From the NCBI GenBank assembly GCA_028715345.1, contig JAQUSB010000003.1, positions 2,004 to 66,003 of the forward strand: DNA of 64,000 bases, written 5' to 3'. The translations under genes were made by a program, and so were the position numbers. Source of the stretch: Candidatus Omnitrophota bacterium. Lineage in GTDB: Bacteria; Omnitrophota; Gorgyraeia; 2-01-FULL-45-10. The stretch's first letter is position 1, and the number at the start of each line of letters is the position of its first letter. This document shows positions 1-64,000 of the stretch, piece after piece. The notes below the pieces were generated by a model. It made no database searches, was not told where the DNA came from, and was given only the letters and a program-made list of their open reading frames with translations.

Positions 1-548
1 AGCATGTCGAGGTGGCGCGTAAATTCGTCGAGCCGCGTCAGTATATAGGGAACGTGCTCTTTTTCTATGTCGCGCCGGACGCCGCCGACTTTCAGCATAG
101 CGTAATTCTGCCTATTGCCCGTGACCGTCTCCATTATATCGCAGATGGGCTCCCTGTATTTCCAGCCCCACATGAATACCGTGTTGTAGCCTAAGAAATG
201 CCCTGCCAGCCCGGCCCAGAGCATATGCGAATGAAGACGCTCCAGTTCCTGCACTATCGAACGTATGTAAAGCGCCCTGTCCGGCACCTTTATCCCGCCC
301 AGGTCTTCGAGCGCCTGGACACAGGTGATCGGGTGGCTCGACGAGCATATGCCGCATATACGCTCCACGATGAATATCGACTGGTCGAAGGTCTTCGCCT
401 CGGATAATTTCTCGATGCCGCGATGGTTCCAGCCTATACGGACATCGACATCTACGACCTTCTCACCCTCGACGACGAGCTTGTAAAATTCCGGCTCTTC
501 CTGCAAGGGGTGATACGGGCCTATGGGTATATGCGCTTTATGGCTCAT
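1..548 (-). CDS. [NiFe]-hydrogenase large subunit, group-4 type (NuoD/EchE/HycE-like), N-terminal part; 3' end lies beyond window start
   Basis: Manual minus-strand translation from ATG at 546-548: MSHKAHIPIGPYHPLQEEPEFYKLVVEGEKVVDVDVRIGWNHRGIEKLSEAKTFDQSIFIVERICGICSSSHP... The RxCGxCxxxH motif is the N-terminal Ni-Fe ligand motif. The ATG overlaps the upstream gene's stop as ATGA. Not in the ORF track because it runs off the window edge. Confidence 0.75.
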   Translation of the reverse strand, partial: MSHKAHIPIGPYHPLQEEPEFYKLVVEGEKVVDVDVRIGWNHRGIEKLSEAKTFDQSIFIVERICGICSSSHPITCVQALEDLGGIKVPDRALYIRSIVQELERLHSHMLWAGLAGHFLGYNTVFMWGWKYREPICDIMETVTGNRQNYAMLKVGGVRRDIEKEHVPYILTRLDEFTRHLDM

Positions 549-1012
549 GCTTTCCTCGAATCTCTTTTGGGGACTATGAAATTCTTCCTCAAAGGGTAAA
601 CGCCCGTCGGCCAGTCATCGGGAAGAAGGAGCGGCCGCAGGTCGGTGTTGCCGTCAAAGTGTATGCCGAAAAGTTCATGCATCTCCCTCTCTATCCACCA
701 GGCCGATCTAGTTACACCAGTTATGGTGTCTATATGCGGGTCCTCTTTTTCTTTAATTATAGCGCGGAGGGAAACGACAAACCCGGACGCGTCTTCGGCG
801 AAATGGTAAAGCACTTCTATCGCGTCGAAATCATCGACCGCAGTGGCAATGGCAAATCTCAAGCCGAGCTCTTTGAACATATATTTAGTTAATAACACAA
901 TATCTTTCGGGTAGATGTCGACATAGGCGCGTTTCTCGTTCTTCTTCTCGGCCTTTATCACCTTCGACCCGAATTTATTCCGGATATCGCTTAAAATGTC
1001 ATCGATCTTCAT
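545..1012 (-). CDS. NuoC-like (complex I 30 kDa subunit family) hydrogenase subunit
   Basis: 155 aa. Resembles NuoC/EchD-type subunits of group 4 hydrogenases. Sits between the small and large subunit genes. Confidence 0.65.
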   Translation of the reverse strand: MKIDDILSDIRNKFGSKVIKAEKKNEKRAYVDIYPKDIVLLTKYMFKELGLRFAIATAVDDFDAIEVLYHFAEDASGFVVSLRAIIKEKEDPHIDTITGVTRSAWWIEREMHELFGIHFDGNTDLRPLLLPDDWPTGVYPLRKNFIVPKRDSRKA

Positions 1013-1013
1013 A

Positions 1014-1439
1014 TTATTTTTTCACCGTTATTTTATCGACTAGCTTTTTCATGCCCGCTATTATGGCTTCCGGTTTCGGCGGGCATCCCGGTATATACAC
1101 ATCCACAGGCACTATCTCGTCCAGAGGAGCGCCCGTATTGTAGCTGTCTTTGAATACCCCTCTCGACGAGCCGCACGCGCCCCAGGCCACGACGAACCCC
1201 GGCTTCGGCATCATCTCGTACAGCTTCTTTATGCGCGGCACGCAAAGCCTGTTCGTCGATCCCGTACATATCAGGACATCGGCGTGCTTGACGCTGCCGA
1301 CCATGATTATGCCGAAGCGTTCCAGGTCGTATCTCGGCGTAAGCGTGTCGAGAAATTCTATGTCGCAGTTATTGCAGCTGCCGCTCGAAAGATGGAACGC
1401 GTATATCGATTTGGACAATACCTTCTCTTTAAATCCCAT
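1014..1439 (-). CDS. [NiFe]-hydrogenase small subunit, NuoB-like (20 kDa family)
   Basis: 141 aa. Cysteines in NuoB/EchC-like spacing: SCNNCD...CTGS...ACGS...PGCPP. This is the proximal 4Fe-4S signature. Confidence 0.75.
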   Translation of the reverse strand: MGFKEKVLSKSIYAFHLSSGSCNNCDIEFLDTLTPRYDLERFGIIMVGSVKHADVLICTGSTNRLCVPRIKKLYEMMPKPGFVVAWGACGSSRGVFKDSYNTGAPLDEIVPVDVYIPGCPPKPEAIIAGMKKLVDKITVKK

Positions 1440-1440
1440 T

Positions 1441-2382
1441 TTACCTTCCTAAATATGCCAGCGCCGCCGCGATCACGGCGAGCGCGGTAACCGGCCCCCA
1501 GAAAAATTTCACGGCGTGGTCTATCCTTACTCTCGGGTTCGTATTTTTTATCACGACGATGAGCGCAAGTATTATCACGTATTGGATAACGGTCCTGATA
1601 ATGCCTTCAGAGCTGAATGTTATGCCGCCGAAATAAAGTATTATCATCAGGATCGGCAGCGCGAATAGCATTACCGCTTTTGCCAGCTTGAATATCCCCA
1701 GCGCTTTGCCGGAATACTCGATATACGTACCGGCCATTATCTCTGTCTCCGCCTCGGCTATGTCGAACGGTGTAAAACCGAGCTTCGCCTGGACGCACAA
1801 AAGCATTACAATGAACGAAATAACCCCGGAAGCGCTTGCGATCGTATTGCCGTTTGCGGCCTGATGCATCATTATATCACCGAGCCTTATCGCGTAACCA
1901 CTCTTTATTACGGGCACGAGCACCGCTATCACGAACGGCAGTTCGTACGACAACATGAGCTTCATCTCCCTGGAAGCGCCCAGCGAAGCGAGCGGGTTCT
2001 CCGACGCAAAGCCTCCGAGCATCAGGCTTATCGCCGGGATCATTAAAAGGTATATGACGACTATGAGGTCGCCTATGAATCCGGATCCCGGCGCAGGGCT
2101 TATGACTAGGATCATCGTCGAGACGAGCGTCGCGCTTGCCAAAGACAATAGCGGCATCCCCAGAAATATCGCTTTCGAAACGCCTTCCGGTATCAATGTC
2201 TCTTTATAAAAGAGCAGTTTTATCACGTCGAGAAAATTCTGGTACCACGGCGGGCCCACTCTCCATTGGACACGCGCGGTAAGGCGCCTGTCCACCCATC
2301 CGGCGAAAAGCCCCATAGTCGCGGAGAACGCGAAGCCGGGGAAAACCAGGAACAGGAATAAATATTCCAATATCTTCATCAT
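1441..2382 (-). CDS. Membrane subunit of hydrogenase, NuoH/HycD/EchB-like
   Basis: 313 aa, polytopic hydrophobic protein. Size and helix pattern fit the NuoH/HycD family. Adjacent to the hydrogenase subunit genes. Confidence 0.6.
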   Translation of the reverse strand: MMKILEYLFLFLVFPGFAFSATMGLFAGWVDRRLTARVQWRVGPPWYQNFLDVIKLLFYKETLIPEGVSKAIFLGMPLLSLASATLVSTMILVISPAPGSGFIGDLIVVIYLLMIPAISLMLGGFASENPLASLGASREMKLMLSYELPFVIAVLVPVIKSGYAIRLGDIMMHQAANGNTIASASGVISFIVMLLCVQAKLGFTPFDIAEAETEIMAGTYIEYSGKALGIFKLAKAVMLFALPILMIILYFGGITFSSEGIIRTVIQYVIILALIVVIKNTNPRVRIDHAVKFFWGPVTALAVIAAALAYLGR

Positions 2383-2409
2383 AAGTTATCCGTAATTGTA
2401 TCCACAATT

Positions 2410-2435
2410 GTAGGTCACCCTTAAGGGTGACCTAC
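2410..2435. repeat. 26-nt perfect palindrome, copy 1: gtaggtcaccc-ttaa-gggtgacctac
   Basis: Perfect inverted repeat overlapping the stop codon of the ferredoxin gene. Lies 28 nt upstream of the NuoH-like start. No U-tract follows. Confidence 0.6.
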
Positions 2436-2953
2436 TGCTGAGGGATCCGCTTCTTTACCGGGATCGTTTCTCCGATCCCTCTTTCCCATTTGAAATTCGT
2501 CTTGACGAGCAGATTTTCCGATATCTTGAAAATATTTTCTTCTTTATTCTCGTCGAACTCGCCGAAACGTATCCCGCCGTGACTGCACATCTCCAAACAT
2601 ACCGGCGATTGCCCCTCCTGCAACCTGCCTAAGCAATAGTCGCAGCGCGCTATAACGAAAGGTATCGTCTCCGGATAAATGACCCCGAACGGGCAGGCGC
2701 GCGAACAGCTCTTGCACGAAGTGCACCGCATCGAGTAGCGCTTCAACGCGTTATACGGCTGGAATTCGAGCGCTTTCCACGGGCACGACGCGACGCACGG
2801 TGAGTCCTCGCACCGCCTGCAGACAAGCGCGAAGTGCGCGAATTCAAGAAGGCTCAGCACGCCGTTATTCGACGGGTGCTGGATGTAGCTGCAGACCACG
2901 CCGCATTCCCGGCAATTCAGGCATATGTCCAGATCTATGAGCAGTCTCTTCAT
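2432..2953 (-). CDS. Poly-ferredoxin, 4Fe-4S clusters (HycB/HyfA-like electron transfer subunit)
   Basis: 173 aa with four Cys clusters: CLNCRECGVVC, CRRCEDSPCVASCP, CTSCKSCSRACP, CDYC...C...C. Confidence 0.6.
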   Translation of the reverse strand: MKRLLIDLDICLNCRECGVVCSYIQHPSNNGVLSLLEFAHFALVCRRCEDSPCVASCPWKALEFQPYNALKRYSMRCTSCKSCSRACPFGVIYPETIPFVIARCDYCLGRLQEGQSPVCLEMCSHGGIRFGEFDENKEENIFKISENLLVKTNFKWERGIGETIPVKKRIPQQ

Positions 2954-3772
2954 TTAATCCCAGATCTTCTGCAGATCCTTTATCTTGTCGTAAGTGAACA
3001 CAGGCCCGTCCTTACACGCGTAGTAAGGCCCTATTCTGCAATGGCCGCATTTACCGATACCGCACGACATATTCTTTTCCATCGACAAATATATGGCGCT
3101 CTCCTTTATACCGAGGTCGAGAAGCTTGAACGTGACGAACTTCATCATTATCGGAGGGCCGCATACTATCGCTGCGGTATTATTTATGTCGACGAGGCCG
3201 GGCTTCAATACGGTGGTAACCAGGCCTACGTTCCCTTTCCATGTATCGTCGCCCACATCCACGCTCACTTCTATGTCTATGTGCGGTGCTTTCGCTTTCC
3301 AGGAATCTATCTCATTCTTAAAAACTATATCTTTGGGCGAACGCGCGCCGTATTTCAACACTATCTTTTTGTAATCGTTGACCTCGTTAAATAGCGCGTA
3401 TAGAAGCGCCCGCAACGGAGCCAGGCCTACGCCGCCGCCCACTATGAATAATTCTTTCCCCTTAAAATCTTTCAGCGGATAACCGAGGCCGTAAGGACCG
3501 CGGACACCGACGATGTCCCCTGCCTTCGCCTGGTGCAGGAGGCCGGTGACCCTGCCTGTGCGCATTATGGTAAAATCGAGAGTGTCCTTGGAATTGTGGT
3601 TCGATGAAGGCGTGAACGGCGCCTCGCCTATGCCCGGCATCGTCACGTCCATGAATTGGCCGGCGCGGAACCCTATCTCGGTCCGCGGCTTGAGCGTAAA
3701 AGTCTTTATGTTATGCGTCTCTTCTACGACTTTCAATATCTCGGCTTCTGTATATGCGTACGGATTAGTCAT
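2954..3772 (-). CDS. FAD/NAD(P)-binding oxidoreductase with C-terminal 2Fe-2S, sulfhydrogenase gamma (HydG) / AsrB-like
   Basis: 272 aa. Ferredoxin-NADP reductase-like fold motifs: RAGQFMDV and GGGVGLAPL. C-terminal CGIGKCGHC...C cluster, as in PyrK/HydG/AsrB. Confidence 0.65.
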   Translation of the reverse strand: MTNPYAYTEAEILKVVEETHNIKTFTLKPRTEIGFRAGQFMDVTMPGIGEAPFTPSSNHNSKDTLDFTIMRTGRVTGLLHQAKAGDIVGVRGPYGLGYPLKDFKGKELFIVGGGVGLAPLRALLYALFNEVNDYKKIVLKYGARSPKDIVFKNEIDSWKAKAPHIDIEVSVDVGDDTWKGNVGLVTTVLKPGLVDINNTAAIVCGPPIMMKFVTFKLLDLGIKESAIYLSMEKNMSCGIGKCGHCRIGPYYACKDGPVFTYDKIKDLQKIWD

Positions 3773-4814
3773 TCGGCGGTTTATTCCATTTTCCCAAAAC
3801 GAGCCCTTTTAAGACTTCGCGCAGGTCTATATCGCCCGGGCAAGCTTCGATGCACCTGCCGCAGCCCGTGCACGCGAAATAATTCAATACTTCCGGGAAG
3901 AAATCGAACTTCTTCTCGAACCTGTTGCGCAGGCGCTCATATAACTGCTTCCTGGGGTTCGCGCCCCCGGCGACCCTGGCAAATGTATTGTAGAGGCAGG
4001 CATCCCACATCCTGAAACGCTTGTTCCCTGCCGCCGTCTTCTCGTCGAATAAGAGGAAGCAGTGGCACGTCGGGCAGACGAGGTTGCACGCCCCGCATTC
4101 GACGCACGTGGAGGCGAAGTCCTGCCATAACTGCACCAGGTTATAATTTTTCTTCACGGCGCCTTTTATCTGGGCGGTATTCTGTGTTCCCCTTTTATCG
4201 ATAAAATACTGCACTTCCCTGGTAACTTTTTCGCGGTTGGCCTGCCTTTTATTGAGGTCTGTAGCCGTATGCGGTTTGAAGAACATCCTGAAATTATTTA
4301 CAAGCCTCTCGCCCGCGGCGCTACCTACTTCGACGATGAAATGGTCATTTATACCGGACAGGTTTATATCGAAATATTTTTGCGGGTAAGGCGCGCCTTC
4401 CATCGCCAGGCAGAAGCATGTCTCTTTGGCGTAAGTGCAGTCTGTACCTATAATGAGGGTGTTTTTCCTGTTCTCGGCGTAAAAGGGATCCTCGGCGTCG
4501 CCTTTTAAAAATACGAAATCCTGCAGGATCAGGCTCGACAGGTCGCAGCCCTTCACCCCGGCTATGATAACCGGCTTCTTTTCTTTGGGTTTGCCGTCAA
4601 GGATCTTTTCTCTGGCGGGATTTATAAAGCTCTTTAAGGGCTGCGTCTGTCTGATGCCGCCCAACTCTATATCGCTTTCTTTTCCTGGATCGAACTCGCC
4701 GAAATGCAGCCTTTCCCCTTTAACGTAGGGGACGAAAATCCTATGCTCGGAAGACAACCTCGTGAATAGATCGTACAGATCTTTTTTGGTGATTTTGTAA
4801 ATTTTTTTCTCCAT
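3765..4814 (-). CDS. Iron-sulfur subunit, sulfhydrogenase beta (HydB) / AsrA-like
   Basis: 349 aa. Motifs CVECGACNLVCPTCHC and CTGCGRCIEACP. The HydB/AsrA family is always paired with the gamma/B subunit. Confidence 0.6.
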   Translation of the reverse strand: MEKKIYKITKKDLYDLFTRLSSEHRIFVPYVKGERLHFGEFDPGKESDIELGGIRQTQPLKSFINPAREKILDGKPKEKKPVIIAGVKGCDLSSLILQDFVFLKGDAEDPFYAENRKNTLIIGTDCTYAKETCFCLAMEGAPYPQKYFDINLSGINDHFIVEVGSAAGERLVNNFRMFFKPHTATDLNKRQANREKVTREVQYFIDKRGTQNTAQIKGAVKKNYNLVQLWQDFASTCVECGACNLVCPTCHCFLLFDEKTAAGNKRFRMWDACLYNTFARVAGGANPRKQLYERLRNRFEKKFDFFPEVLNYFACTGCGRCIEACPGDIDLREVLKGLVLGKWNKPPND

Positions 4815-4888
4815 AACTTCTCATAGTGTAAGTATTTATTTTAGAACGCGCCGCAGGTTAAGTCAATTCAATTTTAGATACATTACCC

Positions 4889-5296
4889 CTAAAATTTTAC
4901 GACCATGGCCCTGGGCGGGCATGCCCTTACGCACAGCTCGCAAGCGATGCATTTGTCGGAATCGAACAGCACCTTCATCGTCTTTTTGTCTATATAGAGC
5001 GCTTCTGTGGGGCATACGGATATGCAGGCGCCGCACTGCGTGCACCTCGATTCGTCCCTGGTCACATCCTTGCTCAAAGGCTGTATCTTCACGCCGAGGC
5101 CTGTAAGGTATTTTACGCCAGCGACGTAATTTTCCTTTTTGCCTTTCAGCTCCAACACCATGAGCCCTTCTTCCTTGGGCGTTATCTTGGCCTGTAGAAT
5201 GTTAAAAACGAGGTCAAAATCTTTGACAAGCTTATAAACTATCGGCTCATCGACCAATTTGTGCGGAAAAGTAAGTACTATTCTTTTGGATACCAT
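4889..5296 (-). CDS. NIL-domain / 4Fe-4S ferredoxin fusion protein
   Basis: 135 aa. N-terminal NIL-like domain, then CTQCGACISVCP and CIACELCVRACP. Confidence 0.55.
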   Translation of the reverse strand: MVSKRIVLTFPHKLVDEPIVYKLVKDFDLVFNILQAKITPKEEGLMVLELKGKKENYVAGVKYLTGLGVKIQPLSKDVTRDESRCTQCGACISVCPTEALYIDKKTMKVLFDSDKCIACELCVRACPPRAMVVKF

Positions 5297-5327
5297 GTCA
5301 AAACCTCCCTCATGTTAAAACCTCGGC

Positions 5328-6047
5328 CTATATTAGCTTTATTTCTCCCCAGCTTCCTAACTTATCGCCTATTATTATCAAAACGCCTTTAACGCCTTCT
5401 ATCGAGCGGGCAAGATCGATACCTTTTTTTATATCGTCGCCGCTCTTCACGGCATTCCCCGCCACCGTGGCGGCGGCGTCGGCAAGGGCTGCGCTATCCG
5501 ATACGATGAGGGCCGCGTCGGCATTGCCGAAACTCAATGAGTGGCTGACGGTGCCGCTCGACGTGCAGACGCCTAAGCCCTTTTCACTCAGGCCTATCTC
5601 TATGGCGAGATTGCCTGTGAAAGGCGATCTATCGCCGGCGTATATGCCCATCTTTCTTGTTTTCGCGGACCTGATAAATATGTCGCCGCCGTTCTCCACT
5701 ATCACTTCGTCCGAGAAGGCCATAAGGTCCCGCCCGACGAACTCGGCTACCGCGCCCGCGACAGCGGCCATCGGCCCTACGCCTGCTTTCGCCGCGGCAT
5801 CGGCCATGGCCTTAATGATAGCGGGAGCATTATCCTTAAGATCCACCGGCGCCAACGATGTATAAAATTCCGGGTCTTTCCGGATATACCGTTCTATGTC
5901 TGCCCTGCATGCCAGTATCGATCCGCGGGCCTGGTCCGTCAAATTCCTGGCGGCCATTATAAAAAGATCGGTCTCCCTCTCTTTCACCTCGAAAGAAACG
6001 AGATCCTCGGAATCGACCCAATCCCTGTATGCGCGTTCTTTGAACAT
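5328..6047 (-). CDS. Uncharacterised protein, UPF0280/ApbE-like superfamily (tentative)
   Basis: 239 aa, Ala/Gly-rich. Family assignment is from recollection only. Confidence 0.3.
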   Translation of the reverse strand: MFKERAYRDWVDSEDLVSFEVKERETDLFIMAARNLTDQARGSILACRADIERYIRKDPEFYTSLAPVDLKDNAPAIIKAMADAAAKAGVGPMAAVAGAVAEFVGRDLMAFSDEVIVENGGDIFIRSAKTRKMGIYAGDRSPFTGNLAIEIGLSEKGLGVCTSSGTVSHSLSFGNADAALIVSDSAALADAAATVAGNAVKSGDDIKKGIDLARSIEGVKGVLIIIGDKLGSWGEIKLI

Positions 6048-6053
6048 ATTATT

Positions 6054-7058
6054 TTAGCATATCCTGGGCAATTGTTCACCCGATAGCATATCCACAAGCC
6101 TGCGCCCGCCTGCCGCCGTATTTAGGCAAACTTTGCCCTTCTCTTCTTTAGTGATTTCCCCTATGATGTTCGCGCGCTTTCCGTTCTTATCTTTGCGGAT
6201 GATCTTCAATATTTTGTCCGCCTCTTTTGCCGCCGCGATAAAAATAACGCGCCCTTCGCAGGCAAGATAGAGCGGATCAAAACCCAAAAGCTCGCACGCC
6301 TGCCCGACGCCGTCACTGACAGGGACGGCTTTCTCGTCCAGAGCGATCCCGAACTTATGCGATGCCGTGATCTCGTTAAGCGTCGTGGCAACGCCGCCCC
6401 TCGTCGGATCTCTCATGAATTTCACGCTCGTCCCGGACGCTTTCAGGACTTTTTCGATAAGCCTGTTCAAGGCAGCCGAGTCGCTCTTTACTTTTGTTTT
6501 GAATTCAATGCCTTCGCGCCCAGACAGGACGCTTATAGCGTGTTCGCCTATGGGCCCGCTTACGATAACTTTATCTCCTGCCTTTATCCTATCGGGCGAA
6601 AGTTTATCGTAATATATCTCGCCCAGCCCGCTCGTATTTATGAAAATCTTGTCACAGCTTCCCCTCTCGACCACTTTTGTATCGCCGGTCACTATGCTTA
6701 CGCCTGCTTTTTCGGCTGCCGCGGCGGCGGACCTTACTATCTTTTCCAATATGCTTTTATCGAGCCCTTCTTCTATTATGAGGCCGAACGAAAGGTGTGC
6801 CGGGCGGGCGCCGCATACCGAAAGATCGTTCACCGTCCCGTGCACAGCGAGGCTGCCTATGTCCCCTCCCGGGAAAAATATCGGGTTAACAACGTATGAG
6901 TCCGTCGTGAACGCTATCCGCGTTTTGCCTATCGTCAATATCGCGGAATCTTTTTTCTGGCGCAGTATATTATTATCGAATTCCTTCATGATTACAGAAT
7001 CGATGAGCTTATGCATCAATGTCCCGCCGCTGCCGTGGGAAAGCGTTATCTTGTCCAT
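6054..7058 (-). CDS. hypE: Hydrogenase maturation carbamoyl dehydratase HypE
   Basis: AIR-synthase-like fold (MDKITLSHGSGG...). Ends with the conserved C-terminal PRIC motif. Start moved to the internal ATG at 7056-7058, because the longer ORF would overlap hypD by 68 nt. Confidence 0.8.
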   Translation of the reverse strand: MDKITLSHGSGGTLMHKLIDSVIMKEFDNNILRQKKDSAILTIGKTRIAFTTDSYVVNPIFFPGGDIGSLAVHGTVNDLSVCGARPAHLSFGLIIEEGLDKSILEKIVRSAAAAAEKAGVSIVTGDTKVVERGSCDKIFINTSGLGEIYYDKLSPDRIKAGDKVIVSGPIGEHAISVLSGREGIEFKTKVKSDSAALNRLIEKVLKASGTSVKFMRDPTRGGVATTLNEITASHKFGIALDEKAVPVSDGVGQACELLGFDPLYLACEGRVIFIAAAKEADKILKIIRKDKNGKRANIIGEITKEEKGKVCLNTAAGGRRLVDMLSGEQLPRIC

Positions 7059-7062
7059 TTTA

Positions 7063-8145
7063 TTATATCCTGCCCCTGTATTTATAATACGCCGCGCACG
7101 CCCCTTCGCTCGACACCATACAGGCGCCAACGGGATGCTCCGGGGTACAAAGTTTCGCGAACAATTTGCACTCGGGCGGCGTCTTCACTCCCTTTATTAC
7201 TTCGCCGCATATGCACGCCTTGTTTTCCTTCGGCGCGGCTATCTTCGGTTTAAATCTCGCCTCGGCATCGAATGCGCCGAATTCTTTTCGTATTTTTAAG
7301 CCGCTCTTTTTTATGCATCCTATACCGCGCCACGAAGAATCGTCAGCCTCAAAAACTTTATCGATGCTGTTTTTCGCTAATCTGTTCCCCGACTTCGTTA
7401 TTATCCTCGTATATTGTATCTCGATTTTCGGAGTCTTTTGTTCCAACAGCATCAATATCGCCTGCAATATATCGAGCGGCTCGATCCCGGCTACAACGCA
7501 GCGTTTCCCTCTTTTAGTCAAAAATCGATACGGCGCCGTCCCTATTACCGCGCTGACGTGGCCCGGTAGTAAAAATCCGTCTATATTAAGCTTCGGCTCT
7601 TCGGTCAGGGCCTTCAATGCCTCAGGCATCGTTTTATGGCCGCAGAGGACGGAGTAATTTTTCAATTTTTCTTTTTTTGCCGCGATAATAGACTGCGCGA
7701 CCGTCGGCGCCGTCGTTTCAAAACCTATCCCTAAAAATATCACCTCTTTATCCGGGTTTTTCTTTGCCAATTCAAGCGCGTCCATACTCGAATAGACCAT
7801 TTTTACTGCCGCGCCGCGGGCTTTTTCCTTATCGAGGCTCGAATGCGAGCCCGGCACCCTGAACATGTCGCCGAATGTCGCGATAATAGAATCTTTCCTT
7901 CGGGCAAGCGCTATCGCTTTATCGATGAACTCATTCGGCGTAACGCATACCGGGCATCCCGGGCCGGATATGAGGTTGATGTTCCCGGGCAATATGCCGC
8001 GCAAGCCGAAACGGAATATGCTCATCGTGTGCGTACCGCACACTTCCATGAAATTGTACCCACGGCGCGGATCCGCCTTCGCGCGTATCCGGCCGGCGAC
8101 TTTGTCTATGAGCCGCCTATTTCTGAATTCGTCTATGTATTTCAT
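7063..8145 (-). CDS. hypD: Hydrogenase maturation factor HypD
   Basis: 360 aa. Motifs CGTH, GPGCPVC and CPVC characteristic of HypD. Confidence 0.85.
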   Translation of the reverse strand: MKYIDEFRNRRLIDKVAGRIRAKADPRRGYNFMEVCGTHTMSIFRFGLRGILPGNINLISGPGCPVCVTPNEFIDKAIALARRKDSIIATFGDMFRVPGSHSSLDKEKARGAAVKMVYSSMDALELAKKNPDKEVIFLGIGFETTAPTVAQSIIAAKKEKLKNYSVLCGHKTMPEALKALTEEPKLNIDGFLLPGHVSAVIGTAPYRFLTKRGKRCVVAGIEPLDILQAILMLLEQKTPKIEIQYTRIITKSGNRLAKNSIDKVFEADDSSWRGIGCIKKSGLKIRKEFGAFDAEARFKPKIAAPKENKACICGEVIKGVKTPPECKLFAKLCTPEHPVGACMVSSEGACAAYYKYRGRI

Positions 8146-8148
8146 TTT

Positions 8149-8355
8149 TTACAGGTCTTTTAACGCGCGGAGAGTCTTACGCGCTTCGCTTTCTTTGAGT
8201 TTCTCGATCGCGAATCCCGCGTGCATGAGGATGTAGTCACCCGGCCTCGCCGTCTTCATCAGCGAGAAGTTCGCTTTTTTGCGCAAGCCGCCGGATTCGA
8301 CGACCCCATCGTCACCGTCTATCTTTATGACCTTCATCGGTATCCCTAAACACAT
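8149..8355 (-). CDS. hypC: Hydrogenase maturation factor HypC/HupF
   Basis: 68 aa. N-terminal MCLGIP motif. Confidence 0.8.
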   Translation of the reverse strand: MCLGIPMKVIKIDGDDGVVESGGLRKKANFSLMKTARPGDYILMHAGFAIEKLKESEARKTLRALKDL

Positions 8356-9470
8356 AGTGCCCTCGTATTCGCTATCGCTATCTGCCCTATCGGTATGCCG
8401 ATATCGTTCACCGGAACGCTTCTTGGCGGATACACCTCCAGGCCTTTTGCCCTCAGCCCTTCCACCGCCCTGGCCGTAAGATATTTGTTCTGAAAAACAC
8501 CGCCGGACAACACGACTTTCTTCGTCTTAAACCGCTTGCTTAAGCCCGCCGATATTTTCACGATAATATCCGCTATCGTATTGTGAAATTTGCACGCGAT
8601 AACGGCTTTGTCCGTCTTTTTTGCCAGGTCTTTAACTACCCCTTTTATCAGCGGGGAAGTCTTTATTATAAGCTCTTTTCTTTCTTTTCCGATATCAAAA
8701 TCATACTTATCGCGGCAGCCCGTCCGGATCGTCTTTTCCAGCTCTATCGGCAGCTCGGCCTCCCGCGTAACGCGGTCTTTGGCTAAAATAAGGCTCGCCG
8801 CGCCGTCGAACAGCCTGCCCGCGCTCGACGTAAGCGGAGAATTTATATTTTTATCGATCATTTTCTTTATCACAGACGCGTCGGCGCGGTTTCGTTTCTT
8901 TACAATGGTCATGAACTTGGGGCCGAATGCGCCATACAGGTAACTTACGGCCATGCGCCACGGCTGCCTCACCGCCATATCTGCGCCGGGCATCGGATAA
9001 TATTCCAGGTGAGCGGCCCTGGTAAAGCCTTTCAGCGAGCCTGCAAAAAATTCACCGCCCCAGATATTTCCGTCCGTGCCGTAGCCCGTGCCGTCGAAAG
9101 CGACGCCTATCACGTCTGCTTTTATGTCATTGTCCGCGATCGAGGAAGCGATATGGGCTTCGTGGTGCTGTATCCTGCAAAGCCTCGTTCCTTTGGTTTT
9201 AAGCTGTAAACTCTCGGCGAAATGCGTCGAAAAGTAATCCGGATGAAGGTCGCAAGCTATCACCTGCGGTTTTATGCCGAATTTTTTGCGGTACAGATCG
9301 ACTTCGGCGGAATATCTCTTAAAATTACCGAGCTCGCCCAGGTCGCCGAGATCGTACACGAGGAACGCGTCTCTGCCGGCAGCCAGGGCAAACGCGCCCT
9401 TCAGGTCGGCCCCGCAGGCAAGTATCGGTTTTTTCACGCTAAACGGCAGCTTCATCCGTCGAGTAACCAT
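8346..9470 (-). CDS. hypF: HypF-like carbamoyltransferase, Kae1/YgjD-like C-terminal domain only (truncated architecture)
   Basis: C-terminal HypF motifs CDLHPDY and LSGGVFQN...VP.NDIGI..GQ. The acylphosphatase, Zn-finger and YrdC parts are absent. Probable start is ATG 9468-9470 or 9453-9455. The ORF track's longer GTG start at 9713 would run through the palindrome-rich intergenic region. Confidence 0.6.
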   Translation of the reverse strand: MVTRRMKLPFSVKKPILACGADLKGAFALAAGRDAFLVYDLGDLGELGNFKRYSAEVDLYRKKFGIKPQVIACDLHPDYFSTHFAESLQLKTKGTRLCRIQHHEAHIASSIADNDIKADVIGVAFDGTGYGTDGNIWGGEFFAGSLKGFTRAAHLEYYPMPGADMAVRQPWRMAVSYLYGAFGPKFMTIVKKRNRADASVIKKMIDKNINSPLTSSAGRLFDGAASLILAKDRVTREAELPIELEKTIRTGCRDKYDFDIGKERKELIIKTSPLIKGVVKDLAKKTDKAVIACKFHNTIADIIVKISAGLSKRFKTKKVVLSGGVFQNKYLTARAVEGLRAKGLEVYPPRSVPVNDIGIPIGQIAIANTRALCV

Positions 9471-9910
9471 GGTAATATTATAACAAATCACCGTCCCGCG
9501 GAGGGGAAAATTTTTCGCTGCCCCGTAAAAGAATTCCCTCGGGATTGTGCCTCGCGTGGACGCGCAATTTTCAACCATGTGAAAATTGCGCTCGGTAAAA
9601 TTTCTCGTACGCTGCCTCGAAATTTTAACGCCCCGCTCGGCACGAATCCCTGCGGAAATTCTTTTCACCGGAGATCGAAAAACTTTTTTTACTAGTGTAG
9701 AGAAAATTTTCACTTACACGGGATGGCAGAACTTTTGGGTGGTGCCGGAGCGAATCTTGAAATTTTCGATACCTTATGCCGATGCAGGCTTTACCATCGA
9801 AAATTTCACGACAGTGAGCGAGGATGGCTTCTTCCTTCGCGAACGACGAGCGGAGGCACCACCCGAAAGTAAATGCCTGACTGAGGTGAAAATTTTCTCG
9901 GAGCGAACCC
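9471..9910. promoter_or_regulatory. Intergenic region with about 9 copies of the self-complementary motif GAAAATTTTC (variants GAAATTTTC, GAAAATTTC)
   Basis: Motif copies near 9509, 9572, 9581, 9597, 9620, 9703, 9760, 9801 and 9890. Contains a 12-bp-stem hairpin 9562-9591 (gcgcaattttca-accatg-tgaaaattgcgc). No credible ORF. Lies upstream of the hypF start and downstream of the pdaD stop. Confidence 0.4.
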
Positions 9911-10480
9911 CTAGAAGAGAAACACTGCCGCGGCGACTACCGTGGAATAATTGCCGTCCGGGCCGACTACGGCGGATTGGGTGGTATTTGACGTGCGGAT
10001 GATCTTGTCGCTCAGCTGGTATATGGCCTTATTCTCGTCCCACGACTTATCCTCGTCGAATTCGAGGCCGAGGGTCGACGCCAACATTTCTACCGCCAGG
10101 TCTTCGGCGAGGTCCCCGGCCACTTTTTCGCTCTGGCCGAAGGCGTGGTGCTCGCTCAAGTACCCGTAGGCCTGCGGATCCGCCGGGACGGCACAGCCGA
10201 TCGACGCCGCGATAAGGCGGTGCGGCTCGTTGCCGTTGCACCTGGACATTACTGCATACGTTATCATCCCGGGATAAAGTTCTTTTAAGCCTTCGTTCCT
10301 GGAAACGACTTTGCACTCGGGCGGTAGTATGCTCGAGACATGGACGAGGTTGCACTTCTCTATACCCGCGTCGCGCAGAGCAAGCTCGAAGCTCCTCAAT
10401 TCCGCCTTGTGGGTGCCGACACCTTTAGTGAAGAACATCTTTTTGGGAACAAGCAGGTTTTTCCTGGGAACTAATAGCAT
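9911..10480 (-). CDS. pdaD: Pyruvoyl-dependent arginine decarboxylase
   Basis: FTKGVGTHK...SFELAL..AGI...[11 protein letters not shown] matches the PdaD family, including the serinolysis site region. Paired with the agmatinase gene. Confidence 0.7.
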
Positions 10481-10486
10481 CGCATA

Positions 10487-10596
10487 CCTTTCAAGTTTAT
10501 TCAGCCTAGGGTTAGCTAAGTGCCGATATCTCCGATATCGGCCAAGTTTATTCAGCCATAGGGTTAGCTAAGTGCCGAGGTCTTTAGACCTCGGCC
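10487..10596. repeat. Two tandem copies of a 52-bp unit, each ending in a short hairpin
   Basis: Unit: agtttattcagcc(t/at)agggttagctaagtgccga plus hairpin. Hairpin 1 is ccgatatc-tc-cgatatcgg. Hairpin 2 is ccgaggtc-ttta-gacctcgg, followed by a T-rich tail on the plus strand. Confidence 0.5.
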
Positions 10597-11480
10597 TATT
10601 TCTTTCCGTAGAATATATAGCCCAACAGCCTGTAAATAAGTTTCGCAGCGAAAAAGTCCGACGCTACCTGCCCTTTTATCGGGCATAGCTCCACCACGTC
10701 GAAACCCACCACCTTCTTGTCTTTAGCGACGTCCCTGAGAAGGTCGAGCACTTCATACCATCCCAACCCGCCCGGTTCGGGCGTCCCGACCGCCGGCATA
10801 AGCGCGGGATCGAAAACGTCAAGGTCTATAGATATGTACACATTTTCCGCAAGAGAGTTCGTGACCTTGTCTTTCCACATCGGCGTATCGAGTATATCGT
10901 AAACATCTATGGTCTTGACCTTGGCGCCCGGTCCCTGCGAGGAGAGAAAATCCTTCTCTTCCTTCGATATGCTCCTCATCCCCACCTGCACTAGCGGGCA
11001 GATCTCGCTGATCCGCCGCGCCACACAGCCGTGATTGAGTTTCGAACCGAAATATTCATTCCTGAGGTCGTTGTGCGCATCGAGATGCAGGACCGAAATA
11101 TCGGGGTATGTCTCTTTGAAAGCCTTCACCGCGCCTACGGAAACGGAGTGTTCGCCTCCGAGCATAACGGGGAACTTCCCTGCCTTAAGGAGCTCCAGGG
11201 TCGACGAATAGACTTTCGCTACCATCTCCTCCGGACTGAGCTTTTCGACTTCGAGAGGCTCCGCTGTATGGATGCCTATCTTGAACGTTTCCTGATTTAT
11301 TTCGTCGTCGTACAGCTCCAGATACCTGGAAGCGTCTATGATAGCGGCCGGGCCCGAAGCGGTGCCGTGGATATAGGTCGTCGTCTTATCATAAGGGGCC
11401 TGCATTATAGCGACCTTGGCCTTTTTAAAACTGGAATATTCGTCCGGGAGAGCTATGAAATTTTTATTTGTCTCGTCCAT
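10596..11480 (-). CDS. speB: Agmatinase (arginase/ureohydrolase family)
   Basis: 294 aa with arginase-fold Mn-binding motifs: GGEHS, DAHNDL, SIDLDVFDPA. Confidence 0.75.
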   Translation of the reverse strand: MDETNKNFIALPDEYSSFKKAKVAIMQAPYDKTTTYIHGTASGPAAIIDASRYLELYDDEINQETFKIGIHTAEPLEVEKLSPEEMVAKVYSSTLELLKAGKFPVMLGGEHSVSVGAVKAFKETYPDISVLHLDAHNDLRNEYFGSKLNHGCVARRISEICPLVQVGMRSISKEEKDFLSSQGPGAKVKTIDVYDILDTPMWKDKVTNSLAENVYISIDLDVFDPALMPAVGTPEPGGLGWYEVLDLLRDVAKDKKVVGFDVVELCPIKGQVASDFFAAKLIYRLLGYIFYGKK

Positions 11481-11481
11481 T

Positions 11482-12513
11482 TTAACCCTGCATCAGTTCC
11501 GACACGCGCCGGGTGGTTTCAAAAACTTTTTGCGCCGATTTTTCATCAAGGGTGCCTACTCCGCAGGATGGTGTAATCAAAGACGACACTACTCCTTTTT
11601 CAATTCCCTTGGTATGTAAAATCTGCATCCAGGCTTTTAACGCTTGCGTAATAATTTCCGCCGAATTTTTTTCTACGGCGTTCGAACTGGGGACGATGCC
11701 CCACGCCACAGCGCTGCCCCGCTCGAAAAATCCTTTTAATTCCGCCGCATACAACAAAAACTCTTTTGTAAAATTATAGGCGTCAAAATTTATTATGTCA
11801 ATACCTCTTTGCAGAAGGAACGACCAATCCGTATTGCCGCAGCAGTGCACACCGCACAGAGCGCCTTCCTCTTTAACGGCGCCTGCAACTTCTTCCAGAA
11901 TACCCGAAGCCAGCGCCTGGTCCATCATGACATACCCGGAGCCGAAGGATATCAGGTACGGCTCGTCGAGAAAAATTATTACATTGGGCGATAATTTCTT
12001 AAGCTGCCTTATCTGCCATCTGGCCTTCATGGCGAGAACTTTGGTCAGGACTTCTACCAGGTCTTTGTTATAAAATATGGATTCCTTATTCTGGTTCGTA
12101 AGCGTCATGGCATAGCTTATGGGGCCCGTTATATGCCCTTTGACGAATTTGGTTTCTTTAGGCAGGAACGCCTTCCTCCTTAAAAATTCATAAAAGCCCG
12201 CGGCATATTTTTCCGATATCCCGAAAAAATCGACATCCCCGTCGAGATATTTCCCGTACACCTTTTCGATATCGCCCATTATATCGGCCGTATCGACATG
12301 CACGGTTTTTTTGATCTCGTCCACTACGATGCCGGGTATATTCTCGGAATACTGGACGTACATATTTTCCAGATATGACAGGCGCGAAAGCTGTGGCCAG
12401 AACGGTATGGACGGGAAATTATCGAATATTACGTCGCAGGCCGCTTTCGGGTCTCTGAAAGGGACAGAGCCTATCCCTGTTGCCTCAAAATTGAATTTCA
12501 AGCCTTCTCCCAT
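11482..12513 (-). CDS. MetE/UroD-superfamily methyltransferase (cobalamin-independent methionine synthase C-terminal-domain-like)
   Basis: 343 aa, TIM-barrel-like. Possible Zn ligands at GVHCCGN and SCGVG. Confidence 0.4.
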   Translation of the reverse strand: MGEGLKFNFEATGIGSVPFRDPKAACDVIFDNFPSIPFWPQLSRLSYLENMYVQYSENIPGIVVDEIKKTVHVDTADIMGDIEKVYGKYLDGDVDFFGISEKYAAGFYEFLRRKAFLPKETKFVKGHITGPISYAMTLTNQNKESIFYNKDLVEVLTKVLAMKARWQIRQLKKLSPNVIIFLDEPYLISFGSGYVMMDQALASGILEEVAGAVKEEGALCGVHCCGNTDWSFLLQRGIDIINFDAYNFTKEFLLYAAELKGFFERGSAVAWGIVPSSNAVEKNSAEIITQALKAWMQILHTKGIEKGVVSSLITPSCGVGTLDEKSAQKVFETTRRVSELMQG

Positions 12514-13460
12514 TGGCTAAGCCGCTTGATCCTCTTAAGCATGTTGGGGTGGGTGCTCAGAAGTTCCATCAGTTTGTCGCCGAAACCGAGCTTTACGGTT
12601 TTATTCTGCAGGGCCATCAGCTCGCTGTCGGATATCGTGCCGGATCTGTCGAGATCCAGGTCCTTCAGGCTCTTCAATTCGTAAAGGGCACGGGACGGAT
12701 CGTTCGCGAAGAACGCCTTCATCCCTTCGACATCCTTGATCGCCTCTTTCGGCATCCTCGCCGACCCGTACACCAGTTTATACAAAGCCGACGCGAGCTG
12801 CGCCGGTTTATTACCGAGCTCGACCGAACCTTTATCGGCGAAATATTCGCGTATCCTCGACGCGTAAAGGACGAGCAGGTTCGTGAGGAAATAGAACAGG
12901 AACGCAATAAGCCCGACGACCATCGTGTTCGACTGGCCGCGGTCTCTCCTGTCCCCGAAGAACAGGAATTGCCACGCTATCCTGTAAAGTATTATCGGTA
13001 TCACCGAGAGTAGAGTTATAGTGAGAACGTCCCTGTTCTTTATATGGCTCATCTCGTGGCCCAGGACGGCCCTGAGCTCGTTCCTGTCGAGGAGGCCCAT
13101 GATGCCCTCGGTAACGCATATCCTCCCGTCCCTTATCGAACGTCCGAACGCGAAAGCGTTCGGGACGGAGATGCGCGCGATGCCGATGCGCGGAGCGGGT
13201 ATATTGGCGGCCATCGCGAGCGATTTGATCATCGACTGCAATTCCTGGTTCTCGCCCGCCTTCAGGTATCTCACCTGCATCGACCACTCGATAAGTTTCG
13301 GTCCCAACATATACTGGACCAGCATTATGACGAGCGACAATATAAGATAAAAATAGAAATTACCGATGCCGAGCGAATAGCTCACCATCGAGATTATCGC
13401 GTATATTATCGCGAAAAGGACCGCTGTAAGCAGCCACATCCTTAACCTCAAACCCCACAT
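12498..13460 (-). CDS. htpX: M48 family membrane zinc metalloprotease HtpX
   Basis: N-terminal transmembrane helices. HEMSH zinc motif (HExxH) in typical HtpX context. Confidence 0.75.
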   Translation of the reverse strand: MWGLRLRMWLLTAVLFAIIYAIISMVSYSLGIGNFYFYLILSLVIMLVQYMLGPKLIEWSMQVRYLKAGENQELQSMIKSLAMAANIPAPRIGIARISVPNAFAFGRSIRDGRICVTEGIMGLLDRNELRAVLGHEMSHIKNRDVLTITLLSVIPIILYRIAWQFLFFGDRRDRGQSNTMVVGLIAFLFYFLTNLLVLYASRIREYFADKGSVELGNKPAQLASALYKLVYGSARMPKEAIKDVEGMKAFFANDPSRALYELKSLKDLDLDRSGTISDSELMALQNKTVKLGFGDKLMELLSTHPNMLKRIKRLSQWEKA

Positions 13461-13483
13461 ATAACTACCCTCCGGATTTTACT

Positions 13484-14740
13484 TTACGCCTGTATGAATA
13501 CTTCCCGCGCCGCCAGCGCCGCCGCGCCCATAACTATAGCATCCTCGCCCAGGAAGCTGGGCACGATCTTCACTATACTGGCAGGCTCTTCGAACGCGAA
13601 CCTTTTGACCGAACTCTTTATAGGCTCGAAGAGAAGGTCTCCGGCGGCCTCCATCCCTCCCCCTATTATGACCATAGAAGGGTTGAGAAGGTCTATCATA
13701 TACGCTATCCTCACGCCGAGGTCCCTGCCGGCTTTGTCTAAAAGCTCTATAGCGAGCTTGTCGCCTTTTTTAGCGGCGCCTATGACTGCCTCTTTGGTTA
13801 TGGCATCGGCCTTACCTTTCGCCGTATTGAGTATTTCCGTTGCCTGGCCTTTCTGAACGGCCTTCTTCGCCTCATATACGACGCCGAGGTCCACTCCCCA
13901 CGGCCGCAGGTAAGCGAATTCTTTTATATACCCTTTATCGTCCGACTGCAGCCCGTTATAAGCTATCTGCGTCTCCCCCGCGCAGCCGCTCGACCCCGTA
14001 TAGACATCGCCGTTTATCACCATCCCGCACCCGACATCGGAGTACACGTAGATAATGTTATCGACGTCCGCGGAAGGATTTAGCGTCCTCTCGCCGAACG
14101 CCGCGCAGGAGGCGTCGTTGCCTATATATACGGATATATTGAATTTTTGCTCTATGGCTTTGGTGAATTTCAGGAAACTGACCCTCGTCCTGCCCCTGGC
14201 CGGATCCGTATCGCGGATAGTGCCGGACGGGTAATCTATTATGCCCGATATGCCTATGCCTATATTTTTTATGTCCGGCGCGTTTATTTTGCTCTTCGCG
14301 ATGACATCTTCTATCGCCTTCGTTACCTCCGGTATCAGTTCCTCCATATTCACGGGAGGGCGCGGCACCTTAACTTTGGCTATCACATTGACCTTGAGGT
14401 CCGCGACTATGGCCAATATATTCGTCGGGCTTATATCCACCCCGACGACATACCCGCTCTTCGCGTTCAATTCCAGAAGCTCCGGGCGCCTGCCGCCGGA
14501 AGAGGTGTCGAGCCCGACCTCGAGTATTATCCTTTTATTTATATAATAATCCGCGTAATTCGTAACGGTAACGATATTCGACCCGAGGACCCTCGATATC
14601 TCCGCCCTGGATATGGGCCCTTTCCTGCGTATCAGTTCCAGTATGGCAAGGTTGCGCCTCTCCCTGTCCTGCGTAATATGAAAGCTGAAGACGTTATCGC
14701 TATTCATTACCACCCCATATGTTTGGTTTTGGTAACGCAT
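13484..14740 (-). CDS. ROK family transcriptional regulator / sugar kinase (NagC/XylR-like)
   Basis: N-terminal winged-helix region (LAILELIRRKGPISRAEISRVLG), then a ROK glucokinase-like domain (GVDISPT, GIGISG, GNDASCAAFGE, CGCG). Confidence 0.65.
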   Translation of the reverse strand: MRYQNQTYGVVMNSDNVFSFHITQDRERRNLAILELIRRKGPISRAEISRVLGSNIVTVTNYADYYINKRIILEVGLDTSSGGRRPELLELNAKSGYVVGVDISPTNILAIVADLKVNVIAKVKVPRPPVNMEELIPEVTKAIEDVIAKSKINAPDIKNIGIGISGIIDYPSGTIRDTDPARGRTRVSFLKFTKAIEQKFNISVYIGNDASCAAFGERTLNPSADVDNIIYVYSDVGCGMVINGDVYTGSSGCAGETQIAYNGLQSDDKGYIKEFAYLRPWGVDLGVVYEAKKAVQKGQATEILNTAKGKADAITKEAVIGAAKKGDKLAIELLDKAGRDLGVRIAYMIDLLNPSMVIIGGGMEAAGDLLFEPIKSSVKRFAFEEPASIVKIVPSFLGEDAIVMGAAALAAREVFIQA

Positions 14741-15465
14741 ATATCTTTTAAGTATATGGTCGCCACGGAACTGTTGCCGGCCGTTAAAGTGCCGAATTCG
14801 AACCTTACGGCCGATATATTCTTCGTGTCTAACGCCTTTTTTATCGGCTTAAAATTGAGCGTGTAAACCTGCCAGCTTTTCGACAGATCGGATGATATAT
14901 CCCTCTCCGCCCTGTACGTCCTATTGTCCGAATCGACCAGCACTACCGTGAGGGATTCGTCCCCCGACTCGCCCCGGGCGGTATATTTTATATCCAGCTT
15001 AGTAAGGTCGAGCGGCTCTTTCAGGCGTATTTCATAATTTGCCCATCCGCTGCCCCTGGAATTGCACAGGATAAGCTCGTCGCCCTTGGCCCTGCTGAAC
15101 GTCCTGGCGTCGCCGGTGAAACCGGTATACTTTACTATGTATTTGTTCGGTTCCGATCCTTTTACGAGGTACAGGCCTTTCTCGCGGATGCTCCCGAATT
15201 TATCCGTCTCCGACGCCGCAAAAGACGGTATCTCGCCTAGTATCTTTATATTCACGTCTATATTGCTTTTGAAAAAAAGCAGCACTAACGCCAAGGCAAT
15301 AGCCGCGGCGGCTATGGCCCACGGGAACTTAGAAGGCGGCTTATGCCCTATCTTCTTATTTTTGTCCGAAACCTTGAGGTATATCTTTGCTATTTCTTCC
15401 TGGGCCGACGAACGCATTCTCTCTTTCTTAAAAGGGTTGTTCAGAGTCTCTATAATTTTACTCAT
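14707..15465 (-). CDS. Membrane-anchored protein with CBM-like beta-sandwich domain (paralog family 1 of 4)
   Basis: Start set at ATG 15463-15465 (MSKIIETLNN...), which overlaps the permease stop as TAATG. One transmembrane helix, then a domain sharing motifs with the N-termini of genes at 17407, 27581 and 29942. Confidence 0.4.
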   Translation of the reverse strand: MSKIIETLNNPFKKERMRSSAQEEIAKIYLKVSDKNKKIGHKPPSKFPWAIAAAAIALALVLLFFKSNIDVNIKILGEIPSFAASETDKFGSIREKGLYLVKGSEPNKYIVKYTGFTGDARTFSRAKGDELILCNSRGSGWANYEIRLKEPLDLTKLDIKYTARGESGDESLTVVLVDSDNRTYRAERDISSDLSKSWQVYTLNFKPIKKALDTKNISAVRFEFGTLTAGNSSVATIYLKDICVTKTKHMGW

Positions 15466-16349
15466 TATCCTTTCATTCCCGTAAGTTTTATCCCCTCGAT
15501 AAAGAATCGCTGATTGAACAGGAATACTATTATGATGGGAACCATCGTTATGAGCGAGCCCGCCATGAGCAGACCCCAATCCGGCTGGGCGTACTGGTAT
15601 AGCTCCTGAAAATATGCCAATCCTATCGGAAGCGTCCTCTTCTCTATGGAATTAGTGACGAGAAGCGGCCACATGAAACTGACCCAATTACCGAGCGATA
15701 CGAATATGGTCAAAGTGGCGAGCGCGGTATTGGAGAGCGGCAGTATCACTCTCCAGAATATGCCCCACAGGCTGCACCCGTCTATCTTTGCCGCGTCCTC
15801 GAGGTCACGCGGCAGGGTCATAAAGAACTGCCGCAGTAAAAACGTCCCGTAAGCGGTGAATATCGACGGTATTATAAGCGCCTTGTAAGTGTCGATCCAT
15901 CCGAATGTCCGCATCAGCGCGAATACCGGTATCATCGTGACCGAACCGGGTATCATCATCGTCGCAAGGTAAGCGAAGAATATCTTGTCCCTGCCGGGGA
16001 ACTGCAGGCGCGCGAAAGCGTACGCGGCGAGAGCGCTCGTAGCCACCTGCCCGAACGTGACCGCTACACATACGAATATGCTGTTTAAGTAAAACCTGGC
16101 GAACGGCACCACCTTCCAGACATCTACGTAATTTTTCCAATAAACGGGATCGGGAAGCCAATGGATATCTTTGAGGTTGAATATGAATACCGAATTGTAC
16201 GATTTAAGCGAGGTCGAGATCATCCATAAGAACGGAAGTATCATGGTGACGCCGCCCAGTATCAGGAAGCCGTATATAAGGCAGGCCTTCAAGATCTTTT
16301 TCTTCCTCGCGATCTTAACCTTATTTGCCAATGATCCTTCGTCACGCAT
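15465..16349 (-). CDS. Carbohydrate ABC transporter permease (MalG-like)
   Basis: 294 aa, 6 transmembrane helices, EAA-type permease loop. Confidence 0.7.
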   Translation of the reverse strand: MRDEGSLANKVKIARKKKILKACLIYGFLILGGVTMILPFLWMISTSLKSYNSVFIFNLKDIHWLPDPVYWKNYVDVWKVVPFARFYLNSIFVCVAVTFGQVATSALAAYAFARLQFPGRDKIFFAYLATMMIPGSVTMIPVFALMRTFGWIDTYKALIIPSIFTAYGTFLLRQFFMTLPRDLEDAAKIDGCSLWGIFWRVILPLSNTALATLTIFVSLGNWVSFMWPLLVTNSIEKRTLPIGLAYFQELYQYAQPDWGLLMAGSLITMVPIIIVFLFNQRFFIEGIKLTGMKG

Positions 16350-16364
16350 AACGCGGGCCTTCTA

Positions 16365-17309
16365 TTAGTAGTGTGAATATTGGACCAATTTGCCGCCGAA
16401 CCGCCAATTGAACATGGTCACCAAAAATACGATCACAAAAACGAACCACGCTATGCCGGCCGCGTAACCTACGTGCTGCCAGCTGTACAGGTGGTTGTAT
16501 ATAAGATATTCCAAAGTCGTCGTCGACCTGTCCGGGCCGCCCCCGGTCATTATATATGCCTGCATGAAACCGCCCTGGAACCCGCCGATAACAGACATAA
16601 CCGCTATAAAAAAAGTGGTAGGGCTTATCATCGGCCACGTTATCGACCAGAACCTGTCCCACGACCCCGCTCCGTCTATCTGAGCGGCTTCGTATAATTC
16701 ACGCGGGACACCCTGTAGGGCCGCCAGGAACAATATCATGTTATACCCGCCCATCATTATCCACAGGCCCATGATCATAAGCGACGGTTTGGCCCATGCC
16801 GTGGACGTAAGCCAGGGAATGCCCTGAAAATGGATGCCGAATAAATTGCCGAATTTTATGATCATATTGTTCAAAAGGCCAAAATCGAAATTATATATCC
16901 ATGCCCACAAAAGGCATATCGCCACGCCGTTTGTAATGGTGGGCAGAAAATAGATCGTTTTGAATAAATTTATCCCTTTTATCTTATTATTTACTATCAA
17001 AGCCAGCCCTAACGACGCCATTATCTGCAAAGGTATTATCATCATCAAATACAACGTATTACCGAGGCATTTCCAGAAAAGAGGATCGTTTGCGACAAAA
17101 GAGGCAGATTCTTTGTGAAATCCTATAAGATTAATAAAATTGGAAAGGCCGATAAATTTGGGGGGCGACAGCATATCCCAGCTGACAAAGCTTAAAACAA
17201 GCGATAATATCACGGGCACAAGGGTAAAAACCGCGAATCCCAGGAAATTCGGCAATACAAAGAGATACCCGGCGATCGCTTCTTTTTCAGAACTTTTTAA
17301 TTTTATCAA
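16365..17309 (-). CDS. Carbohydrate ABC transporter permease (MalF/UgpA-like)
   Basis: 314 aa polytopic permease with the EAAQIDGA motif. Confidence 0.7.
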   Translation of the reverse strand: MIKLKSSEKEAIAGYLFVLPNFLGFAVFTLVPVILSLVLSFVSWDMLSPPKFIGLSNFINLIGFHKESASFVANDPLFWKCLGNTLYLMMIIPLQIMASLGLALIVNNKIKGINLFKTIYFLPTITNGVAICLLWAWIYNFDFGLLNNMIIKFGNLFGIHFQGIPWLTSTAWAKPSLMIMGLWIMMGGYNMILFLAALQGVPRELYEAAQIDGAGSWDRFWSITWPMISPTTFFIAVMSVIGGFQGGFMQAYIMTGGGPDRSTTTLEYLIYNHLYSWQHVGYAAGIAWFVFVIVFLVTMFNWRFGGKLVQYSHY

Positions 17310-17406
17310 CTAAGTATCCTCAAAATCCTCTGAAAAGATAACAATTGGGATAATATTTGAGAAACTTCTGTAGAATATTATATCACAAGAAGGATAAGTT
17401 ACAATA

Positions 17407-19506
17407 TTATTCGAAGAAATTTTCGACTTTGAGGAGCTCTTCGGCTTTTTTGGCTATAGGGTCGGCGTGGAACCTTTTTCGTATCGCACCGTTATTGAGG
17501 TAATTGTTCATCGCGATGAATGACATCGCCTGGTCCAGGCACAGGTATTCTATCGCCACTTTTCCTGTCTTAACATTTATAGCGTCATAAAATCCGTATT
17601 CGCCGTACGCGTTATAGCGCGACAGCATTTCGCGTATATTTTTAACGGCTTCTTTAGGGATGAATTCAAGGGCGAGGAATGTGGCATGAGGAGTAACGAC
17701 TCCCGCCTTGTATCCTTTCATCCCCAGCGGTTTGGCGCCGTATTCCGAGTAACCGCCTTCCGGGACACAGGACGGGGACATCCCGAAGACCGGGTATTCC
17801 AGCTTCTCAAGCGCGTACTTAGCCTGGACCCTGGCGTGAACTTCGTCGTTTATGCCGAGCCCTTTCTTCGCCAGCCTTTTCTCGTCTATGATGATCGTCG
17901 GCATAAGCGCTTCGAACATACTGCCGCCCCAGCTCGGGATAAATTTCATGTCTTCATACGTATAGTATCCGCCGATAGTTTTACATCCGAGATAAACTTT
18001 CTCTTTTCTGTCTTTCGGCGTCTGTGTCTGCCAGAACCATGTCTCGGGGAATGTCCTGTCGAGCGCGAACCAATGCTCTTTAGGCACATCGCCTTTGCCT
18101 ATCGCTATATAACTTATCGCGCGCGGTTCTGTATAAAAAGCACCGTAGTGGTATTCGGAGTAATAATCTATATTCGTGTAAAAACCGTGATACATCTGCC
18201 GCTCCACCGGGTCATAGAAGAATGAGAAGTCCATAGGGTCTATGAGTTTCTGGCATCTCTGCCCCAGCTCTTTGGGAAAAGCGTTCTTCGCCACTATGAG
18301 CCCCGCGGCAAGCCACCCGGAATCGACGAACGATATGAAGTTGCTCGTCTCCTGGAATATGGTTACGTCGTAATAATTGTAAGGAAAGCCTTTATATTTT
18401 TTGAATTTTTCTATCGAGCCGATGGTCCGGCTGAGCCTCGCTACGGCATCTTCTTTCGTAATGAACCCGAGGTCATAAGCGGAAACAACGCACATCATAT
18501 AAACGCCGATATTGGTGACGTTGGTATAATCCCCTATCTTCGTATCTTTGGATACCGTCGCGGTTTCGCTGAATTGGATATTGTCAAGCGGCAGGCCGTA
18601 TTCTTTATCCGTGATAAGATCGAAATATTTCCAGGTGTCCCTGGCGATCTGCCTTATCAGCGCTTTGTCGTCCCTGGGGAATTCTTTCTTTACAAAAACT
18701 TTGGACGGAAAACCGCCGAGGCGTGTTATGAGAAATTTCGCGAACTCCTCCGCACCCGTCCCCTCGGCCGTCTTCTTTTTGCCGTGCATAACGACATCGT
18801 TTATGCTCGGCCCGGGGTTGCCGGTATTAACAAAAGCAAAGTCGTCGAAGTACAGCGTACCCTCGGACGAATCGACTCTGCGCTTCTCGAAGGTTATAAC
18901 CATCTCTCTTAAACCGGACCAGTCGTTTATGCCGTTCATCACATTGAGGGGGATCGATATCTTCTGCCACTTGTCCGTCACGCCCTTCACTATATAGCTT
19001 GCCTTTATCGTCTCCTCGCGCCCTTCGCTGTCCGGCTTATACTTACTGAATTCTATCTTGAACAGGGTCGGGAAACCCTTTTTCGCGTCGCCCTTGACCC
19101 AGAATTCGAAATGGTCGTATTTCGACGCGTCGAAATCCCTCAACTGCGTCCAGAATCCGTTAACGGCATTGGAGGGAGAATTTACATTGTATTCTATCTT
19201 CAGAGAAGAGCCTGCTTCCCCGCGCCTTACCAGGTTATCCAGGGCCGCCGTGACCCACTGGGATTTGTCTTCGGGATTACTTTCCCATGTGCCGGATTCT
19301 CCGTATAAATTATTGATAAGGCTGTCGCGGTCGAAATCCGCCACTACGGCGGAGGAAGGCGTTTTTGCCTGAGGCTGGGCTTTCGAAGGCGTTTCGGAGG
19401 AAACGGTCATGCCGGCGCTCATTATGAAAAATACCGCCAAGAGCAGAAGTATACGGAATGTTATTTTTTTGACCGGCATACGATCCCCCGCATTAGCTGA
19501 CTTCAT
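17407..19506 (-). CDS. Secreted protein: CBM-like N-terminal domain plus (alpha/alpha)6 glycoside-hydrolase-like domain (GH144/DUF3131-like, tentative)
   Basis: 699 aa with signal peptide. N-terminal domain is paralogous to the one in gene 29942. C-terminal helical barrel-like region with YGFYDA and LDQAM motifs. Confidence 0.45.
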   Translation of the reverse strand: MKSANAGDRMPVKKITFRILLLLAVFFIMSAGMTVSSETPSKAQPQAKTPSSAVVADFDRDSLINNLYGESGTWESNPEDKSQWVTAALDNLVRRGEAGSSLKIEYNVNSPSNAVNGFWTQLRDFDASKYDHFEFWVKGDAKKGFPTLFKIEFSKYKPDSEGREETIKASYIVKGVTDKWQKISIPLNVMNGINDWSGLREMVITFEKRRVDSSEGTLYFDDFAFVNTGNPGPSINDVVMHGKKKTAEGTGAEEFAKFLITRLGGFPSKVFVKKEFPRDDKALIRQIARDTWKYFDLITDKEYGLPLDNIQFSETATVSKDTKIGDYTNVTNIGVYMMCVVSAYDLGFITKEDAVARLSRTIGSIEKFKKYKGFPYNYYDVTIFQETSNFISFVDSGWLAAGLIVAKNAFPKELGQRCQKLIDPMDFSFFYDPVERQMYHGFYTNIDYYSEYHYGAFYTEPRAISYIAIGKGDVPKEHWFALDRTFPETWFWQTQTPKDRKEKVYLGCKTIGGYYTYEDMKFIPSWGGSMFEALMPTIIIDEKRLAKKGLGINDEVHARVQAKYALEKLEYPVFGMSPSCVPEGGYSEYGAKPLGMKGYKAGVVTPHATFLALEFIPKEAVKNIREMLSRYNAYGEYGFYDAINVKTGKVAIEYLCLDQAMSFIAMNNYLNNGAIRKRFHADPIAKKAEELLKVENFFE

Positions 19507-19577
19507 TCTACCCTAAACAAAACCCCTCCGCAAGTATTTTACTCGCCGAGGGGTTTCATTTTTGTCTATTCTCGCTA

Positions 19578-22500
19578 TTAACCGGGCCGCAGGACTTTTA
19601 TCGGGCTCTTCGTTATGTCTCTTTGAATGCGGCTTATTTTAAGTTCGCCCCTCGGTTTATCTATATCGTCCGGCAGGACCAATTTGTTCTTGGCCAGGGA
19701 AGCTCCTAAAACGCCTTCCATAGCCTGGCGCAGCATCCAGCCTGCCGCACCCGTATAGCCGTGCCATATCATGCGCCCCTGGTCGAATGTGGTCAGGATG
19801 TCGGCCGATTGTTTATTAGGCTGCCCGCCGTACAGCTCCACCTCTTTTACGCGCGGTATCGGCGAAACTTTGAGCCACAGCCTGTACGAAGTCTTTCTAT
19901 ATTCATCGGCTTTGGCGCGGTCGCCTCTGCGGTCGAATTCTTCGGCGATAAGGCGCGCCGCCCTTACAAGCCACTGGACTCCGTGGCAATACATACCGTT
20001 CTCGCGCACGCCTTCCGGATATTTGCTGCTCCTGCCGAGATACGGCTTGGTGTCTTCGCGCAGGGCCGGCCACCCGAGGAGGATAGCGTTCTCCCTCTCC
20101 AGGACGTCCAGCGCCGTATTGAATACCGTCAGGCCCCTTTCGAAATTGATGCCTGCTTTCACCGCCCACGACGCCGTCAGCGCGTCTATCTCCCAGACGC
20201 CGCTTCCTTTTATGCCTATCTCCGTGCCGTCGTCATGGAACGCGCGCAAATACCTGTCGCCTCTCCACGTCTTCTCGAGGCTTGTTTTAAGATCTTCCAT
20301 CCTCTTTACGTAATACGCTTTTTTCTCCTTGCCTTCCTTCATCTCTATGATATTGACCATCTCTTTCAGGATATAATAAAGGAAGAAGCCGAGCCATACG
20401 CTCTCGCCCTTGCCTTCGCTTCCTATCTCGTCGAGCCCGTCGTTCCAATCGCCCGTCTGGATAAGCGGCAGCCCGTTCTTGCCGGTCCTGTCCTTTAAGA
20501 TGAGGTCTACGGACTTCATGCAGTGCTTGTATATGGTGTCGGATCTCGTCGTCCTGTGGTACAGATGCCCCCAGCCCTGCTTGTTCTTCGGGAGCTTCGC
20601 GAACGGGAATTGCGATATGACGTACGAGGCCATCTCGTCGAGTATCGACGTATCGCCCGTCGTCCTTATATATTCGACAACGCCCCAGACAAGCCATACA
20701 GGATTGTCGGAAGCGTGGGACCTGCATGAGAACGCAGTCCGTCCGTCCGTCAACGTAAAGAACCAGTGGAAGACGTCGCCTTCGATGAACTGCTGGGAGG
20801 CGTGCAGTATTATCTGCTTGCGCGCCAGCGCCGGATCGACCCATATGAGGTTGACGGTATCCTGCAGCTGGTCCCTGAAACCGTAAGCGCCGCTCGTCTG
20901 GTAGAACCCGCGCCTCGCCCATATACGTTCGGCAAGGGCCTGGTACTTCAGCCAGTCCTGGTAGCGGTCGAATTCGGGCTTGTTCGTTTCGACTTTGAGC
21001 GTATCCATAAGGCCGAGCCACCACTTCTTTGTCTGGGCCAGGCTCTTACGTACCTCGTCCACGTTCTTATATTTTCTGATTATTTTATCCGCTTCTTTCC
21101 TGTCGTCGCATTGGCCCATTACGACCGACATGGTATGCTCTCCGTGCGCGGGTATAGTGACCTCCTCCAGGAACGCGGCCACCTGCGAAATATCGCCGAA
21201 ACATTTCCTGTCGGATGAGCCTTCTTTTACCATATACGGGCGCACGACATCGCCGCCGCATCCGAAGAACTTGCCGCGGCTCGTTTCGACCGCAGGCGAC
21301 TTCATAGAAGTGGAAACGAACGCCCATCCTGAGCGGAAAATGTTACGGGGGTTATTGAAGAATAACGACCCGGTCGACCTTTGATATTTCATCATCAGCG
21401 GGCCGGCCCGTTCGGGCTGGAATCCCAGCACCATCTGGAAATACGGGACAATGCGCAATTTCTTGTCGCGGTCCGAATTATTCTTCACCGTGAGCAGATA
21501 TAAACCTGCAGGGTCGTCCGGCGGGACAAATACCGTAAGCTCAGTCGAAACAGAACCGCGGGCCATACGGAAGATAGCGGTCCCGTCGACGCTGAACTCG
21601 GATTCGCATCGGGCGCTCTTATCGCGGAGCGGCAGATACGTCGGCGAGTACCAGTCGTTGCCGTCCGGGTCGTACAGGTAGAACGCTTCCGTCGGTATCT
21701 CTTTTGTGACTATGTCCGGCCAGTCGGGCGTCAGCCTGTTCTGCTGTGAATTACCGTTAGAGGACGTGTGAAGCCCCCTGTTCGTGACCATGATCGAATG
21801 GACTGCGTTAGATACGGCATGGTCGATAGGGCGCGGCGTGAAGGGCGTATGGACGACCAGTTTTTTGCCGTCCTGGCTGAACGTGGAATACGGCTGCGGC
21901 GTCCCCGGGGGGATCTCGCCGTGGCCGATAAGGACAGACGCTTTTTTGGCCGCAGCGGCCGCTTTCGCTTTGGGCGCGGCGCTCTGGGGCTTCAGATGTT
22001 GGGCGATCAATTCGAGAGCCGTCTTCTTATTTTTCGTAAACCCTATCATGAAGCGTACCTTCACTGAAGCCTTCGGAGCGATCTGTGCATTGACTGCAAG
22101 GCTTCCTATAGGATCGAATGTCGGATACGGGTTCGTATCGCGCGCCGTCAGGAAATTGAGCGTCTCGAGTATTCGCGGCGACCAGATACTGCGCACGCGG
22201 CCGATGAAATCGACTCGTGAAGTGAGGAACCCTTCCGGCGCGGCATCGCTGGCCAGGATACCCATCGTCTTCGCGCTCTTCTGGTACGCGAGCACGGCGT
22301 TGGAAGAACTTACGTATTCCATCTCCGGATATAACCTGGCGTATTGCGTATGGAACCTGTCATGGATACCGCCGACAAGCACCCATTCAAGGTACGGGAC
22401 CACTTTAAGTTCCCTCGCCTTGTCCGTGGTATTTTCGAGAGTGACTTCCCATATCTCGGCGTTGCTTTCTTTATCCGGCAGGCTTATCTTTATATTCGTC

Positions 22501-25500
22501 CGGATGCCTTTACTGGTATTTGCCACCCTGAAAGAATCACCGCGTTTTTCTATCTTAGACGCGTCAAATTTGCCTTTCGGGAAATTTCCCACGACGGGCC
22601 AGAACCTCTTATCGCTCTCGGGCTTTTCCGCCTTATCTACGAGGAATAATATCCTGCCGCAGGGATCCATAGGGTCATACGCGCGCCTTGTAACGTCGCA
22701 TTCCTTATGAATACCTTCGCTGAATATTTCTCCGTTGTCCCTGATGATGACCCTGTATTCCCTGTTCGCGAGCTCATGGCTTTCCACGGTGCGCGATCTT
22801 TTCCTGTGATGGAGCGCGCGCAGGATAACAGAGAAGACGGTGCATGCTATAACGGCCGCGATAATGACCGCCGTTTTTTCGAATACAGGCATCGACTGGA
22901 ACGTCGCGATCAGGCCCGGTTTATTCATAGCGGCGTTCTGCATCGCTATGGAAGTGTTCCAGACCTTGTCCCATTCGTTGCCGCGGGGAATATAAAAAGG
23001 TATCAGGAGCGGCGCCCATGTAGCGAACCTTTTCACCGCGTCCGGTATATAACGCTGGGCGGCGGCAGGGCCGATGAAACGCGCTATGCGTTCGTCGAGC
23101 CTGTCGAGGCCGAGGAAGCTCAAATTAACGAGAGTGGCGACGCGCAGCCCCATATGGTCCATCCATATGAGCACCCTGAAGAAATCGCACGCCATTATCC
23201 AGATGAAGACCTGCAGGCTCCACGCGCGGAACGCTTCGGGCGACATCGTGATGTTATTGAATATCGCGAATCCCGTGCGGATAGCGCCGTCCTGGTTATA
23301 CCACGTGGGATCGGGCATCATGCGAAGGCCGGTAAATATGATCGGCGACATCCAGAGGCCCCATCTCAATACATATATCATGTGCTCGACAAGCTGGGCA
23401 AAGCCCGCCTTCGAAAAGAAAAATTTTATCGGGGTCTTGTCTTTTTCGAAGTATGCCTGCATGAATACTTTATTTATAGCGAACAGCCACGCGGCTATCG
23501 ACCAGTTAATGACACCTGCCAGGGATTCCGTGTATATAAGCTTTACGCCCCCGGTGTAAGTGCCGAGGTCGATACGGCCCCACTTGTTAACGAGCGGGTA
23601 TGTGACGTAATTGACGGCTTCGAAGCCGGAGCTTACATATAATTTGAACTTCTCGACGATCACAGGCACCTGCAGCGCGTCCATATAGAAGGCCGCGGCG
23701 CTGCCGATAAAAGCTCCGAGTACGGAATCGACGAAATACAGCTTCCAGGTATGGACGCGGCCCGTACCTTTGAAAGCGTAAAAAGCATCTCTTAAAAAAC
23801 TGACGCCGCCTGACGACAGGATGCCTATAATGAGGCCGAACACTATCCTGTTCGGCATCGCAAGAGTTATCATATTCTTACTCATCGCGTAGCTGAACCC
23901 GAACCCTACTATAGCGCCCCTGGCGTATAACGAAAGATCCCGGTAACTATAACGCGTCCTCTCAAAGAACGGCAGGCTGCCGTCGAACGATTCTATGATC
24001 GTCTTGAGGAACGGGAATATCAGGGCGCCTGCGATGATGCCTATCAGCATAGGGACCGAGCCCATCACTTTCTGGGATACGGGTGAAGCGATAATCATAT
24101 TCAGGACAAAGAGTATACCCATCACTATAGCGCTGAAGGCCATACCCTTCTTCATACCGCCGTTAACGTGTTTTAAGAGAGTTTCCCCGGACGGAGCGAT
24201 AAGCTTGCCGCTATCTAAAAGCATACCGGTGATAAGGTAAACTTCGGCCCAAAGGCCGCCGAAGGAAAGCATGCTCGTAATGATGCAGGCGACTGCTTTT
24301 AACGCCGCAGGCAGTGAAGCAACGGCCGCGGTGGAGCCGAAATCGGCGATCAGCGGGGCCACAACAACGCCCATCGATACGAGAAAGACCGACAGGTGCG
24401 CTCTAAAAGTCTTCAAAGGCCTCTCTCTTATGGAGATGCCTATCCCGTTAGCAACGGCTTCATTGAATCCGAATATGATGATAAGCCTGCCGACATTTTC
24501 GGTAATTATAGACCAGTATTTCCATATGCCCAATGTAAGGGCATTGCCCAAAGTATGAAGGAGGCCGGGGCTTTCCACTAAAAGAAGCCAGTTGAATAGA
24601 TACGGCACTCCGGCTATCAATATAGAAGATATCGGCCTAAGCTGTTTGCCCGAAGAGGCAAGCGACCTGGCGTTCGCGGCGTGGTAAATTATAAAGGTAA
24701 GGGCGGCAACGGTGTTGCTGAAAGTCAAAAGCTGGACCCATGAAGAAGGCGGCTGTAAAAGCTCCATCCTGCTCGATGCGGCGGCCAAAAATCCCGAAAC
24801 TAGGACATTACGCAATGTCTCGGCGCCTGTGAGGCTTTTCCCGGTAAGCCCGTATTTGAGTATCTGCGCTATACCTGCGCCCAGCAGCGCCACTATGACG
24901 AAATTCACCCCAAGCCCGGCGTCGAGGGCGCCTTTTATCCCCATAGCGTAAACGCTTATGCCGGTTCCGAGTATCAATACCGCCGACACGCCGTAAAGAA
25001 GATCTCGTTTAATGCCCGACACAGGCGAACCATCTTCTTTCTTACGCGCAGATATCCTGCCGAATAAAGCCATTATCAACGCGGCAAGAAAACCGACTAA
25101 TAAGACTATAGAAACTTTTATCAGGGCAAGGTACTTCTGCAAAAATGACATTTTGAAAAATTCAAGATCGAAATATAATATGCCTTCGAGTTTTTTATTC
25201 GGGTCGAGCGGGCTTACCACAAATACGACTTCATTGAGCGGCCCTATCCTGTCCCAATCCACCGCTTCATTTATATAACTCCAGTCTTTGGTAAGGCGCA
25301 TCGGTATGGCCTGCATAGTACCCTTGCCTTTTATCTCGAGCTTAACGGATACCTGTTTCAGCTGTTCGGGAGTAGACGCTTTTACGCTGGCCCTGACGGC
25401 ATCGACCATTTTCGGGCTGAATCTGGAAGGAAAGCTTTTTGTCCACACTCCGGCAATAGCGCCGCCGTATATCGTGTAATCGAACTTCAGGATGTTCTTA

Positions 25501-25709
25501 TCTATCAATTCTTCGCGTTCGCCCGTCACGTCGCCCATGGCAGGGCCCATATTGAACATGCCTTTTTCGCCCGCTTCGAGGATGCTGAAACCCGTAGGAT
25601 CGTTAACAACGGAAGGGCGTTTCTCGGCTGCGCAGGCGGAAGATGTAAATATTCCCGCCGCTATGATAAGGACAGACAGGGCCTGCAATATTCTTCTGCG
25701 TTCGATCAT
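19578..25709 (-). CDS. Giant membrane protein: N-terminal periplasmic domain, about 20 transmembrane helices, and C-terminal GH94 phosphorylase/glucanase-like catalytic domain
   Basis: 2043 aa. GH94 hallmarks in the C-terminal third: YQTSGAYGFRDQLQD (DNA about 20856-20900) and TGDWNDG (about 20441-20465). Two beta-sandwich GH94 N-domain-like segments. Residues about 200-1000 are continuously hydrophobic. No GT-A/GT84 DxD domain recognised. Confidence 0.6.
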   Translation of the reverse strand: MIERRRILQALSVLIIAAGIFTSSACAAEKRPSVVNDPTGFSILEAGEKGMFNMGPAMGDVTGEREELIDKNILKFDYTIYGGAIAGVWTKSFPSRFSPKMVDAVRASVKASTPEQLKQVSVKLEIKGKGTMQAIPMRLTKDWSYINEAVDWDRIGPLNEVVFVVSPLDPNKKLEGILYFDLEFFKMSFLQKYLALIKVSIVLLVGFLAALIMALFGRISARKKEDGSPVSGIKRDLLYGVSAVLILGTGISVYAMGIKGALDAGLGVNFVIVALLGAGIAQILKYGLTGKSLTGAETLRNVLVSGFLAAASSRMELLQPPSSWVQLLTFSNTVAALTFIIYHAANARSLASSGKQLRPISSILIAGVPYLFNWLLLVESPGLLHTLGNALTLGIWKYWSIITENVGRLIIIFGFNEAVANGIGISIRERPLKTFRAHLSVFLVSMGVVVAPLIADFGSTAAVASLPAALKAVACIITSMLSFGGLWAEVYLITGMLLDSGKLIAPSGETLLKHVNGGMKKGMAFSAIVMGILFVLNMIIASPVSQKVMGSVPMLIGIIAGALIFPFLKTIIESFDGSLPFFERTRYSYRDLSLYARGAIVGFGFSYAMSKNMITLAMPNRIVFGLIIGILSSGGVSFLRDAFYAFKGTGRVHTWKLYFVDSVLGAFIGSAAAFYMDALQVPVIVEKFKLYVSSGFEAVNYVTYPLVNKWGRIDLGTYTGGVKLIYTESLAGVINWSIAAWLFAINKVFMQAYFEKDKTPIKFFFSKAGFAQLVEHMIYVLRWGLWMSPIIFTGLRMMPDPTWYNQDGAIRTGFAIFNNITMSPEAFRAWSLQVFIWIMACDFFRVLIWMDHMGLRVATLVNLSFLGLDRLDERIARFIGPAAAQRYIPDAVKRFATWAPLLIPFYIPRGNEWDKVWNTSIAMQNAAMNKPGLIATFQSMPVFEKTAVIIAAVIACTVFSVILRALHHRKRSRTVESHELANREYRVIIRDNGEIFSEGIHKECDVTRRAYDPMDPCGRILFLVDKAEKPESDKRFWPVVGNFPKGKFDASKIEKRGDSFRVANTSKGIRTNIKISLPDKESNAEIWEVTLENTTDKARELKVVPYLEWVLVGGIHDRFHTQYARLYPEMEYVSSSNAVLAYQKSAKTMGILASDAAPEGFLTSRVDFIGRVRSIWSPRILETLNFLTARDTNPYPTFDPIGSLAVNAQIAPKASVKVRFMIGFTKNKKTALELIAQHLKPQSAAPKAKAAAAAKKASVLIGHGEIPPGTPQPYSTFSQDGKKLVVHTPFTPRPIDHAVSNAVHSIMVTNRGLHTSSNGNSQQNRLTPDWPDIVTKEIPTEAFYLYDPDGNDWYSPTYLPLRDKSARCESEFSVDGTAIFRMARGSVSTELTVFVPPDDPAGLYLLTVKNNSDRDKKLRIVPYFQMVLGFQPERAGPLMMKYQRSTGSLFFNNPRNIFRSGWAFVSTSMKSPAVETSRGKFFGCGGDVVRPYMVKEGSSDRKCFGDISQVAAFLEEVTIPAHGEHTMSVVMGQCDDRKEADKIIRKYKNVDEVRKSLAQTKKWWLGLMDTLKVETNKPEFDRYQDWLKYQALAERIWARRGFYQTSGAYGFRDQLQDTVNLIWVDPALARKQIILHASQQFIEGDVFHWFFTLTDGRTAFSCRSHASDNPVWLVWGVVEYIRTTGDTSILDEMASYVISQFPFAKLPKNKQGWGHLYHRTTRSDTIYKHCMKSVDLILKDRTGKNGLPLIQTGDWNDGLDEIGSEGKGESVWLGFFLYYILKEMVNIIEMKEGKEKKAYYVKRMEDLKTSLEKTWRGDRYLRAFHDDGTEIGIKGSGVWEIDALTASWAVKAGINFERGLTVFNTALDVLERENAILLGWPALREDTKPYLGRSSKYPEGVRENGMYCHGVQWLVRAARLIAEEFDRRGDRAKADEYRKTSYRLWLKVSPIPRVKEVELYGGQPNKQSADILTTFDQGRMIWHGYTGAAGWMLRQAMEGVLGASLAKNKLVLPDDIDKPRGELKISRIQRDITKSPIKVLRPG

Positions 25710-25738
25710 AAAATAACTCCCGTATTTATCTTGCTTTT

Positions 25739-27568
25739 CTAGGACGTCTCTTTAACGTTAATTATCATATTCACTTCTTCTACGGAATCTTTCCTTATAC
25801 CTTTATCGGGCATGCGTACAAGGCCCAGGTCGTCGACGGATATCGACACTTTATAGGCGCCGGGCTCATTGGGCGCCTGCCAGACCTTATCCCTGGTCTG
25901 CCTTTCATCCGCGAACTTACCGGCATCGCTCTTCCATTGAAGTAAAAGCAGGTCCTTTTCGCTCTCCTCTTTCACTTTTTTAGGAAGCCTGCTAAGGTCG
26001 GTCTTGTCCTGCAGATATTCGGCGAACTTGTCTTCTTCGGCGAGGGTAGCCATAGTAAACCTTATCCTGGCGCCCGGCTGTACCGTTATCTGCGGGTCCC
26101 CCGCTTCCGTATATGTCACTTCCAATTTTTTATCTTCGCCTTTACCTCCGCCTTTAAGCCACGCGCTCGCGTCGCCGGCCTCCATCGGGATCATTTCCAG
26201 GGTTATCGGTTTGGCCGGCTCCCACATCCTGTACATATCTTTAGAGCCGAAAGTGAAGGAAGGGCTGCTGCCGTTCTTTATATCTTTGATATCGGCGGTT
26301 ATGATGTCCGCGGTATATGAATAAGCGCTGTTTATATTTATTTTTTTCAGGATTTCCAGCGCCTTATCGTATTCTTTGTCGGCGTAATACTCGAGAGCTA
26401 TCAGCGTATAGGCAAGATCGCCTATATTCTTCCTGTAATAATTTTTTACCAGTTCCTGCAGACCGTTCAATGCGGTATCTTTCGGGAAGTCCGAGAAATA
26501 CAGGCGGCACAAGGTCTCGAACGCCCGGTCGAACCAGACGCTGTTCTGGTAATTCTTAAGAAAACCCTCCAGATTCTCCACCGCTTTGGCGTAATTTTTT
26601 TCGTAATAGTAGCAGAGGGCCATTTTGTATTTGCAGTAATCCATCACCTTCGAGTCCGGGTAGTCCCGCTCGAAAGCTTCGTAATAATTCCTCGCTTCCC
26701 TGAACCTGTTGGCGCCGAAATATTTTTCCGCTATCTCCATCAGCTTGGCCGCCATGATATCTTTACCGAGGTAGGCCTGACCTGCGTTTATGTATGTGTC
26801 GTATATCGACGCGGCCGATTTCATATTGCCCTGGGCGAAATTCTTATCCCCGTCCTTCTTTATATCCTCCAATATGTCCTGCGCCGCCTTGGGGTCGACT
26901 TTCTGGGAATACGCTATCTTCAGCTTGAGCGCGTAATCGCCCATACCTTTGGCGTTGAATTGCTCGGCCATTTTGTTAAGCCGTCTCTTATTCAGAGCGT
27001 CGTCGTTGGAATATTTGGATATCTTTTCGGCTATTTCATTCAAAAACGCCTCGGTCTTCTGCGGCTGGAACTGTTCTTTTGTCACTAAAAACTTGAGGAA
27101 ATACAGATCGAGCATCAGGTCTTTCGATTTAGCGCTCGCAAGTCCTTTGTCTATATATTCGCTCGCCTCGCTGCGGTATCTCTCGCTCAGCATCATATAA
27201 AGCCTGCCGGAATCTATGTCGTTCTTCCGCGAAAGGAACGCCAGCTCGTCCAGCCTGGCTTTCGCTATAGCGTAATATAACGCTTCGGTATATTTGAAAC
27301 CCGGTTTGTCGGCCACCATGCCTTTTATGCCGTCCGCGAACCTTTCGAAATCATCGGCGGCGGCGCATTTGGCGATAGCCTCTTCGGCTATCTTTATTAT
27401 GGCGGCATCTGAATCCGCGCGCGCTATACGCGAAAAATCGTTGTCGAATTTCACCGGCTGGGGCGCGGCGGCTTCTGCCGGCTGCACTGCCTCATCGGCG
27501 AAAGACGGGGAAAAGTTAAGGAGAACGGCGCAACCCATCAAAACCAATATCGATATTGTTTTTTTCAC
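25739..27568 (-). CDS. Secreted tetratricopeptide-repeat (TPR) protein
   Basis: 609 aa with signal peptide. Repeated Y/A/L-rich helical pairs typical of TPR. Confidence 0.55.
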   Translation of the reverse strand: MKKTISILVLMGCAVLLNFSPSFADEAVQPAEAAAPQPVKFDNDFSRIARADSDAAIIKIAEEAIAKCAAADDFERFADGIKGMVADKPGFKYTEALYYAIAKARLDELAFLSRKNDIDSGRLYMMLSERYRSEASEYIDKGLASAKSKDLMLDLYFLKFLVTKEQFQPQKTEAFLNEIAEKISKYSNDDALNKRRLNKMAEQFNAKGMGDYALKLKIAYSQKVDPKAAQDILEDIKKDGDKNFAQGNMKSAASIYDTYINAGQAYLGKDIMAAKLMEIAEKYFGANRFREARNYYEAFERDYPDSKVMDYCKYKMALCYYYEKNYAKAVENLEGFLKNYQNSVWFDRAFETLCRLYFSDFPKDTALNGLQELVKNYYRKNIGDLAYTLIALEYYADKEYDKALEILKKININSAYSYTADIITADIKDIKNGSSPSFTFGSKDMYRMWEPAKPITLEMIPMEAGDASAWLKGGGKGEDKKLEVTYTEAGDPQITVQPGARIRFTMATLAEEDKFAEYLQDKTDLSRLPKKVKEESEKDLLLLQWKSDAGKFADERQTRDKVWQAPNEPGAYKVSISVDDLGLVRMPDKGIRKDSVEEVNMIINVKETS

Positions 27569-27580
27569 CTGTACGCTCCT

Positions 27581-29860
27581 TTATTTTGACTTCGATTTAG
27601 CGAATCCTGCTCTTGTAAGCGCGTCTTTGACATACGCGTTCTTCATGAAATTTTTCCATATAAAACCGGTCCGGAAATTTTCTATCGGCAGTAATATCAT
27701 GGCTTCGCCTATCCCGTAATAAGTAGAAGCATACCAGTTGCGCTCCAAGTTAAGCGAATCCCTGAAACCGTACTGGCCCCACAGCCTGGGATAATTCATA
27801 TACATATATTTTAATGCCGAGAGAGACGGATACGGGGTGAAGACTATAGACCCGGCCGGCCCTGTGGGAGAAATGGTGGCGTCGTTCTCGGGTTCGCCGT
27901 TCCCTGTCGGCGGGACACCGAAATGCATCGTGTATCCCTGCGGCCGCGCCATCGAAGTTATGCCCCACATGTTCGGCCCGAAACCTTTGAACTTGTCGGC
28001 ATTATCTATGCAGAATTGCCTGTTCGCGATGGTCGCGTTCGTGGAATTTTCGAACCAGTTCACGCCCTGCTTATCGGCTATACCTCGAAAATCGAACCAT
28101 ATATTGGCGTATTGATAGGAAAAAAGGCTGCCGTGCCAGCTGTATATGAAAGGTTTGCCGCCTTTATAAGAATCCTTATTCCTGAGCCAGGCGTAAAACA
28201 CTTCCGGCGGCGCCGGATGCGTAGGCGAACCTATAGCTAAAAGTGTTATGAGTACGACTTCATCCGTATAATAATCCCAGTATGATTCAAGAAAACCGCG
28301 TTCGGGCGACCACCCCATCGAATAACAATTATACCAGCCGCCCTTTTCGGTACATAAGAACTTTTCCCATTCGACCCTTTTGTATATCTCTTCCGCTTTG
28401 GCCTTTACATCCTGCCCGAAATATTCCCCTGCGGTAAGTGCGCCTGCCACAAGTATGGCCGTGTCGACGGTGGATATCTCGCTCTTGCCCGCGCGTTTGG
28501 CGGTATGAGGGTTAAGAAAATGATAAAAGAACCCGTATCTTCCTTCCGCGATCGGCTCCATATCCGGGCCTCTCGGGAGAAATACATTCAGCGCAGTCAA
28601 TACGCGTATCCGCGCTTCCTTCTTATCTATCCATCCCCGTTCGGCGCCTATGCAGAGAGCCGCCATCCCGAAACCTGTCGCCGCTATGCTGGCGTCGCCG
28701 CCGCCTGACGTATCCGAAAATAAACCCGTCACCGGATTCTGGTGGTCTTTGAAGAAATCGAATGCCTTGCGCTCGACCAAGTTCAGGAATTCATCGTCCG
28801 TCATCGGCTTCACGCCGCAATCTATCAATACGCCTGTCGCCTTTTCGGCGCCTTTGATGTCCGAAGCGACAGCCCTTATCTGGTAGCTGCTTAGTCCTCT
28901 CGTATTATCCGGCTGCCACTCTACCTTATATACCTTTTTACCGGCGTCGTAATCATAACCTATGGTCTTCCAGTTTACGCCTTTGTCGGCGCTGTATTCG
29001 AATCTCACGCTCTCTATGAACGGGTTGGCGTCAACGTCTTCCGCTTTTATTGCCAGGGTAGTAGCGCCGGAAAAGGCCCTGCATTGCCTGGCGCTCGATC
29101 CGTTCACGGTGAAGGAAGACTCTGCGGGAGCTGCTATCTCTTTCGGCGAGGCCGACTCCAAAACGTCTATGGGCCTTGAGCCGATCAATATGTCATCTAT
29201 ATATACGGCGCCGGCCGTATTGCCGGCTTTGTTCTCTACGACGAATACGAGTTCCAGGATCTTTTTCCAGTCCGTTATCTTGGTAAAATATTTAAAAGGT
29301 ATTACTACCTTCTGCCATTCTTTAGTAATTGTGCCGTGCTTCAGAAATGCGTTCAGATAAACATAGCTTGTTATGTCTTTGCCGAATTCGAATATGCCGT
29401 TCGCGTCGATATCCTGGTGCAGTTCCATCTTTATATTGCCGCCTTCCTGGTCGCCTTTTATCCAGAAAGACAGGTAGTCGTACTTAGTAAGGTCGAGCGT
29501 CTCGGTAGCTTTGTCTTTGCCCGGGACCGTTTTACCGAGCTTCATCCAGTAGAAAGCGTATTCGCCGAGTTTTTCCACGTTATAGTCAAGCTGGACGGAA
29601 TAACCGCACGCCCCGCGCGTAAATTCTTCTTCCGGAACGGCAGTGGCGTATAGAACACCCGGCAGCTCTTCTTTACCGCCCGATATGCCGCCGAGAGAAT
29701 TCGTAAGCGTACCGTTATTGTAATCGGATAATATTATAGGAGGAATGAATTTCGATCTTGTGTTCCTGCCGGGTTCTCGCGCGAAAGCATCCGGTGCGGA
29801 TTGCAGGATGATGCCGATGGACGTAAGGACCGATATTATGGTTAATATTTTTTTTCTCAT
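27581..29860 (-). CDS. Secreted CBM-like domain plus GH144/DUF3131-like (alpha/alpha)6 hydrolase-like protein
   Basis: Likely start ATG 29858-29860 (MRKKILTIISVL... signal peptide). Catalytic-region motifs (GFFYHFLNP, SWHGSLFSYQY, YGFRDS, GWIDK) are shared with gene 38010. Confidence 0.45.
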   Translation of the reverse strand: MRKKILTIISVLTSIGIILQSAPDAFAREPGRNTRSKFIPPIILSDYNNGTLTNSLGGISGGKEELPGVLYATAVPEEEFTRGACGYSVQLDYNVEKLGEYAFYWMKLGKTVPGKDKATETLDLTKYDYLSFWIKGDQEGGNIKMELHQDIDANGIFEFGKDITSYVYLNAFLKHGTITKEWQKVVIPFKYFTKITDWKKILELVFVVENKAGNTAGAVYIDDILIGSRPIDVLESASPKEIAAPAESSFTVNGSSARQCRAFSGATTLAIKAEDVDANPFIESVRFEYSADKGVNWKTIGYDYDAGKKVYKVEWQPDNTRGLSSYQIRAVASDIKGAEKATGVLIDCGVKPMTDDEFLNLVERKAFDFFKDHQNPVTGLFSDTSGGGDASIAATGFGMAALCIGAERGWIDKKEARIRVLTALNVFLPRGPDMEPIAEGRYGFFYHFLNPHTAKRAGKSEISTVDTAILVAGALTAGEYFGQDVKAKAEEIYKRVEWEKFLCTEKGGWYNCYSMGWSPERGFLESYWDYYTDEVVLITLLAIGSPTHPAPPEVFYAWLRNKDSYKGGKPFIYSWHGSLFSYQYANIWFDFRGIADKQGVNWFENSTNATIANRQFCIDNADKFKGFGPNMWGITSMARPQGYTMHFGVPPTGNGEPENDATISPTGPAGSIVFTPYPSLSALKYMYMNYPRLWGQYGFRDSLNLERNWYASTYYGIGEAMILLPIENFRTGFIWKNFMKNAYVKDALTRAGFAKSKSK

Positions 29861-29890
29861 GATATTTATGGAGGCTGTGTTTAATTTGGG

Positions 29891-29916
29891 GTAGGGCACC
29901 CTTAAGGGTGCCCTAC
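29891..29916. repeat. 26-nt perfect palindrome, copy 2: gtagggcaccc-ttaa-gggtgccctac
   Basis: Same core CACCCTTAAGGGTG, with a compensatory T/A to G/C change in the outer stem. Lies between the 29942 gene stop and the 27581 gene start. Confidence 0.6.
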
Positions 29917-29941
29917 CTTGCTCGTGAAAGCTTACTTCTTA

Positions 29942-30559
29942 TTACTTGTTCTTCGTGAACCTTAGATCGTCGAGGTAGATCACGCCCTTCTTATTGGACG
30001 CTATCCTGTCTTCGAATACGATGACGAATTCGGTAAGGTTCGAGTAATCCGTAATTCCTTTAAAGTCTTTAAGAGGAATTACCACATCCTGCCACTGGTC
30101 CGTTATGTTTGTGACATAATAACGGCCGACCTGCTTCGATGCATTCTTCAATTCGACTTTGAATACGGTCGTGTAGCCGATCTTCGCATCGCCCTTTACC
30201 CTGAACGCGACATTGTCATACTTGGAAGCATCCAGGTTCTGGAGGAACATCCAGAATCCGTTATAAGCCGGGTTCTTGGATTCGACGCTGTACTCCAACT
30301 TCATACCGAAACCTTTTGTGCCGTACCTGTTCACGCTGTCAAAAGCTTCCGTGCAGCCCTGCGAAAAATCTGTTGGATCTTTGGACCACGCTCCGAAGTC
30401 GCCGCCTATATTATTCGGCTTCTCCCCGGAATCGAAATCGGCCACCAAAAGCTCACTCCCCGAAGCAGCGGGAGCTTTTTCAGCAGCGAAAGCTGCGGGC
30501 ACTGCAAGCGCGCAAACAAAAGCCGCCAGCATCACCATATATACAAGCTTTTTTACCAT
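29942..30559 (-). CDS. Secreted single-domain CBM-like protein (paralog family)
   Basis: Start at ATG 30557-30559, preceded by AGAAAGGGGGAGGTT (strong Shine-Dalgarno). Signal peptide, then a domain aligning with the N-terminus of 17407 (ADFD...G..G.W...LEY.V......NGFW..L...DASKYD...F.VKGDAK). Confidence 0.5.
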   Translation of the reverse strand: MVKKLVYMVMLAAFVCALAVPAAFAAEKAPAASGSELLVADFDSGEKPNNIGGDFGAWSKDPTDFSQGCTEAFDSVNRYGTKGFGMKLEYSVESKNPAYNGFWMFLQNLDASKYDNVAFRVKGDAKIGYTTVFKVELKNASKQVGRYYVTNITDQWQDVVIPLKDFKGITDYSNLTEFVIVFEDRIASNKKGVIYLDDLRFTKNK

Positions 30560-30633
30560 AACCTCCCCCTTTCTTTTGGTTAAAGTATACACAGGGGGGC
30601 ATTAAATACCGGTTAAAGGAATATTAAAAGATT

Positions 30634-32109
30634 CTAATGTAGAGGCAGGGTTATTACGAAGGAAGTGCCCGTCCCGTGGCTCGATGTTACCTTAATAGAG
30701 CCATTATGAGCGTCCACTATGGCCTTTACTATGCTGAGGCCCAATCCGAAGCCGTAACTTTTCCTCGTCCCATGGACACGGTAAAACCTGTCGAATATAT
30801 GCTCTATTTCATCTTGCGGTATACCGACACCGCTGTCTTTAATGACAATGGTGGCATTATTATTATCTTTTTCCACACTTATATTTATCCGGCCGCCCTC
30901 ACCTGTATATTTAACCGCATTATCAAGGATATTGAGGAAGAGCTGCCTTAGCTCTTTTTCATCCCCTATCACTTCCACGTATTTTTTGACTTCAAGGCTT
31001 ATGCGGACATTCTTCCTTTCCGCTACTTTTTTCATATTGGTGGTGACGCTTTCTATCAACAGGCTCAGGTCGAGCATCTTTCTTTCCGGCATTATCCTTT
31101 TGGATTCGAAACTGGCAAGCATCAGCAGGTTCTCCACCAGCCTCGTCATCTTATCTATCTCTTCAAGCGAAGATCTCAATATGGCTTCGTACTCTTCCGC
31201 TGAACGCATCTTCTTAAGGACAACTTCGAATTCGCCTTTCAATATAGTGAGCGGTGTCTTAAGTTCGTGCGACAGGTCTTCGAAGAGGTGCCTCTGGGAA
31301 GTGAAAGCGTACTCGAGCCGGGCCAACATATCATTGAACGTTTCGGCAAGTTTCTGTATTTCATCTTTAGTATTCGGGATATTCAGCTTCATCTTCATAT
31401 TTTCTACGGTTATATCATGGATGGTCCGTATCATATTATTTACCGGCTGCAAAGTCATCTTTGCCAGGAAAGCGCCCATGACGCCTGTTATCAGGACGGT
31501 GATCGGGAAAAGTATAAATAGCGTCAGCTTAAGGCTGTTAAGGGCATTGGTTATCGAATCGATCGGCGTGCCTACCTGGACGATATACTCTACCCTGTCG
31601 TTCTGGACGGCGGGAGTAATAAAGACCCGGAATAGCTGCACTTTTTTCGTAGGGTAGGATGACGTCAGGGTATCGAATGTGCTCCTGCCTTGCAGGGCGG
31701 CGAACAGGGTCTGTTCCGATACGCTGGTAATGCCTTGAGTATTTTTTGAGGATGCGACTATCTCGCCTGTGGCGTCGAATATCTGCACTATGAGGTTGAG
31801 GAGTTTAGGGTCTTTGGACCTTGCCTCTACCCATCGCTGGGCCACTGTGGCAAAATTCAGCTGATCATTCCCTGCCATCACCTGATCGCCTGTATCATAA
31901 TAACGCATGGTCCCGAGCCTCTCGGTGACCCAATATGTGCTCATAGCCGAAACTATGCCTTCCGCGCGCGAGCGGAGGAGGGTATCCATATTCTCGTAAA
32001 GGGATTTCGAGACCTGATGATATAGGACGACGCTGAACGCGGAGAGCGTCAGGGCCAATATGGCCATGTAGACTATGCTTATCTTGAAACGGATCGATTT
32101 GTAGAACAT
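30634..32109 (-). CDS. Sensor histidine kinase (HAMP, HisKA, HATPase_c)
   Basis: N-terminal transmembrane helix plus sensor domain. H-box FEDLSHELKTPL. N, G1 and G2 boxes in the C-terminus. Confidence 0.75.
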   Translation of the reverse strand: MFYKSIRFKISIVYMAILALTLSAFSVVLYHQVSKSLYENMDTLLRSRAEGIVSAMSTYWVTERLGTMRYYDTGDQVMAGNDQLNFATVAQRWVEARSKDPKLLNLIVQIFDATGEIVASSKNTQGITSVSEQTLFAALQGRSTFDTLTSSYPTKKVQLFRVFITPAVQNDRVEYIVQVGTPIDSITNALNSLKLTLFILFPITVLITGVMGAFLAKMTLQPVNNMIRTIHDITVENMKMKLNIPNTKDEIQKLAETFNDMLARLEYAFTSQRHLFEDLSHELKTPLTILKGEFEVVLKKMRSAEEYEAILRSSLEEIDKMTRLVENLLMLASFESKRIMPERKMLDLSLLIESVTTNMKKVAERKNVRISLEVKKYVEVIGDEKELRQLFLNILDNAVKYTGEGGRINISVEKDNNNATIVIKDSGVGIPQDEIEHIFDRFYRVHGTRKSYGFGLGLSIVKAIVDAHNGSIKVTSSHGTGTSFVITLPLH

Positions 32110-32110
32110 T

Positions 32111-32782
32111 TTATTCTTTCAGTATATATCCCCTGCCGCGCACCGTCTGTATCAGTTTTTTCTTTGAGTCCGGGTCTATTTTATTGCGCAGGTAATTTAT
32201 ATAAACATCTATCACGTTAGTGAACGTGTCGAAGTCTATATCCCATACATGCTCGGATATCATGGTACGGGTCACGACCTTGCCGGCGTTGCGCATGAGA
32301 TATTCCAGAAGCGCGAACTCTTTCGCCGTAAGTTCTATATCTTTCCCCGCCCGGGTGACTTTATGCGTATTCAGGTCTATTACGAGGTCGCCGACCTGCA
32401 GTTTCGACGCCTGCGCCTGTTCGCTCTTTTTCCTGAGCATAGCGCGCACTCTCGCCAATAGCTCTTCGAAAGCGAACGGCTTGGTGAGATAATCGTCCGC
32501 TCCGGCGTCGAGGCCTGTGACCTTATCTTTGACGGCGTCTTTTGCGGTAAGCATTATTATGGGCATGAGTACTTTATCGGCGCGCAGTTTTTTGCATACG
32601 GTTATACCGTCAAGCTTGGGCAGCATCAGGTCGAGCAGGACGAGGTCGTAATCGTTCGTTTTGGCCAAAAACAGGCCGTTCTCGCCGTCATTAGCGATGT
32701 CGACCGCGTAGCCCTCTTCTTTAAGGCCCCGCTTTATAAAATCCGCGATCTTCTTCTCGTCTTCCACTACCAGTATGCGCAT
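32111..32782 (-). CDS. OmpR-family response regulator
   Basis: REC domain (MRILVVEDE...DLVLLDLMLP) plus winged-helix DNA-binding C-terminus. Confidence 0.8.
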   Translation of the reverse strand: MRILVVEDEKKIADFIKRGLKEEGYAVDIANDGENGLFLAKTNDYDLVLLDLMLPKLDGITVCKKLRADKVLMPIIMLTAKDAVKDKVTGLDAGADDYLTKPFAFEELLARVRAMLRKKSEQAQASKLQVGDLVIDLNTHKVTRAGKDIELTAKEFALLEYLMRNAGKVVTRTMISEHVWDIDFDTFTNVIDVYINYLRNKIDPDSKKKLIQTVRGRGYILKE

Positions 32783-32789
32783 AACGCTT

Positions 32790-35162
32790 TTACCCCATTA
32801 TCACTTTTACGTCGTGGGACCTGTTGTCGGACATATCTTTTACGATATTAGAACTTATTTTTTTGCCGTCAACGTGAATCTCCCTTACCCCTTTTGATAT
32901 ATGGCGCGGGTTCTTTACCTCTATATTATACACCGCGTTACCGTACCTGCGCTTCATTTTAAACCCGCTCCACTTAGAAGGTATGCAGGGGTCTATCAAT
33001 AACCCGTCGTAAGTAGGCCGCACGCCCAGGATCCAATTGGTCGATACCCTGTAAAGCCATCCCCCGGAGCCCGAATACCACGTCCACCCGCCCGCTCCGT
33101 AATCGGCCGCCTGCGGGCCGTTGGTATTGCCGGGGGTCACGTACGGCTCACATTTATAAAGATCCGGTTCCATCCCGCGCTTCACCGGACAGAAACTCGA
33201 ATACATCTTGTATGCCTTGTCGCCGCGGCCGAGATAACATTCCGCCAATACCGCCCAGCACGCCGCGTGCGTGTAGACCGCGCCGTTCTCCCTCACGCCG
33301 GGCGCGTAACGCGTGATGTAGCCGATGTGCTCGTCCGGCACCGTAAACCCGGGAGCTATCAGAAGCGGCCCGTAATCTTTCTGCAAATATTTCCACACCG
33401 ATTCCATCGACTTTATTTTGCGCTCTTCGGTCGAAACATCGTTGAAGACGCCCCAGGTCTGCGTCATAAGATAGATCTTACCCTCTTTACACTTACGGCT
33501 TCCCACGATCTTCCCGTCGTCCCTGGTCGCCGCGAAATACCACTCCCCGTCCCAGCAATATTTATTTACCGCTATCCTGAGCTTTTTGGCGCGGGCGATG
33601 TAATCCTTCGCCCTCTTCTTGTCATGCTTCCTGCCGGCGATCTCCGCGAACCTTAAGAGTATGTCATAAAGGAACTGCCCAAGCCATGTGCTCTCGCCCT
33701 TCCAGCCTGTACCGATGAGATTAAACCCGTCGTTCCAGTCGCCGGCCCCTATCAAAGGAAGGCCGCGCTTCGAGAACCGGGAGAGGACCTTATCTATCGC
33801 TTTACAGCAATGCCGGTAAAGCGGCTCTGCCGGGCCGTCGACATACGGCACTTTCGTATCGAGGACCTTGAAATCTTTCGTCTCTTCGAGATAATTTAAT
33901 AATATATAAACCATCCAGAGCATATTGTCCGTCATATCGGTGATGGCGCCAATCCGGGTAAGCTGGTGCCACCAGTGGTGGACAATGCCGTCTTTGAGCT
34001 GGTGCTCCGCATGCATCAGTATCTGCTTTTTACAGAGCTCCGGCTTCAGCGGCAGGAATACCTGGGAATCCTGGAGCTGGTCCCTGAAACCGTACCCGCC
34101 CGAGAACTGATAGTAAGCCGTCTTCGCCCAGAGCCTGCCTGCTATCGTCTGGTATTTGAGCCATCTGTTCGTAAGTATGTCGAATGCCTCGTCCGGGGTC
34201 TTTACCTCGAGCGGCGCAAGAAGGTCGTCCCAAAATTTTTTCGTCTTCGCGAGTGCCTTATCGGCCTCTTTTACACTGTGATATTTTTTAATAAGCTTTT
34301 TAGCCTGGCCCTCATCCGCCATGTGGCCTATCGTGTAAATGATGACTTTACTTTCGCCGGGCTTCAGGTCTATATTCACCCGGAAGCTCGATATCGGGTC
34401 GTACCATTCTCCGGCGCTATTCGTCAAAGCGTCATTATCCATCGCGGCGGGATTTGCAATGCTCCGATACATCCCGAAAAATCTTTCTTTATCACCCTCG
34501 TATGAGGCGCATCTTTCGCTTATGCTCGAAAAACCCGCGATCGGGTGCTCCGTCATGCCGGTAGATATGTATTTGGGAACGAGATGTTCCTTCTTTTTAC
34601 CGAATAACGCGTTCAGGTCCTTGTCGAACCGCGTGGTTATGAAAGTCTTCTGGAATTCGCGGTGCGTGTCATCGGAATTGCCCAGGCACCATTCGAAATA
34701 TGTCGTGAGATCGAGGCGCCTCTTTTTGGTATCCTCGTTCTTTATCGTTATCTTCCATATCTCGAGGTTTTCGTCCGGCGGTATGAATACGGCGGCTGAA
34801 GACCTTATGCCGTTTATTTTCGAAGTGATGATCGTATATCCGGCGCCGTTGCGGACCTCATATAGATCGAATTTCGGGCAGAGCGGCTTCCAGGCAAGCG
34901 ACCATACTTTTTTCGTATCGCGGTCCCTTATGAATATATATTTGCCCATATCATCGCGTATAAGGTCCTGGAGCCAGCGCGTAATCCTTGCTACGGCGGA
35001 ATTTTTCCACCAGCTGTATCCCGATCCCGCCTGTGATATTATCGCTCCGTATTCGCCGTTCGACATTATATTGATCCACGGCCTGGGCGTGTCGGGGCGC
35101 GTTATGACGAATTCTTTCCCGTCATCCGTGAAATACCCGTATTTGGTCTTGAATTTACTCAT
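32790..35162 (-). CDS. Cytoplasmic GH94 glycoside phosphorylase (cellobiose/chitobiose/1,2-beta-oligoglucan phosphorylase family)
   Basis: 790 aa with no signal peptide. YQFSGGYGFRDQLQDS and GAGDWNDG motifs. Confidence 0.75.
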   Translation of the reverse strand: MSKFKTKYGYFTDDGKEFVITRPDTPRPWINIMSNGEYGAIISQAGSGYSWWKNSAVARITRWLQDLIRDDMGKYIFIRDRDTKKVWSLAWKPLCPKFDLYEVRNGAGYTIITSKINGIRSSAAVFIPPDENLEIWKITIKNEDTKKRRLDLTTYFEWCLGNSDDTHREFQKTFITTRFDKDLNALFGKKKEHLVPKYISTGMTEHPIAGFSSISERCASYEGDKERFFGMYRSIANPAAMDNDALTNSAGEWYDPISSFRVNIDLKPGESKVIIYTIGHMADEGQAKKLIKKYHSVKEADKALAKTKKFWDDLLAPLEVKTPDEAFDILTNRWLKYQTIAGRLWAKTAYYQFSGGYGFRDQLQDSQVFLPLKPELCKKQILMHAEHQLKDGIVHHWWHQLTRIGAITDMTDNMLWMVYILLNYLEETKDFKVLDTKVPYVDGPAEPLYRHCCKAIDKVLSRFSKRGLPLIGAGDWNDGFNLIGTGWKGESTWLGQFLYDILLRFAEIAGRKHDKKRAKDYIARAKKLRIAVNKYCWDGEWYFAATRDDGKIVGSRKCKEGKIYLMTQTWGVFNDVSTEERKIKSMESVWKYLQKDYGPLLIAPGFTVPDEHIGYITRYAPGVRENGAVYTHAACWAVLAECYLGRGDKAYKMYSSFCPVKRGMEPDLYKCEPYVTPGNTNGPQAADYGAGGWTWYSGSGGWLYRVSTNWILGVRPTYDGLLIDPCIPSKWSGFKMKRRYGNAVYNIEVKNPRHISKGVREIHVDGKKISSNIVKDMSDNRSHDVKVIMG

Positions 35163-36478
35163 CTGTATCCCGCAGACTTATCTTTAAGCAATGCGTTTAC
35201 TTTGTTCATAAAACTCTTTACCGCATCCTGCACCGTCTTCTTGCCGCCGAATACAAGGTCGAGTTCCGGGAGTATATACATCTCCTTTGCTTCGCGCCAC
35301 GCCGGGTGGAACGGTTCATAGATAACGTACTTCATGGCGTCATTCAGCATCTTCTTATTTTTCGGGGGAAGGTCGCCGCCTATCCAGTGCGGCCCATTGG
35401 CTATCTCTATTATCGCCGGCTGGGCAAGCCCGGTATCGGCGAGCATCGCCTGGGCATCCTTACACGTCAGCGCTTTCACCACCTGGTAAGCTTCCTTCGG
35501 ATGGGCGGTGCCCTTCAATATGCAGTAGCCGGACCCGCCCGTCCCGAAAGCCCGGATACCTCTGGGCCCTTTAGGGAACATCGCGACGTCCCAGTCGAAT
35601 CCCTGGACCTTCCTCAAACCCGGCGTTTCCCATATCCCGGAAGCGAACATCGCGAGGCGGCCCGTAGCGAACATGCCCTGCACGCCCATCGCCAGGTCCG
35701 TCATAGTTATCGAGGACGGGTGGACCTTGTATTTATTTATAAGGTCCGAATAGAACTGCAGGCCGGCGATAGATTCTTTCGAATCGAGCGTGCATTTGGC
35801 CGGGTCTTTGACCTTATCGACAAGGCTCCCGCCGAATGAATAAACGAAATTCTGCCACGCCCACGCGTAAAACCCGTATTGGACCACCCTGCCGTCGGGA
35901 TCGAGCTTCGTCAGCTTCTTCGCTTTGTCCAGCATATCATTCATATCCCAATCATCCTTAGGATACGGGACGCCGGCCGCATCGAACAGTTTTTTATTAT
36001 AATAAACGCAGGCGAACGGCGCGGTGTCTCTCGGGATCGAGTAAAGCTTACCATCAACGGTGAATCTGCCGATTATCTCGGGATAAAAAGCTTTTATGTC
36101 GAAGTCGGGGTCGTCTTTTATGTAAGGATTGAGGTCCAGGAGGACGCCTTTAGTCTGGAACGTGACGAAGAGGTCGACTTCCGTGCAGATGATATCGGGC
36201 GCGGCCCTGCCCGCGATCCTCGTCAATAATTTATCGACGTAACCGCGATACGGCGTATGTTCGAGCCTTACCAGTATCTCGGGGTGTCTGGCCTGCCACC
36301 CGGCTATCAGATTCTCCATGATGTTAACTTCATCGGGGGCGCCCCAGAATGCCACTCTTATTTCTACGGGTTTGGAAGCGTCGGATACTTTTTTAGAGCA
36401 GCCTGTTACGGAAAACGAAAAGAACGCCGCGAGGACTAAAGACAATAATATCACGCGTCTCTGTTTCACCTTTGCCAT
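35159..36478 (-). CDS. ABC transporter extracellular solute-binding lipoprotein (family 1, sugar-type)
   Basis: 439 aa. Lipoprotein signal with lipobox VTGC. Overlaps the GH94 gene stop by 4 nt. Confidence 0.65.
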   Translation of the reverse strand: MAKVKQRRVILLSLVLAAFFSFSVTGCSKKVSDASKPVEIRVAFWGAPDEVNIMENLIAGWQARHPEILVRLEHTPYRGYVDKLLTRIAGRAAPDIICTEVDLFVTFQTKGVLLDLNPYIKDDPDFDIKAFYPEIIGRFTVDGKLYSIPRDTAPFACVYYNKKLFDAAGVPYPKDDWDMNDMLDKAKKLTKLDPDGRVVQYGFYAWAWQNFVYSFGGSLVDKVKDPAKCTLDSKESIAGLQFYSDLINKYKVHPSSITMTDLAMGVQGMFATGRLAMFASGIWETPGLRKVQGFDWDVAMFPKGPRGIRAFGTGGSGYCILKGTAHPKEAYQVVKALTCKDAQAMLADTGLAQPAIIEIANGPHWIGGDLPPKNKKMLNDAMKYVIYEPFHPAWREAKEMYILPELDLVFGGKKTVQDAVKSFMNKVNALLKDKSAGYR

Positions 36479-36519
36479 TCCTTTCGCTTAAGGATTGCGG
36501 GTATTTAGGCAAGAAATCG

Positions 36520-37881
36520 TTACATGAACAGATAGAATTTGAAATAGACCGAGGACATATAGTCTTCTATGTTATAGTAGTAATTACCTCTATAACCGAC
36601 GTCGACCCTGATAAGGCCGGGCGCGTAATATTCCAGGCCTGTCAGGAAGGCCGTATTATCGAAATCGGACATATTCGTGCCGCATGAAAGGTCGAGGCCT
36701 GTCTGGAACCAGAGCTTATCGTAAAATTTATACTGCAGCCTTGTTTCCACACCCACCCACCCTGCGCTGTCGTTAACGGTATTTTTTTGGTTAGGATCGT
36801 ATGAAGGGGCAGTATTATCCCATTCGTCCCTGAAGTCGAGCACATCCCTGAAAGTGATAGTGCCGTTAAGTTTTGTGGTAAAGTCGTGGCCTATCCTTAT
36901 CTGCATCTCGTATTTGCTGAATTCGTTCCTAAAAGGCATGTAACAATCCAATGAATAGCTGATCCTGGGAATGACGCTTGTTTTAAGATCTCTCGATTTC
37001 ATCCTCAATTCCGCGGCGTAGAAATAATGGTCGGGGTTATATGTAAAGCTGGATTTGGGACGTTTGCTTTTAAAGTATTCGAATTGACCGAACCATTCGC
37101 ACCTTTCACTCGGAGCAAGCGAAAAATATGTAAAATAGGTATGCCTTGTCTCATAGTACGCGTTAGTGGACCCGTCGTTCTTGGCATTCATCGTAGAATA
37201 TCTGTACCCGATGTTTATAGTCTCGAACCAGTCTATACCGGGTATCTTTTTGGAATGCATAAGGAGTATCTCATTCTGGTCCCATTGTTCGTGCTTATAG
37301 TTGACGTTCCTGTTAGGCTCTTCTAAATATATAGGAAATTGATTCTGATATATGTCGCGGTAATCGTGAGTATATCGTATCTGTCCCTCTTTGTTCTTGG
37401 GGTCGCTCATGGTCACTTCTGTGCCGTATGCCCTTGTAAAGATAGGTTTAAGCTGGCTTCTATAGTCAGCTGCGTTATTCCAGGGCTGGTTATTATGCAG
37501 CCAGCGTATCTTTTTGGCGTCCATTATATAAGCGTCGATAGGCCTTGCTTCCTGATATATCTCCACTCTTTGCGCTATGGTAAAATATTTGGCAAGCCTC
37601 AAACCCTCGAAAGTCTCATAATAAGGGGCGGAACCTATCCTGTTTATATCTATCTTTTTCAGGATCGGCTCGGGTTCCGGGATAATTTTTCTCTCTACGC
37701 CTTTTGAAGTTATCTCTATGCCTTCGGCGGCAGGCTGTCCCAGTTCGGAAGTAGTATAGCCGGTGTTTACGGGCTTTGCGGCAGCGGTTTTATCATCGGC
37801 GGAAAAAGCGGGGCCCGCAAAAAAAGAAGCGCAGAATATCACGCTCACGGCCAAAGCGACTGCAAAGTTATCTCTGTTCAC
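36520..37881 (-). CDS. Putative outer-membrane beta-barrel protein
   Basis: 453 aa with signal peptide. Alternating Y/F-rich amphipathic strands. C-terminus is aromatic-rich (YFKFYLFM). Confidence 0.3.
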   Translation of the reverse strand: MNRDNFAVALAVSVIFCASFFAGPAFSADDKTAAAKPVNTGYTTSELGQPAAEGIEITSKGVERKIIPEPEPILKKIDINRIGSAPYYETFEGLRLAKYFTIAQRVEIYQEARPIDAYIMDAKKIRWLHNNQPWNNAADYRSQLKPIFTRAYGTEVTMSDPKNKEGQIRYTHDYRDIYQNQFPIYLEEPNRNVNYKHEQWDQNEILLMHSKKIPGIDWFETINIGYRYSTMNAKNDGSTNAYYETRHTYFTYFSLAPSERCEWFGQFEYFKSKRPKSSFTYNPDHYFYAAELRMKSRDLKTSVIPRISYSLDCYMPFRNEFSKYEMQIRIGHDFTTKLNGTITFRDVLDFRDEWDNTAPSYDPNQKNTVNDSAGWVGVETRLQYKFYDKLWFQTGLDLSCGTNMSDFDNTAFLTGLEYYAPGLIRVDVGYRGNYYYNIEDYMSSVYFKFYLFM

Positions 37882-38009
37882 AGATCAGCCTTTCATTTGG
37901 TTAGCATTTGATAGTTTTTAATAATATTAGCATATTATAATCTTTTGTCAAGCTCAAGTTGATAGCCGTATAAATCGGCGGATTTTTGTTTACCCGGATT
38001 GCGACAGCT

Positions 38010-39245
38010 TTACCGGAAGCAAAGACCCATCCACTTCTTTATGGGGCCGGTCTGCATAAATTTCTCCCAGACGAGCCCTGTCATATAGTTTTCCAGCATT
38101 ATAACGGTGATCCCCTGGTCGATGCCCAGGTACTCTTCCGACCACCAGTTCAGGTCAAGATTAAAGGCGTCCTTGAAGCCGTATTTGCCGTAGAGGAAGC
38201 TTTTATGATTATCGTAAAGATATTTCAATCCCGCCAGCGACTTTTCCCAATCGAAAACTATCGAGCCGGCCATCCCGGACGGCGCTATCGTCCCGTCGTT
38301 CATCGCCTCGCCCGGTTTGGCGCCGTACCCCTTGTAGCCTTTCGGCCCTATGCACGCCGTCAGCCCCCAGGAATTTTCACCGTACGTTTCGTATTGCGCC
38401 GAGCCCTCGATGCAGAATTCGCGATTCGCCTGAACGGCACTGACAGAATTCGTGTAATAATTTATGCCGCTCACATCTTCGTAAAGGCCGCGGAAATCGA
38501 TGAATGCCTGCGAATACTGATAAGTGAATATGCTCCCCGTATAGCAATAGATAAGCCTGTGGCCGGCATACTCCCCTTCGGGCCGCGACCATTCATACCA
38601 CGATTCGGCCGGTATCGGATGGGTCTCGGAACCTATCGCGAGCGCATACAGTATCATGGCCTCACTGTAAGAATCCCAATAATAAGGAAGGAACCCGTAT
38701 TCGGGCCGCCACCCCATGCACATTATCTTGCGGCCATTCATCATCCACTGCCAGTCGACCCTGTCGTAGATCTCTTTGGCAAGTGTTTCGGCCTCGGTGC
38801 CTTTGAAATATTCTCCCGCGAATAATGCCCCGGCTAAAAATAAGGCCGTATCTATGGATGAAAGCTCGGAGTTCCACGCTCTCGAGCCCGTCCGCATATC
38901 GAGGAAATGGTAGAAGAAACCGTGTTCGTTAGGGATTGTGTCGCGGAACGTGGTCAGGATTTTAACAACGCGTTCGTAGGCCTGGCCTTTCTCTATCCAG
39001 CCGCGCGAATCGCCTATGCAGAGCGCCGTAAGGCCGAAACCCACGACGGCAACGCTGCAGGGAGCCCCGGGGCGCGAAGAGTCCTTTATAAGGCCATTGG
39101 CTGTATTCGATTCTCCGGCAAAATAGTGAAGTGTGTCGTATTCAAGTTTGGTAAGGAATTCTTCGTCGCTCGGGTAGGCAGGCCGGATAAGCGAAAGGAA
39201 AGATATCACCGTCAATAATATTAAGAATGGCTTTTTTATCGTCAC
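38010..39245 (-). CDS. Secreted GH144/DUF3131-like (alpha/alpha)6 hydrolase-like protein (catalytic domain only)
   Basis: 411 aa with signal peptide. Paralog of the catalytic region of 27581 (GFFYHFLDMRTG, YTGSIFTYQY, YGFKDAFNL, GWIEK). Confidence 0.45.
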   Translation of the reverse strand: MTIKKPFLILLTVISFLSLIRPAYPSDEEFLTKLEYDTLHYFAGESNTANGLIKDSSRPGAPCSVAVVGFGLTALCIGDSRGWIEKGQAYERVVKILTTFRDTIPNEHGFFYHFLDMRTGSRAWNSELSSIDTALFLAGALFAGEYFKGTEAETLAKEIYDRVDWQWMMNGRKIMCMGWRPEYGFLPYYWDSYSEAMILYALAIGSETHPIPAESWYEWSRPEGEYAGHRLIYCYTGSIFTYQYSQAFIDFRGLYEDVSGINYYTNSVSAVQANREFCIEGSAQYETYGENSWGLTACIGPKGYKGYGAKPGEAMNDGTIAPSGMAGSIVFDWEKSLAGLKYLYDNHKSFLYGKYGFKDAFNLDLNWWSEEYLGIDQGITVIMLENYMTGLVWEKFMQTGPIKKWMGLCFR

Positions 39246-39931
39246 GTCTTATATTTTAATATTACGGAATCTATGCCGGAGAGTATATCCTTTAAACGTT
39301 TGCCGTCTTCTGCAGGTATTGAACCCTTGTCGGCCAGCGCATTTATCCGCTCTTCCAGCGCCATAGAGTCGGTTTTGATCTTCTTGATGTCTTCATGCAG
39401 GCCCTCCACCATCTCTTCGAGAGCCGTCGCAGCGCTCCTCATCTCATCGCCGCGCCGTATCTTGAAATTGACTAAGAGGTCGCCGCGATGTATGGCCTCG
39501 GCGGATTTCTCTATCCTGTACATAGGCCCGGCTATCCTGTGTGATATGAATATGCCTGCGAAGAATATCAATACGGAGAGTATTATGACTTTCGGGATGA
39601 GCGATCTGTTCACGGAACGCAGAGCGTCTTTTAACGCGGCCTTATCCTGCGAGCTGAGCAGTTCGGCCTCGCGGAATATTTTTTCTAATCTGTAATCGCC
39701 CTTGCCGTATCTGACCTGTTCGTAATCGGTAATGCGGTTCACGTTCTCGAGGTTCTGCGAAACTTTAAAGTGGGAAAAGTTCTCGATGATCGAACCCCAC
39801 ATCCCCATGTAAAGCCCGAAACCCGTAACGAACATTACGACAAGAAGGGTGAGTACTGTCAGGACGGTGTATTTAAGCTGGAACCTTTTATTGACAAGGT
39901 AATTTTTTCTTTTATAGGTCGTTTCGGCCAT
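39242..39931 (-). CDS. Membrane protein with two transmembrane helices and a HAMP-like cytoplasmic helix, no output domain
   Basis: 229 aa. The second transmembrane helix is followed by HRIAGPMYRIEKSAEAIHRGDL, a HAMP-like amphipathic linker. Confidence 0.35.
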   Translation of the reverse strand: MAETTYKRKNYLVNKRFQLKYTVLTVLTLLVVMFVTGFGLYMGMWGSIIENFSHFKVSQNLENVNRITDYEQVRYGKGDYRLEKIFREAELLSSQDKAALKDALRSVNRSLIPKVIILSVLIFFAGIFISHRIAGPMYRIEKSAEAIHRGDLLVNFKIRRGDEMRSAATALEEMVEGLHEDIKKIKTDSMALEERINALADKGSIPAEDGKRLKDILSGIDSVILKYKT

Positions 39932-39976
39932 GCCGTAATTATATCATAAAAAATACCGACAGGCTAATCTAAAAAA

Positions 39977-40002
39977 GTAGCGCACCCTTAAGGGTGCGCT
40001 AC
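39977..40002. repeat. 26-nt perfect palindrome, copy 3: gtagcgcaccc-ttaa-gggtgcgctac
   Basis: Same core, with two compensatory outer-stem changes. Lies between the 40035 gene stop and the 39931 gene start. Confidence 0.6.
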
Positions 40003-40034
40003 AATACTGATGCGGATAACTTCCGGTAATACCG

Positions 40035-43000
40035 TTACAGCGACTTGTCGACTGCCTCTTTCGTGAGCCTCTGGGCTTCCGCGTCGGCATTCATATTCAC
40101 AGGTCTCGCCCTCGGTATGATCCTTATGACAAAATAAGTCGACATCTTTAAAGGATCTATGGGCTCGCCGTTCGCGTCCAGGAACAGGCCTATCCTGCCA
40201 AGGAAAGCCGCAAAGTCCCCGTCTATCACCTGATCGAATCCCAACCTTAACGCAAGATCATATATGGCGGGCACAGGGACGGAAAGCGGATTACCGTCAC
40301 TGTCGGTAGATTGAACGTCCAGTATCCTGCTTTTCGCGTGCAAGCCCTGAATTGCGGCCTGGAACGCTTTACCTTCAGCGGTATCTATCAAGGCTCCGTC
40401 TTCATTTATAGCTATCACAGCCCTGATATCCCCTTTACCTATATAAGCCGCTGCCGCCTCTACGGCTTTGTCTTTTGTTGTCCGCACGTTTATTACAAGG
40501 TCTGGCAAATAATTGTCCAACTTCTGCCCTATGCGCTGGGCGACCTGATCGGTGCCTTGTCTGCTTTCTTTTCCGATCCTAACGATAAGAACTTTGCCCT
40601 CTTTGACAAGCAATTCTTGGTTTGTTTTCAACGAAACAGCCGTGGCATTTAACGATTTCACTCCGGATGTTCCGGCAAACGCCATTATCTCCTCCGCCGT
40701 CATGCCGGACAAATTGAAATTCCCCGGCGTGAGTTCATCGGGAAGAAGCCTGCGGCCCATATCCTGCGAGCCGAAATTACGCGCTCCGGTCCGCGCATCG
40801 CGCGTAGCGGCCGTCAAAATATCCTCGGCCTGGAAGACTTTCGCCGGTTCCGGTCTGGACGGTGTCCGCTCTTTCGGCAGGCCCGGAGCCACCTGGCTTC
40901 CGGTCTTTCCGCTCGTCTCGGCTGGTACCGCCGCTTTATCGAACGCATCGCGGAGCAATACTCTGTCCGCATCGGTATCGGTAAGACGCATAAATACACC
41001 GGCCGCGCCTTTAACTTCTCTACCTGCCTCGTCTTTCCTCGGCTGTGTCAAAGCATCGTAGGAAGCCTTAGCGAATAGATCGCGCACCATATGAGGACTG
41101 ACATTATTCAGGTATCCTTTCGCAAATCCTATAGCAGGACGCCCGGGCGCGGGATTTTCCACAGGAACAAAAGAAACGATGAACGGCATATATTTTTGAG
41201 GCTGGGCCAGTACCTGCTGATAGCTTATGTGCTGGTCGCCTGTGCCCTGCATAACCCATTCTATGCCGAGCATAGTAAGATGGTCTCTTAATTCCTGGTA
41301 TTTACGGCCTTCCGTATAAATGAACGGCACAAATTTACGGTTATTCTCCTCTGCAAATTTAGCGGCTTTTTGTATAGTTCGCGCAAGCTCCGCCATAGAA
41401 CCGATATTCTGCGGAAGATCGAATTCCGTTATATTCGACTCTATGCTCTTATTGCGCGCGGCCTGCTGTATTTTCGCAAATTCCTCATTTATAGCCCCGG
41501 GGCCTCCGGCCTGTAACTCCGCCAGCTTCTTTTCAAGCATACCTTTGCCCAATTCCACGTAAGGCTGGCGCAAATATAGATTCTGCTGGAAGATCCTTGT
41601 GGCAGGATTATTGAGATCATTAAGATCGACGTCTTCGGGAGTATATCCTTTCTCGGCAAGAGCTTTTACTATAAGCCTGTTGCCTACCGTATTGGTCATT
41701 CCGTAAAAAGTAGTAAATAGCCCGCCCATGGCATCGGCAAGTTCCTGTTTGCTCGTTTTAACTGTGTTGGGCGCAGGGATATTAACGACATTGAAAGTTT
41801 CGGCAGGAATTGCCGTCTCGCCGAGACGGGACAGGTTTATTACCATCCTGTCAGGCTTTGAGGCATAATGCTTCTTCTGGGCTTCCCACGCGCTCTGCTT
41901 TATCGCGACGAGGTTGGCAAAACCTTTCTGCCATATGCTCTCGTTGAAATTCTGCTCCATCGCTTTGCCGAACCAGAAAAATTCGTCCGGCACTACCAAA
42001 GCTATATCGGTTATGCCTTCATCCGCTATCTTATTGCCGAGATGGTAACCGGGATGCCTGCCTTCGCGGACTTCGACTATGCCTTTATAGCGGTTATCCC
42101 AGTATTCTGCGGCATCCAAATTGTGATATGCCAGTAATGTCATCATGTGGAGATCGCCCGTCCAGCGTCCGCCGACATTATCGAACATAGCGCCGAAACC
42201 GGGTATGTCGCGAATATCAAGCTCATTAGACAATTCCGAGTTCCTTATAAAAGCGGACAAACGGCTTTGCTCAGGCCTGTCGGTAGTCTCAAAAAACATA
42301 TTACCCAGGACTGTACCGAATATATCTTTCAATTCCCGGGATGATATACCTATGCCTTTTGCATGGAACATATCCTTAACCGAACCAGGCGCAAATAGAC
42401 TAAATCCCTTAAAAAGATCCTTCGAAGAACGCTCTTTGCCTTCAGGATAGTTGTTATCGTGCATTGCCTCGAATACTGTATCGGCAAATGCTCTGGCAAA
42501 GAACGGCGCGAATCCATTTTCAACGGCCACATTCTTAAGGAGTGTATAGAAAATTTCCGAGAATATCATCATCGTCTCGTCGGTAGAGCCGGATTTCGAA
42601 CTTGGGATGACCGCTATCTGGTCCCATGACGCATCCATTTTCTTCAGAGTTTCCCGCAGAGAATCCTCATAATTTTTCCCCAGCTCATATTCGCCGACGA
42701 TCTTCCCCGTTCCGGCATCGATCAGCTCGAAAACCTCCGATATGCCCTGGAATGGCGTGTGCTGGCCGCCTATACCCGGCTTTATTATGAACCGGATAGG
42801 CTTGCCGAGCCTTGCGGCGCGCCTCTGGAAAAATTGTTTCATGCTCTCTACCGTATCGACGAATATTTTCTTGCCGCCTTCTACATAATAACCCTGATTG
42901 CCTTCTTTCCCTATCGCGTGAGAACCGTCCACAGCCGCGCCTACCGGCACGCCGTAGCCTATCTGCTTGCCGTCCTTGTTATACCCGCCATTCATAAATA

Positions 43001-45656
43001 CCGCGGCAGGATTGGTAGTGGCAACGAGCGGCGCATGCATCTTCGCAGAAATAACAGCCGCTCCCTTAATTTCCGCCTGCAACCTTACTTTCGCCAGCGC
43101 CTTACGAATATTCTGCGATGGTGCTATCTCTTCGACAGAGTTTTCCGACGAATCCGGATTCCTTATGTGCGCCATTTCGTGATCGAAGCCTTCCAGCAGA
43201 AGATCCCTGCCTTCGTCCATTGAAGCAAGGCCGAGGAAATCTTCTTCATCTATATATATCGTCGTTCTCGTTACACCGAAATGGAGATACAGGTCCGGCG
43301 CAACACCCTGCTTTATTAATTCGCGCGATAAGCCTCTTACGATAACGATATTGGTATCAGTGAGAGATCCGGACACCTGCCTGATCACAGTTACGATGTG
43401 TTCCTGCATTTCCGAACCGTACATAGCGGCCGGCATCAGCCATGGCGAGATGTCTATATCAGCCGGATTATATCGGATATACTTAGAACGCAGTGAAAAG
43501 GCCTGACCCATCAGTATCTTATTTTCTATGATCCCGTTCACCGTACCGCGCTTATCCATCGTCCTCGCCACGTCCGCGCCGTGAGCTCGCGTGCGCGGGC
43601 CGTGCTCGGCGGCTGTCAAAGCTTCGCCGTTACCGCGTATAGCGCCCGTCTCGTCTCCGACCCTGGGCATTGTCTTCGCGAATTCTCTGGCAAATATGGC
43701 GTCAAAAACGGGGCTTCGTAGTATGGCGTCTACTATCTCATTAGCCCTCCGGTCGATAGCGGCTCCTCTTTCGGAGCCGGGATCATTTCCGGGTTCCACA
43801 TTCCCTATCTCGAACCCGGCTTCTTCAAAAAATAGATTTGTAAGACTTATCCGCATACCCGAAGCATACGCCGCTTTCATCGTATTCTCATCGCGAGCCA
43901 ATTCGTGGCTGCGGACTGCGGGTAATGCTTTCTCGAACCAGTATTCTATACTACGGGCAACCCAGCGTTCCTCAAAATCCTTACCTGTCGCGGCAAGCTC
44001 TCTTGTGATACCGGAATCTACCCTTATAAGACGCGACCTCAGCATTGGCGCGAGCATCCCCTTCTTGGCCGCATCCGGGCTTACCAGTATGTCTTCGATG
44101 GGTGTGCGCTGATTCGTCAATACCTGTATATAAGGCGTGGGAACGTCTTTGGTAATGGACGGGCATACTACTATATATGATATGCCGCGCTTCTCGAGGA
44201 GCTTAGACATGCCTTCGGAGTGGAAACCGCCCGTCACGAGGACCGCGAACTGCTGCTTCTGTCTGTCCATCTCTTTTATCGTGTTATCGACCAGCGCCTT
44301 GTCGCGTTTGGTCGCGATGACGTAAAATTCCTCGAGCTTCGGCATACTCTTCGCGACAGCTTCGCTCGGGAGCTCGGCTTCGTAGGCGAGGCCGTATTTG
44401 ACGGATTCTTTCCTTATGAAATCGGTAAATATTTCGTGGGTAAATTCACCCCTGTGCGTCTGGTAATAATTAAAATCGCCGTTTAGTAATTTAATATTGG
44501 CCATCCCGATAAGGATATCGATGTGGCGCGACAATTTATCGAGCGTCCTCTGGTCGTCGCTTGTGAACAATTTCTCTTTTATGCCGGCCTCGAGCGCCTT
44601 TATTTCATTGAACAATTTCTCATTGTCGATCTTGGAATATACGGAATTGTATATTATATAGTTGTAGAGATTCGGATATTTTACCGAAAGGTCGATATTG
44701 TTCTGGATGGCGGTCTTTTTTAAATAATTGTAGAATTCTACCGATGAGATAGCCCCGGATTTAAATGCGATGGACTTCGAGACCATTTCCGTAAGCGCGT
44801 CTTTGGAAATGGCCTTGGATATCTCATCGATAAGGCCTGCCCTCTCCTTGTCGGTAACATTGAAATTGATCTTCTTCTCATACGCAAGGACGCTTACGAG
44901 CCTGAAAAGATTTTCGTAGCTTCTTAGATTGATCTTGCACTTCTCGGCCATGGACTGGAGAAACCGTATATAATCATTGAACTGCATCTTCTTCGATTCG
45001 TAGTCTTGCGACTTCGCGTCCATAGCTTTCAGGTTGTCGCTGTATATAAACCCTTTCAGACGGTTCAGCGCGCCTTTTATGGAATTGTAATACTTCTCGG
45101 TCTCTGCTTTAAGAGGATAACTCGATGTGAACGCGTTCAGGTTCTGTATGTATGCAGCGCGGTCTTCGGCGCCGAATAATTTTATCGGATAATTCTTGGT
45201 AATAGAAAGAAATTCGGGGCCGGTGATCTCACCCTTCTTCATAAAGTATGCGGCGACTTCCTTGCGGACTTCTTCGTCCGGAAATGCCTTAAACCAGGTC
45301 GTGTCTATCAGGCCGTCGGCTCCTTCTACCGATATGAGGCCCAAAGAATGGTTCTTTATCAGGCCTTCGAGGATATTGACTATATTGGTCTGGGCTTCAT
45401 AATTGCAGTGGGCATCCTGGATATTTATTATAAACTTATTCGAATTACCCGAGAATTTCGACTTGATCAGCCCGTGATCTTTTTCGATAATTATGTTGTC
45501 GATGGTAGCGGGCGTATGACTTTTTTGCACAATATCTGTTTTGCTCTGGAGAGGATCTGCAAAAGCAATACTCGAAACGAAAAATGAAAAAGCTACGATG
45601 ACCGACATTGATTTGCATAAAAAGGTGTTACGCCTGAAAGTTGACTGAACTTCCAT
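40035..45656 (-). CDS. Giant secreted protein with an embedded phosphoglucose isomerase (SIS-fold) like domain
   Basis: Start at ATG 45654-45656 with AAGGAGA Shine-Dalgarno. Signal peptide MSVIVAFSFFVSSIAFA. PGI-like motifs PGIGGQHTPFQG, VIPSSKSGSTDET and VGGRWTGDLHM in the middle third. HExxH (DHEMAHI) upstream of them. N-terminal 500 aa is a K/N/Y-rich helical region. Confidence 0.45.
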   Translation of the reverse strand: MEVQSTFRRNTFLCKSMSVIVAFSFFVSSIAFADPLQSKTDIVQKSHTPATIDNIIIEKDHGLIKSKFSGNSNKFIINIQDAHCNYEAQTNIVNILEGLIKNHSLGLISVEGADGLIDTTWFKAFPDEEVRKEVAAYFMKKGEITGPEFLSITKNYPIKLFGAEDRAAYIQNLNAFTSSYPLKAETEKYYNSIKGALNRLKGFIYSDNLKAMDAKSQDYESKKMQFNDYIRFLQSMAEKCKINLRSYENLFRLVSVLAYEKKINFNVTDKERAGLIDEISKAISKDALTEMVSKSIAFKSGAISSVEFYNYLKKTAIQNNIDLSVKYPNLYNYIIYNSVYSKIDNEKLFNEIKALEAGIKEKLFTSDDQRTLDKLSRHIDILIGMANIKLLNGDFNYYQTHRGEFTHEIFTDFIRKESVKYGLAYEAELPSEAVAKSMPKLEEFYVIATKRDKALVDNTIKEMDRQKQQFAVLVTGGFHSEGMSKLLEKRGISYIVVCPSITKDVPTPYIQVLTNQRTPIEDILVSPDAAKKGMLAPMLRSRLIRVDSGITRELAATGKDFEERWVARSIEYWFEKALPAVRSHELARDENTMKAAYASGMRISLTNLFFEEAGFEIGNVEPGNDPGSERGAAIDRRANEIVDAILRSPVFDAIFAREFAKTMPRVGDETGAIRGNGEALTAAEHGPRTRAHGADVARTMDKRGTVNGIIENKILMGQAFSLRSKYIRYNPADIDISPWLMPAAMYGSEMQEHIVTVIRQVSGSLTDTNIVIVRGLSRELIKQGVAPDLYLHFGVTRTTIYIDEEDFLGLASMDEGRDLLLEGFDHEMAHIRNPDSSENSVEEIAPSQNIRKALAKVRLQAEIKGAAVISAKMHAPLVATTNPAAVFMNGGYNKDGKQIGYGVPVGAAVDGSHAIGKEGNQGYYVEGGKKIFVDTVESMKQFFQRRAARLGKPIRFIIKPGIGGQHTPFQGISEVFELIDAGTGKIVGEYELGKNYEDSLRETLKKMDASWDQIAVIPSSKSGSTDETMMIFSEIFYTLLKNVAVENGFAPFFARAFADTVFEAMHDNNYPEGKERSSKDLFKGFSLFAPGSVKDMFHAKGIGISSRELKDIFGTVLGNMFFETTDRPEQSRLSAFIRNSELSNELDIRDIPGFGAMFDNVGGRWTGDLHMMTLLAYHNLDAAEYWDNRYKGIVEVREGRHPGYHLGNKIADEGITDIALVVPDEFFWFGKAMEQNFNESIWQKGFANLVAIKQSAWEAQKKHYASKPDRMVINLSRLGETAIPAETFNVVNIPAPNTVKTSKQELADAMGGLFTTFYGMTNTVGNRLIVKALAEKGYTPEDVDLNDLNNPATRIFQQNLYLRQPYVELGKGMLEKKLAELQAGGPGAINEEFAKIQQAARNKSIESNITEFDLPQNIGSMAELARTIQKAAKFAEENNRKFVPFIYTEGRKYQELRDHLTMLGIEWVMQGTGDQHISYQQVLAQPQKYMPFIVSFVPVENPAPGRPAIGFAKGYLNNVSPHMVRDLFAKASYDALTQPRKDEAGREVKGAAGVFMRLTDTDADRVLLRDAFDKAAVPAETSGKTGSQVAPGLPKERTPSRPEPAKVFQAEDILTAATRDARTGARNFGSQDMGRRLLPDELTPGNFNLSGMTAEEIMAFAGTSGVKSLNATAVSLKTNQELLVKEGKVLIVRIGKESRQGTDQVAQRIGQKLDNYLPDLVINVRTTKDKAVEAAAAYIGKGDIRAVIAINEDGALIDTAEGKAFQAAIQGLHAKSRILDVQSTDSDGNPLSVPVPAIYDLALRLGFDQVIDGDFAAFLGRIGLFLDANGEPIDPLKMSTYFVIRIIPRARPVNMNADAEAQRLTKEAVDKSL

Positions 45657-45889
45657 CACTATCTCCTTAATTTGCTTTATATACAAAGATATTTAACTTT
45701 TCATTTATTTACAGAATGTGTTTAATTCTATCATATATAAGGAAGGTCGTCAACCTTCAAAAACTAACTATTTTATATTTTAATTTTACCGGCCTCCGCT
45801 TCGTAAACCGCTTGGCAGGATTTACGATAGCAGAGGCCGATCACTACCGGGGTGGCACCGCGGCAGTGTTTAAATATTATCGCGGGTCG
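45657..45889 (-). promoter_or_regulatory. AT-rich intergenic region: probable promoter and 5' UTR of the 1883-aa gene and 3' end of the giant gene
   Basis: 233 bp with no ORF. AT-rich 45660-45780. Weak inverted repeat cggcctc...gaggccg at 45789-45838. Confidence 0.3.
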
Positions 45890-48800
45890 TTACGCCGCGC
45901 TTGAGAGCAGTATCATAGCGCTTCTGTATATTTCGACTTCTTCCCCGATATTTTTAGGAACGACGGGCGGCAAATACGTGTATTTTTTCGCCGTCGAATC
46001 GTAATACAATCCGGGTATCTCGCTATCGAGAGCCATACTGTTCTCCGGAACTTTGTCCATTAAAGCGACCCTATAAGCGACCTTTTCCGAATTGACCGCC
46101 GCGAGCACACGCTTGCCGGCAACGGTCACTTCTTTCACTTCCAGCGTCTTCATATAGGTAGCAGCGCCGCTTAGTTCGCCCGAGGCCGATACTATGCTTA
46201 TATTGGACATGCTCAATCCTTGCGGCAGGCCTGCCGATATTTCACTTTCGATCTCTTCTATGTTCTTGGCACGGCCGTCAGCGTTATTCTCGACGAGCCT
46301 TATCTTTTTTATATTTTCCGCTGAGCACCCCGCGCCCGCCAGGAATGCTTCCGCACGCTCTTTTGTGGCAATGTCTTTGCCGTATAGGAAGGATACTTCG
46401 CCGCCGGCGGCTATGATCTGAGCGACTCCGTCGGCAAATGTCGGGTTATTCAGCGCGACCTTTTCGGTTATAACCACTCCCGCTCTCTTCCCGGCCGAAA
46501 CGGCGTCTTTAACGATAGATCTGTTGTTATAGAGAGAAGATTCGTTAAGTTTAAGTATGTGATCGGCGACCATTGGGCGCAACCCTTCTACGCGTTCTCT
46601 CATCGATGGAGTTTGCGTTATTCTGTCGAGCGCCATACCGAATATCTCGGCAGGCTCCATATCCTCTATATCGCCTATCAGGGCATTTACTATCCTTCTT
46701 ATATGGCCGCGTCCTTCGCTGTCTATGTCCTCCGCAACCAATGCCCCTTTGTAATTTGTAATAAGTATCTCGGCAAGCGCGGAGGCCAGGTCGGCATCGG
46801 TCATCGCGTCATCTACGAACAGGCAAACCTGCCTGCCGGTTCTCTTCCTTGAAATAAATTCGTCGGCCGTCTTCGCCGTTTCTACGGAACAATTTTCGCC
46901 GAGGACATCCTTTATGATCTTAACTCTTCCGGCGGCGCGGTACGAACTTACCTCGGGTATACCGACGACAAAGCCCTCCGGCTTATCGGTAAGACGCATC
47001 ACTTTCGCTATATGCTCTATAGCTCTGCCCAAAGCCCCCTGGACCTCTCCGGCATCGAGAGTCTGTGAGTATAATTCATAGAGGTAGCGATGCTTGTTTA
47101 CGGCTTCGCCTTCCCCGAGATCCGGCACTTTCTGCCCGAAAAATTCATTCTCTTCCGGCAGGAAACGCGTAAATTGCAAGTCTCGCGGATCGACGCTCGA
47201 TCTATCCGTCTCCGCCCTTATTATAACGTCGGCATCGCGTATCTCTTGCTCGTCGAGGAGCCTTACCGTTTTCAGGTTCGCGTAAAATTCCACCAGTTTG
47301 TCTGATAAAAACTGGTCGGTATTTAACTCCGCTACAATGTCACGGCGTAATCCGTTTAAACCCGGATCATAATAGTATATATTCCTGCCCAGAGCCGGCG
47401 CCGGCTTTTTATTTAATGTGATCAGTTCCGAACTTCCCGCCGAGACAACTTCAAAATAATCGTGCCAGCCGTTCCTGTCTATATAGTCCTGTATGGCAAA
47501 TTGCAGTAACGGGCTTCTGTATATATTGGCGTTGCATGTTACGACTATGCGGTATTTCCCGTGCCCTTTCTTCGGCGGAGGCAGGTTCGTTAAAGTCTTA
47601 AGCGGCCCGGTTTCGGTAGTAGTAATGGCCGGTTTTCTCTCATCCCCTTTTCCGCCGAGCCACACCGTCGCAACGGCACTTATACATAGGCCGGCCATCG
47701 CAAGGGCGGGACCATACGGCAGGTTTGCCAAAAACATCTTTATGGCAGGCCAATTATACAATACGATGCCGGCGGCTATGCCCGCAAGGATCAAGAAGGA
47801 CGCTTTCACCTCACCGCGCTCGTTCTGATGCAGTCCCGGGGCGATTTTCTTTTCTACCCTGTAGACCATCCGATAGCCGTCCAGCTCTCTGCGCAAACCC
47901 TTTGTTTTTCCGGTAACAACAAACTTGTTTCTAGCAACACCTTCCTTTTTAAAACCTATAGCTTCCAGCGCTTTCCAGGCGTCGACATCCAATTCATTTA
48001 CCGTCATCTCGATCCGGGAACGTCCTGCCATCCTCTCAAGCAGCCATTTCTTTATAAGGGCTTCCTCTACGCCGCAACCTTTGTAATCGGGATCGACTAT
48101 GATCCGCACTATCCCGATATATCCTTTATTCAGATCATAGACTATAGCGCCCACAACTTTACCGTCATAGAGCGCCACGCCTCCGAGACGGATCCTGACA
48201 TTCCTTGTGGCATCGGCATATGCCTGTTTATCCATCCGGTAATTACCGTCGACGGGCTCCGCGCGGTTCTCTATATCCTCTATCTCGGGATAATACTCCT
48301 GATTCAGGTTGCTAACTTCAAAATCTTTTTCAGGCTTCGCCGGAGACGCCGCAGGCTCGTATTCGCTTCCTGAGCGTATTTTCACTAAGTCCGCTTCCAA
48401 TTCCATCTTTCTTCTCACTTGTACCAAGTCCAATGTCATGACCATACGAGGACCGTCTGTTGGCGAATAGCGCGTGAAACCGTTGTTTAAAAGAAGGTCT
48501 TTTATTGCACGACTGCGTCCGTTTATTTCTACCTGCGCGTAAGTATGCCCTTCCGAAGCGAATCTTTCCTTAACAGTTCTCATGACCTTTGTGCAAGCGT
48601 AGCCGGAGCAATAGTTATACCTAAGGCAGAACGAGTCCATCACTATCTTGTGCTTCTTATATTCGTTATAGAGAATAAAGCCTACAGGTTTGTGGCCGTC
48701 CCTTATTATTAACCCGCGTTTTCCGCTTTGTAAATATATCTTGGCCCGTGTCGAATGGTCTATTTTATTAGCCCCCATTTCATCCACTGCTTCCTTGAAT

Positions 48801-51800
48801 ACCATATCTACGATACCTGCGCTGTTCTCATTCATATTTTCGATGGTAATCGGCGAATCGGCCGCATATTCCAGCGTAAGAGACGCGAAACCGAACCTTA
48901 TCGCGAATGTGTTGTAAATACCGTGGACAAAGAAATTGATGACGAGGGCGGGAACCACGCTTATAACAAGCCCGGCATAAGGATCAAATCCCCATGCCGC
49001 CGATAAGGCGCGGACGCATATGCTCATCGTGATCATCATGCCTGCCCAGATACCGATGATGCCGAGGCCTCTCGGAAGCTCTTCGCGCCATGTATTATTA
49101 AGGTGCGCGCGCAGGAACGTTATAGGCAACAAGGTCTTTATCAATTCATGCCGCGCCGCGAACCAGCCGATCTTGTATTCTTCTGTTATCCCTAACTCAT
49201 ATGCGCGCGCTCGTGTCGAAGGGAGAATAAGGGCCGTGCTTCCGGTCTGCGTGACCGAGGCGATCTTCTTAAGCGCGAATATCCTGGCATTGCGTATATC
49301 TTGATACGGTATAACCGATACCTTTTCCACCTCGATACCATTGTCGCTTAAGAAACCGGTAAAACGTTTTAGAGATTCTTCGTTCTTACCAAATACCTCT
49401 TCCTGCATGAACGGCCGGATGACCAATCTGCCGCCGGTCTTTACGGAATCGCATATTAACTTCCAGTCTTCCCTGCCGGCCGGTGAATCGAAATCGGATG
49501 AAACGCCGCATATGGAAAAGATAAGTTCAGGCTTTCTCGCATCAGGTAAAGCCGCTATTTCGGGCAGGTATTCATTGTAATATCTGGTAATGGTCGGGAC
49601 CCGTAATCCGGTCCCTTTTTCCTGTTGAAAATCTATATTTACTACTGCATCGCTTTGAGTTGCCGTTTTCAATAATTCCCTGACGCAAGGATACCCGCTT
49701 CCGCCTATCTCGAATATCTTCGCTCTCTTAAGCCGCTCCCTATCCGCGGGTTTTGAAAACGCCTCTGTAATAACGGCAAGCATCCACGCCCCTCTGTGGC
49801 TTTCGCGGGCCAGAGCTTCGGGTGTCGTATCGAGACCGAGTAACTCTGCGGCATATCTGATGCTTGCTTCGGATAACGCGCCCGGAAATGTTTCAACAGG
49901 TTTCTGCATTATTACGCGCGGCTTCGGTCCCGGTTTGGGCAAAGGTTTAGGCTCCGGCGGCGGGGGAGCCAGTAAAACTTTCGGCTGATGAAACATCAAG
50001 TCCGGAGGAGGCAGAGGGAAACGCGCGATCCAGTCATCCTCCGGGAATATTTTGAGTATCGCTTCCGCCTCCTGCTTCATACGATTGATCTCCGGGTCTG
50101 TCCATCCTCTGCCCTGCCTGAGACCTCCGGCAAATTCTTTAAGTTTTCTCCCCGCTTCATCGGCTTTACCCAATACAAGCGGCCTGAAAAATGTAAGAGC
50201 GCGCTCCAAACGCTTTGCCCCGTATATTTCCGTCTTACCGAAAATGGCCCCTATCCTGTTTATCTTCATCGGCGCATTGTAGTCTTCGGACATGCCGTAA
50301 CGCAATGCAAGAACTCTGCGCAGATCATGAGATCCGGGTATATACTCAAGTGCGGCGCGTATAATATTGATCTTGCGCTTGATTATAGGATGGCGCGCTA
50401 TCACCGAGCCCAGCCATCGCGTCTTGGTGGTCGAGGAAGGTTCCGCCTTTTTGACTTTTCCGAAATATTCCTCTTTTATGAGCCGCGGGTACTGGGCAGA
50501 ACCGGGAAATTTATTTGATTTAAGCGAATCGGCCGCTATAACGTCGAATTCTTCTTCCGTTATCAATTCGTCTTCAAGCATAAATCTTACTCTGTCGGCG
50601 GCCGCAAGCGGCAGCTTGCTTCCGCGGCCTTCACCCATATACACCCTGTCTATCTTTTCGCCATGCCGCCATGCGCGCCATGCTACGCGAATATCGTTAT
50701 AAGGATCGAAAGGGTTGCCGACTATTATGGATAACATGATAAGATTAAATATTCCCAATATCGTCAGGCAGGCTTTTGAAGTATGTTGCGGGTCCATTCC
50801 GGTATTTTGCAGCATCAGCAAAATTATTATGCCTATAATAGATATGCCGAGAGATAATTTTGTCATAAATATGCCCGGCGCTAAAGCCACGCGCACAGGA
50901 TGCTCGAAATAGGCGCCATCGGCAGAATCATAAAATCCTCCCGTGACCCTTCCGTCCTCTTCTACTATACCGACGGAGCCGCGATCTTTATCAGCTGAGG
51001 CGTGAAGCATTTCATGGGATTCCGCCAGGAACCGCGCGCACCGTTTACCGATAAGCGGGATCCGGTTTAATATCTTTATCGAAATAGCAAGGCTGTTAAT
51101 ATAATCCGCTAAAGAAACTTTTGGGTTTTTCTGTTTTTCGCGCCATATTTTAAATCGTATTTTCGTATCTTCGAGGTCGTTTTTAGAGAACATAAAAACG
51201 GCGTTGACCATAAAGGCGCTGATCAAAAGTATCGATCCTTGATGATAAAATAACGCGCCCGACAGGATCGCTACGGCGACCGCACTCATTGCGATACCGG
51301 GCCAACCTTTTGATCCCGGAATATGCACGCCGTATCCGTCAAATACGGGATCATTCGGATGCTGGATAAAATGTCCCAGCTCGTGCCAGAATACGGAGAG
51401 AAAATAGACTGCGGCTGTCATAATGAGGGTAAAGCCTAAGCCGCCGTTATCGATACCGGCGAAGTGGGCAATGACCGGCGGTACAAATCCCAGTAGCGCC
51501 GTAATAAGCTGCGGCATCGATATGGCGGATCTCGGCGGTAATTTCGATGAGGCAATATAGTCTTCATAAGGGACAAGCCTGCCCAGCAATTTATTGATCT
51601 TTTCTTCGGGAAGCCGGGTATTTTCGCGATATTTCCCGGCCTCTTCCTTTACTTTTCTGACCAATCCGCCGAGGTCGATAGTGCGGTCGAGCCTGTCCAA
51701 AAGCATGATATCGGATATGTCCATAAAGCCGTCTTTCGCGCAATCATATAGGCTCTCGGATCTGCCGCGGACCAGAAGGGCCGATATATTTTTGATTAAG

Positions 51801-54800
51801 GAGTCATCGGTAAGCCCAAGCCGATTAAGCTCTTTTTTCATCCAATCGGCATACTCTGTTTCGTCAGGATTCGACCTGCCTCTCATTAAACCGGTACCCG
51901 GGCGTATTCTGATAAATTTCCCGGATGCGCCTAAGATTTCCGAGATACCATTGTCGGCAGAGCCGGCCTCCGCTACGGAGCCTTCCGTTACCTTAAGCGT
52001 TTTCCCATCGCCTTCTTTTAGAAGGACCACAGGCCTGCCCATCGAAAGATACTGTTGCATATCGAGCAAAATATTCTTCACTTCGGCTGCACTCAAGAGA
52101 TGCCTCGTGCGGCGATCGATGTAGCTGTCGGGTTTCGGCATACCGTAAATATTCGGGAATTCTATTTTGATAACCATAGCCAGAAGCTGGCCGTTAACTT
52201 TGTTCGCCTCGGGATTGCCGTTATTAAGCAACGTGAACAGCCTGCTCCACCCGTGAATATTTATAAACGATCTCGTAAAATCCCTTAAGCCCGCAAGGCT
52301 CCATACAAAACGCTGCATCTCTTCCAATATGTAATTTTCTTCTGCGGTCAATATGCAAAATACTTTATTGCCGCCATTGGCAGGCCATACGATGGCAAGG
52401 TGGCCGCCGGCTCCCTGCAAGCCGCGCGCTACAACTTTACTATCCCTAAGGATGCTGACCGTATCGGACGACGGGATGCCGTGCTCCTCTTTAATGTCCC
52501 TGCAGAAATTATTCAGGTCATAGAGCCTGCGTGGCTTCGTATTTCTCAATGTGATAAGCTTATTCAGGGTTATTTCCGCGTTTTTCCGGTCGACCGGGGT
52601 CTTTGCGGCCACGGCGGGCCGGGAGGCAAATCCTTTCGCGTATAGCGCATCTTTATATCTTGTTTTCAGAAGTCTTGTGTGAACGTATCTGGTAATGGCC
52701 ATCCCCTGGTCCCTGGCATCATCGATAGCAAGCCATTTCGGCACGTTCTCGAAGAAATCGCCGGACTCATGCATAGCCTCTTTCGCTCCTGTATACTGCC
52801 GTAATATGTCTATCTTCTCCTGGGTAGTTTTACCGACAGCGCCCGGAGTCGTTACAAGCTCCTGAGTGATAAGCCAGAGGAACAGTGTCTGCTCTCCTAT
52901 TATCACCGACTCCTCATAAACTTCATCGGACTCGCTTCCTATATTATTATCGTGGCGTAATTCGTGGAGGAGACGTTCTATGCGCACGAAATTGGCGCCG
53001 TCTATAGCGTCCGCGTCGAACGATTGCTCGTTCACGATATCGTCGAGCCTGAAGAAAAATTCGTTAAATACGATGGTTGCTTCGTTATTTTCGAAATCGT
53101 AATAACGCGCGGAGTCTATCATGAGATCGGGCGCTACGGCAAATTTCAGCTTAGCCAATTCCAGGTTGGAGGACAGATTTATCCCGGTTACATGCGTATC
53201 CGCCTGAATAGGCTTGCTCTGGACTGCCTCCTTCAATATCTTATGAAATTCCGGGCTAACAGACGCTATATAGCACATGGTCGAGAATAACATGTTGAGC
53301 TTGGCAGGCAATGGGCCATCCGAAGGAAAGATGACCGCAAGCGCTTTTTCTATTTCCGAGGGGCTTTTTTCGTCAAGGTTATCGATGATTTCCTTCAGGC
53401 TTTCTAATTGCGAATTATCCAGTTCCGCTATGGTTCGGCACTGTAATCGTTCTATCGGCGGCAAGGCCATCGCTTTACCATAAGCGCCTTTACCGGAAGG
53501 CCCATCGGCGCGTGGGACGCTAAGTTCCGGCGCTTCGACGGCCTTTAATGCCTCAGCCGCGCTCTTCCTGAGCTCAGGCGGCAGCTTTTCATTACCTGAT
53601 ATTTTCTTTAAATATGGGATGTTTTCTTCCGATCCCCCTATCCCCATCTGCTCGATGATACGCTCCAGGGCGGTTGTTGCATTATAACGTTCTCCGTTTC
53701 TTGTATAAGACGGTTTCCTGTTATAATCATTCATATCAGTCGCAATTTTTATAAAGATATCTATGAAAAGCCGCGCATCATCCATCATCGGCACCGTCCC
53801 CATAACTACATCAGCTTCCCGCACCTGTTCCGGACCGACTTTATTAAGCATTGCCATAAAGGCGCTTACCGCGTTCGGGCCGCCTATACCGGCGAGTTTA
53901 CGGATAGCGTCGACATATTTGCCGTAATCGTCACTTTTTAATTGTTCTATAAGGGCGTTTTCTTCCGCTTTCATATCGGCAAGGGCTTTTTCTGCGGCGG
54001 CTCGCATTGCCGGCGGGCAAGCGCTCTCCCCCGCTATAGCCTTAAGGTGCTTTTCGACTTTTCTGTTATTGATACCGCAAAGCGCTTCAACGGCCCGCGC
54101 TTGCGCCAATGCAGAGGCAATGTCCTCAATAATGGCCGGAGATTCTACATCGTATTCCCCGTATTTTCTTTTAGTGATAGACTCGGCTGTCTTCCCTAGC
54201 GCCTCGGCGGCGGCCGCACGCACTTCGGTATCATTGTCTTTTAATGCCTCTTTCAATATTTTCACGGCGTTTTTCAGGACATCATCCTGGTCCGGACGCA
54301 CTTGTATGGGAAGCCCGAAATCACCGCCATACACTTCACCGATAGCCCTGGCGGATTCGGCGCGGACTTCCGCATAATTATTTTTCATTTTTCCCGTAAG
54401 GGCGGAAATAGCTTTCTCATCTGCATTCTGTTTTAAGGCTTTTATCAGCTCCTTCTGAACGACCGGGTCTGCTTCTTTCTCCAGCGCCTCGATAAGCTCC
54501 TTCTCCGCAAGATGGCCGAATGCGGATAATCCCGCCGCGGCCTTAATACGTTTCGCGGGATCTTCATCATTAAGCATAGTTTTGAAAGCTTTCAGGTCAC
54601 GGTCATGTATCTGCCGTTGAATAGATATCCCTTTGATGGATTCGCCGAAATTGTCCTTGCCCGTAATTTTTTGAGCTATCCGCCCGTATCTATTAAGCTC
54701 CATCCTGCCTTTAACCGCGTCCAATTGTTCCTCTAGGGATCTTTCCGGCATCACATTATCTTTTTTATGCTTCGCGAAATCGATAAAGGCGCGGTAGCCG

Positions 54801-57800
54801 CCCAGCACGATCGCCGTTATGGTCACAAGCCCGATGAGAGCTTTGAGGGAGTAGCTGAAAAATCTTCTGCCTTCCCTGGGTTTACCGGCTTCTTTATCCA
54901 GATAGGCAAGGTTCGCGAACTGGTGGATGATAGTCGCGACGGCAAAGAGAGGCCCATAAAGGGTCGCTATTATAGACGGGGTGGTTAAAAGGTATGTTAT
55001 ATCGGTGTTTGAGAAATATAAAATATCCGCTGTGGGTATGGTTATGAAAGCGGCGTTCATCGCGGTAATTGCGGCTATACGATACCACGGCGGCGCGTTA
55101 GGCATATTTTTAGCCTTAACGTAATGCGCTATAAAGAAGAGAGACCACGTTATAACCACGGACCATAAATTGCGAAGGCCGGGCACAAATAAAAGTCCGA
55201 TATTGACCGCCCAGAAAAGGCTCTGCTCTATTGCCGCCTGATATATACGCGCTTTATCATCCCCCAGCCATTTGCGCAGGGCCGGGATCATCGCCGATCC
55301 TTCTTGCGGAGCAGAAGGAGACTCGGGGCCTTCCACGATAGCATTCAATATAACCCATATATCTTTGCGGACACTTTCCGACGGGTCCTCCCGTTTCATC
55401 TTTAACGCTGCGCAAACCTCAGGCCGTCTTATCGCTTTCAGAAGCTCCGGCTCTTTCGTTCCGACGAGATCCTTAAAGAGTGCAACGGCAAATTGGCCTG
55501 TTTCGTCCGGCCGGCCGATAAACGAAGCCAGCGCATCTATATCGGAAACTATCTCTTTTATTATATCCTTATTCTTACTGCGGGCGAATTCACCGATAAT
55601 ACCGAATGCGCTCTCGCGCCTCGCTATATCGAACGGCTCTTCTAATCCCGCAATATATATGCATAATTTCACCACCGGCCCGATATCTCCGCCGGATTCG
55701 GCAAATGCCTTATTCGCATTCACAAAACTGCGGCGGAATTTTTCCGACATTACGCAAGCCGGTATGGTCGAATCCGCCAGCATATCGAGCAATGCATCAT
55801 TACCTTTTTTTACGATTATGGCAACCGCGTCATATGACTTTATTATATCGCCGTCATCATCTTTAGATATCATATCTTCCAATATATCTATAAATGTTTT
55901 ATCAACCCCTTTTATCTTAATGCGCAACTCCGCAAGTATTTCCGACTGCTCACTTCCTCCTAGCAAAATAAGCCCTGAGATCATGCTTAAACTTCTGAGG
56001 CGGGATCTTTCGTCTTTATCGGCCAGACCGCGGAAAAATATACTTATCGCGGTCTCATAACGTCCTTCGACCTGCACGCGTGCTTTTGCTATGGCACCGC
56101 ACATGATCGGATCTTTGTTTTTCATTAGATAGTAAAGCATTCCCTGGCTTAAATCGCGAAGATGAGTATTAGGTGAGGCGGCGCATTCAAGTAAAAGCTC
56201 TATAGCAGGCGTAGCTTTAGCTATATAGTTATAAAAGTCCGCGAGCAGCCCCGCAGGCGCATTGTTAATTATCCCGTGAAGATCCATTAAAGCTTCTATT
56301 TTTTCATCGGCATCACCTTCTAGCAGTGCTCTTAACGCTACCCTCGCCTCATATTCTCTTCTACCCGGTATATCCCTATACCAATCCAGCGTGGCCCCTT
56401 CCATGCCTTTAACAGGTATCGGCCAGACAGATGCCATAGCCGCCATGCTTATCGCGTTGGCCGCACCGCCATTAAGTACCCCTAAATAAGCCAGCGCCTG
56501 CGCGGCCGATGCCGCGGCTATCATAGCGATCGAAAGAATAAGCGGATTACGCTTCAGCCAGTCGACTGCGCGCCGTACCGGTCCGGCGTCAGACGAGGTT
56601 TTAGACGGGGTGCGTTTCGTCGCCGCCTTTTCGCCGATGCCGTCATAGGACAAATTTAAAAGTACATCGCGGCCTTTATTTTTTTCGAACCAGCCTTCAG
56701 GATATACTTCATCATCTAGCAATATCCATACATTTTTAATGCCCGACCATTCGAAGCCGGCATTCGATACTATTTCATAGGTCCCATTGGCTTCCGGGAT
56801 CGTGATTATTTTCGTAAGCGGCATAGTCTGCGCGGCACGCTCGCATACGGCGGCAAAGAGCGCTTTGCCTATGCCCTTATGTTCAAAGTCTTTCCTGACC
56901 GCGACAAATTTTACTTTAGCGCCGATACCTGTTCTACCCAGATGGCAAAAACCTACTATCCGACCGCCTTTATCTCTATATACGGCAACTACGTTATGCT
57001 TGGCATTTATTTGTGCTACCGGTATCTCTATCTTATCGTATTCATCCTCATTAAGGATACCATCCTCGACTAACCTGTGGAATATTTTGTTTATAGCCTC
57101 TTCATCTCCTTTTCTATGGTTAGTCCCATCGAGAAATTCTATCTTATCGTAAATATCCGATTTCACATTAAATGTCGCGCCGAAGACTTTGACTTTCTTT
57201 GAGCCGCCATGTTTAGGTTCCCGTCCGGAAAGCGTCCCGTACCCCACATCTATGCCTCTCTCATTAAGATAGGGAACGAGGAATGTGTTTATAAGTGAGT
57301 GGGCGACGATGCTGAACAATATGGAGTCTATGGGGTTAGATACGAAGTATGCTATGGTTAGGCCTGTTACTGTTACGAGGGCCGGTATTATAAGATGATA
57401 TGATGCGGGCTTTCTCTCTTCGGAACCAGGAGGGGCCCTTTCATTAAGTATGTGCAGGAGTGTGAATACAGCGCCGAATACTACTAAAGATGCGAAGAGT
57501 ATGGATGAATTTACTACCGGAGTGAAATTAAAGTATGACTCTACTACAGCCGCTATGCCGTAAGGTATGCCTACCCTTAATAAGAGGTCTTCTACTATAG
57601 GAGCTGTTACCTGAGGTGTATATCCTATGCCTGTCTTAGGCTTTATGTATTTATCCCATAAGTCGCCTATGGGGCGTAAGGTGGCAGGGGCGACTGGAAG
57701 CTCAGGCAATAAATATTCCGCCATGCCTGCGCGCCATTCGTCATTCTTTTCCGACGACGGCACCACGGACCCTAAAGATTTTCCCGATTTTTTCTCTCCC

Positions 57801-60800
57801 GGGATATCGGTAAGGCGCACCATAGCGCCGAATTTAACATCCTTATGCTCCTGCAGGAATTTAGCAAGATACAGATGTTCTATTTCGACAAAGCTCGCAT
57901 CAGAAGCTTTCCATATTTTCGCGTCGCTCTGCTTTTCTTCTGTTATTGTCCTGACATTAACGCCTGCACCTACATGCACTCTCCGGCCTATCTTATCGAA
58001 TATTTTCCTCAGCCTTTCAACATCTACGCTATTCTGCGGCGCCGGAACAATGCTATTCTCCCTATCCAATATCCGGTCATATACGACCATATCGCCGATC
58101 TTCATAGAGCCGCCATTTTTCGGCCCTTTGAGCCCTCCGGCCAGCCCAACGAATAAAACATCTTTAATGGAAAGTATGTTAACCAGGTAATCTATTGCGC
58201 CTACTATCTGATCACCATACGCGTCATCCAAATCCATAATTAAGATCCTTTGGGCATCGGGTAAAATTACTACGCAATGATCGCAGCCTTCGCGCTCAAA
58301 ATCTTCGAAACTCGCGCCATTGCCGGCGCGTTTGACCAGAGCCTTAGCAAATTTCTTGGGGCTGAATACGAATATCGCCCGGGAAATTCCGCGCGCGTCA
58401 CGGCCGAGCGTCTCGTCGTACAATTTTCTGTAGTCTGTTTTAAATTCAAGGATAGACAGAGATGTGTACGGAATGTTCTTATATTTAAGCATGGCGATAT
58501 ATTCGGCCATCCGCGTTCCTCCATGCAGACCTGCAAGGACGTATAGAATTTCCCCCGTCTTTGTTATTGCGCGATAGAAATGCCCCCTTACCTCTCCATA
58601 CGATCCCGGCTTGGCATCCGTCAGGTTACGCTCATTTTTAGTGCCGTGGCTGGCCGCATAGACTTCTTTTACTTCGGTAAATTCACCCGAATGAAGACGT
58701 TCGGCTAACATAGTTTCTGACTGTTCATTCAGACCGATATGTATCTCTATGCCTGCGCCTTTCTTTAAATTTTCTATTAAACCTGCCGGCATATAATCGT
58801 CAACATACGGCTCTATTTCCATAAGGCTTTCTTCGGCATTTGCGGGAGTTTTCAGAGAATCGTAAAGAGCTTTAATCTGCGATTTACTAAAAACTGAAGA
58901 TACTACGGCAGGCTGAACTGTATAAGCCTTAGGCAAATGCATGGGAACGGCATTAGGGATAGAATTTTCTCCCCAGCTTATCTGCCCGCTATTGTCAATG
59001 ACCTTCCTGTCTCCTAAAAGCGTCAATATGGAAAATATCTGAAGCGAATGGCCGAACATCACAATCTTCTTACCTATATATCTTGGGTCGCTGTTCAATT
59101 TTTCCAAAAATGCTTTTGAGCGTATCAACAGATCTATGACACTCTCACCGCCGCCGGGCCTAACTGCCGCATCGAGATATTCATGATACCTTTCGCGCTC
59201 AGCCTGCTGCTCAGAAGTAAGCATATCGAGCGTTTTATTCTGTAATGCGCCGCCGTACTTCTCGTTTATAAGAGGATCCCGTATAACAGTAAGGTCTTTA
59301 CCGGTCCTATCTCTCACAAGACTTGTGAATGCCGCTGCTGTATCTTTTGTACGCGTAAGAGTGCTTGTTAATATGATCACGTTATCGTTTACTATATCGT
59401 CCTCTAATTGCTTGAACAAACTTTCGGCGCCTAGCGCGGCCTGCCTCTTGCCTTTTGGGGTAAGTTGGTTTATATCTTCATCGGCAGCGCCGCCGATTAT
59501 CCCTTCGATAAGATTTGCTTCAGTCTGGCCGTGCCTTACAGCGATTATGTCTATATTATTTTCAACGACGGCGCCTTCACCGGCAAATCCGATCCTCCCG
59601 GTAGAGCTGTCTAAAAATATCTTGTTGTCTAACTCAGCGATGGCCCCGTCTTCTTTAGCCTTTTCCTGCCCCGGGCCGTCGAGCTTAAACCTCTCGTCCA
59701 TCATGTCGCCGAGGCCTTCGGGATCCGCGACGAATCTCATCTTTCCTTCGAGTGACGGCGGGAACTGCTGGACCGTATTATTTCTGACAAATACAGCTGT
59801 CGCGCCTTCGTTGGCAAGTTCCAACATATCAAAATCGTTTCCGCTGTCGCCCAAAACGGTTATATTCTTTGTCTCGATGCCAAACCTTGCGGCATGAACC
59901 TTTACCCTCTCTCCTTTGCCTGAAAGAACGATATCTATGTACTGGTTATTATTGTTTGTGAGACGGAATCCCATGGGAGATAATTTTTCATTTAGTCTGG
60001 AAAATAGCACAGGCGTATGTTCAGCAAGGACATTGCCCATATTTATGGTTATGACCGACAGCTTGTGATCGACCTCTATCTTCGACGGCCACTGTATATC
60101 TTTTCCTATATATTTTGAGAGGCCCAACTCTCCCATTACTGCGTCGATCTTTTCAACTGCAGCCGCCCTCTGATGTTCGTCAAGCCTTAGCGAATTATTT
60201 TCTTCGGCATGCAGGTTGCCGTCTGCATCCACCCACCCCACATCGCCGCCAAGTTCACCCAATAGATAGAATTGTCCCGGATATTTTATATGCTTCAGGA
60301 ATTCATATTTTCGCAATTTCTCATGTATCTTCGGAAGTCTCTGGCCTGTCACTATCGCCCATCGCCCTCCCCTATCGAGCGTCTCCGCTATCCGGCGCTG
60401 CAAAGATGCGGGGATAGGCTGGCCGCTTAAATGCAGAGTCCCGTCAAAGTCACTTGCAAACAAATGTTCTGATAGATCGCCAAACGGTTTCAAGTTAGCT
60501 ATCGCCTTTTCGCCGACGCCGTCTTTCCGTAGATCCCGGATTGTCGGGTGGCCCTTATACTCATTAAACCAATCTTCCGAATATATTGCGTCATCAAGCA
60601 ATACCCATACATTCCCGATACCGGACCATCTGAGCCCGGAATGCTCTGCTATATCGGCAATCTCCCTGGCTGACGCCGAAGTTATGATCTTCGTTATGGG
60701 CATCGTCCGCACAGCGCGTTCGCAGGCGGCGGCAAACAGAGCCTTGCCTATACCTTTGTGTTCAAGGTCTTCCCTTACGGACACGTATTCTGCTTCGGCC

Positions 60801-63800
60801 CCGATGCCGTACTTCTTTATATAGCAGAATCCGGCTATCTCGCCTTTATCGTCTCTGTATACGGCAATTATGTCCCTTTGCACATCCGGATTTTTGACAG
60901 GTATATGCGTATCGTCATATTTGCTCTCCGTGATATAGCCCTTTTCCACAAGACGGTGTAATAATCCGCCGTTTATAGCCGCGCCGTCTTGTAAGCTATA
61001 TTTGCTTCCGTCGAGAAATTCTACTTTGTCATAAATATCTCCGTTCACCTCGAACGTTGCGCCGAAGACCTTCACTTCTTTTTTCGGCGTTCCTTCTTTT
61101 GGAAATTCGCCTAACGTCCCATATCCTACCTTTACCCTAAAGTACCCCAATAAGGGCACAAGTGCGGTATTTGCAAATGAATGTGCGGCGACATTGGCTG
61201 CTATGGCAAGTAATGGATTTGATATGTAGTAAGCTATGACCAAGCCTGATATGGCTACAAGAGTAGGTATGAATAGATGGTAAAATGATCCGGAAGCAGG
61301 AACTTCCGCTATCTTATTTCTCAAAATCCGTACAGCGCGCGGCGGGCTTAAGCTTTTGTTATTCAAAACATACGTCCCGGAGACAAAAAGGCTTGCGCCA
61401 TTGGCATAAGCTCCGGCTATATTCGTATCGTTTATCCCGCCCTGCACCATTATCTCCTTGCCGGGCGCCTTCCGGCCGATCTCGATGATCTTGGCAAACT
61501 GGCTTACATCGGCTTCGGCCCCGGTAGCGCCTGTCTCTATAGACGAGACTACGATCATATCCGCCTCTTTAAGGATCGCGGTCGGTATAGAATCGACCGG
61601 TTCGTCCTTCTCCAGGACTATGCCGGCCTTAATATTCAGCGATTTTATATACCTGATAGCATCCAAAAGACGCGCCTTGTCCTTGAAACTGTCAAATTGT
61701 ATGTCAATGCTCCTCACGCACCCCGTATCGGCAAACCCTTTAAGGTATTCCTTTGTCGGCTCCCAACACAGAAGATGAACATCGAAAGTCTTTTCGAAAC
61801 CTGCGTCCTTCATCGCGTTGATCAATCCGGGAGTGAATTGCCCCGTATTATCCGGATATGCCTTATTACTATTTTCGCGGCCTGTGTTGCTGAAATATCC
61901 GTTATCCCGCACGTCGTAATGAATACCGTCAGCGCCCGCAGCCTGTATCTCCAGGGCTTTCCCGATCAATTCTTCGTCTTCCATTTTGCGCAATACAGAG
62001 AGAGGAACGAAGATATGCGGATTCTTTCTATTCAATAGATGCGCTATTGTAAATATCACCCCGAATACGCCCAGAAGTGAGAACGATATGCTTGAATTTA
62101 TAAGCGGTGAGAACTCGAAGAATGACTGTATTATGGCGGCGATACCATAAGGTATGCCTACCCTTAATAGAAGGTCTTCTACTATAGGAGCTGTTACCTC
62201 GGGGGTATATCCTATGCCTGTATACGGCTTTACCTTCGCATCCCACCAGTCGCCTATGGGACGGATGGTGGCGGGGCCTGCAGGGGCAGGCGCTACAGCT
62301 TGCTGTAACACGGCCTTGCTTTTCAGATCTTGAGCAAAATACGCAAGGCCTGCTAAAAACCCATATTTCAAAGTATTTACATCGTTGTCTACAACTCTGA
62401 CTAACGGCACCTCTTGTTCTGCGATCCCGAGCGCGGTATTTGCCGACATAGCCGTTATCTTTCCCGCTTCTCCCGAAAGAACTCCTCCTGACAATACGAC
62501 ATTTTCGATATTATAATAATTTTCGATTGCCCGTTTCAGGGCGGCAATACATTTCCCGACATTTACAAAAACCACTTCCGCATCATTACGCTGTTCTGCA
62601 TTGCCCGATCCAAGCCAGCCTGTCAAAATGCGCGGCACATCGTCGGTTTCGGCAAATTTGTATTTATTATAAAGCCCTAGCCAACGGGCATTATTCGAAA
62701 TGCCGTACCATGATATATACGCTCCTGCCCAACCGTTAACTCCTGTCATGCTATGAACGGGCGCGCCGCCACTCATATCTATCACGGCTTTGGAAAATTC
62801 ATTGATACCATCCGCGTAATTACCGTTTTCGTCTATAAATCCGGAGGAAAGAGTGTTCCCGAATTTAAGTACGAGCGTATTTTTGTACCCAAACCTTCTC
62901 CCTATGCCATGGGCTTCCATGTTTCCGTCGTTTTGGGTAAAAACCGGCTTGCCCGGGTAAGCCGCCGATATAAGTCGAGGCAGAGAAGCGACGTCTTTAT
63001 CTGATATCGGAATAAATTTTTCTTCCTGACCGGCCGGTTTTCCTAATACGTTATCTCCCCTTGCAATAATACCCAGACCTACGCTTACTCCTATATAGTC
63101 GAGCACTTCATCCGGAATGCCGTTCGTACGCATGCTTACTCTGGCGGCTTCTATGGCCCTTTGTGCCAGATATGCCATATCGTTCGGGTCGACACCTTCC
63201 GGACACGTCCTAATACTTACCGGGGCGGTCAAATACCGGTAGGTTCCTTTCCCGTCTACTTCCGCAACGCCTATTTTCGTAACCATTTTCCCGAAGTTAA
63301 CACCCAATATCCTGACATCGGCTTTTTTGCCGGCGGGTAACGCTGTCCGTATAGCGCCGAGGACAGCGGGGGCCTTTACAATTTCTTTTTCCGTTTTATC
63401 GGAAATAGTAAATCCCGCCGTACCAAAACTTTTCCCGGCCATTTCGCTCGTACGCAGAGGCTTCGCGTCTTTGTCAAAGTGTGAGTTAAAAGATTCTCTC
63501 AAAGTATTTGTAAAACCGGGAATGGTCGAAGCTATTTCAAGGCCTGTCGTTCCCCGTGTTTGTATACGATTGTATATCTCGGTGCAGGCGTATCGCATGA
63601 TATTTTCGAACGCGCCATCTTCCAGGTTTTTGGGAATACTCAAAGCAAAATCCATGGAAGCACCGGGCGTGCCTGTGAACTCAAAAGAAACTGTTTCGAA
63701 GCTCCCCGGATATTTGACTGCATCCTGCCTGAAGCGCTCAAAGACCTCCTGCCATTCATACAAAAATCTCTTATCGGTTAAAGACGACAGGGAAGCGTTA

Positions 63801-64000
63801 TGCACCTTCGATACAACCCCTTTACGGTCGAGAGACCACTCGCAAACTTTACCGTGTTTATTCAGAAGCTCCACAAGCTGTTCGCGGCGGCCTTTTTTAA
63901 CAACAAAAATACTGTATCCGCCGCCGCCTGTTCCTATCGAACTGGCGCCTTCGATGATCTCCCCGGCCTCAGCAATAACGTCATCCAAATAACTGCTGTC
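45890..64000 (-). CDS. Giant multi-domain membrane-associated megaprotein, partial (5' end beyond window); more than 6032 aa in window
   Basis: A single uninterrupted minus-strand frame of about 18.1 kb. Recognisable enzyme-domain motifs are interspersed with hydrophobic helices. See the domain features below. Confidence 0.6.
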   Translation of the reverse strand, partial: DSSYLDDVIAEAGEIIEGASSIGTGGGGYSIFVVKKGRREQLVELLNKHGKVCEWSLDRKGVVSKVHNASLSSLTDKRFLYEWQEVFERFRQDAVKYPGSFETVSFEFTGTPGASMDFALSIPKNLEDGAFENIMRYACTEIYNRIQTRGTTGLEIASTIPGFTNTLRESFNSHFDKDAKPLRTSEMAGKSFGTAGFTISDKTEKEIVKAPAVLGAIRTALPAGKKADVRILGVNFGKMVTKIGVAEVDGKGTYRYLTAPVSIRTCPEGVDPNDMAYLAQRAIEAARVSMRTNGIPDEVLDYIGVSVGLGIIARGDNVLGKPAGQEEKFIPISDKDVASLPRLISAAYPGKPVFTQNDGNMEAHGIGRRFGYKNTLVLKFGNTLSSGFIDENGNYADGINEFSKAVIDMSGGAPVHSMTGVNGWAGAYISWYGISNNARWLGLYNKYKFAETDDVPRILTGWLGSGNAEQRNDAEVVFVNVGKCIAALKRAIENYYNIENVVLSGGVLSGEAGKITAMSANTALGIAEQEVPLVRVVDNDVNTLKYGFLAGLAYFAQDLKSKAVLQQAVAPAPAGPATIRPIGDWWDAKVKPYTGIGYTPEVTAPIVEDLLLRVGIPYGIAAIIQSFFEFSPLINSSISFSLLGVFGVIFTIAHLLNRKNPHIFVPLSVLRKMEDEELIGKALEIQAAGADGIHYDVRDNGYFSNTGRENSNKAYPDNTGQFTPGLINAMKDAGFEKTFDVHLLCWEPTKEYLKGFADTGCVRSIDIQFDSFKDKARLLDAIRYIKSLNIKAGIVLEKDEPVDSIPTAILKEADMIVVSSIETGATGAEADVSQFAKIIEIGRKAPGKEIMVQGGINDTNIAGAYANGASLFVSGTYVLNNKSLSPPRAVRILRNKIAEVPASGSFYHLFIPTLVAISGLVIAYYISNPLLAIAANVAAHSFANTALVPLLGYFRVKVGYGTLGEFPKEGTPKKEVKVFGATFEVNGDIYDKVEFLDGSKYSLQDGAAINGGLLHRLVEKGYITESKYDDTHIPVKNPDVQRDIIAVYRDDKGEIAGFCYIKKYGIGAEAEYVSVREDLEHKGIGKALFAAACERAVRTMPITKIITSASAREIADIAEHSGLRWSGIGNVWVLLDDAIYSEDWFNEYKGHPTIRDLRKDGVGEKAIANLKPFGDLSEHLFASDFDGTLHLSGQPIPASLQRRIAETLDRGGRWAIVTGQRLPKIHEKLRKYEFLKHIKYPGQFYLLGELGGDVGWVDADGNLHAEENNSLRLDEHQRAAAVEKIDAVMGELGLSKYIGKDIQWPSKIEVDHKLSVITINMGNVLAEHTPVLFSRLNEKLSPMGFRLTNNNNQYIDIVLSGKGERVKVHAARFGIETKNITVLGDSGNDFDMLELANEGATAVFVRNNTVQQFPPSLEGKMRFVADPEGLGDMMDERFKLDGPGQEKAKEDGAIAELDNKIFLDSSTGRIGFAGEGAVVENNIDIIAVRHGQTEANLIEGIIGGAADEDINQLTPKGKRQAALGAESLFKQLEDDIVNDNVIILTSTLTRTKDTAAAFTSLVRDRTGKDLTVIRDPLINEKYGGALQNKTLDMLTSEQQAERERYHEYLDAAVRPGGGESVIDLLIRSKAFLEKLNSDPRYIGKKIVMFGHSLQIFSILTLLGDRKVIDNSGQISWGENSIPNAVPMHLPKAYTVQPAVVSSVFSKSQIKALYDSLKTPANAEESLMEIEPYVDDYMPAGLIENLKKGAGIEIHIGLNEQSETMLAERLHSGEFTEVKEVYAASHGTKNERNLTDAKPGSYGEVRGHFYRAITKTGEILYVLAGLHGGTRMAEYIAMLKYKNIPYTSLSILEFKTDYRKLYDETLGRDARGISRAIFVFSPKKFAKALVKRAGNGASFEDFEREGCDHCVVILPDAQRILIMDLDDAYGDQIVGAIDYLVNILSIKDVLFVGLAGGLKGPKNGGSMKIGDMVVYDRILDRENSIVPAPQNSVDVERLRKIFDKIGRRVHVGAGVNVRTITEEKQSDAKIWKASDASFVEIEHLYLAKFLQEHKDVKFGAMVRLTDIPGEKKSGKSLGSVVPSSEKNDEWRAGMAEYLLPELPVAPATLRPIGDLWDKYIKPKTGIGYTPQVTAPIVEDLLLRVGIPYGIAAVVESYFNFTPVVNSSILFASLVVFGAVFTLLHILNERAPPGSEERKPASYHLIIPALVTVTGLTIAYFVSNPIDSILFSIVAHSLINTFLVPYLNERGIDVGYGTLSGREPKHGGSKKVKVFGATFNVKSDIYDKIEFLDGTNHRKGDEEAINKIFHRLVEDGILNEDEYDKIEIPVAQINAKHNVVAVYRDKGGRIVGFCHLGRTGIGAKVKFVAVRKDFEHKGIGKALFAAVCERAAQTMPLTKIITIPEANGTYEIVSNAGFEWSGIKNVWILLDDEVYPEGWFEKNKGRDVLLNLSYDGIGEKAATKRTPSKTSSDAGPVRRAVDWLKRNPLILSIAMIAAASAAQALAYLGVLNGGAANAISMAAMASVWPIPVKGMEGATLDWYRDIPGRREYEARVALRALLEGDADEKIEALMDLHGIINNAPAGLLADFYNYIAKATPAIELLLECAASPNTHLRDLSQGMLYYLMKNKDPIMCGAIAKARVQVEGRYETAISIFFRGLADKDERSRLRSLSMISGLILLGGSEQSEILAELRIKIKGVDKTFIDILEDMISKDDDGDIIKSYDAVAIIVKKGNDALLDMLADSTIPACVMSEKFRRSFVNANKAFAESGGDIGPVVKLCIYIAGLEEPFDIARRESAFGIIGEFARSKNKDIIKEIVSDIDALASFIGRPDETGQFAVALFKDLVGTKEPELLKAIRRPEVCAALKMKREDPSESVRKDIWVILNAIVEGPESPSAPQEGSAMIPALRKWLGDDKARIYQAAIEQSLFWAVNIGLLFVPGLRNLWSVVITWSLFFIAHYVKAKNMPNAPPWYRIAAITAMNAAFITIPTADILYFSNTDITYLLTTPSIIATLYGPLFAVATIIHQFANLAYLDKEAGKPREGRRFFSYSLKALIGLVTITAIVLGGYRAFIDFAKHKKDNVMPERSLEEQLDAVKGRMELNRYGRIAQKITGKDNFGESIKGISIQRQIHDRDLKAFKTMLNDEDPAKRIKAAAGLSAFGHLAEKELIEALEKEADPVVQKELIKALKQNADEKAISALTGKMKNNYAEVRAESARAIGEVYGGDFGLPIQVRPDQDDVLKNAVKILKEALKDNDTEVRAAAAEALGKTAESITKRKYGEYDVESPAIIEDIASALAQARAVEALCGINNRKVEKHLKAIAGESACPPAMRAAAEKALADMKAEENALIEQLKSDDYGKYVDAIRKLAGIGGPNAVSAFMAMLNKVGPEQVREADVVMGTVPMMDDARLFIDIFIKIATDMNDYNRKPSYTRNGERYNATTALERIIEQMGIGGSEENIPYLKKISGNEKLPPELRKSAAEALKAVEAPELSVPRADGPSGKGAYGKAMALPPIERLQCRTIAELDNSQLESLKEIIDNLDEKSPSEIEKALAVIFPSDGPLPAKLNMLFSTMCYIASVSPEFHKILKEAVQSKPIQADTHVTGINLSSNLELAKLKFAVAPDLMIDSARYYDFENNEATIVFNEFFFRLDDIVNEQSFDADAIDGANFVRIERLLHELRHDNNIGSESDEVYEESVIIGEQTLFLWLITQELVTTPGAVGKTTQEKIDILRQYTGAKEAMHESGDFFENVPKWLAIDDARDQGMAITRYVHTRLLKTRYKDALYAKGFASRPAVAAKTPVDRKNAEITLNKLITLRNTKPRRLYDLNNFCRDIKEEHGIPSSDTVSILRDSKVVARGLQGAGGHLAIVWPANGGNKVFCILTAEENYILEEMQRFVWSLAGLRDFTRSFINIHGWSRLFTLLNNGNPEANKVNGQLLAMVIKIEFPNIYGMPKPDSYIDRRTRHLLSAAEVKNILLDMQQYLSMGRPVVLLKEGDGKTLKVTEGSVAEAGSADNGISEILGASGKFIRIRPGTGLMRGRSNPDETEYADWMKKELNRLGLTDDSLIKNISALLVRGRSESLYDCAKDGFMDISDIMLLDRLDRTIDLGGLVRKVKEEAGKYRENTRLPEEKINKLLGRLVPYEDYIASSKLPPRSAISMPQLITALLGFVPPVIAHFAGIDNGGLGFTLIMTAAVYFLSVFWHELGHFIQHPNDPVFDGYGVHIPGSKGWPGIAMSAVAVAILSGALFYHQGSILLISAFMVNAVFMFSKNDLEDTKIRFKIWREKQKNPKVSLADYINSLAISIKILNRIPLIGKRCARFLAESHEMLHASADKDRGSVGIVEEDGRVTGGFYDSADGAYFEHPVRVALAPGIFMTKLSLGISIIGIIILLMLQNTGMDPQHTSKACLTILGIFNLIMLSIIVGNPFDPYNDIRVAWRAWRHGEKIDRVYMGEGRGSKLPLAAADRVRFMLEDELITEEEFDVIAADSLKSNKFPGSAQYPRLIKEEYFGKVKKAEPSSTTKTRWLGSVIARHPIIKRKINIIRAALEYIPGSHDLRRVLALRYGMSEDYNAPMKINRIGAIFGKTEIYGAKRLERALTFFRPLVLGKADEAGRKLKEFAGGLRQGRGWTDPEINRMKQEAEAILKIFPEDDWIARFPLPPPDLMFHQPKVLLAPPPPEPKPLPKPGPKPRVIMQKPVETFPGALSEASIRYAAELLGLDTTPEALARESHRGAWMLAVITEAFSKPADRERLKRAKIFEIGGSGYPCVRELLKTATQSDAVVNIDFQQEKGTGLRVPTITRYYNEYLPEIAALPDARKPELIFSICGVSSDFDSPAGREDWKLICDSVKTGGRLVIRPFMQEEVFGKNEESLKRFTGFLSDNGIEVEKVSVIPYQDIRNARIFALKKIASVTQTGSTALILPSTRARAYELGITEEYKIGWFAARHELIKTLLPITFLRAHLNNTWREELPRGLGIIGIWAGMMITMSICVRALSAAWGFDPYAGLVISVVPALVINFFVHGIYNTFAIRFGFASLTLEYAADSPITIENMNENSAGIVDMVFKEAVDEMGANKIDHSTRAKIYLQSGKRGLIIRDGHKPVGFILYNEYKKHKIVMDSFCLRYNYCSGYACTKVMRTVKERFASEGHTYAQVEINGRSRAIKDLLLNNGFTRYSPTDGPRMVMTLDLVQVRRKMELEADLVKIRSGSEYEPAASPAKPEKDFEVSNLNQEYYPEIEDIENRAEPVDGNYRMDKQAYADATRNVRIRLGGVALYDGKVVGAIVYDLNKGYIGIVRIIVDPDYKGCGVEEALIKKWLLERMAGRSRIEMTVNELDVDAWKALEAIGFKKEGVARNKFVVTGKTKGLRRELDGYRMVYRVEKKIAPGLHQNERGEVKASFLILAGIAAGIVLYNWPAIKMFLANLPYGPALAMAGLCISAVATVWLGGKGDERKPAITTTETGPLKTLTNLPPPKKGHGKYRIVVTCNANIYRSPLLQFAIQDYIDRNGWHDYFEVVSAGSSELITLNKKPAPALGRNIYYYDPGLNGLRRDIVAELNTDQFLSDKLVEFYANLKTVRLLDEQEIRDADVIIRAETDRSSVDPRDLQFTRFLPEENEFFGQKVPDLGEGEAVNKHRYLYELYSQTLDAGEVQGALGRAIEHIAKVMRLTDKPEGFVVGIPEVSSYRAAGRVKIIKDVLGENCSVETAKTADEFISRKRTGRQVCLFVDDAMTDADLASALAEILITNYKGALVAEDIDSEGRGHIRRIVNALIGDIEDMEPAEIFGMALDRITQTPSMRERVEGLRPMVADHILKLNESSLYNNRSIVKDAVSAGKRAGVVITEKVALNNPTFADGVAQIIAAGGEVSFLYGKDIATKERAEAFLAGAGCSAENIKKIRLVENNADGRAKNIEEIESEISAGLPQGLSMSNISIVSASGELSGAATYMKTLEVKEVTVAGKRVLAAVNSEKVAYRVALMDKVPENSMALDSEIPGLYYDSTAKKYTYLPPVVPKNIGEEVEIYRSAMILLSSAA
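47150..47560 (-). other. Domain of giant protein: low-molecular-weight protein tyrosine phosphatase / ArsC-like
   Basis: P-loop VVTCNANIYRS (CX5R-S; DNA 47521-47565). Confidence 0.55.
49250..49750 (-). other. Domain of giant protein: class I SAM-dependent methyltransferase-like
   Basis: Motif I IFEIGGSGYP (DNA 49691-49720). Preceded by the proline-rich linker PPPPEPKPLPKPGPKP (about 49910-49970). Confidence 0.45.
50990..51395 (-). other. Domain of giant protein: membrane-embedded HExxH motifs (site-2-protease/M50-like)
   Basis: VFWHELGHFIQHP (DNA 51343-51395) inside a hydrophobic helix. Second HExxH, AESHEMLHA, about 100 aa downstream (DNA 51006-51035). Confidence 0.4.
53300..54700 (-). other. 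Domain of giant protein: HEAT/ARM-like alpha-helical repeat region (PBS-lyase HEAT-like)
   Basis: Repeats of the type DPAKRIKAAAGLSAFGH, DNDTEVRAAAAEALGK (DNA 54193-54240), AEVRAESARAIGEV. Confidence 0.5.
56850..57100 (-). other. Domain of giant protein: GNAT acetyltransferase copy 2 (copy 1 at about 60700-61000; further GNAT-like domains at about 48560-48700 and 48050-48250)
   Basis: Shared motif FEHKGIGKALFAA (GNAT motif A) in both duplicated modules. Further GNAT-like segments contain YKGCGVEEALI. Confidence 0.55.
58950..59550 (-). other. Domain of giant protein: histidine phosphatase (phosphoglycerate mutase-like) fold
   Basis: RHG motif IIAVRHGQTEANL (DNA 59511-59550). Downstream GHSLQI supplies a second catalytic His. 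Confidence 0.5.
59750..60470 (-). other. Domain of giant protein: HAD-superfamily phosphatase (Cof/sucrose-phosphatase-like)
   Basis: Motif I SDFDGTL (DNA 60426-60460). Motif III/IV GDSGNDFDMLE (DNA 59821-59860). Confidence 0.6.
61400..61950 (-). other. Domain of giant protein: ribulose-phosphate 3-epimerase / hexulose-phosphate-type TIM barrel-like
   Basis: FDVHLLCWEP (DNA 61741-61775), then MVQGGINDTN...LFVSGT, resembling the RPE family DxHLM and VDGG motifs. Confidence 0.45.
62300..63988 (-). other. Domain of giant protein: GHMP-kinase C-terminal-like and ROK/glucokinase-like sugar kinase region
   Basis: GTGGGGYSIFVV (DNA about 63920-63950). ROK-like NDGNMEAHG (DNA 62897-62930) and LSGGVLSGEAG. 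Confidence 0.45.

Follow-up and report, generated by a model that had tools for sequence, protein, structure and literature searches.

In the Listeria system for β-1,2-glucan, the phosphorylase is SOGP and the Sopn-binding protein is Lin1841. The characterised GH144 enzymes in the literature considered here, which include the β-1,2-glucanases XcSGL and CpSGL (PMC12102758), have β-1,2-glucan as their substrate (PMC12102758, PMC11842490), and the GP subdomains of the cyclic glucan synthase Cgs have been likened to LpSOGP (PMC10901819). Here, we analysed a window of 64,000 nucleotides from a Candidatus Omnitrophota MAG, in which positions 13484-39931 hold a close-spaced cluster of genes, all located on the minus strand, to which all coordinates below refer. 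The original prediction had combined SGL-type endoglucanases, a GH94 phosphorylase and an ABC importer for β-1,2-glucan with a giant membrane GH94 protein. This central claim is supported by our analysis; every gene of the predicted list is present at its coordinates, and most of the list is backed by Pfam and PDB searches. The gene order is repeated in about 11 other Omnitrophota genomes, and these genes have not come together by chance. We assign a probability of about 60% to the reading that a diderm Omnitrophota bacterium captures and catabolises β-1,2-glucan by means of this locus, which includes the handling of longer chains by the giant. All specificities given in the following were assigned from homology or genomic context.

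Three secreted (α/α)6 proteins had been described as GH144-like hydrolases. Indeed, PF10091 (SGL-clan "Glycoamylase") was found in all three (17407-19506, 27581-29899 and 38010-39245), but the family assignment could be maintained for two of them only. The protein at 27581-29899, which consists of a CBM11/30-like domain, a middle domain and the catalytic domain (PF10091, 5.8e-64), matched the characterised GH144 enzymes XcSGL (8xul, E 7.1e-66) and CpSGL (5gzh, E 1.5e-42) in the PDB search, as did the one-domain protein at 38010-39245 (PF10091, 6.7e-70; XcSGL E 2.5e-70, CpSGL E 9.5e-53). Both are predicted secreted GH144 endo-β-1,2-glucanases, and with 43% identity between their catalytic domains they are paralogs, as had been anticipated.

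The third enzyme (17407-19506), in which a CBM11-like domain (residues ~45-230) precedes the SGL-clan domain, matched GH144 structures with E-values of 1e-8 to 1e-11 only, whereas its best PDB matches were the TiCGS cyclization domain (8wy1, 3.5e-44) and residues 978-1497 of A. tumefaciens Cgs (1.6e-41). We therefore rejected GH144 for this protein, the nearest family being GH189, to which the cyclization domain of cyclic glucan synthase belongs. With the catalytic residues of GH189 as a reference (PMC10834661) and the rules of the SGL clan (PMC12102758), the general acid and a candidate base are kept but the nucleophile is not: its position is occupied by Pro in 120 of 121 relatives and the GH189 His-His pair is replaced by Leu-Asp, while E460 (corresponding to E1356), E532 (corresponding to E1400) and D395 are invariant in the family, which shows 62-88% identity across more than 100 clusters. 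The protein is predicted to be an inverting β-1,2-glucanase.

Four copies of one CBM-like domain had been predicted, of which three are clear (hhalign probability 100%), namely those of the two larger hydrolases (17407 and 27581) and of a secreted stand-alone CBM11-like protein (29942-30592; Pfam CBM_11 2.5e-8, 34.6 bits at a cutoff of 27), which shares 44% identity with the domain at the N-terminus of 17407. The fourth copy is detectable only remotely (hhalign 89-94%, E 1e-6 to 1e-7 against the three clear domains), and a remote fifth is located at the N-terminus of the giant. The fourth forms the C-terminal periplasmic β-sandwich of a protein without a Pfam match (14707-15465), which is anchored by a single transmembrane segment (residues 85-103 of the long ORF). 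Its start is most likely ATG 15465 rather than TTG 15579, based on a TAATG overlap and an AAAGGA ribosome-binding site.

The predicted solute-binding lipoprotein and two permeases were recovered by Pfam as CUT1-type components: a lipoprotein with the lipobox VTGC (35159-36478; SBP_bac_1 7.9e-40) and two BPD_transp_1 permeases (15465-16349, 2.3e-18, with orthologues in syntenic loci that are 80-93% identical; 16365-17309, 9e-13). The best PDB match of the binding protein was an arabino-oligosaccharide binder (6rjy, 1.8e-43). Lin1841 ranked 14th among its PDB matches (1.2e-15, 60 bits), and orthology to it was rejected on these grounds. As the original prediction had stated, an ABC ATPase gene is missing: neither LSGGQ nor a GxxGxGK[ST]T Walker A motif occurs in the six frames of the window, and no ABC_tran domain was found in the flanking genes. 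Further envelope proteins are the predicted TPR protein, found as a secreted, probably lipidated TPR/BamD-like protein (25739-27568; Pfam TPR_6 and YfiO; NCBIfam BamD and YbgF, both weak), the gene of which always lies between the genes of the larger GH144 enzyme and the giant in syntenic loci, and a putative outer-membrane protein (36520-37881). The gene of the latter was confirmed, but as the protein has no match in Pfam, NCBIfam or PDB, it is a possible β-barrel only by its signal peptide, its amphipathic strands and its aromatic content (16.6% of residues); an orthologue is located upstream of the binding protein gene in one other locus (L033).

Sequence and Pfam likewise bore out the two-component system and the ROK regulator. 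The sensor histidine kinase (30634-32109) comprises two transmembrane segments, a periplasmic loop of ~165 aa, HAMP, HisKA and HATPase_c, and is accompanied by an OmpR-type response regulator (32111-32782). The ROK-family protein (13484-14740; Pfam ROK 1.4e-41, weak HTH_24), which carries a winged helix at its N-terminus, is probably the regulator of the locus, as judged by its degenerate ATP motif (GVDISPTN). In other Omnitrophota, ROK genes are found beside homologous GH94/SGL modules. A small protein with two transmembrane segments and HAMP (39242-39931; Pfam HAMP 1.9e-7) is encoded by a gene with a stop that overlaps the start of the one-domain GH144 gene by 4 nt.

The standalone GH94 protein (32790-35162; 790 aa; Pfam 8e-112 and 4e-81) has the size of disaccharide phosphorylases and no GP1; it carries neither a signal peptide nor transmembrane segments, which agrees with the predicted cytoplasmic location. 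Its catalytic motifs are intact, as are those of the giant. It matched Cgs (3.1e-158) and the C. thermocellum cellobiose phosphorylase CtCBP (6.4e-146) in the PDB, whereas no SOGP structure matched either GH94 protein of the locus at E<=1e-5 or 1e-3, so that the SOGP-type phosphorylase expected from the Listeria logic was not recovered. According to the original prediction, grouping of the GH94 proteins with cellobiose or chitobiose phosphorylases would have indicated a cellulose or chitin locus. In a quartet test without chitobiose, cellobionic-acid, laminaribiose and SOGP references, the standalone enzyme did group with CtCBP against the giant and Cgs (199 of 200 bootstraps). However, it shares no more than 31% identity with CtCBP, and its motifs GFRDQLQD, GDWNDG and PGVRENG..YTHAA are of the Cgs type, the counterparts in cellobiose phosphorylase being GFRDSNQD, DWNDC and PGYKENAGIFCHNNA; in the catalytic domain, 155 positions are identical with Cgs versus 133 with CtCBP. 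Of the homologues with 53-55% identity in 8 other genomes, 7 have a PF10091 gene no more than three genes away and 6 have a binding protein gene directly upstream, often together with ROK and CBM11 genes and once with GH35. From the low identity to CtCBP, the Cgs-type motifs and the SGL-clan neighbours we conclude that the locus should not be read as a cellulose or chitin locus, and we propose sophorose or short β-1,2-oligoglucans as the substrate of this enzyme.

The giant (19578-25709; 2,043 aa) is an uncharacterised protein in which a sugar-binding module in the periplasm and a large membrane domain are linked to a cytoplasmic glucan phosphorylase. A signal peptide is followed by the CBM11-like β-sandwich (residues 40-185; 25155-25592), a polytopic domain of ~19 transmembrane segments (residues 194-973; 22791-25130), an additional degenerate GH94-type supersandwich (residues 980-1256; 21942-22772), and the GH94 supersandwich with the catalytic (α/α)6 domain (residues 1274-2013; 19671-21890; Pfam 9e-67 and 1.6e-64). 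By its topology, the CBM lies in the periplasm and the GH94 in the cytoplasm. Two GH94_b-supersand stretches are recognised by Pfam. The additional supersandwich, which is 25% identical to residues 33-309 of the standalone enzyme (BLASTP, E 4e-15), corresponds to GP1 of Cgs (residues 1541-1802; PMC10901819). The GH94 scores 372 bits (2.6e-110) against the β-1,2-specific phosphorylase domain of Cgs versus 139 bits (5e-40) against cellobiose phosphorylase, and across 58 full-length relatives the conservation of its catalytic motifs (GFRDQLQD, GDWNDGLDE and YPEGVRENGMYCHG) is 90% or higher. Neither a Pfam family nor a solved structural relative was found for the membrane domain, the invariant motifs of which are RWGLWM[SA]P, TWYNQDG and DHMGLRVATLVN; WYNQDG lies at the periplasmic mouth, RWGLWMSP and DHMGLRV lie inside transmembrane segments, and the conserved residues E573, D576 and R584 at the cytoplasmic face.

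The giant occurs in at least 546 species genomes, always with an intact catalytic GH94 fused to the membrane domain and mostly with periplasmic CBMs, the number of tandem CBM11-like domains varying from 0 to 5, as polymer capture would predict. About 11 syntenic Omnitrophota loci have SGL-clan and/or binding protein-permease genes next to it, and it is likewise placed in FCPU426 (L049), Elusimicrobiota (L074, L075, L078) and further Omnitrophota (L024, L055), while its neighbours in Auribacterota (L035) are two CBM-like proteins only. In about 60 of 80 loci it has no β-1,2-related or otherwise conserved neighbours, and such isolated giants suit dedicated catabolism no better than a housekeeping role, e.g. 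synthesis of a periplasmic glucan for the cell itself.

Taken together, binding, cutting, import and phosphorolysis of β-1,2-glucans are most likely the role of the cluster, as far as homology can indicate. The CBM modules would bind linear or cyclic β-1,2-glucan at the cell surface or within the periplasm; plausibly, this glucan comes from the periplasm of Proteobacteria that live nearby or serve as prey. Its cleavage by the GH144 enzymes and by the GH189-like hydrolase would yield sophoro-oligosaccharides, which could be taken up by the ABC system with an ATPase encoded elsewhere in the genome and converted by the 790-aa GH94 to glucose-1-phosphate; if true, this enzyme represents a new subfamily, with sophorose or short Sopn as its substrate. 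Most speculative is the part of the giant, which may act on longer chains: while the periplasmic CBMs hold the glucan, the membrane domain as a putative conduit would let the chain pass the inner membrane, and glucose units would be removed from the non-reducing end as glucose-1-phosphate by the Cgs-type GH94, so that phosphorolysis would pull the chain inward. The giant would then be a translocation-coupled phosphorylase. Against this reading, a second import route through the giant is not obviously needed if the ABC system imports oligosaccharides, and the window encodes neither a β-glucosidase nor an ABC ATPase.

Alternatively, the locus could serve the biosynthesis and remodelling of the bacterium's own periplasmic β-1,2-glucan, similar to osmoregulated periplasmic glucans, which we regard as unlikely. 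The giant would then synthesise glucan from glucose-1-phosphate, export it through the membrane domain and hold it by the CBMs, with trimming by the GH189-like and GH144 enzymes, comparable to that by OpgG and OpgD beside OpgH, and recycling of fragments by the importer and the second GH94. The wide and mostly solitary occurrence of the giant, the relationship of its GH94 to a biosynthetic enzyme, the strong conservation of the GH189-like family and the direct adjacency of both genes in Omnitrophota and one Elusimicrobiota genome fit such a role. However, no glycosyltransferase domain (GT84 or GT2) was detected in the giant or the scanned genes of the locus, and the GH189-like enzyme lacks the nucleophile required for transglycosylation or cyclisation. 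Moreover, phosphorylases work near equilibrium and the phosphate of the cytoplasm favours breakdown, and the binding protein, permeases, ROK regulator and soluble cytoplasmic phosphorylase are typical of uptake systems. With its importer and regulator genes the locus bears a catabolic signature, and catabolism is the best-supported function.

Within a β-1,2-glucan-degrading locus, the giant might also not translocate at all, its membrane domain acting in sensing or signalling, as an unrelated membrane enzyme, or in docking to the ABC permeases, by which oligosaccharides would be phosphorolysed at the membrane on import. We consider this quite improbable. An importer is encoded in the same locus and next to the giant in L049 and L078, the locus encodes further signalling membrane proteins (histidine kinase, HAMP, TPR), and the channel is a proposal for a fold without a relative; but a domain of ~780 residues with 19 transmembrane segments, whose invariant motifs, polar and aromatic, are spread between its periplasmic and cytoplasmic faces, far exceeds a mere anchor, the fusions physically join both sides of the membrane, and adjacent ABC genes are missing beside most giants. 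That the locus instead targets cellodextrin, chitin or another β-glucan, with an ordinary cellobiose or chitobiose phosphorylase and PF10091 proteins acting on a different polymer, appears very improbable. Size, domain build and the quartet grouping of the 790-aa enzyme would agree with this, as would the annotation of its homologues as "cellobiose phosphorylase" at source and the best PDB matches of the binding protein, which are not Sopn binders. Against it stand the distance of this enzyme from CtCBP and its Cgs-like motifs near the active site, the clearly Cgs-type GH94 of the giant, and the matches of both GH144 proteins to β-1,2-glucan-active enzymes (E 1e-66 to 1e-70). Besides PF10091/DUF3131 and GH94, Pfam gives no glycoside-hydrolase domain to the locus proteins.

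A β-1,2-glucan catabolic locus of this kind shares the SGL-type enzyme, GH94 and ABC importer with the Listeria system, but its GH94 proteins are not SOGP and its binding protein is not a Lin1841 orthologue. The giant shares the GP1+GP2+GP3 build of its GH94 with Cgs, and the GH189 domain of Cgs is the closest relative of 17407, in which, however, the nucleophile, the His-His pair and an insertion of ~165 aa are missing. The pairing of the giant with the GH189-like gene is reminiscent of both the domain set of Cgs and the opgGH pairing.

The locus spans positions 13484-39931, where 16 genes are packed with intergenic gaps of -4 to 128 nt and, like all genes in the window, lie on the minus strand. 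A Pfam scan of the encoded proteins bore out most of the gene list of the original prediction. It revealed a ROK protein with a weak winged helix (13484-14740), two BPD_transp_1 permeases (15465-16349 and 16365-17309), three PF10091 'Glycoamylase' proteins of the SGL clan (17407-19506, 27581-29899 and 38010-39245, named here by their start coordinates), a 2,043-aa protein with C-terminal GH94 domains (19578-25709, hereafter the giant), a TPR/BamD-like protein (25739-27568), a CBM_11 protein (29942-30592), a histidine kinase with an OmpR-type regulator, a 790-aa GH94 protein (32790-35162), a family-1 solute-binding lipoprotein (SBP; 35159-36478) and a HAMP protein (39242-39931). Pfam matched no family to 14707-15579 and 36520-37881, a PDB sequence search with the latter, a putative outer-membrane protein, returned nothing, and NCBIfam holds no family for the giant or any glycoside-hydrolase-like protein of the locus. 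Nearly all locus genes have homologues in Omnitrophota, which identifies this phylum as their source.

The genes around the locus belong to hydrogenase maturation, NADH dehydrogenase, agmatinase and arginine decarboxylase. At 12498-13460 and 9911-12513 (minus strand), downstream of the ROK gene, lie an M48 peptidase with an EF-hand-like insertion and then a 343-aa protein without a Pfam family, followed by agmatinase and pyruvoyl arginine decarboxylase. A corresponding set of three genes (346 aa, arginase family, PvlArgDC) comes after a lone GH94 gene in a related locus of another genome (L081), suggesting that the beta-1,2 locus arose at a conserved site by insertion or expansion. The gene immediately upstream of the locus (40035-45686, minus strand) is co-oriented with it and encodes a secreted protein of 1,883 aa that Pfam assigns to no family; weak relatives (24-25%) of this protein occur near the giant in two related loci (L063 and L074). 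Further upstream lies an ORF that spans 6,032 aa or more (45890-63988, minus strand) and probably runs past the window end. With its scattered ribulose-phosphate 3-epimerase-like, three GNAT acetyltransferase, HAD/S6PP-like and histidine phosphatase domains, HEAT repeats and many hydrophobic segments, it resembles the Omnitrophota-typical, poorly understood 'giant ORFs' (PMC10066038).

By their Pfam families, the family-1 SBP and the two BPD_transp_1 permeases make up a CUT1 ABC importer. The predicted lack of an ABC ATPase (MalK/MsiK type) was borne out by a motif scan, which found neither an LSGGQ nor a Walker-A pattern in any frame of the 64-kb window. The SBP showed no orthology to Lin1841, which binds sophoro-oligosaccharides (Sopn), and we predict it to be a generic CUT1 oligosaccharide binder.

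All three PF10091 proteins had been expected to be GH144-like hydrolases, which holds for two of them. The proteins 27581 and 38010, which are 43% identical to each other, matched the characterised endo-beta-1,2-glucanases XcSGL (XCC2207, PDB 8xul; E 7.1e-66 and 2.5e-70, respectively) and CpSGL (5gzh; E 1.5e-42 and 9.5e-53) (PMC12102758) in alignments spanning their whole catalytic domains. The W-x-P-E-x-G-F segment aligned to XcSGL is kept in 38010, and a similar WSPERGF is found in 27581. We assign both proteins to GH144 as predicted endo-beta-1,2-glucanases.

In contrast, 17407 reached GH144 structures with E values of just 1e-8 to 1e-11 and matched the SGL-clan structure 8xuj weakly (E 2.4e-13). 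Its best match was the transglycosylation (cyclization) domain of the Thermoanaerobacter italicus CGS (TiCGS; 8wy1, GH189; E 3.5e-44), and it also aligned to residues 978-1497 of the cyclic glucan synthase Cgs of A. tumefaciens (8rf9; E 1.6e-41). The alignment was compared with the catalytic residues published for GH189 (PMC10834661) and extended to 121 family members, all of them from Omnitrophota and 62-88% identical. Besides the overall sequence, 17407 shares with TiCGS the acid/base E1356 (E460) and the pKa-modulating E1400 (E532), both invariant in all 121 members, as well as an invariant Asp (D395) equivalent to CpSGL E142 and Cgs D1104. It differs from TiCGS at the nucleophile E1442, which aligns to Pro578 (GMSPS vs GISES), a position occupied by Pro in 120 of the 121 members and by Ser in one, and never by Glu or Asp. 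The supporting H1536/H1537 pair is replaced by Leu657-Asp658, with Leu-Asp kept in at least 118 of the 121. The helical insertion of about 165 residues (long alpha5, extra helices alpha4-alpha5), which sets GH189 apart (PMC12102758), is missing as well, the alignment skipping chain residues 143 to 309 with zero query residues between. Moreover, 17407 is secreted and CBM-bearing. These differences from GH189 are features expected of inverting hydrolases such as GH193 (SkSGL) and GH144. According to the SGL-clan rules, the residue set fits an inverting hydrolase and not a retaining transglycosylase, which is why we did not file the protein in GH189, and a role as cyclase or transglycosylase was rejected because the nucleophile is absent. 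From its sequence, 17407 is an SGL-clan member beside GH189 and GH193, outside the defined families, and this secreted GH189 relative is expected to hydrolyse its substrate and not to transglycosylate it.

The claim of four copies of one CBM-like domain stood for 29942, 17407 and 27581, whose domains are mutually related at 100% probability in profile-profile comparison and belong to the CBM11-like beta-sandwiches, 29942 by a Pfam CBM_11 match above threshold. Pairwise identities of the 29942 domain are 44% to 17407 (residues 49-225) and 30% to 27581 (residues 55-237). Only remote relatives are the C-terminal domain of 14707 (probability 89-94%, E 1e-6 to 1e-7) and the N-terminal periplasmic domain of the giant (90-93% to 29942 and 17407). 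With its mechanical start at TTG 15579, the ORF of 14707 would reach 115 nt into the upstream permease gene; ATG 15465 is preceded by an AAAGGA ribosome-binding site and overlaps the permease stop by one base. ATG 15465 is most likely the true start, and translation from there most likely yields a membrane protein of type II whose sandwich lies in the periplasm.

The 790-aa enzyme (32790) consists of GH94 supersandwich and (alpha/alpha)6 domains (272.6 and 374.4 bits, above Pfam thresholds) with the catalytic Asp (Cgs D2528, GDWNDG) and the RD motif (Cgs D2393), and a 100% identical protein has been deposited from a Candidatus Omnitrophica MAG. It aligned about equally well to the Cgs phosphorylase subdomains GP2-3 (464 bits) and to the cellobiose phosphorylase CtCBP (3qde; 489 bits). 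Identities across 554 shared columns were 34% with Cgs, 32% with the giant and 31% with CtCBP, and the catalytic domain of 32790 shares 155 identities with Cgs vs 133 with CtCBP. In a neighbour-joining and quartet analysis, in which CtCBP was the one reference from among the CBP, ChBP and CBAP enzymes, the standalone family and CtCBP were separated from the giants and Cgs in 199 of 200 bootstraps. The original prediction had held that GH94 proteins grouping with cellobiose or chitobiose phosphorylases would point to a cellulose or chitin locus; such a grouping was found for 32790, at the low identity to CtCBP and with Cgs-like motifs, and the giant grouped with Cgs. With cellobiose and chitobiose phosphorylases, 32790 has in common its length, a three-part build without GP1 and its side of the tree, and its alignment to CtCBP runs over the full length. 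It differs from them, apart from the low identity, in the motifs adjoining the catalytic residues, which are of the Cgs type (RDQLQD, DWNDG and PGVRENG..YTHAA; in CtCBP RDSNQD, DWNDC and YKENAGIFCHNNA / PGYKENAGIFCHNNA) and in its genomic partners, which are SGL-clan genes and not cellulases or chitinases. For RaCBP, a Cys near this site (C485) has been reported to affect how the 2-OH of the acceptor is recognised. An SOGP-type assignment failed for both phosphorylases, since no SOGP structure was among the PDB matches to 32790 at E<=1e-5 or to the giant at E<=1e-3.

Genomic context was sampled around eight homologues of 32790 in other assemblies (53-55% identity). A PF10091 gene lies at most three genes away in seven of the eight, an SBP gene is located directly upstream in six, and ROK and CBM11 genes occur near many of them. 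GH35, found near one homologue, is the family of the beta-1,2-glucosyltransferase that PMC8861115 describes from an Ignavibacterium SGL cluster. In a related locus (L084, JGI 3300001594, genes 1071-3488 and 3493-5427), a GH35/GH42-like gene adjoins a CBM30 + PF10091 gene together with ROK, SBP and GH94 genes. In another (L085, JGI 3300009373, genes 1-4725 and 12033-18388), a 10,011-aa ORF and a 2,323-aa surface-type protein (TIG, FG-GAP, He_PIG) flank the SBP-GH94 pair; the surface-type protein ends in a PF10091 domain, a beta-1,2-glucanase module within a giant adhesin-like protein. A four-gene module of SBP, GH94, CBM + GH189-like enzyme and ROK recurs beside yidC-gidA-parAB in several Omnitrophota genomes, and this compact arrangement suggests a core, phylum-wide trait. 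It was seen in three related loci (L082, L083 and L087) and one ENA contig, there close to dnaA; its GH94 and its CBM + GH189-like protein measure about 810 and 680 aa, respectively, and it contains neither permease nor ATPase genes. For the substrate of the 790-aa enzyme, the evidence from context is stronger than that from its sequence, and we conclude that its substrate is probably beta-1,2-linked glucose, with sophorose or short Sopn as the simplest candidates. Our literature search found no use of the term 'sophorose phosphorylase'.

The architecture of the giant was derived from sequence reading, hydropathy and AlphaFold secondary structure. A signal peptide is followed by a periplasmic sandwich (residues 40-185), about 19 TM helices (194-973), with positively charged loops consistently on alternate sides, a strongly basic stretch and cytoplasmic GP1-GP2-GP3 domains. 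The two GH94 domains scored 225.6 and 218.6 bits, above Pfam thresholds. This C-terminal GH94 (1274-2013) is of the Cgs type, with 372.6 bits to the Cgs phosphorylase domain vs 139.5 to CBP and a pairing with Cgs in 199 of 200 bootstraps. Residues 980-1256 form a second, degenerate supersandwich that corresponds to Cgs GP1 without its Rossmann-like insert; such a GP1-type beta-sandwich, which the 790-aa enzyme lacks, does not by its presence alone make an SOGP. The equivalents of Cgs D2393 and D2528 lie in the motifs GFRDQLQD, GDWNDGLDE and YPEGVRENGMYCHG, which are at least 90% conserved among 58 full-length relatives. Matches to Cgs were limited to its residues 2032-2759, with none to 1-2031, where a GT84 domain would be sought, and no GT Pfam domain was found. 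A fused central GH189 cyclase domain is likewise absent, the GH189-like protein being encoded separately and secreted. With the GT84 and cyclase domains absent, we rejected the giant as a cyclic glucan synthase.

The membrane domain matched no Pfam family, an internal-repeat search was negative, and no solved structural relative was found, Foldseek retrieving the sandwich only. Two confident models that include it reached pLDDT values of 89.1 and 89.4 and pTM values of 0.86 and 0.88. Its invariant motifs are TWYNQDG in a predicted periplasmic loop as well as RWGLWM[SA]P and DHMGLRVATLVN within helices, and E573, D576 and R584 are invariant on its cytoplasmic face. A family profile built from GH94-free giant sequences retrieved 586 proteins at E<=1e-3, 247 of them at E<=1e-30, from 1.84 billion representatives. 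The full-length giants measure 1,780-2,250 aa and carry none to five tandem CBM11-like domains in their periplasmic part. In two related loci (L022, CP070780.1, and L075), this part is a separate ORF of 246 or 199 aa directly upstream of a 1,825- or 1,767-aa giant, which could be a natural split or a frameshift. A scan with a 211-aa conserved block over one genome per GTDB species placed the giant in at least 546 genomes, mostly Omnitrophota but also Elusimicrobiota, Auribacterota, Sumerlaeota, Chlamydiota and FCPU426.

Synteny of the whole locus extends over about 11 Omnitrophota genomes, with the gene order SBP, GH94, CBM, GH144, TPR, giant, GH189-like, permease, permease, CBM (14707), ROK. 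In two further Omnitrophota, the giant occurs with a GH189-like enzyme or a GH144. Outside the phylum, FCPU426 has the order GH144, giant, SBP, permease, permease; in Elusimicrobiota, a GH189-like gene adjoins the giant, the giant is found with a GH144 and a CBM protein, and permeases are close to it; in Auribacterota, two CBM proteins adjoin it. Beta-1,2-related neighbours are absent from about 60 of the 80 fetched giant loci, and clustering of the flanking genes of the non-syntenic giant loci gave no conserved partner.

From the observed domain identities, topology, synteny and catalytic-motif conservation, we infer the substrate, the direction of flux and the whole mechanism of the giant. 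The best-supported reading is that the locus encodes a catabolic beta-1,2-glucan system. Because CBMs outside are physically linked to an intact Cgs-type phosphorylase inside, because the linking membrane domain is very large and highly conserved, and because the giant recurs next to glucanases and importers, we propose that it captures longer chains in the periplasm, passes them through the membrane and phosphorolyses them in the cytoplasm in one coupled process. Its CBM repeats in the periplasm would hand a beta-1,2-glucan chain to the conduit of about 19 TM helices, a previously unseen fold, and the Cgs-type GH94 at the cytoplasmic exit would turn it stepwise into glucose-1-phosphate, so that uptake would be driven by phosphorolysis of the bonds and not by ATP or the proton-motive force. 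The giant would then represent a new class of machinery in the inner membrane, in which phosphorolysis drives the import of polysaccharide. Combined with the CBP-like 'sophorose phosphorylase' and the GH189 relative that lacks the nucleophile, it would turn the scavenging of beta-1,2-glucan into a core trait throughout the phylum of the ultra-small, host-dependent Omnitrophota, with periplasmic glucans of prey or host bacteria as a likely source. We hold this full reading tentatively, at a probability of roughly 0.3.

The main rival explanation is that the system synthesises or remodels the periplasmic glucan of the cell itself. That the giant stands alone in most genomes would suit such a role, as would its opgGH-like pairing with a periplasmic SGL-clan enzyme; however, a glycosyltransferase is absent, phosphorylase thermodynamics favour breakdown, and the neighbouring 17407 has no nucleophile, and we consider this explanation rather unlikely. 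Somewhat less probable still is a non-translocating role of the membrane domain, which would leave the giant without the proposed passage of the chain. A cellulose or chitin locus, to which the position of 32790 beside CtCBP might have pointed, was rejected as very improbable because Pfam gave no glycoside-hydrolase family beyond PF10091/DUF3131 and GH94.

Beta-1,2-glucans, cyclic and osmoregulated periplasmic, are major periplasmic polymers of Proteobacteria and also act as symbiosis and virulence factors, and to our knowledge the enzymes degrading them have been discovered only since 2014. The main Omnitrophota genomics paper mentions neither glucans nor phosphorylases nor glycoside hydrolases, and our literature search found no description of a membrane-embedded GH94 built like the giant. 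The locus suggests that a beta-1,2-glucan module (SBP, GH94, GH189-like, ROK) is conserved across a whole uncultured phylum, whose members are ultra-small and probably depend on hosts. It also yields three candidate enzyme types, namely a membrane-embedded GH94 with a membrane domain of unmatched fold, a GH94 of disaccharide-phosphorylase size tied to beta-1,2 loci and a secreted, predicted hydrolase related to GH189. If the translocation-coupled mechanism is true, it would be a new way to move polysaccharide across a membrane. While the logic of the locus is known, the giant is one component that could be a new kind of machine.

This known logic had been predicted from Listeria and Chitinophaga, and the gene content agrees with it (SGL, GH94 and ABC importer, as also in Xanthomonas). 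The clusters of Listeria innocua (SOGP Lin1839, a GH3 glucosidase and the Sopn ABC transporter Lin1841-43), Chitinophaga pinensis and Xanthomonas (GH144 SGL) combine an extracytoplasmic endo-beta-1,2-glucanase, CUT1 uptake of Sopn and a cytoplasmic GH94 releasing glucose-1-phosphate, and, like them, the locus has its own regulator. In contrast to these clusters, its phosphorylases are not SOGP-type, a GH3/GH1 beta-glucosidase and an ATPase gene are missing, its SBP is no Lin1841 orthologue, and its host phylum is Omnitrophota. It additionally encodes the GH189-like hydrolase, multiple CBM11-like proteins, a TPR lipoprotein, a two-component system and the membrane GH94 giant. The giant itself resembles Cgs in its Cgs-type C-terminal GH94, its GP1+GP2+GP3 build, its inner-membrane location, the cytoplasmic position of the GH94 and a GH189-related gene as immediate neighbour. 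It differs from Cgs by having no GT84, no fused cyclase and no Rossmann-like insert between GP1 and GP2, by about 19 TMs of an unrelated, unmatched fold vs 6, by its periplasmic CBM domain(s) and by a GH189-like partner that is secreted and without nucleophile, and it can therefore not act as a cyclic glucan synthase that depends on UDP-glucose. Purely by way of mechanistic analogy, the processive membrane polysaccharide synthase-translocases BcsA and OpgH also fuse a cytoplasmic catalytic domain acting at the chain end to a polytopic membrane domain and rely, as may the giant, on periplasmic partners that bind or process the polymer; as an importer, the giant would be their functional mirror image.

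Follow-up and report, generated by a model that had tools for sequence, protein, structure and literature searches.

Results

A giant open reading frame lies next to a glucan-type utilization cluster

The window, by which we mean the whole 64,000-nucleotide stretch of Candidatus Omnitrophota DNA analyzed here, ends within a giant open reading frame on the minus strand. The C-terminal 6,036 codons of this frame occupy positions 45893-64000, remain stop-free up to the window edge, and are closed by a TAA codon at 45890-45892, while the N-terminus lies off-window. With a source contig of 81,377 bp, at most ~17 kb more is assembled for the unseen N-terminal part of the gene. With base composition taken into account, the chance of 6,036 stop-free codons is ~1e-146, and GC at the three codon positions (0.54/0.39/0.51) is coding-like and even over the whole ORF. 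The giant frame is real, and the initial annotation was right to describe an uninterrupted frame of more than 6000 aa cut by the window edge.

Neighboring genes exactly match the Candidatus Omnitrophota MAG proteins MDD5427835, MDD5427848, MDD5427849, and MDD5427852. Both this genome and the relatives described below agree with the earlier view that the ORF is a giant of an Omnitrophota-type lineage. An adjacent 1,883-aa ORF (minus strand, 40035-45686) encodes a second large mosaic protein with a signal anchor and an N-terminal 480-aa domain homologous to the N-terminal domains of large proteins in the set of relatives, and the relatives likewise have tandem large genes beside them. Downstream of the giant gene are two GH94 and three GH144-like genes, a solute-binding protein with two permeases, and a two-component system, which together make up a β-1,2-glucan-type uptake and degradation cluster. 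The window contains no T2SS or pilus genes, the upstream flank of the giant gene being off-window, and no tRNA or Rfam features.

Many enzyme modules are fused in one polypeptide

Domain HMMs and hydropathy agree that many small-molecule enzyme modules are fused in this protein with transmembrane (TM) helices between them, as originally proposed; by hydropathy, there are 24-26 hydrophobic helices, or roughly one per 240 aa. The initial annotation had also called for an HMM scan of each segment. In that scan, RPE, GNAT (three times), HAD-IIB, His_Phos_1, PNP_UDP_1, and HEAT scored above the Pfam cut-offs, but the ROK-like block, the SAM-methyltransferase, and a fourth GNAT did not. These distinct enzyme families, together with HEAT, tile one polypeptide with none dominating, and the HAD, histidine phosphatase, GNAT, and LMW-PTP-like modules retain intact catalytic motifs. 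About one-fifth of the residues fall within domains passing curated cut-offs, and ~60% carry no assignment. The domain order first listed, for which no strand was given, runs from N to C terminus on the minus strand, where all of the features below are encoded.

The visible chain opens with what appears to be the C-terminal end of a GHMP-type kinase (residues 1-55, 63836-64000; GTGGGG, motif III). This label was partly borne out, in that the segment matches Pfam GHMP-C at E 0.015 and a two-sequence profile made from it matches the mevalonate kinase C-terminus at E 0.007, but the Pfam match is below the curated cut-off. The segment is also kept in relative L002. The block that follows (residues 56-561, 62318-63835) is 46% identical to an Omnitrophota MAG and shows ASKHA/ROK-like motifs only, namely an NDGN-type motif (NDGN at 357) and GG motifs visible by eye. 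We could not uphold its ROK-like label, since residues 56-561 had no Pfam (PF00480) or NCBIfam match and a comparison by hhalign with the true ROK protein encoded in the window gave a probability of 1.6%. A single-sequence PDB search with this segment returned noise only, and two scans of metagenome contigs with the GHMP/ASKHA-like block found no matches. Residues 1-561 have their closest relative in the Omnitrophota MAG, within a frame open for 7,226 codons, which extends without a stop at least 3,333 codons beyond the common block on its upstream side.

Two modules resemble the CPBP/Rce1-like proteases (PF02517). Copy 1 is split into an N-terminal half carrying TM1-2 (residues 591-659, 62024-62230) and a C-terminal half carrying TM3-4 (residues 895-962, 61115-61318), with a 217-aa RPE barrel sitting between its helices 2 and 3; copy 2 is contiguous, with 4 TM helices (residues 2120-2256, 57233-57643). 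Both copies share with the known proteases a four-helix core and all three motifs on helices 1, 2, and 4: E-x-x-x-R on helix 1 (VEDLLLR at 607 and 2136, with Asp for the second Glu of EExxxR), FxxxH on helix 2 (FTIAH at 650, FTLLH at 2179), and HxxxN on helix 4 (AHSFAN at 939, AHSLIN at 2233). They differ from them in being located inside a megaprotein, in the split of one copy by the RPE barrel, and in a Pfam score just below the cut-off (copy 2, 21.5 bits versus 22.4). A profile built from the relatives' CPBP-like modules only matches copy 2 at E 3e-16 as well as both halves of copy 1. A word-indexed homologue search with residues 2100-2470 gave no matches. Further CPBP-like modules noticed by eye at ~2920-3035 and ~4930-5030 were unsupported by the CPBP profile.

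The inserted barrel (residues 683-878, 61367-61954) is a ribulose-phosphate 3-epimerase-like TIM barrel, as initially annotated, and scores 63.9 bits against the PF00834 gathering cut-off of 21.1; RPEs in the PDB match it at E 7.6e-16. The barrel keeps H-x-D (H-Y-D at 694-696) and DVHL, but it has Gln (VQGG at 852) where "DGG" supplies a catalytic, metal-binding Asp, and ETGATGAE where RPE has the PGFGGQ loop. Its 70 bits are far below the NCBIfam equivalog cut-off of 212. Because this barrel is without one catalytic Asp and the ASKHA-like block is without HMM support, some modules may be non-catalytic. New details of this protein are the duplication of the CPBP/Rce1-like 4-TM module and the presence of an RPE barrel within one copy of it.

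Segmental duplication is also seen in the acetyltransferases. A β region with GNAT acetyltransferase 1 (HKGIGKAL; residues 1000-1172, 60485-61003; Pfam GNAT 1044-1099) is duplicated, at 53% identity, in a β region with GNAT acetyltransferase 2 (residues 2296-2465, 56606-57115; Pfam GNAT ~2330-2417). Between them lie a HAD-IIB (Cof-type) phosphatase (residues ~1180-1400, 59801-60463; DFDGT at 1184, GDSGND at 1384), a histidine phosphatase of branch 1 (residues 1485-1662, 59015-59548; RHG at 1489, second His at 1651), and a PNP/UDP phosphorylase-superfamily segment (GLAGG; residues 1943-2070, 57791-58174). All five had been named from the sequence, and all five exceed the curated Pfam cut-offs, with PNP_UDP_1 at 27.1 bits versus 25.1 for a profile matched in part only. 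A single-sequence PDB search with the PNP-like segment returned noise only.

Charge bias suggests that the cofactor-dependent enzymes face inside

Residues 2486-2531 (56408-56545) form either a single TM helix or a TM hairpin, and this choice decides which helical-repeat region faces outside. They are followed by a helical region with a weak HEAT_2 match (residues 2540-2920, 55241-56383), which is periplasmic in topology model 1; by five clustered hydrophobic helices (residues 2921-3075, 54776-55240); and by the HEAT repeats anticipated in the initial annotation (residues 3124-3489, 53534-54631), of which the stretch at ~3140-3275 scores 88 bits, above the curated cut-off. Topology was derived from a home-made hydropathy and positive-inside count rather than a trained predictor, and the starting side of the chain was assumed from charge bias, the N-terminal part being off-window. 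Two best models tie, with K+R counts of 49 in/12 out and 51 in/14 out. Both place all cofactor-dependent modules inside and one HEAT-type helical-repeat region outside. From the positive-inside rule, we infer that the cofactor-dependent enzymes face the cytoplasm, and the enzyme modules would all stay on that face because most TM helices occur in even-numbered bundles.

A Pfam-dark region carries three HExxH modules shared with other very long proteins

Two HExxH motifs had been reported initially, but we found three, at 3679, 4206, and 4329, in a region that we divide into modules M1 to M4. M1 (residues 3490-3800, 52601-53533) has the invariant signature ER-x-x-HE-x-x-H-x-N...EE. Its AF2 model (pTM 0.79) suggests a divergent zincin-like fold; Foldseek gave no significant match, and neither did a search of PDB sequences with the M1 profile. 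Just N-terminal of M1 is a disordered yet conserved motif, K-G-A-Y...LP(P)L, present in all relatives aligned there. M2 (residues 4149-4280, 51161-51556) is built of four TM helices, the second of which ends in HELGH. In M3 (residues 4303-4460, 50621-51094), a helix carrying HEMLH-x-x-AD is combined with a β hairpin and a pair of long TM helices, a conserved (S/N)D is present, and H, H, D, and D are invariant. M4 (residues 4461-4656, 50033-50620), which is tandem in relatives, combines a SHOCT-like motif with a segment resembling sigma-70 region 4 (HTH). We did not adopt the latter identity and keep it as a lead only: Pfam matched just 4 of the 10 members, each time weakly (best E 0.0075), and the PDB gave no match.

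The helices with HExxH motifs had been described as M50-like. Compared with peptidase M50, HExxH closes a TM helix in M2 and in M3 lies on a helix that is followed by two TM helices, and "NPFDPYND" has only a loose likeness to the M50 motif NxxPxxxxDG. The label is unsupported by fold comparison, in which the search with M3 was not supportive, and no Pfam match to peptidase M50 was found at E up to 1.

Neither residues 3480-4700 nor residues 3488-3830 gave matches in word-indexed searches for homologues. An exhaustive HMMER scan of residues 3501-4700 against 1.84 billion representatives returned 20 matches only, all of them in long proteins (1,468-5,935 aa); the three that are named are all Omnitrophota. 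M1 is present in 12 of the 20, and all occurrences found of M1-M4, three of which have a conserved HExxH, are in other very long proteins. The common modules vary in order and copy number between relatives, whose other enzymes include RPE, methyltransferase, GNAT, and metallophosphatase; radical SAM, DegT, APS kinase, PHP, and CofD are also found among the relatives' enzymes, as are AA_kinase and, in relative P0003, SecA_DEAD. The visible 6,036 aa have no SecA_DEAD match, and such a domain may lie in the off-window N-terminal part. The modules are thus mosaic and shuffled between relatives.

The C-terminal part combines a confirmed GNAT with motif-level candidates

The Pro-rich linker named in the initial annotation is located at residues 4662-4694 (49919-50017). 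It precedes a possible class-I SAM methyltransferase (residues 4700-4910, 49271-49903), for which we found the motif EIGGSG at 4762 and no HMM match, leaving the original label unconfirmed. The chain continues with a TM pair (residues 4978-5030, 48911-49069), a possible GNAT (residues 5050-5200, 48401-48853), GNAT acetyltransferase 3 (residues 5242-5350, 47951-48277), and a second TM pair (residues 5396-5450, 47651-47815). Two more GNAT-like domains had been proposed here; the one at 5242-5350 is above the Pfam cut-off, but the one at ~5050-5200 shows motifs only. A similar split applies to the LMW-PTP P-loop, for which a LMW-PTP/ArsC-like segment (CNANIYRS; residues 5485-5640, 47081-47548) has the expected CX5RS motif at 5489, but its Pfam match (PF01451) is sub-threshold, at 16 bits versus 23.2 (E 0.014) over profile positions 1-43 only. 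PDB entry 2cwd matched this segment at E 0.61. Residues 5641-6036 (45893-47080) form a C-terminal region without detectable relatives, and single-sequence PDB searches with the methyltransferase/GNAT and C-terminal segments returned noise only. An extreme C-terminus shared with relatives (...P...Y...A-COOH), suspected by eye, was dropped when tail HMMs did not rise above 2,000 shuffles.

Discussion

The giant protein belongs to the described class of Omnitrophota giant membrane-anchored multi-enzyme mosaics and does not define a new category. Its enzyme content had been regarded as unusual, which is wrong because two preprints already describe such giants. "Archaeovorin" giants contain HEAT, GNAT, HAD, radical SAM, methyltransferases, and glycolytic enzymes, most full-length giants have a divergent SecA_DEAD, and the domains are predicted to be mostly extracellular, with HEAT repeats only outside (West-Roberts et al. 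2023, bioRxiv 10.1101/2023.11.21.568195). A class of "multi-enzyme metabolic clusters" has GNAT, HAD, methyltransferase, ROK, and radical SAM (Nielsen & Lui 2026, bioRxiv 10.64898/2026.06.07.730766). Our protein resembles class 1 of Nielsen & Lui in its Omnitrophota origin, in the families named for both (GNAT/HAD/methyltransferase/ROK/HEAT), of which none dominates, in relatives unique in sequence, in TM helices along a membrane-anchored chain with cytoplasmic domains (predicted here), and, on the downstream side, in flanking glycoside hydrolases. On the other hand, their catalogue begins at 10,000 aa, whereas 6,036 aa are visible here and the named relatives span 1.5-5.9 kaa; their main text is without CPBP/CAAX, HExxH modules, or RPE; and the downstream sugar-importer cluster is clear here, while that signal is weak in their set. 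With Archaeovorin-type giants, it has in common numerous TM regions, HEAT, GNAT, HAD, methyltransferase-type and sugar-phosphate enzymes, carbohydrate import genes downstream, and suspected proteolytic processing. That set starts at 30,000 aa and features glycosyltransferases and SecA_DEAD prominently, whereas the visible 6,036 aa contain none. Like AROM, CAD, and viral polyproteins, the latter of which bring their own proteases, the giant gene puts several enzymes in one reading frame at fixed stoichiometry; however, AROM and CAD keep a conserved order for consecutive steps of one pathway, and the order here is not conserved.

We consider it probable that the protein is a co-translated, membrane-tethered toolbox of enzymes within this known class. 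Its ~24-26 helices would thread the chain through the inner membrane mostly in even-numbered bundles, made up of the two 4-TM CPBP/Rce1-like modules, the HExxH-bearing TM modules, and hairpins. The GHMP-kinase end, the ASKHA-like block, the RPE-like barrel, HAD-IIB, the histidine phosphatase, the PNP-like segment, three to four GNATs, the possible methyltransferase, and the LMW-PTP-like P-loop would then lie in the cytoplasm, with one helical (HEAT-type) region exposed outside. If the modules are catalytically competent, tethering may benefit the cell by holding sugar-phosphate, nucleoside-phosphate, and acyl/methyl-transfer enzymes at fixed stoichiometry beside the membrane, with a sugar-import cluster encoded directly downstream. 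Among the points against this picture is that West-Roberts et al. predicted most giant domains to be extracellular, although they themselves doubted some of the localizations.

The same prediction, with HEAT only outside, would suit a surface-exposed predation or host-interaction machine whose enzymes act extracellularly on prey cell-envelope polymers, as for Archaeovorin-type giants, and the flanking glycoside hydrolases, phosphorylases, and sugar importer resemble those reported for other giants. Kinases, GNATs, methyltransferases, and PNP need cytoplasmic ATP, acetyl-CoA, SAM, and phosphate. Together with the positive-inside count, which strongly favors the modules inside (49 versus 12), and the even-numbered TM bundles that hold the enzyme modules on one face, this makes the surface machine very improbable. 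The initial annotation read the protein as an ordered, membrane-anchored assembly line in which kinase, epimerase, phosphatase, and acetyl/methyl transfer act in turn on one phosphosugar or other small molecule. The enzymes do make chemical sense together for work on sugar phosphates and nucleosides, the DegT aminotransferase, radical SAM, and APS kinase present in a relative are all typical of sugar tailoring, and the β-1,2-glucan-type cluster lies downstream. However, every relative has its own order and set of modules, one module occurs in duplicate and another interrupts a membrane domain, the RPE-like barrel is without the DGG aspartate, and a kinase with three kinds of phosphatase makes no obvious linear pathway. 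Pfam/NCBIfam searches for carriers found no PP-binding domain, and no swinging-arm, tunnel, or tethering elements were found. Between relatives, modules have been shuffled and duplicated, and some have been inserted into others; for this reason, we do not regard the protein as an ordered assembly line and judge that reading improbable.

A self-processing membrane polyprotein, in which protease-like modules cut the chain into membrane-anchored enzymes, would be compatible with the toolbox and is, in our judgment, unlikely. At least five protease-like modules (CPBP twice, M1, M2, and M3) keep putative catalytic residues, including the invariant H, H, D, and D of M3, and the motif before M1 is conserved though disordered. 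An earlier proposal, founded on C39/S8 domains, already has Omnitrophota giants cleaving themselves. CPBP proteins are, however, often non-proteolytic in role. The more specific proposal that M1-M3 and the CPBP-like pair form a built-in system cutting at conserved linkers is improbable; it would make this a bacterial self-processing polyprotein and M1-M3 new metallopeptidase families seen only in large Omnitrophota-type proteins. Candidate cleavage motifs are K-G-A-Y...LPPL before M1 and PAT-x-R-P-I-G-D-W-W-D before each CPBP module. The frame might also be an artefact, produced by chimeric assembly or by decayed genes lying in succession and taken for a single frame; its contig comes from a short-read MAG, and the independent Logan contigs recovered span neighboring genes only and not the giant. 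Such an artefact is hardly credible, given the stop-free probability of ~1e-146 with uniform codon-position GC, the intact catalytic motifs, and relatives in other Omnitrophota assemblies with equally long open frames; moreover, the internal duplicates are 53-61% identical and are therefore not assembly repeats.

The membrane-tethered toolbox that we favor bears on recognized questions about Omnitrophota giants, namely their working form (a single chain or separate fragments), the membrane face that their enzymes occupy, and their function. Charge bias suggests that the cofactor-dependent enzymes lie in the cytoplasm, contrary to the earlier, mostly extracellular prediction, and M1-M3, with their conserved metal-binding motifs, are candidates for self-processing. 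Members of this family, at ~6 kaa visible here and 1.5-6 kaa in the relatives, are easier to express and to study by proteomics than giants of more than 30 kaa. Altogether, the RPE-in-CPBP insertion and the segmental duplication show how such giant genes grow.

Results

The giant ORF (45893-64000, minus strand) ends with a TAA stop at 45890-45892 and stays open as far as the window edge (64000); its 6,036 visible codons contain no stop, a run with a probability of ~1e-146 given the base composition of that strand. GC at codon positions 1/2/3 is 0.54/0.39/0.51, which is coding-like and even along the ORF, and showed no sign of a chimeric join. The initial annotation, which described one uninterrupted frame cut by the window edge, is borne out by these stop-free codons and their even composition, and it names the domains from N to C as the minus strand encodes them; an artefact as the origin of the frame is very unlikely. 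The TTG "start" at 63988 in the ORF list is merely the first start-like codon past the edge, and the true N-terminus lies off the window, such that residue 1 below is the residue at the edge. GC3 is 0.47-0.57 in the giant and 0.56 in its 1,883-aa neighbour, below the 0.59-0.67 of the downstream glycan-utilisation genes; GC1 and GC2 are similar between the giant and downstream genes at 19578-36478.

We judged the domain labels of the giant against curated Pfam cut-offs. The labels that passed were an RPE barrel (residues 683-878, 63.9 bits), three GNATs (1044-1099, ~2330-2417, and 5242-5350), HAD-IIB (~1180-1400, with DFDGT at 1184 and GDSGND at 1384), His_Phos_1 (1485-1662, 66.8 bits, with RHG at 1489 and the second His at 1651), PNP_UDP_1 (1943-2070, 27.1 bits against a cut-off of 25.1), and the HEAT repeats (~3140-3275, 88 bits). 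The HAD module, the histidine phosphatase, and the GNATs retain intact catalytic motifs. Two labels remained sub-threshold: a GHMP kinase C-terminus in the first 55 residues (Pfam E 0.015), where a two-sequence profile matches mevalonate kinase with an E of 0.007, and the LMW-PTP-type P-loop CNANIYRS at residue 5489 (16 bits). The proposed ROK-like domain (hhalign probability 1.6%), the SAM-methyltransferase (the motif EIGGSG at 4762 alone), and a fourth GNAT (~5050-5200) found no HMM support. Altogether, domains passing curated cut-offs cover about one-fifth of the visible residues. In the RPE-like barrel, H-x-D and DVHL are kept, Gln853 replaces the Asp of "DGG", and the PGFGGQ loop is degenerate. 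The "DGG" Asp serves in RPEs as both metal ligand and acid/base catalyst. Because of this substitution and the degenerate loop, the barrel is not a canonical epimerase.

Self-comparison of the giant revealed a duplicated unit composed of a 4-TM module, a beta region, a GNAT, and a tail, with 61% identity between residues 573-683 and 2102-2208 and 53% identity between residues 901-1172 and 2198-2465. The two halves of the 4-TM module abut in copy 2 and are 217 residues apart in copy 1, a distance that corresponds exactly to the RPE barrel. The module is CPBP/Rce1-like by Pfam at 21.5 bits, which is under the cut-off of 22.4, and all three CPBP family motifs are present in copy 1 and copy 2 alike. 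A profile built from the relatives' CPBP-like modules alone matches copy 2 (E 3e-16) and also both halves of copy 1, with matching profile positions. Since copy 2 is contiguous and the CPBP profile matches both copies, we conclude that a TIM barrel is inserted in the helix 2-3 loop of an intramembrane protease-like domain (residues 591-962, window 61115-62230, minus strand). The insert is absent from the paralogous copy at residues 2120-2256. A PAT-I/L-RPIGD-W/L-WD stretch, 71% identical between copies, precedes each CPBP copy (residues ~577-588 and ~2106-2117) and is also found at the truncated C-terminus of the large relative P0002.

The initial annotation had counted two HExxH motifs; we found three, at residues 3679, 4206, and 4329. 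When residues 3501-4700 were compared with 1.84 billion representative proteins, 20 matches were recovered, all 1,468-5,935 aa long, and the three named relatives among them are all Candidatus Omnitrophota. Local mapping divided this Pfam-dark stretch into four modules, each detected only in very long proteins of the relatives set: M1 (residues 3490-3800, in 12 relatives), M2 (4149-4280, TM helices with HELGH), M3 (4303-4460, HEMLH-x-x-AD and then two TM helices), and M4 (4454-4656, with residues 4461-4656 at window 50033-50620, minus strand), which has a SHOCT-like motif and weak sigma-70 region-4 hints. In M4, the SHOCT-like motif is followed by an "R-x-x-L-x-L-RYGL" segment resembling the HTH of sigma-70 region 4, which would make M4 a DNA-binding-like module within a membrane megaprotein; the giant has one copy of M4, and the relatives P0003 and P0005 have three in tandem. 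Directly N-terminal of M1 is the motif K-G-A-Y...LP(P)L, at residues ~3503-3517 of a segment at ~3490-3520 (window 53470-53533, minus strand), which is kept in every relative whose sequence aligns there (columns 1-50) and falls in a low-confidence part of the model (pLDDT < 50). Docking or cleavage could take place at this candidate site.

The order and copy number of M1-M4 vary among relatives, which also carry RPE, methyltransferases, GNAT, metallophosphatase, SecA_DEAD, and AA_kinase. Since order, copy number, and enzyme content differ, the large relatives are mosaics of shuffled modules. Residues 4-561 of the giant share 46% identity with part of a frame in another Omnitrophota MAG (L002), which stays open through the entire 21,680 bases retrieved, or 7,226 codons; at least 3,333 codons precede the shared block. 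The homology ends exactly at the linker preceding the first TM module; outside the block, L002 carries enzymes other than those of the giant, with B12-binding plus radical SAM and DegT upstream and APS kinase, PHP, and CofD downstream. L002 (1-21680) also contains two near-identical PHP-type module repeats (...CWKEPENVHVKY...LGVPAYH-T/A-HTNLEDDG...), and "DGG" tripeptides recur at its apparent module boundaries. Among the relatives, a signal-anchor motif (...IAFI-x-QD-x-x-WA-x-PD...) opens P0003-P0005, P0007, P0008, P0011-P0015, and P0018, and a second N-terminal domain (...IHIQDAHCNYAAQ...) is common to P0006, P0017, P0019, P0020, and the window's 1,883-aa ORF.

All long ORFs in the window are on the minus strand. 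The products of four genes near the giant are identical to proteins from an NCBI Candidatus Omnitrophota MAG (81,377-bp contig), in which the giant would be the gene that follows MDD5427854. Positions 35980-39958 of the window are 100% identical to a Logan contig, and the organism is present in Logan runs SRR22315505 and SRR22315506. Directly downstream of the giant, the 1,883-aa ORF (40035-45686) encodes a protein that has a signal anchor, is itself a large mosaic, and gave no Pfam match at E 1e-3. Its N-terminal 480 residues, with the homology placed at residues 43-554, match the N-terminal domains of four relatives of 3.5-5.9 kaa each (E 1e-62 to 1e-77), and thus, two large mosaic genes lie in tandem here. 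By eye, this ORF also shows HEMAH and phosphoglucose-isomerase/SIS-type motifs (SKSGSTDET, GGRWTG). A 2,003-aa gene comes after P0001. In the Omnitrophota MAG GCA_042566865.1 (L003 17729-27653), a gene with an annotated 12,561-aa product starts 76 bp after P0003 (5,684 aa, with SecA_DEAD, AA_kinase, and methyltransferase), so large mosaic genes occur in tandem. Further downstream of the giant is a beta-1,2-glucan utilisation type cluster (10596-39931, minus strand). Two of its genes are GH94 phosphorylase-like, one of 790 aa and the other, at 2,043 aa, unusually long, and three are PF10091 "Glycoamylase" (GH144-like) genes; CBM11-like and CBM30-like domains are also present. The cluster further encodes a ROK protein, a solute-binding protein together with two ABC permeases, and a two-component system (response regulator and histidine kinase), and this region also holds M48 peptidase and agmatinase genes. 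The response regulator (32111-32782, minus strand) is identical to a protein on a 2.6-kb contig of a "Dehalococcoidales bacterium" MAG (GCA_028706655.1), a small contig that is probably mis-binned.

Hydropathy revealed 24-26 hydrophobic helices in the giant, mostly in even-numbered bundles, so the chain returns to the same side of the membrane. We counted K+R near helix ends over four combinations of two uncertain helices. The two best models have 24 TM helices with only residues 2510-2920 outside (K+R 49 in, 12 out) and 26 TM helices with residues 3076-4162 outside, comprising the HEAT repeats, M1, and a further stretch (51 in, 14 out). Both leave one helical-repeat region outside, and both place inside the kinase end, the RPE-like barrel, HAD, histidine phosphatase, PNP-like, GNAT, methyltransferase-like, and PTP-like segments. 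From these models, we infer that every cofactor-dependent module would lie on the K/R-rich cytoplasmic face.

Discussion

The best-supported reading is that the giant would be a co-translated mosaic in which enzymes that fold independently are tethered to the membrane. These would face the cytoplasm beside a sugar-import locus, with one repeat domain predicted to lie outside. The reading as an extracellular "predation enzyme" conflicts with the cofactor needs of the modules and the K+R charge bias. The membrane-anchored assembly line for a phosphosugar or other modified small molecule that had been proposed does not stand as an ordered one, because no carrier domains were found, the order of the modules is not conserved, modules are duplicated and inserted in one another, and at least one lacks a catalytic residue. 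Compatible with the mosaic reading, a putative self-processing polyprotein is an attractive possibility, as putative catalytic residues are retained in no fewer than five protease-like modules and M1 is directly preceded by a disordered but conserved motif.

Giant proteins of Omnitrophota that combine numerous TM regions with HEAT, GNAT, HAD, methyltransferase, radical SAM, and enzymes of sugar-phosphate metabolism have been described, together with downstream carbohydrate import genes and suspected autoproteolysis (West-Roberts et al. 2023, bioRxiv 10.1101/2023.11.21.568195). A class of "multi-enzyme metabolic clusters" has also been defined in a study with a catalogue of 916 proteins, naming GNAT, HAD, methyltransferase, ROK, and radical SAM; 94% of long proteins were membrane-targeted, and a "TM-only" architecture denotes a membrane anchor with cytoplasmic domains (Nielsen & Lui 2026, bioRxiv 10.64898/2026.06.07.730766). 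Our giant shares TM helices, HEAT, GNAT, and HAD with the former and GNAT, HAD, and predicted membrane anchoring with the latter. Since both preprints describe enzyme-rich Omnitrophota giants, the premise that such enzyme content is unusual was wrong, and the giant belongs to an already described class of Omnitrophota giant proteins. The main text of neither preprint mentions CPBP/CAAX, M50, or HExxH modules, and therefore, the module-level details reported here look new.

Follow-up and report, generated by a model that had tools for sequence, protein, structure and literature searches.

The window analysed here, namely the whole stretch of 64,000 nucleotides from a Ca. Omnitrophota MAG, carries on its minus strand a giant ORF in which many hydrophobic helices alternate with cytoplasmic enzyme domains. 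The ORF stays open up to the window edge at 64000, the gene being 5'-truncated, and amino acids are numbered from the first TTG within the window (63988), which gives 6032 aa in an open frame of at least 6036 aa. Its Pfam content comprises RPE, HAD, His_Phos_1 and PNP_UDP_1, all above the Pfam cut-offs, together with three to four GNAT domains and HEAT_2, while the window shows no SecA-like domain. Within this ORF a module of about 365 aa is present twice, at aa 569-1168 (copy 1) and aa 2098-2461 (copy 2), each copy being composed of a lead peptide, a four-helix membrane domain and a GNAT domain; additional copies may lie upstream of the window edge. The features are as follows.

45890..64000, minus strand: giant ORF, a multi-enzyme, multi-pass membrane protein
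61985..62284, minus strand: copy 1, block 1 (aa 569-668), with lead RPIGDWWD, TM1 and TM2
62162-62182, minus strand: copy 1 motif 1, VEDLLLR, on TM1
62039-62053, minus strand: copy 1 motif 2, FTIAH, on TM2
61367..61954, minus strand: ribulose-phosphate 3-epimerase (RPE) domain in copy 1, aa 679-874 (Pfam PF00834, 63.6 bits)
60485..61300, minus strand: copy 1, block 2 (aa 897-1168), with TM3, TM4, VGYGTL, a beta-rich linker and GNAT
61169-61183, minus strand: copy 1 motif 3, HSFAN, on TM4
60728-60763, minus strand: copy 1 GNAT motif EHKGIGKALFAA
57698..60484, minus strand: spacer of 929 aa between the copies (aa 1169-2097), with HAD, histidine phosphatase and PNP
59804-60460, minus strand: HAD/Cof-type hydrolase in the spacer (Pfam)
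59015-59548, minus strand: histidine phosphatase in the spacer (Pfam)
57791-58174, minus strand: PNP_UDP_1 phosphorylase in the spacer (Pfam)
56606..57697, minus strand: copy 2 (aa 2098-2461), contiguous, with lead RPIGDLWD, 4-TM CPBP-like domain and GNAT
57224-57646, minus strand: 4-TM CPBP-like domain of copy 2 (PF02517, 27.8 bits)
57575-57595, minus strand: copy 2 motif 1
57452-57466, minus strand: copy 2 motif 2, FTLLH
57287-57301, minus strand: copy 2 motif 3, HSLIN
56606-57223, minus strand: GNAT part of copy 2, with EHKGIGKALFAA at 56849-56884

The duplication of this module within the giant gene is real. By self-BLASTP of the ORF in segments, two collinear off-diagonal blocks were detected, the first matching aa 569-679 with 2098-2204 (61% identity, E 5e-40) and the second matching aa 897-1168 with 2194-2461 (53%, E 1e-90), and both are seen by self-BLASTN as well, where 62048-62276 matches 57461-57689 over 229 nt (76.4%, E 1e-43) and 60567-61081 matches 56688-57200 (66.7%, E 4e-31). 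An earlier note on this DNA had pointed out a repeated module, which these signals bear out, and the motifs it quoted occur exactly twice each. Its description as a 1500-aa tandem duplication has to be given up, since about 1500 aa is the spacing of the copies and not the unit, and 929 aa without any self-similarity in self-BLASTP of the ORF, hence not duplicated, stand between them. The copies are in fact old and diverged, and their duplication is non-tandem. Nor is a collapsed or chimeric metagenome assembly a credible source of the repeat or of its similar core: the sequence does come from a MAG contig and repeats are difficult to assemble, but 24-40% of nucleotides and about 45% of residues are different between the copies, where artefactual duplicates would be near-identical, the two copies have distinct domain contexts, both keep the reading frame of an ORF of 18 kb in which Pfam domains are found all along, and the longest identical run between them, of 28 nt, is below typical assembly k-mer and read length.

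The offset between the copies is 1529 aa in block 1 and 1297 aa in block 2, because an RPE domain is inserted in copy 1. This domain (76-80 bits with the NCBIfam rpe model, under the equivalog cut-off) is present in copy 1 alone, where it occupies the cytoplasmic loop between TM2 and TM3, and this loop is short in copy 2 and in most homologues; the insertion probably came later than the duplication. The earlier note had placed RPE with the HAD, histidine-phosphatase and PNP domains at 57700-60470 between the copies, which is correct for the latter three, while RPE belongs inside copy 1.

The membrane domain merits a closer look. It has four hydrophobic helices in each copy, and both copies carry, in canonical order and on helices 1, 2 and 4, three CPBP/Rce1-like catalytic motifs (EDxxxR, FxxxH, HxxxN), which read VEDLLLR, FT(I/L)(A/L)H and HS(F/L)(A/I)N. 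In the alignment of 17 domain instances the E and the two H are invariant, and the N is at least 90% conserved. With the membrane domain of copy 2 taken alone, PF02517 is matched above its cut-off of 22.4 (E 3e-6), while within a 3000-aa segment of the ORF the score is only 19.1 bits, and 2 of the 17 family instances match the profile individually, which makes this a borderline match at the level of the family. The NCBIfam MrtJ model gives a weak match spanning all of its 98 positions, and the AF2 model of the domain has a pLDDT of 82.8 and a pTM of 0.71. As the four-helix core, the EExxxR-like, FxxxH and HxxxN motifs and the invariant E/H/H are shared with the CPBP/Rce1-like (Abi, PF02517) proteases, the domain appears to be of the minimal four-helix CPBP/Rce1-like kind, a glutamic-type intramembrane protease, with protease activity predicted from the motifs. 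Some peculiarities should be pointed out: motif 1 is spelled ED-LLL-R in this ORF and EE-xx-K in its relatives, where the basic residue is a K at a spacing of one residue less and the second acidic residue is not the D found here; and unlike CPBP/Rce1-like members, the domain is found in a polyprotein-like giant, fused to GNAT and in two copies, one of them split by an enzyme. The minimal forms of this family include MrtJ, and some family members, such as SpdC (SpdC/LyrA), are inactive scaffolds.

The counts of K+R in the lead, the loops and the tail (4/0/3/0/6) are consistent with an N-in/C-in arrangement, where the helix number is even and both ends as well as the TM2-TM3 loop would be cytoplasmic. 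With such a topology, the module could be added, or a soluble domain put into its loop, without flipping the topology downstream.

For the GNAT domain of the module, PF13508 (52.7 bits) and PF00583 (47.2 bits) each match the ORF in two stretches above cut-off, and the acetyl-CoA binding motif A (R/Q-x-x-G-x-G/A type), namely EHKGIGKALFAA, is identical between copy 1 and copy 2. The best Foldseek matches of the GNAT part are all GNATs, at only E ~1e-3 and on a low-confidence region of the model. Both copies are under purifying selection, with the catalytic-type residues and the acetyl-CoA motif all kept, and for this reason both are probably functional.

Relatives of the membrane domain are rare and peculiar in their distribution. 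Among 1.84 billion representatives, 18 were found at E≤1e-3, nearly all of them within giant proteins, and the eight that were looked up belong to Omnitrophota MAGs or to metagenomes without a label, every source-labelled one being Ca. Omnitrophota; no close orthologue of the giant gene was found in the searched public collections. In four of these proteins (P0001, P0002, P0003 and P0004) the domain has intragenic duplicates which are each other's nearest relatives within each protein, so that, this ORF included, independent duplications of it are seen in at least five giants.

At the DNA level, the divergence between the two copies is not uniform along the module, and a tract of elevated silent-site identity is found at its 5' end.

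62150..62284, minus strand: elevated silent-site identity tract, copy 1 side (aa 569-613)
57563..57697, minus strand: elevated silent-site identity tract, copy 2 side (aa 2098-2142)

Support within 2 lnL extends the tract to aa 647 (window 62048) in copy 1, and its greatest extent in copy 2 is to 57461. The top 90-nt window between the copies (aa 590-619) is 88% identical, and the interval 62150-62240 is 85% identical (79/93) to its true partner 57563-57653, so that the figure of about 90% given by the earlier note is slightly generous. A run of 28 nt (62172-62199 and 57585-57612) is exactly shared and is present nowhere else, while none is expected in shuffles. Most of this identity is due to the near-invariant amino acids of motif 1 (core dN 0.02), as amino acids and codon usage predict 75%; the observed 88% is nevertheless in excess (p 2e-4). 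At identical residues, the same codon is used at 38/59 sites in block 1 compared with 20.7 expected (p<5e-6), and at 60/141 sites in block 2 compared with 52.8 expected (n.s.), the contrast between the blocks being significant by Fisher test (p 0.005). In terms of NG86 dS, block 1 has 0.73, the core 0.53 and block 2 about 1.8, and most of the module is saturated at silent sites (pS 0.68, dS ~1.8). The change-point in divergence follows aa 613 (range aa 605-647, permutation p 0.008); it does not fall exactly at the RPE insertion point, and a clean mechanistic boundary is absent. The excess of silent-site identity is restricted to ~135-240 nt at the start of the module, where it is significant, with 35 informative sites in the tract compared with 169 outside it and a single sequence pair for the gene.

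Such a mosaic could be read as a very recent duplication, or as a conversion still ongoing in this gene, as the earlier note proposed. A window of 88% identity and an exact run of 28 nt within copies otherwise ~60% identical do invite it, and the tracts of P0001 and P0002, 98-100% identical, tell that the process can be recent elsewhere. For the present gene, however, we regard it as very improbable: silent sites are saturated across roughly three quarters of the module, which refutes a recent duplication; the copies have just 53-61% amino-acid identity, with RPE inserted in one of them and 929 aa of other domains in between; and the core itself, with dS ~0.5, has accumulated about 9 silent differences in 29 codons, which speaks against a conversion still ongoing. 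What survives of the proposal is conversion itself, as the best explanation of the tract.

A more serious alternative assumes one old duplication without any conversion, the 5' identity being kept by purifying selection together with selection on synonymous sites, for example for mRNA structure or for pausing before membrane insertion, or simply arising by chance. The tract spans catalytic motif 1, where the family is most conserved, amino-acid conservation by itself predicts the 75% already mentioned, and the sample of sites is small. The silent excess, however, survives conditioning on identical residues and codon usage, and it reaches into poorly conserved flanks, where the amino-acid identity is ~45% and the same-codon fraction is still 0.56-0.78. 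Moreover TM3-TM4 of the same membrane domain show no such excess; there is no codon conservation across lineages in the domain (406/1092 = 0.37 for between-lineage pairs vs 0.345 expected), while within-protein pairs share the codon at 167/250 = 0.67; and there is no rare-codon cluster in the tract, the codon adaptiveness of which is unremarkable (17-20th percentile). The distant homologues, known from short-read MAG or metagenome assemblies, point in the same direction, as each of the four reaches 88-100% DNA identity in a 90-nt peak, the position of which within the domain varies, with exact runs of 55, 115, 26 and 32 nt in P0001 to P0004, respectively. In P0004 copy 2 matches copy 1 at 93.5% identity over its 5' 93 nt, while the remainder of copy 2 groups with P0014 and has a loop insertion in common with it, a phylogenetic incongruence which supports conversion in the family and not the particular event in this gene. 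On balance we find the reading without conversion rather unlikely, although the excess may have another source in selection that favours the same mRNA or codon features in both copies and is peculiar to this genome.

Therefore an old, non-tandem intragenic duplication followed by short-tract gene conversion at the 5' end of the module is the best reading and, in our judgement, probably the right one. The silent divergence of the tract is lower than that of its flanks beyond what codon usage explains, as conversion predicts, and the support for conversion as its cause in this gene is statistical (p ~0.008 to <1e-5) and not tree-based. In this history, the two-domain module would have been duplicated in ancient times within the giant gene, and RPE would have entered copy 1 in its TM2-TM3 loop; much later than the duplication, a conversion of ~135-240 nt would have re-homogenised the module 5' end, namely the lead and motif 1, and the tract would then have drifted to its present dS of ≈0.5-0.7. 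The near-identical core would thus combine the amino-acid constraint of motif 1 with a residual ancestry by conversion. The idea of the earlier note that the repeat shows how such genes grow finds support in the four other Omnitrophota giant proteins, growth and remodelling proceeding through duplicated modules, insertions into loops and short-tract conversion.

Known examples of short-tract conversion between paralogous repeats in bacteria include tuf, rRNA operons and surface-protein repeats. As in concerted evolution elsewhere, a short tract of high identity, silent sites included, is found here between paralogues that have otherwise diverged, with its centre in the segment that is conserved best; unlike in the classic cases, it is old and has not been kept near identity, and its partners are in one ORF, 4.6 kb apart.

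The giant ORF resembles the very long proteins of Omnitrophota (the 'Archaeovorin'-type giants and the inner-membrane-anchored multi-enzyme ones) in its Omnitrophota origin and in its TM helices with GNAT, HAD and HEAT_2, though the part within the window, of 6 kAA, is under the ≥10-30 kAA classes emphasised in the two preprints on them (bioRxiv 10.1101/2023.11.21.568195 and 10.64898/2026.06.07.730766). The latter reported that a Pfam domain is repeated in 65% of Pfam-positive long proteins, and that the repeat copies carry accumulated synonymous and nonsynonymous substitutions and are not recent expansions. Both points fit this gene, and as internal repeats have been described before as usual in such proteins, most of them being old, the duplication on its own adds little. 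The texts of both papers make no mention of CAAX/CPBP domains or gene conversion, and unlike their repeats, the unit here is a defined membrane-domain-plus-GNAT module with mosaic divergence. What is new is that some 'anonymous' TM helices of the giants would make up a CPBP/Rce1-like domain which is discrete and very divergent and has its catalytic-type residues intact, that an even-helix domain of this kind would serve as a topology-neutral building block tolerating whole enzyme domains in its cytoplasmic loop, and that intragenic copies appear to exchange short DNA tracts. Altogether this gives a concrete picture of giant-gene assembly and remodelling by an ordinary evolutionary route, and a candidate for self-processing. 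As a speculation to which we give little credence, the CPBP-like domains could be active cis-acting proteases cutting the giants at the membrane in the manner of a bacterial polyprotein, with GNAT modifying the product, for example by capping the new terminus, and with recurrent conversion keeping the catalytic or lead segment of the copies fitted to one shared substrate or cleavage site. If it were true, such cis-cleavage would speak to the question of West-Roberts et al. whether giant proteins undergo processing and, if so, by what means.

The open reading frame that holds the repeat lies on the minus strand at 45890-63988 and encodes 6032 aa counted from the first TTG, and since it remains open as far as 64000, the edge of the window, the giant gene is truncated at its 5' end and all residue numbers are relative to the window. 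Because whole-protein BLAST hides off-diagonal matches, segments of 300 aa were compared with the masked remainder of the giant protein. Our comparison revealed two collinear off-diagonal blocks, namely aa 569-679 against 2098-2204 (61% identity, E 5e-40) and aa 897-1168 against 2194-2461 (53% identity, E 1e-90), and the same is seen in DNA, where 57461-57689 matches 62048-62276 with 76.4% identity (E 1e-43) and 56688-57200 matches 60567-61081 with 66.7% identity. The module thus occurs twice, as an earlier note on this DNA had claimed. Moreover, an exact run of 28 nt is found at 62172-62199 and 57585-57612 and nowhere else, with none in 100 shuffles; the repeat is real and far beyond chance. 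Identity is indeed raised in the DNA core, which had been put at about 90%, with figures of 85% for 62150-62240 against its partner and 88% in the best window of 90 nt (aa 590-619). The copies and the domains around them are arranged as follows.

Duplicated module and neighbouring domains in the giant open reading frame
aa 569-668 and aa 897-1168, minus strand: copy 1, split in two
aa 679-874 (61367-61954), minus strand: ribulose-phosphate 3-epimerase domain (RPE), Pfam PF00834, inside copy 1
aa 1177-1395, minus strand: HAD/Cof-type hydrolase, in the spacer between the copies
aa 1481-1658, minus strand: histidine phosphatase, in the spacer
aa ~1939-2066, minus strand: PNP_UDP_1, in the spacer (27.1 bits against a cut-off of 25.1)
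aa 2098-2461 (56606-57697), minus strand: copy 2, contiguous

The spacer of 929 residues between the copies has no counterpart downstream of copy 2 by self-comparison or Pfam. Within the gene, a module of about 365 aa has been duplicated in dispersed fashion, not in tandem over 1500 aa as proposed before, and of the four domains formerly placed between the two GNATs, the HAD, phosphatase and PNP domains are found there while the RPE sits inside copy 1. An assembly duplication, which the earlier note had considered, is excluded from the sequence alone because the copies differ at no less than a quarter of their nucleotides. HMMs of the copy pair and of the wider family detected no third copy in any frame of the window. 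Two candidates for further diverged membrane domains at aa ~2950 and ~5000, which carry FxxxH and HxxxN-like strings, reached an iE of only 0.46 and 5.2 with these HMMs and were rejected.

The module consists, in order, of a Pro/Ala-rich junction, a lead peptide (RPIGDxWD…KPxTGIGYTP), four hydrophobic helices followed by a conserved VGYGTL, a short linker rich in beta structure, and a GNAT domain which matches Pfam PF13508 and PF00583 and whose acetyl-CoA-type motif EHKGIGKALFAA is identical in both copies. Within the membrane domain, VEDLLLR opens helix 1, FTxxH closes helix 2 and HSxxN lies within helix 4, and their order and spacing are those of the three CPBP/Rce1-like motifs. When scanned alone, the membrane domain of copy 2 scores 27.8 bits against the Pfam Rce1-like gathering threshold of 22.4 (E 3e-6), and a weak full-length NCBIfam match is obtained to MrtJ, a minimal CPBP protease. 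Across 17 aligned instances, nothing is invariant except the E, both H and two prolines; the N is conserved in at least 90%. AlphaFold2 with the family alignment gives a confident helical bundle (pLDDT 82.8, pTM 0.71). A Foldseek search with this model gave no match, fold searches being not discriminating here, and neither did a profile search against PDB sequences. On the sequence evidence the membrane domain is probably CPBP-like. A literature search on CPBP-GNAT fusions gave nothing relevant.

Along the lead, loops and tail, the counts of Lys plus Arg are 4/0/3/0/6, from which we infer an N-in/C-in topology with a cytoplasmic TM2-TM3 loop; this would place every enzyme domain in the cytoplasm, the inserted RPE among them. 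This loop has received inserts in several genes.

Insertions in the TM2-TM3 loop
Copy 1 of the window gene: RPE
Copy 2 of P0004 (DNA L004; P0004 aa 5553-5734) and P0014 (aa 2984-3166), two homologous proteins: a soluble domain of ~180 aa, unrelated to RPE
P0010, another homologue: a hydrophobic stretch of ~70 aa

The ~180-aa inserts of P0004 and P0014 share 42% identity and have no significant Pfam match, YjgF-like appearing weakly at E 0.019. Since most instances of the domain have a loop of 10-45 aa, the short loop is probably ancestral. A bundle with an even number of helices, whose two ends and central loop are all cytoplasmic, would be a topology-neutral unit, which could duplicate or host new enzyme domains with the domains downstream left undisturbed. 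Such a module may give mechanistic content to the question of how such genes grow.

The age of the duplication can be read from silent sites. In block 1, which covers the lead and TM1-TM2, 38 of 59 identical residues use the same codon against 20.7 expected from codon usage (p <5e-6), while in block 2, from TM3-TM4 through the GNAT, the figures are 60 of 141 against 52.8 (not significant), and the two blocks differ (Fisher p 0.005). By the Nei-Gojobori method dS is 0.73 in block 1 and saturated at ~1.8 in block 2, and the core (aa 590-618) has dS 0.53 and dN 0.02. With block 2 saturated, a core dS of 0.53 and codon sharing near expectation in block 2, the duplication is old, and the very recent origin suggested before is refuted. 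In fact, the core's DNA identity is mostly a by-product of the near-absolute conservation of motif 1 in the protein. Nevertheless, with 88% identity against 75% expected from the amino acids and the codon usage of the gene (p 2e-4), a genuine excess of silent-site identity remains, limited to the first ~135-240 nt of the module. In a change-point analysis the same-codon fraction drops after aa 613 (2-lnL support interval aa 605-647; permutation p 0.008), from 27/35 to 72/169. The insertion point of the RPE was considered as the boundary of this tract and rejected, as the interval sits 20-60 codons upstream of it.

For the relatives of the domain, an exhaustive HMMER search of 1.84 billion representatives found 18 proteins at E≤1e-3, mostly of 1.3-7.4 kAA. 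Eight matches were looked up, five of them labelled as Ca. Omnitrophota MAG (P0001, P0003, P0004, P0014 and its cluster member P0019); no source name is given for the rest. When copy 2 or the family alignment served as query, word-index protein searches gave no match and evidently do not reach this family; no close orthologue of the module was found in the searched protein collections, GTDB genomes and JGI metagenomes, nor was any by a degenerate DNA pattern for EDLLLRVGIPYG. The domain occurs twice also in P0001, P0002, P0003, P0004 and P0006. In the first four, whose full-length copies entered the alignment, a protein's own copies are mutually closest (55-79% against ≤49% between proteins), and in P0006 the copies share 31% by self-BLASTP. 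DNA was fetched for P0001 to P0004, and in every pair the identity rises to a short, very high peak from 50-70% over the rest of the copies.

Identity peaks between the two copies in the relatives
P0001: peak 90-nt identity 98%, longest exact run 55 nt, end of TM1 to TM2
P0002: peak 90-nt identity 100%, longest exact run 115 nt, TM2-TM3 loop and TM3
P0003: peak 90-nt identity 88%, longest exact run 26 nt, TM2
P0004: peak 90-nt identity 93%, longest exact run 32 nt, lead and motif 1

The differing positions of the peaks across the domain argue against a constraint tied to one site. Codon selection is likewise opposed by two controls. TM3-TM4 of the copies' membrane domain has no same-codon excess, and the tract is no outlier in rare codons (17-20th percentile), which speaks against translational pausing. 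Moreover, at identical residues compared across lineages the same codon is used in 406/1092 (0.37 against 0.345 expected), that is at background, which speaks against a codon constraint intrinsic to the domain, while intragenic pairs reach 167/250 (0.67). The tract of P0004 coincides exactly in position with that of the window gene, at the lead and motif 1. All 6 differences within its 93 nt are synonymous, and at informative sites the 5' end of P0004 copy 2 groups with copy 1 and the remainder with P0014, whose loop carries the homologous ~180-aa domain; this pattern amounts to phylogenetic incongruence, by which conversion is usually recognised. We conclude that intragenic gene conversion over short tracts operates in the CPBP-like domain family. 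For the tract of the window gene, a single sequence pair, conversion, which the earlier note had proposed, is likely and a recent origin is not supported; the tract would be an older and partly decayed example. Among the relatives, P0001 (L003) also has a much younger duplication of 233 aa (aa 1855-2087 and 3222-3454; 83% amino-acid identity, dS 0.23), and P0002 (L002) is largely a ~100-aa repeat array of 38-50% identity over aa ~270-1270.

Giant Omnitrophota proteins with many transmembrane helices have been described, with their cleavage posed as a question (West-Roberts et al., bioRxiv 10.1101/2023.11.21.568195). According to a preprint of 2026, a Pfam domain is repeated in 65% of Pfam-positive long proteins, the repeat copies are no recent expansion but have gathered synonymous as well as nonsynonymous substitutions, and GNAT and HAD are among the commonest domains (10.64898/2026.06.07.730766). 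As domain repeats in long proteins are already reported there, the present duplication is an instance of a known pattern. The text of neither paper mentions CAAX/CPBP domains or gene conversion; our analysis adds an identity for the membrane module, repeated cases of its duplication and of insertion into its loop, and the conversion tracts.

Much of the giant protein, at aa 1-568 (62285-63988) and 3480-5060 (48809-53551), matches no Pfam family in scans of separate segments. A HELGH (HExxH) string at aa 4202-4206 (51371-51385) lies among clustered hydrophobic helices (aa 4155-4270) and is reminiscent of membrane-embedded zinc metalloproteases, for example site-2 proteases, with no Pfam family detected in aa 4150-4700. 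Further Pfam matches are these.

Other domains of the giant open reading frame
aa ~3136-3270, minus strand: HEAT_2
aa ~5238-5346, minus strand: further GNATs
near aa 5480, minus strand: LMW-phosphatase-like, weak match

The window is bacterial; its minus strand encodes nuoH, HypD/HypF, two GH94 proteins, three glucanase-like proteins of PF10091, a histidine kinase and a solute-binding protein. A dense glucan-related cluster at 17407-39245 (minus strand), which also holds a HAMP protein, the solute-binding protein and the histidine kinase, looks like a locus for synthesis or utilisation of beta-1,2-glucan or cellodextrin beside the giant gene.

Glucan-related genes
19578-25709, minus strand: GH94 protein, 2043 aa
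32790-35162, minus strand: GH94 protein, 790 aa
17407-19506, 27581-29899 and 38010-39245, minus strand: three PF10091 'putative glucoamylase' proteins

A 1883-aa frame directly downstream of the giant gene (40035-45686, minus strand) has no Pfam match at E≤0.001, and neither has a 453-aa frame at 36520-37881. Over the 64 kb all frames of ≥200 aa are on the minus strand, except for a few plus-strand ones which overlap longer minus-strand frames and are probably spurious; GC skew is negative in 30 of 32 windows of 2 kb and its cumulative sum falls almost monotonically. Scans for tRNA genes and Rfam families found none in the window. The HypD of this genome is present in NCBI nr (100% match to an NCBI Ca. 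Omnitrophica MAG protein). The giant frame itself was recovered by neither a word-index search nor the exhaustive representative search, whose best match is a distant relative at 114 bits, and its product seems to be absent from the public protein databases, perhaps as an uncalled gene or one marked as a pseudogene. In an independent assembly, a contig of 3979 bp from Logan SRR22315506 (L005) carries genes identical to those at 36520-39931, so the run contains this organism too, and reads from it could serve to validate the repeat region.
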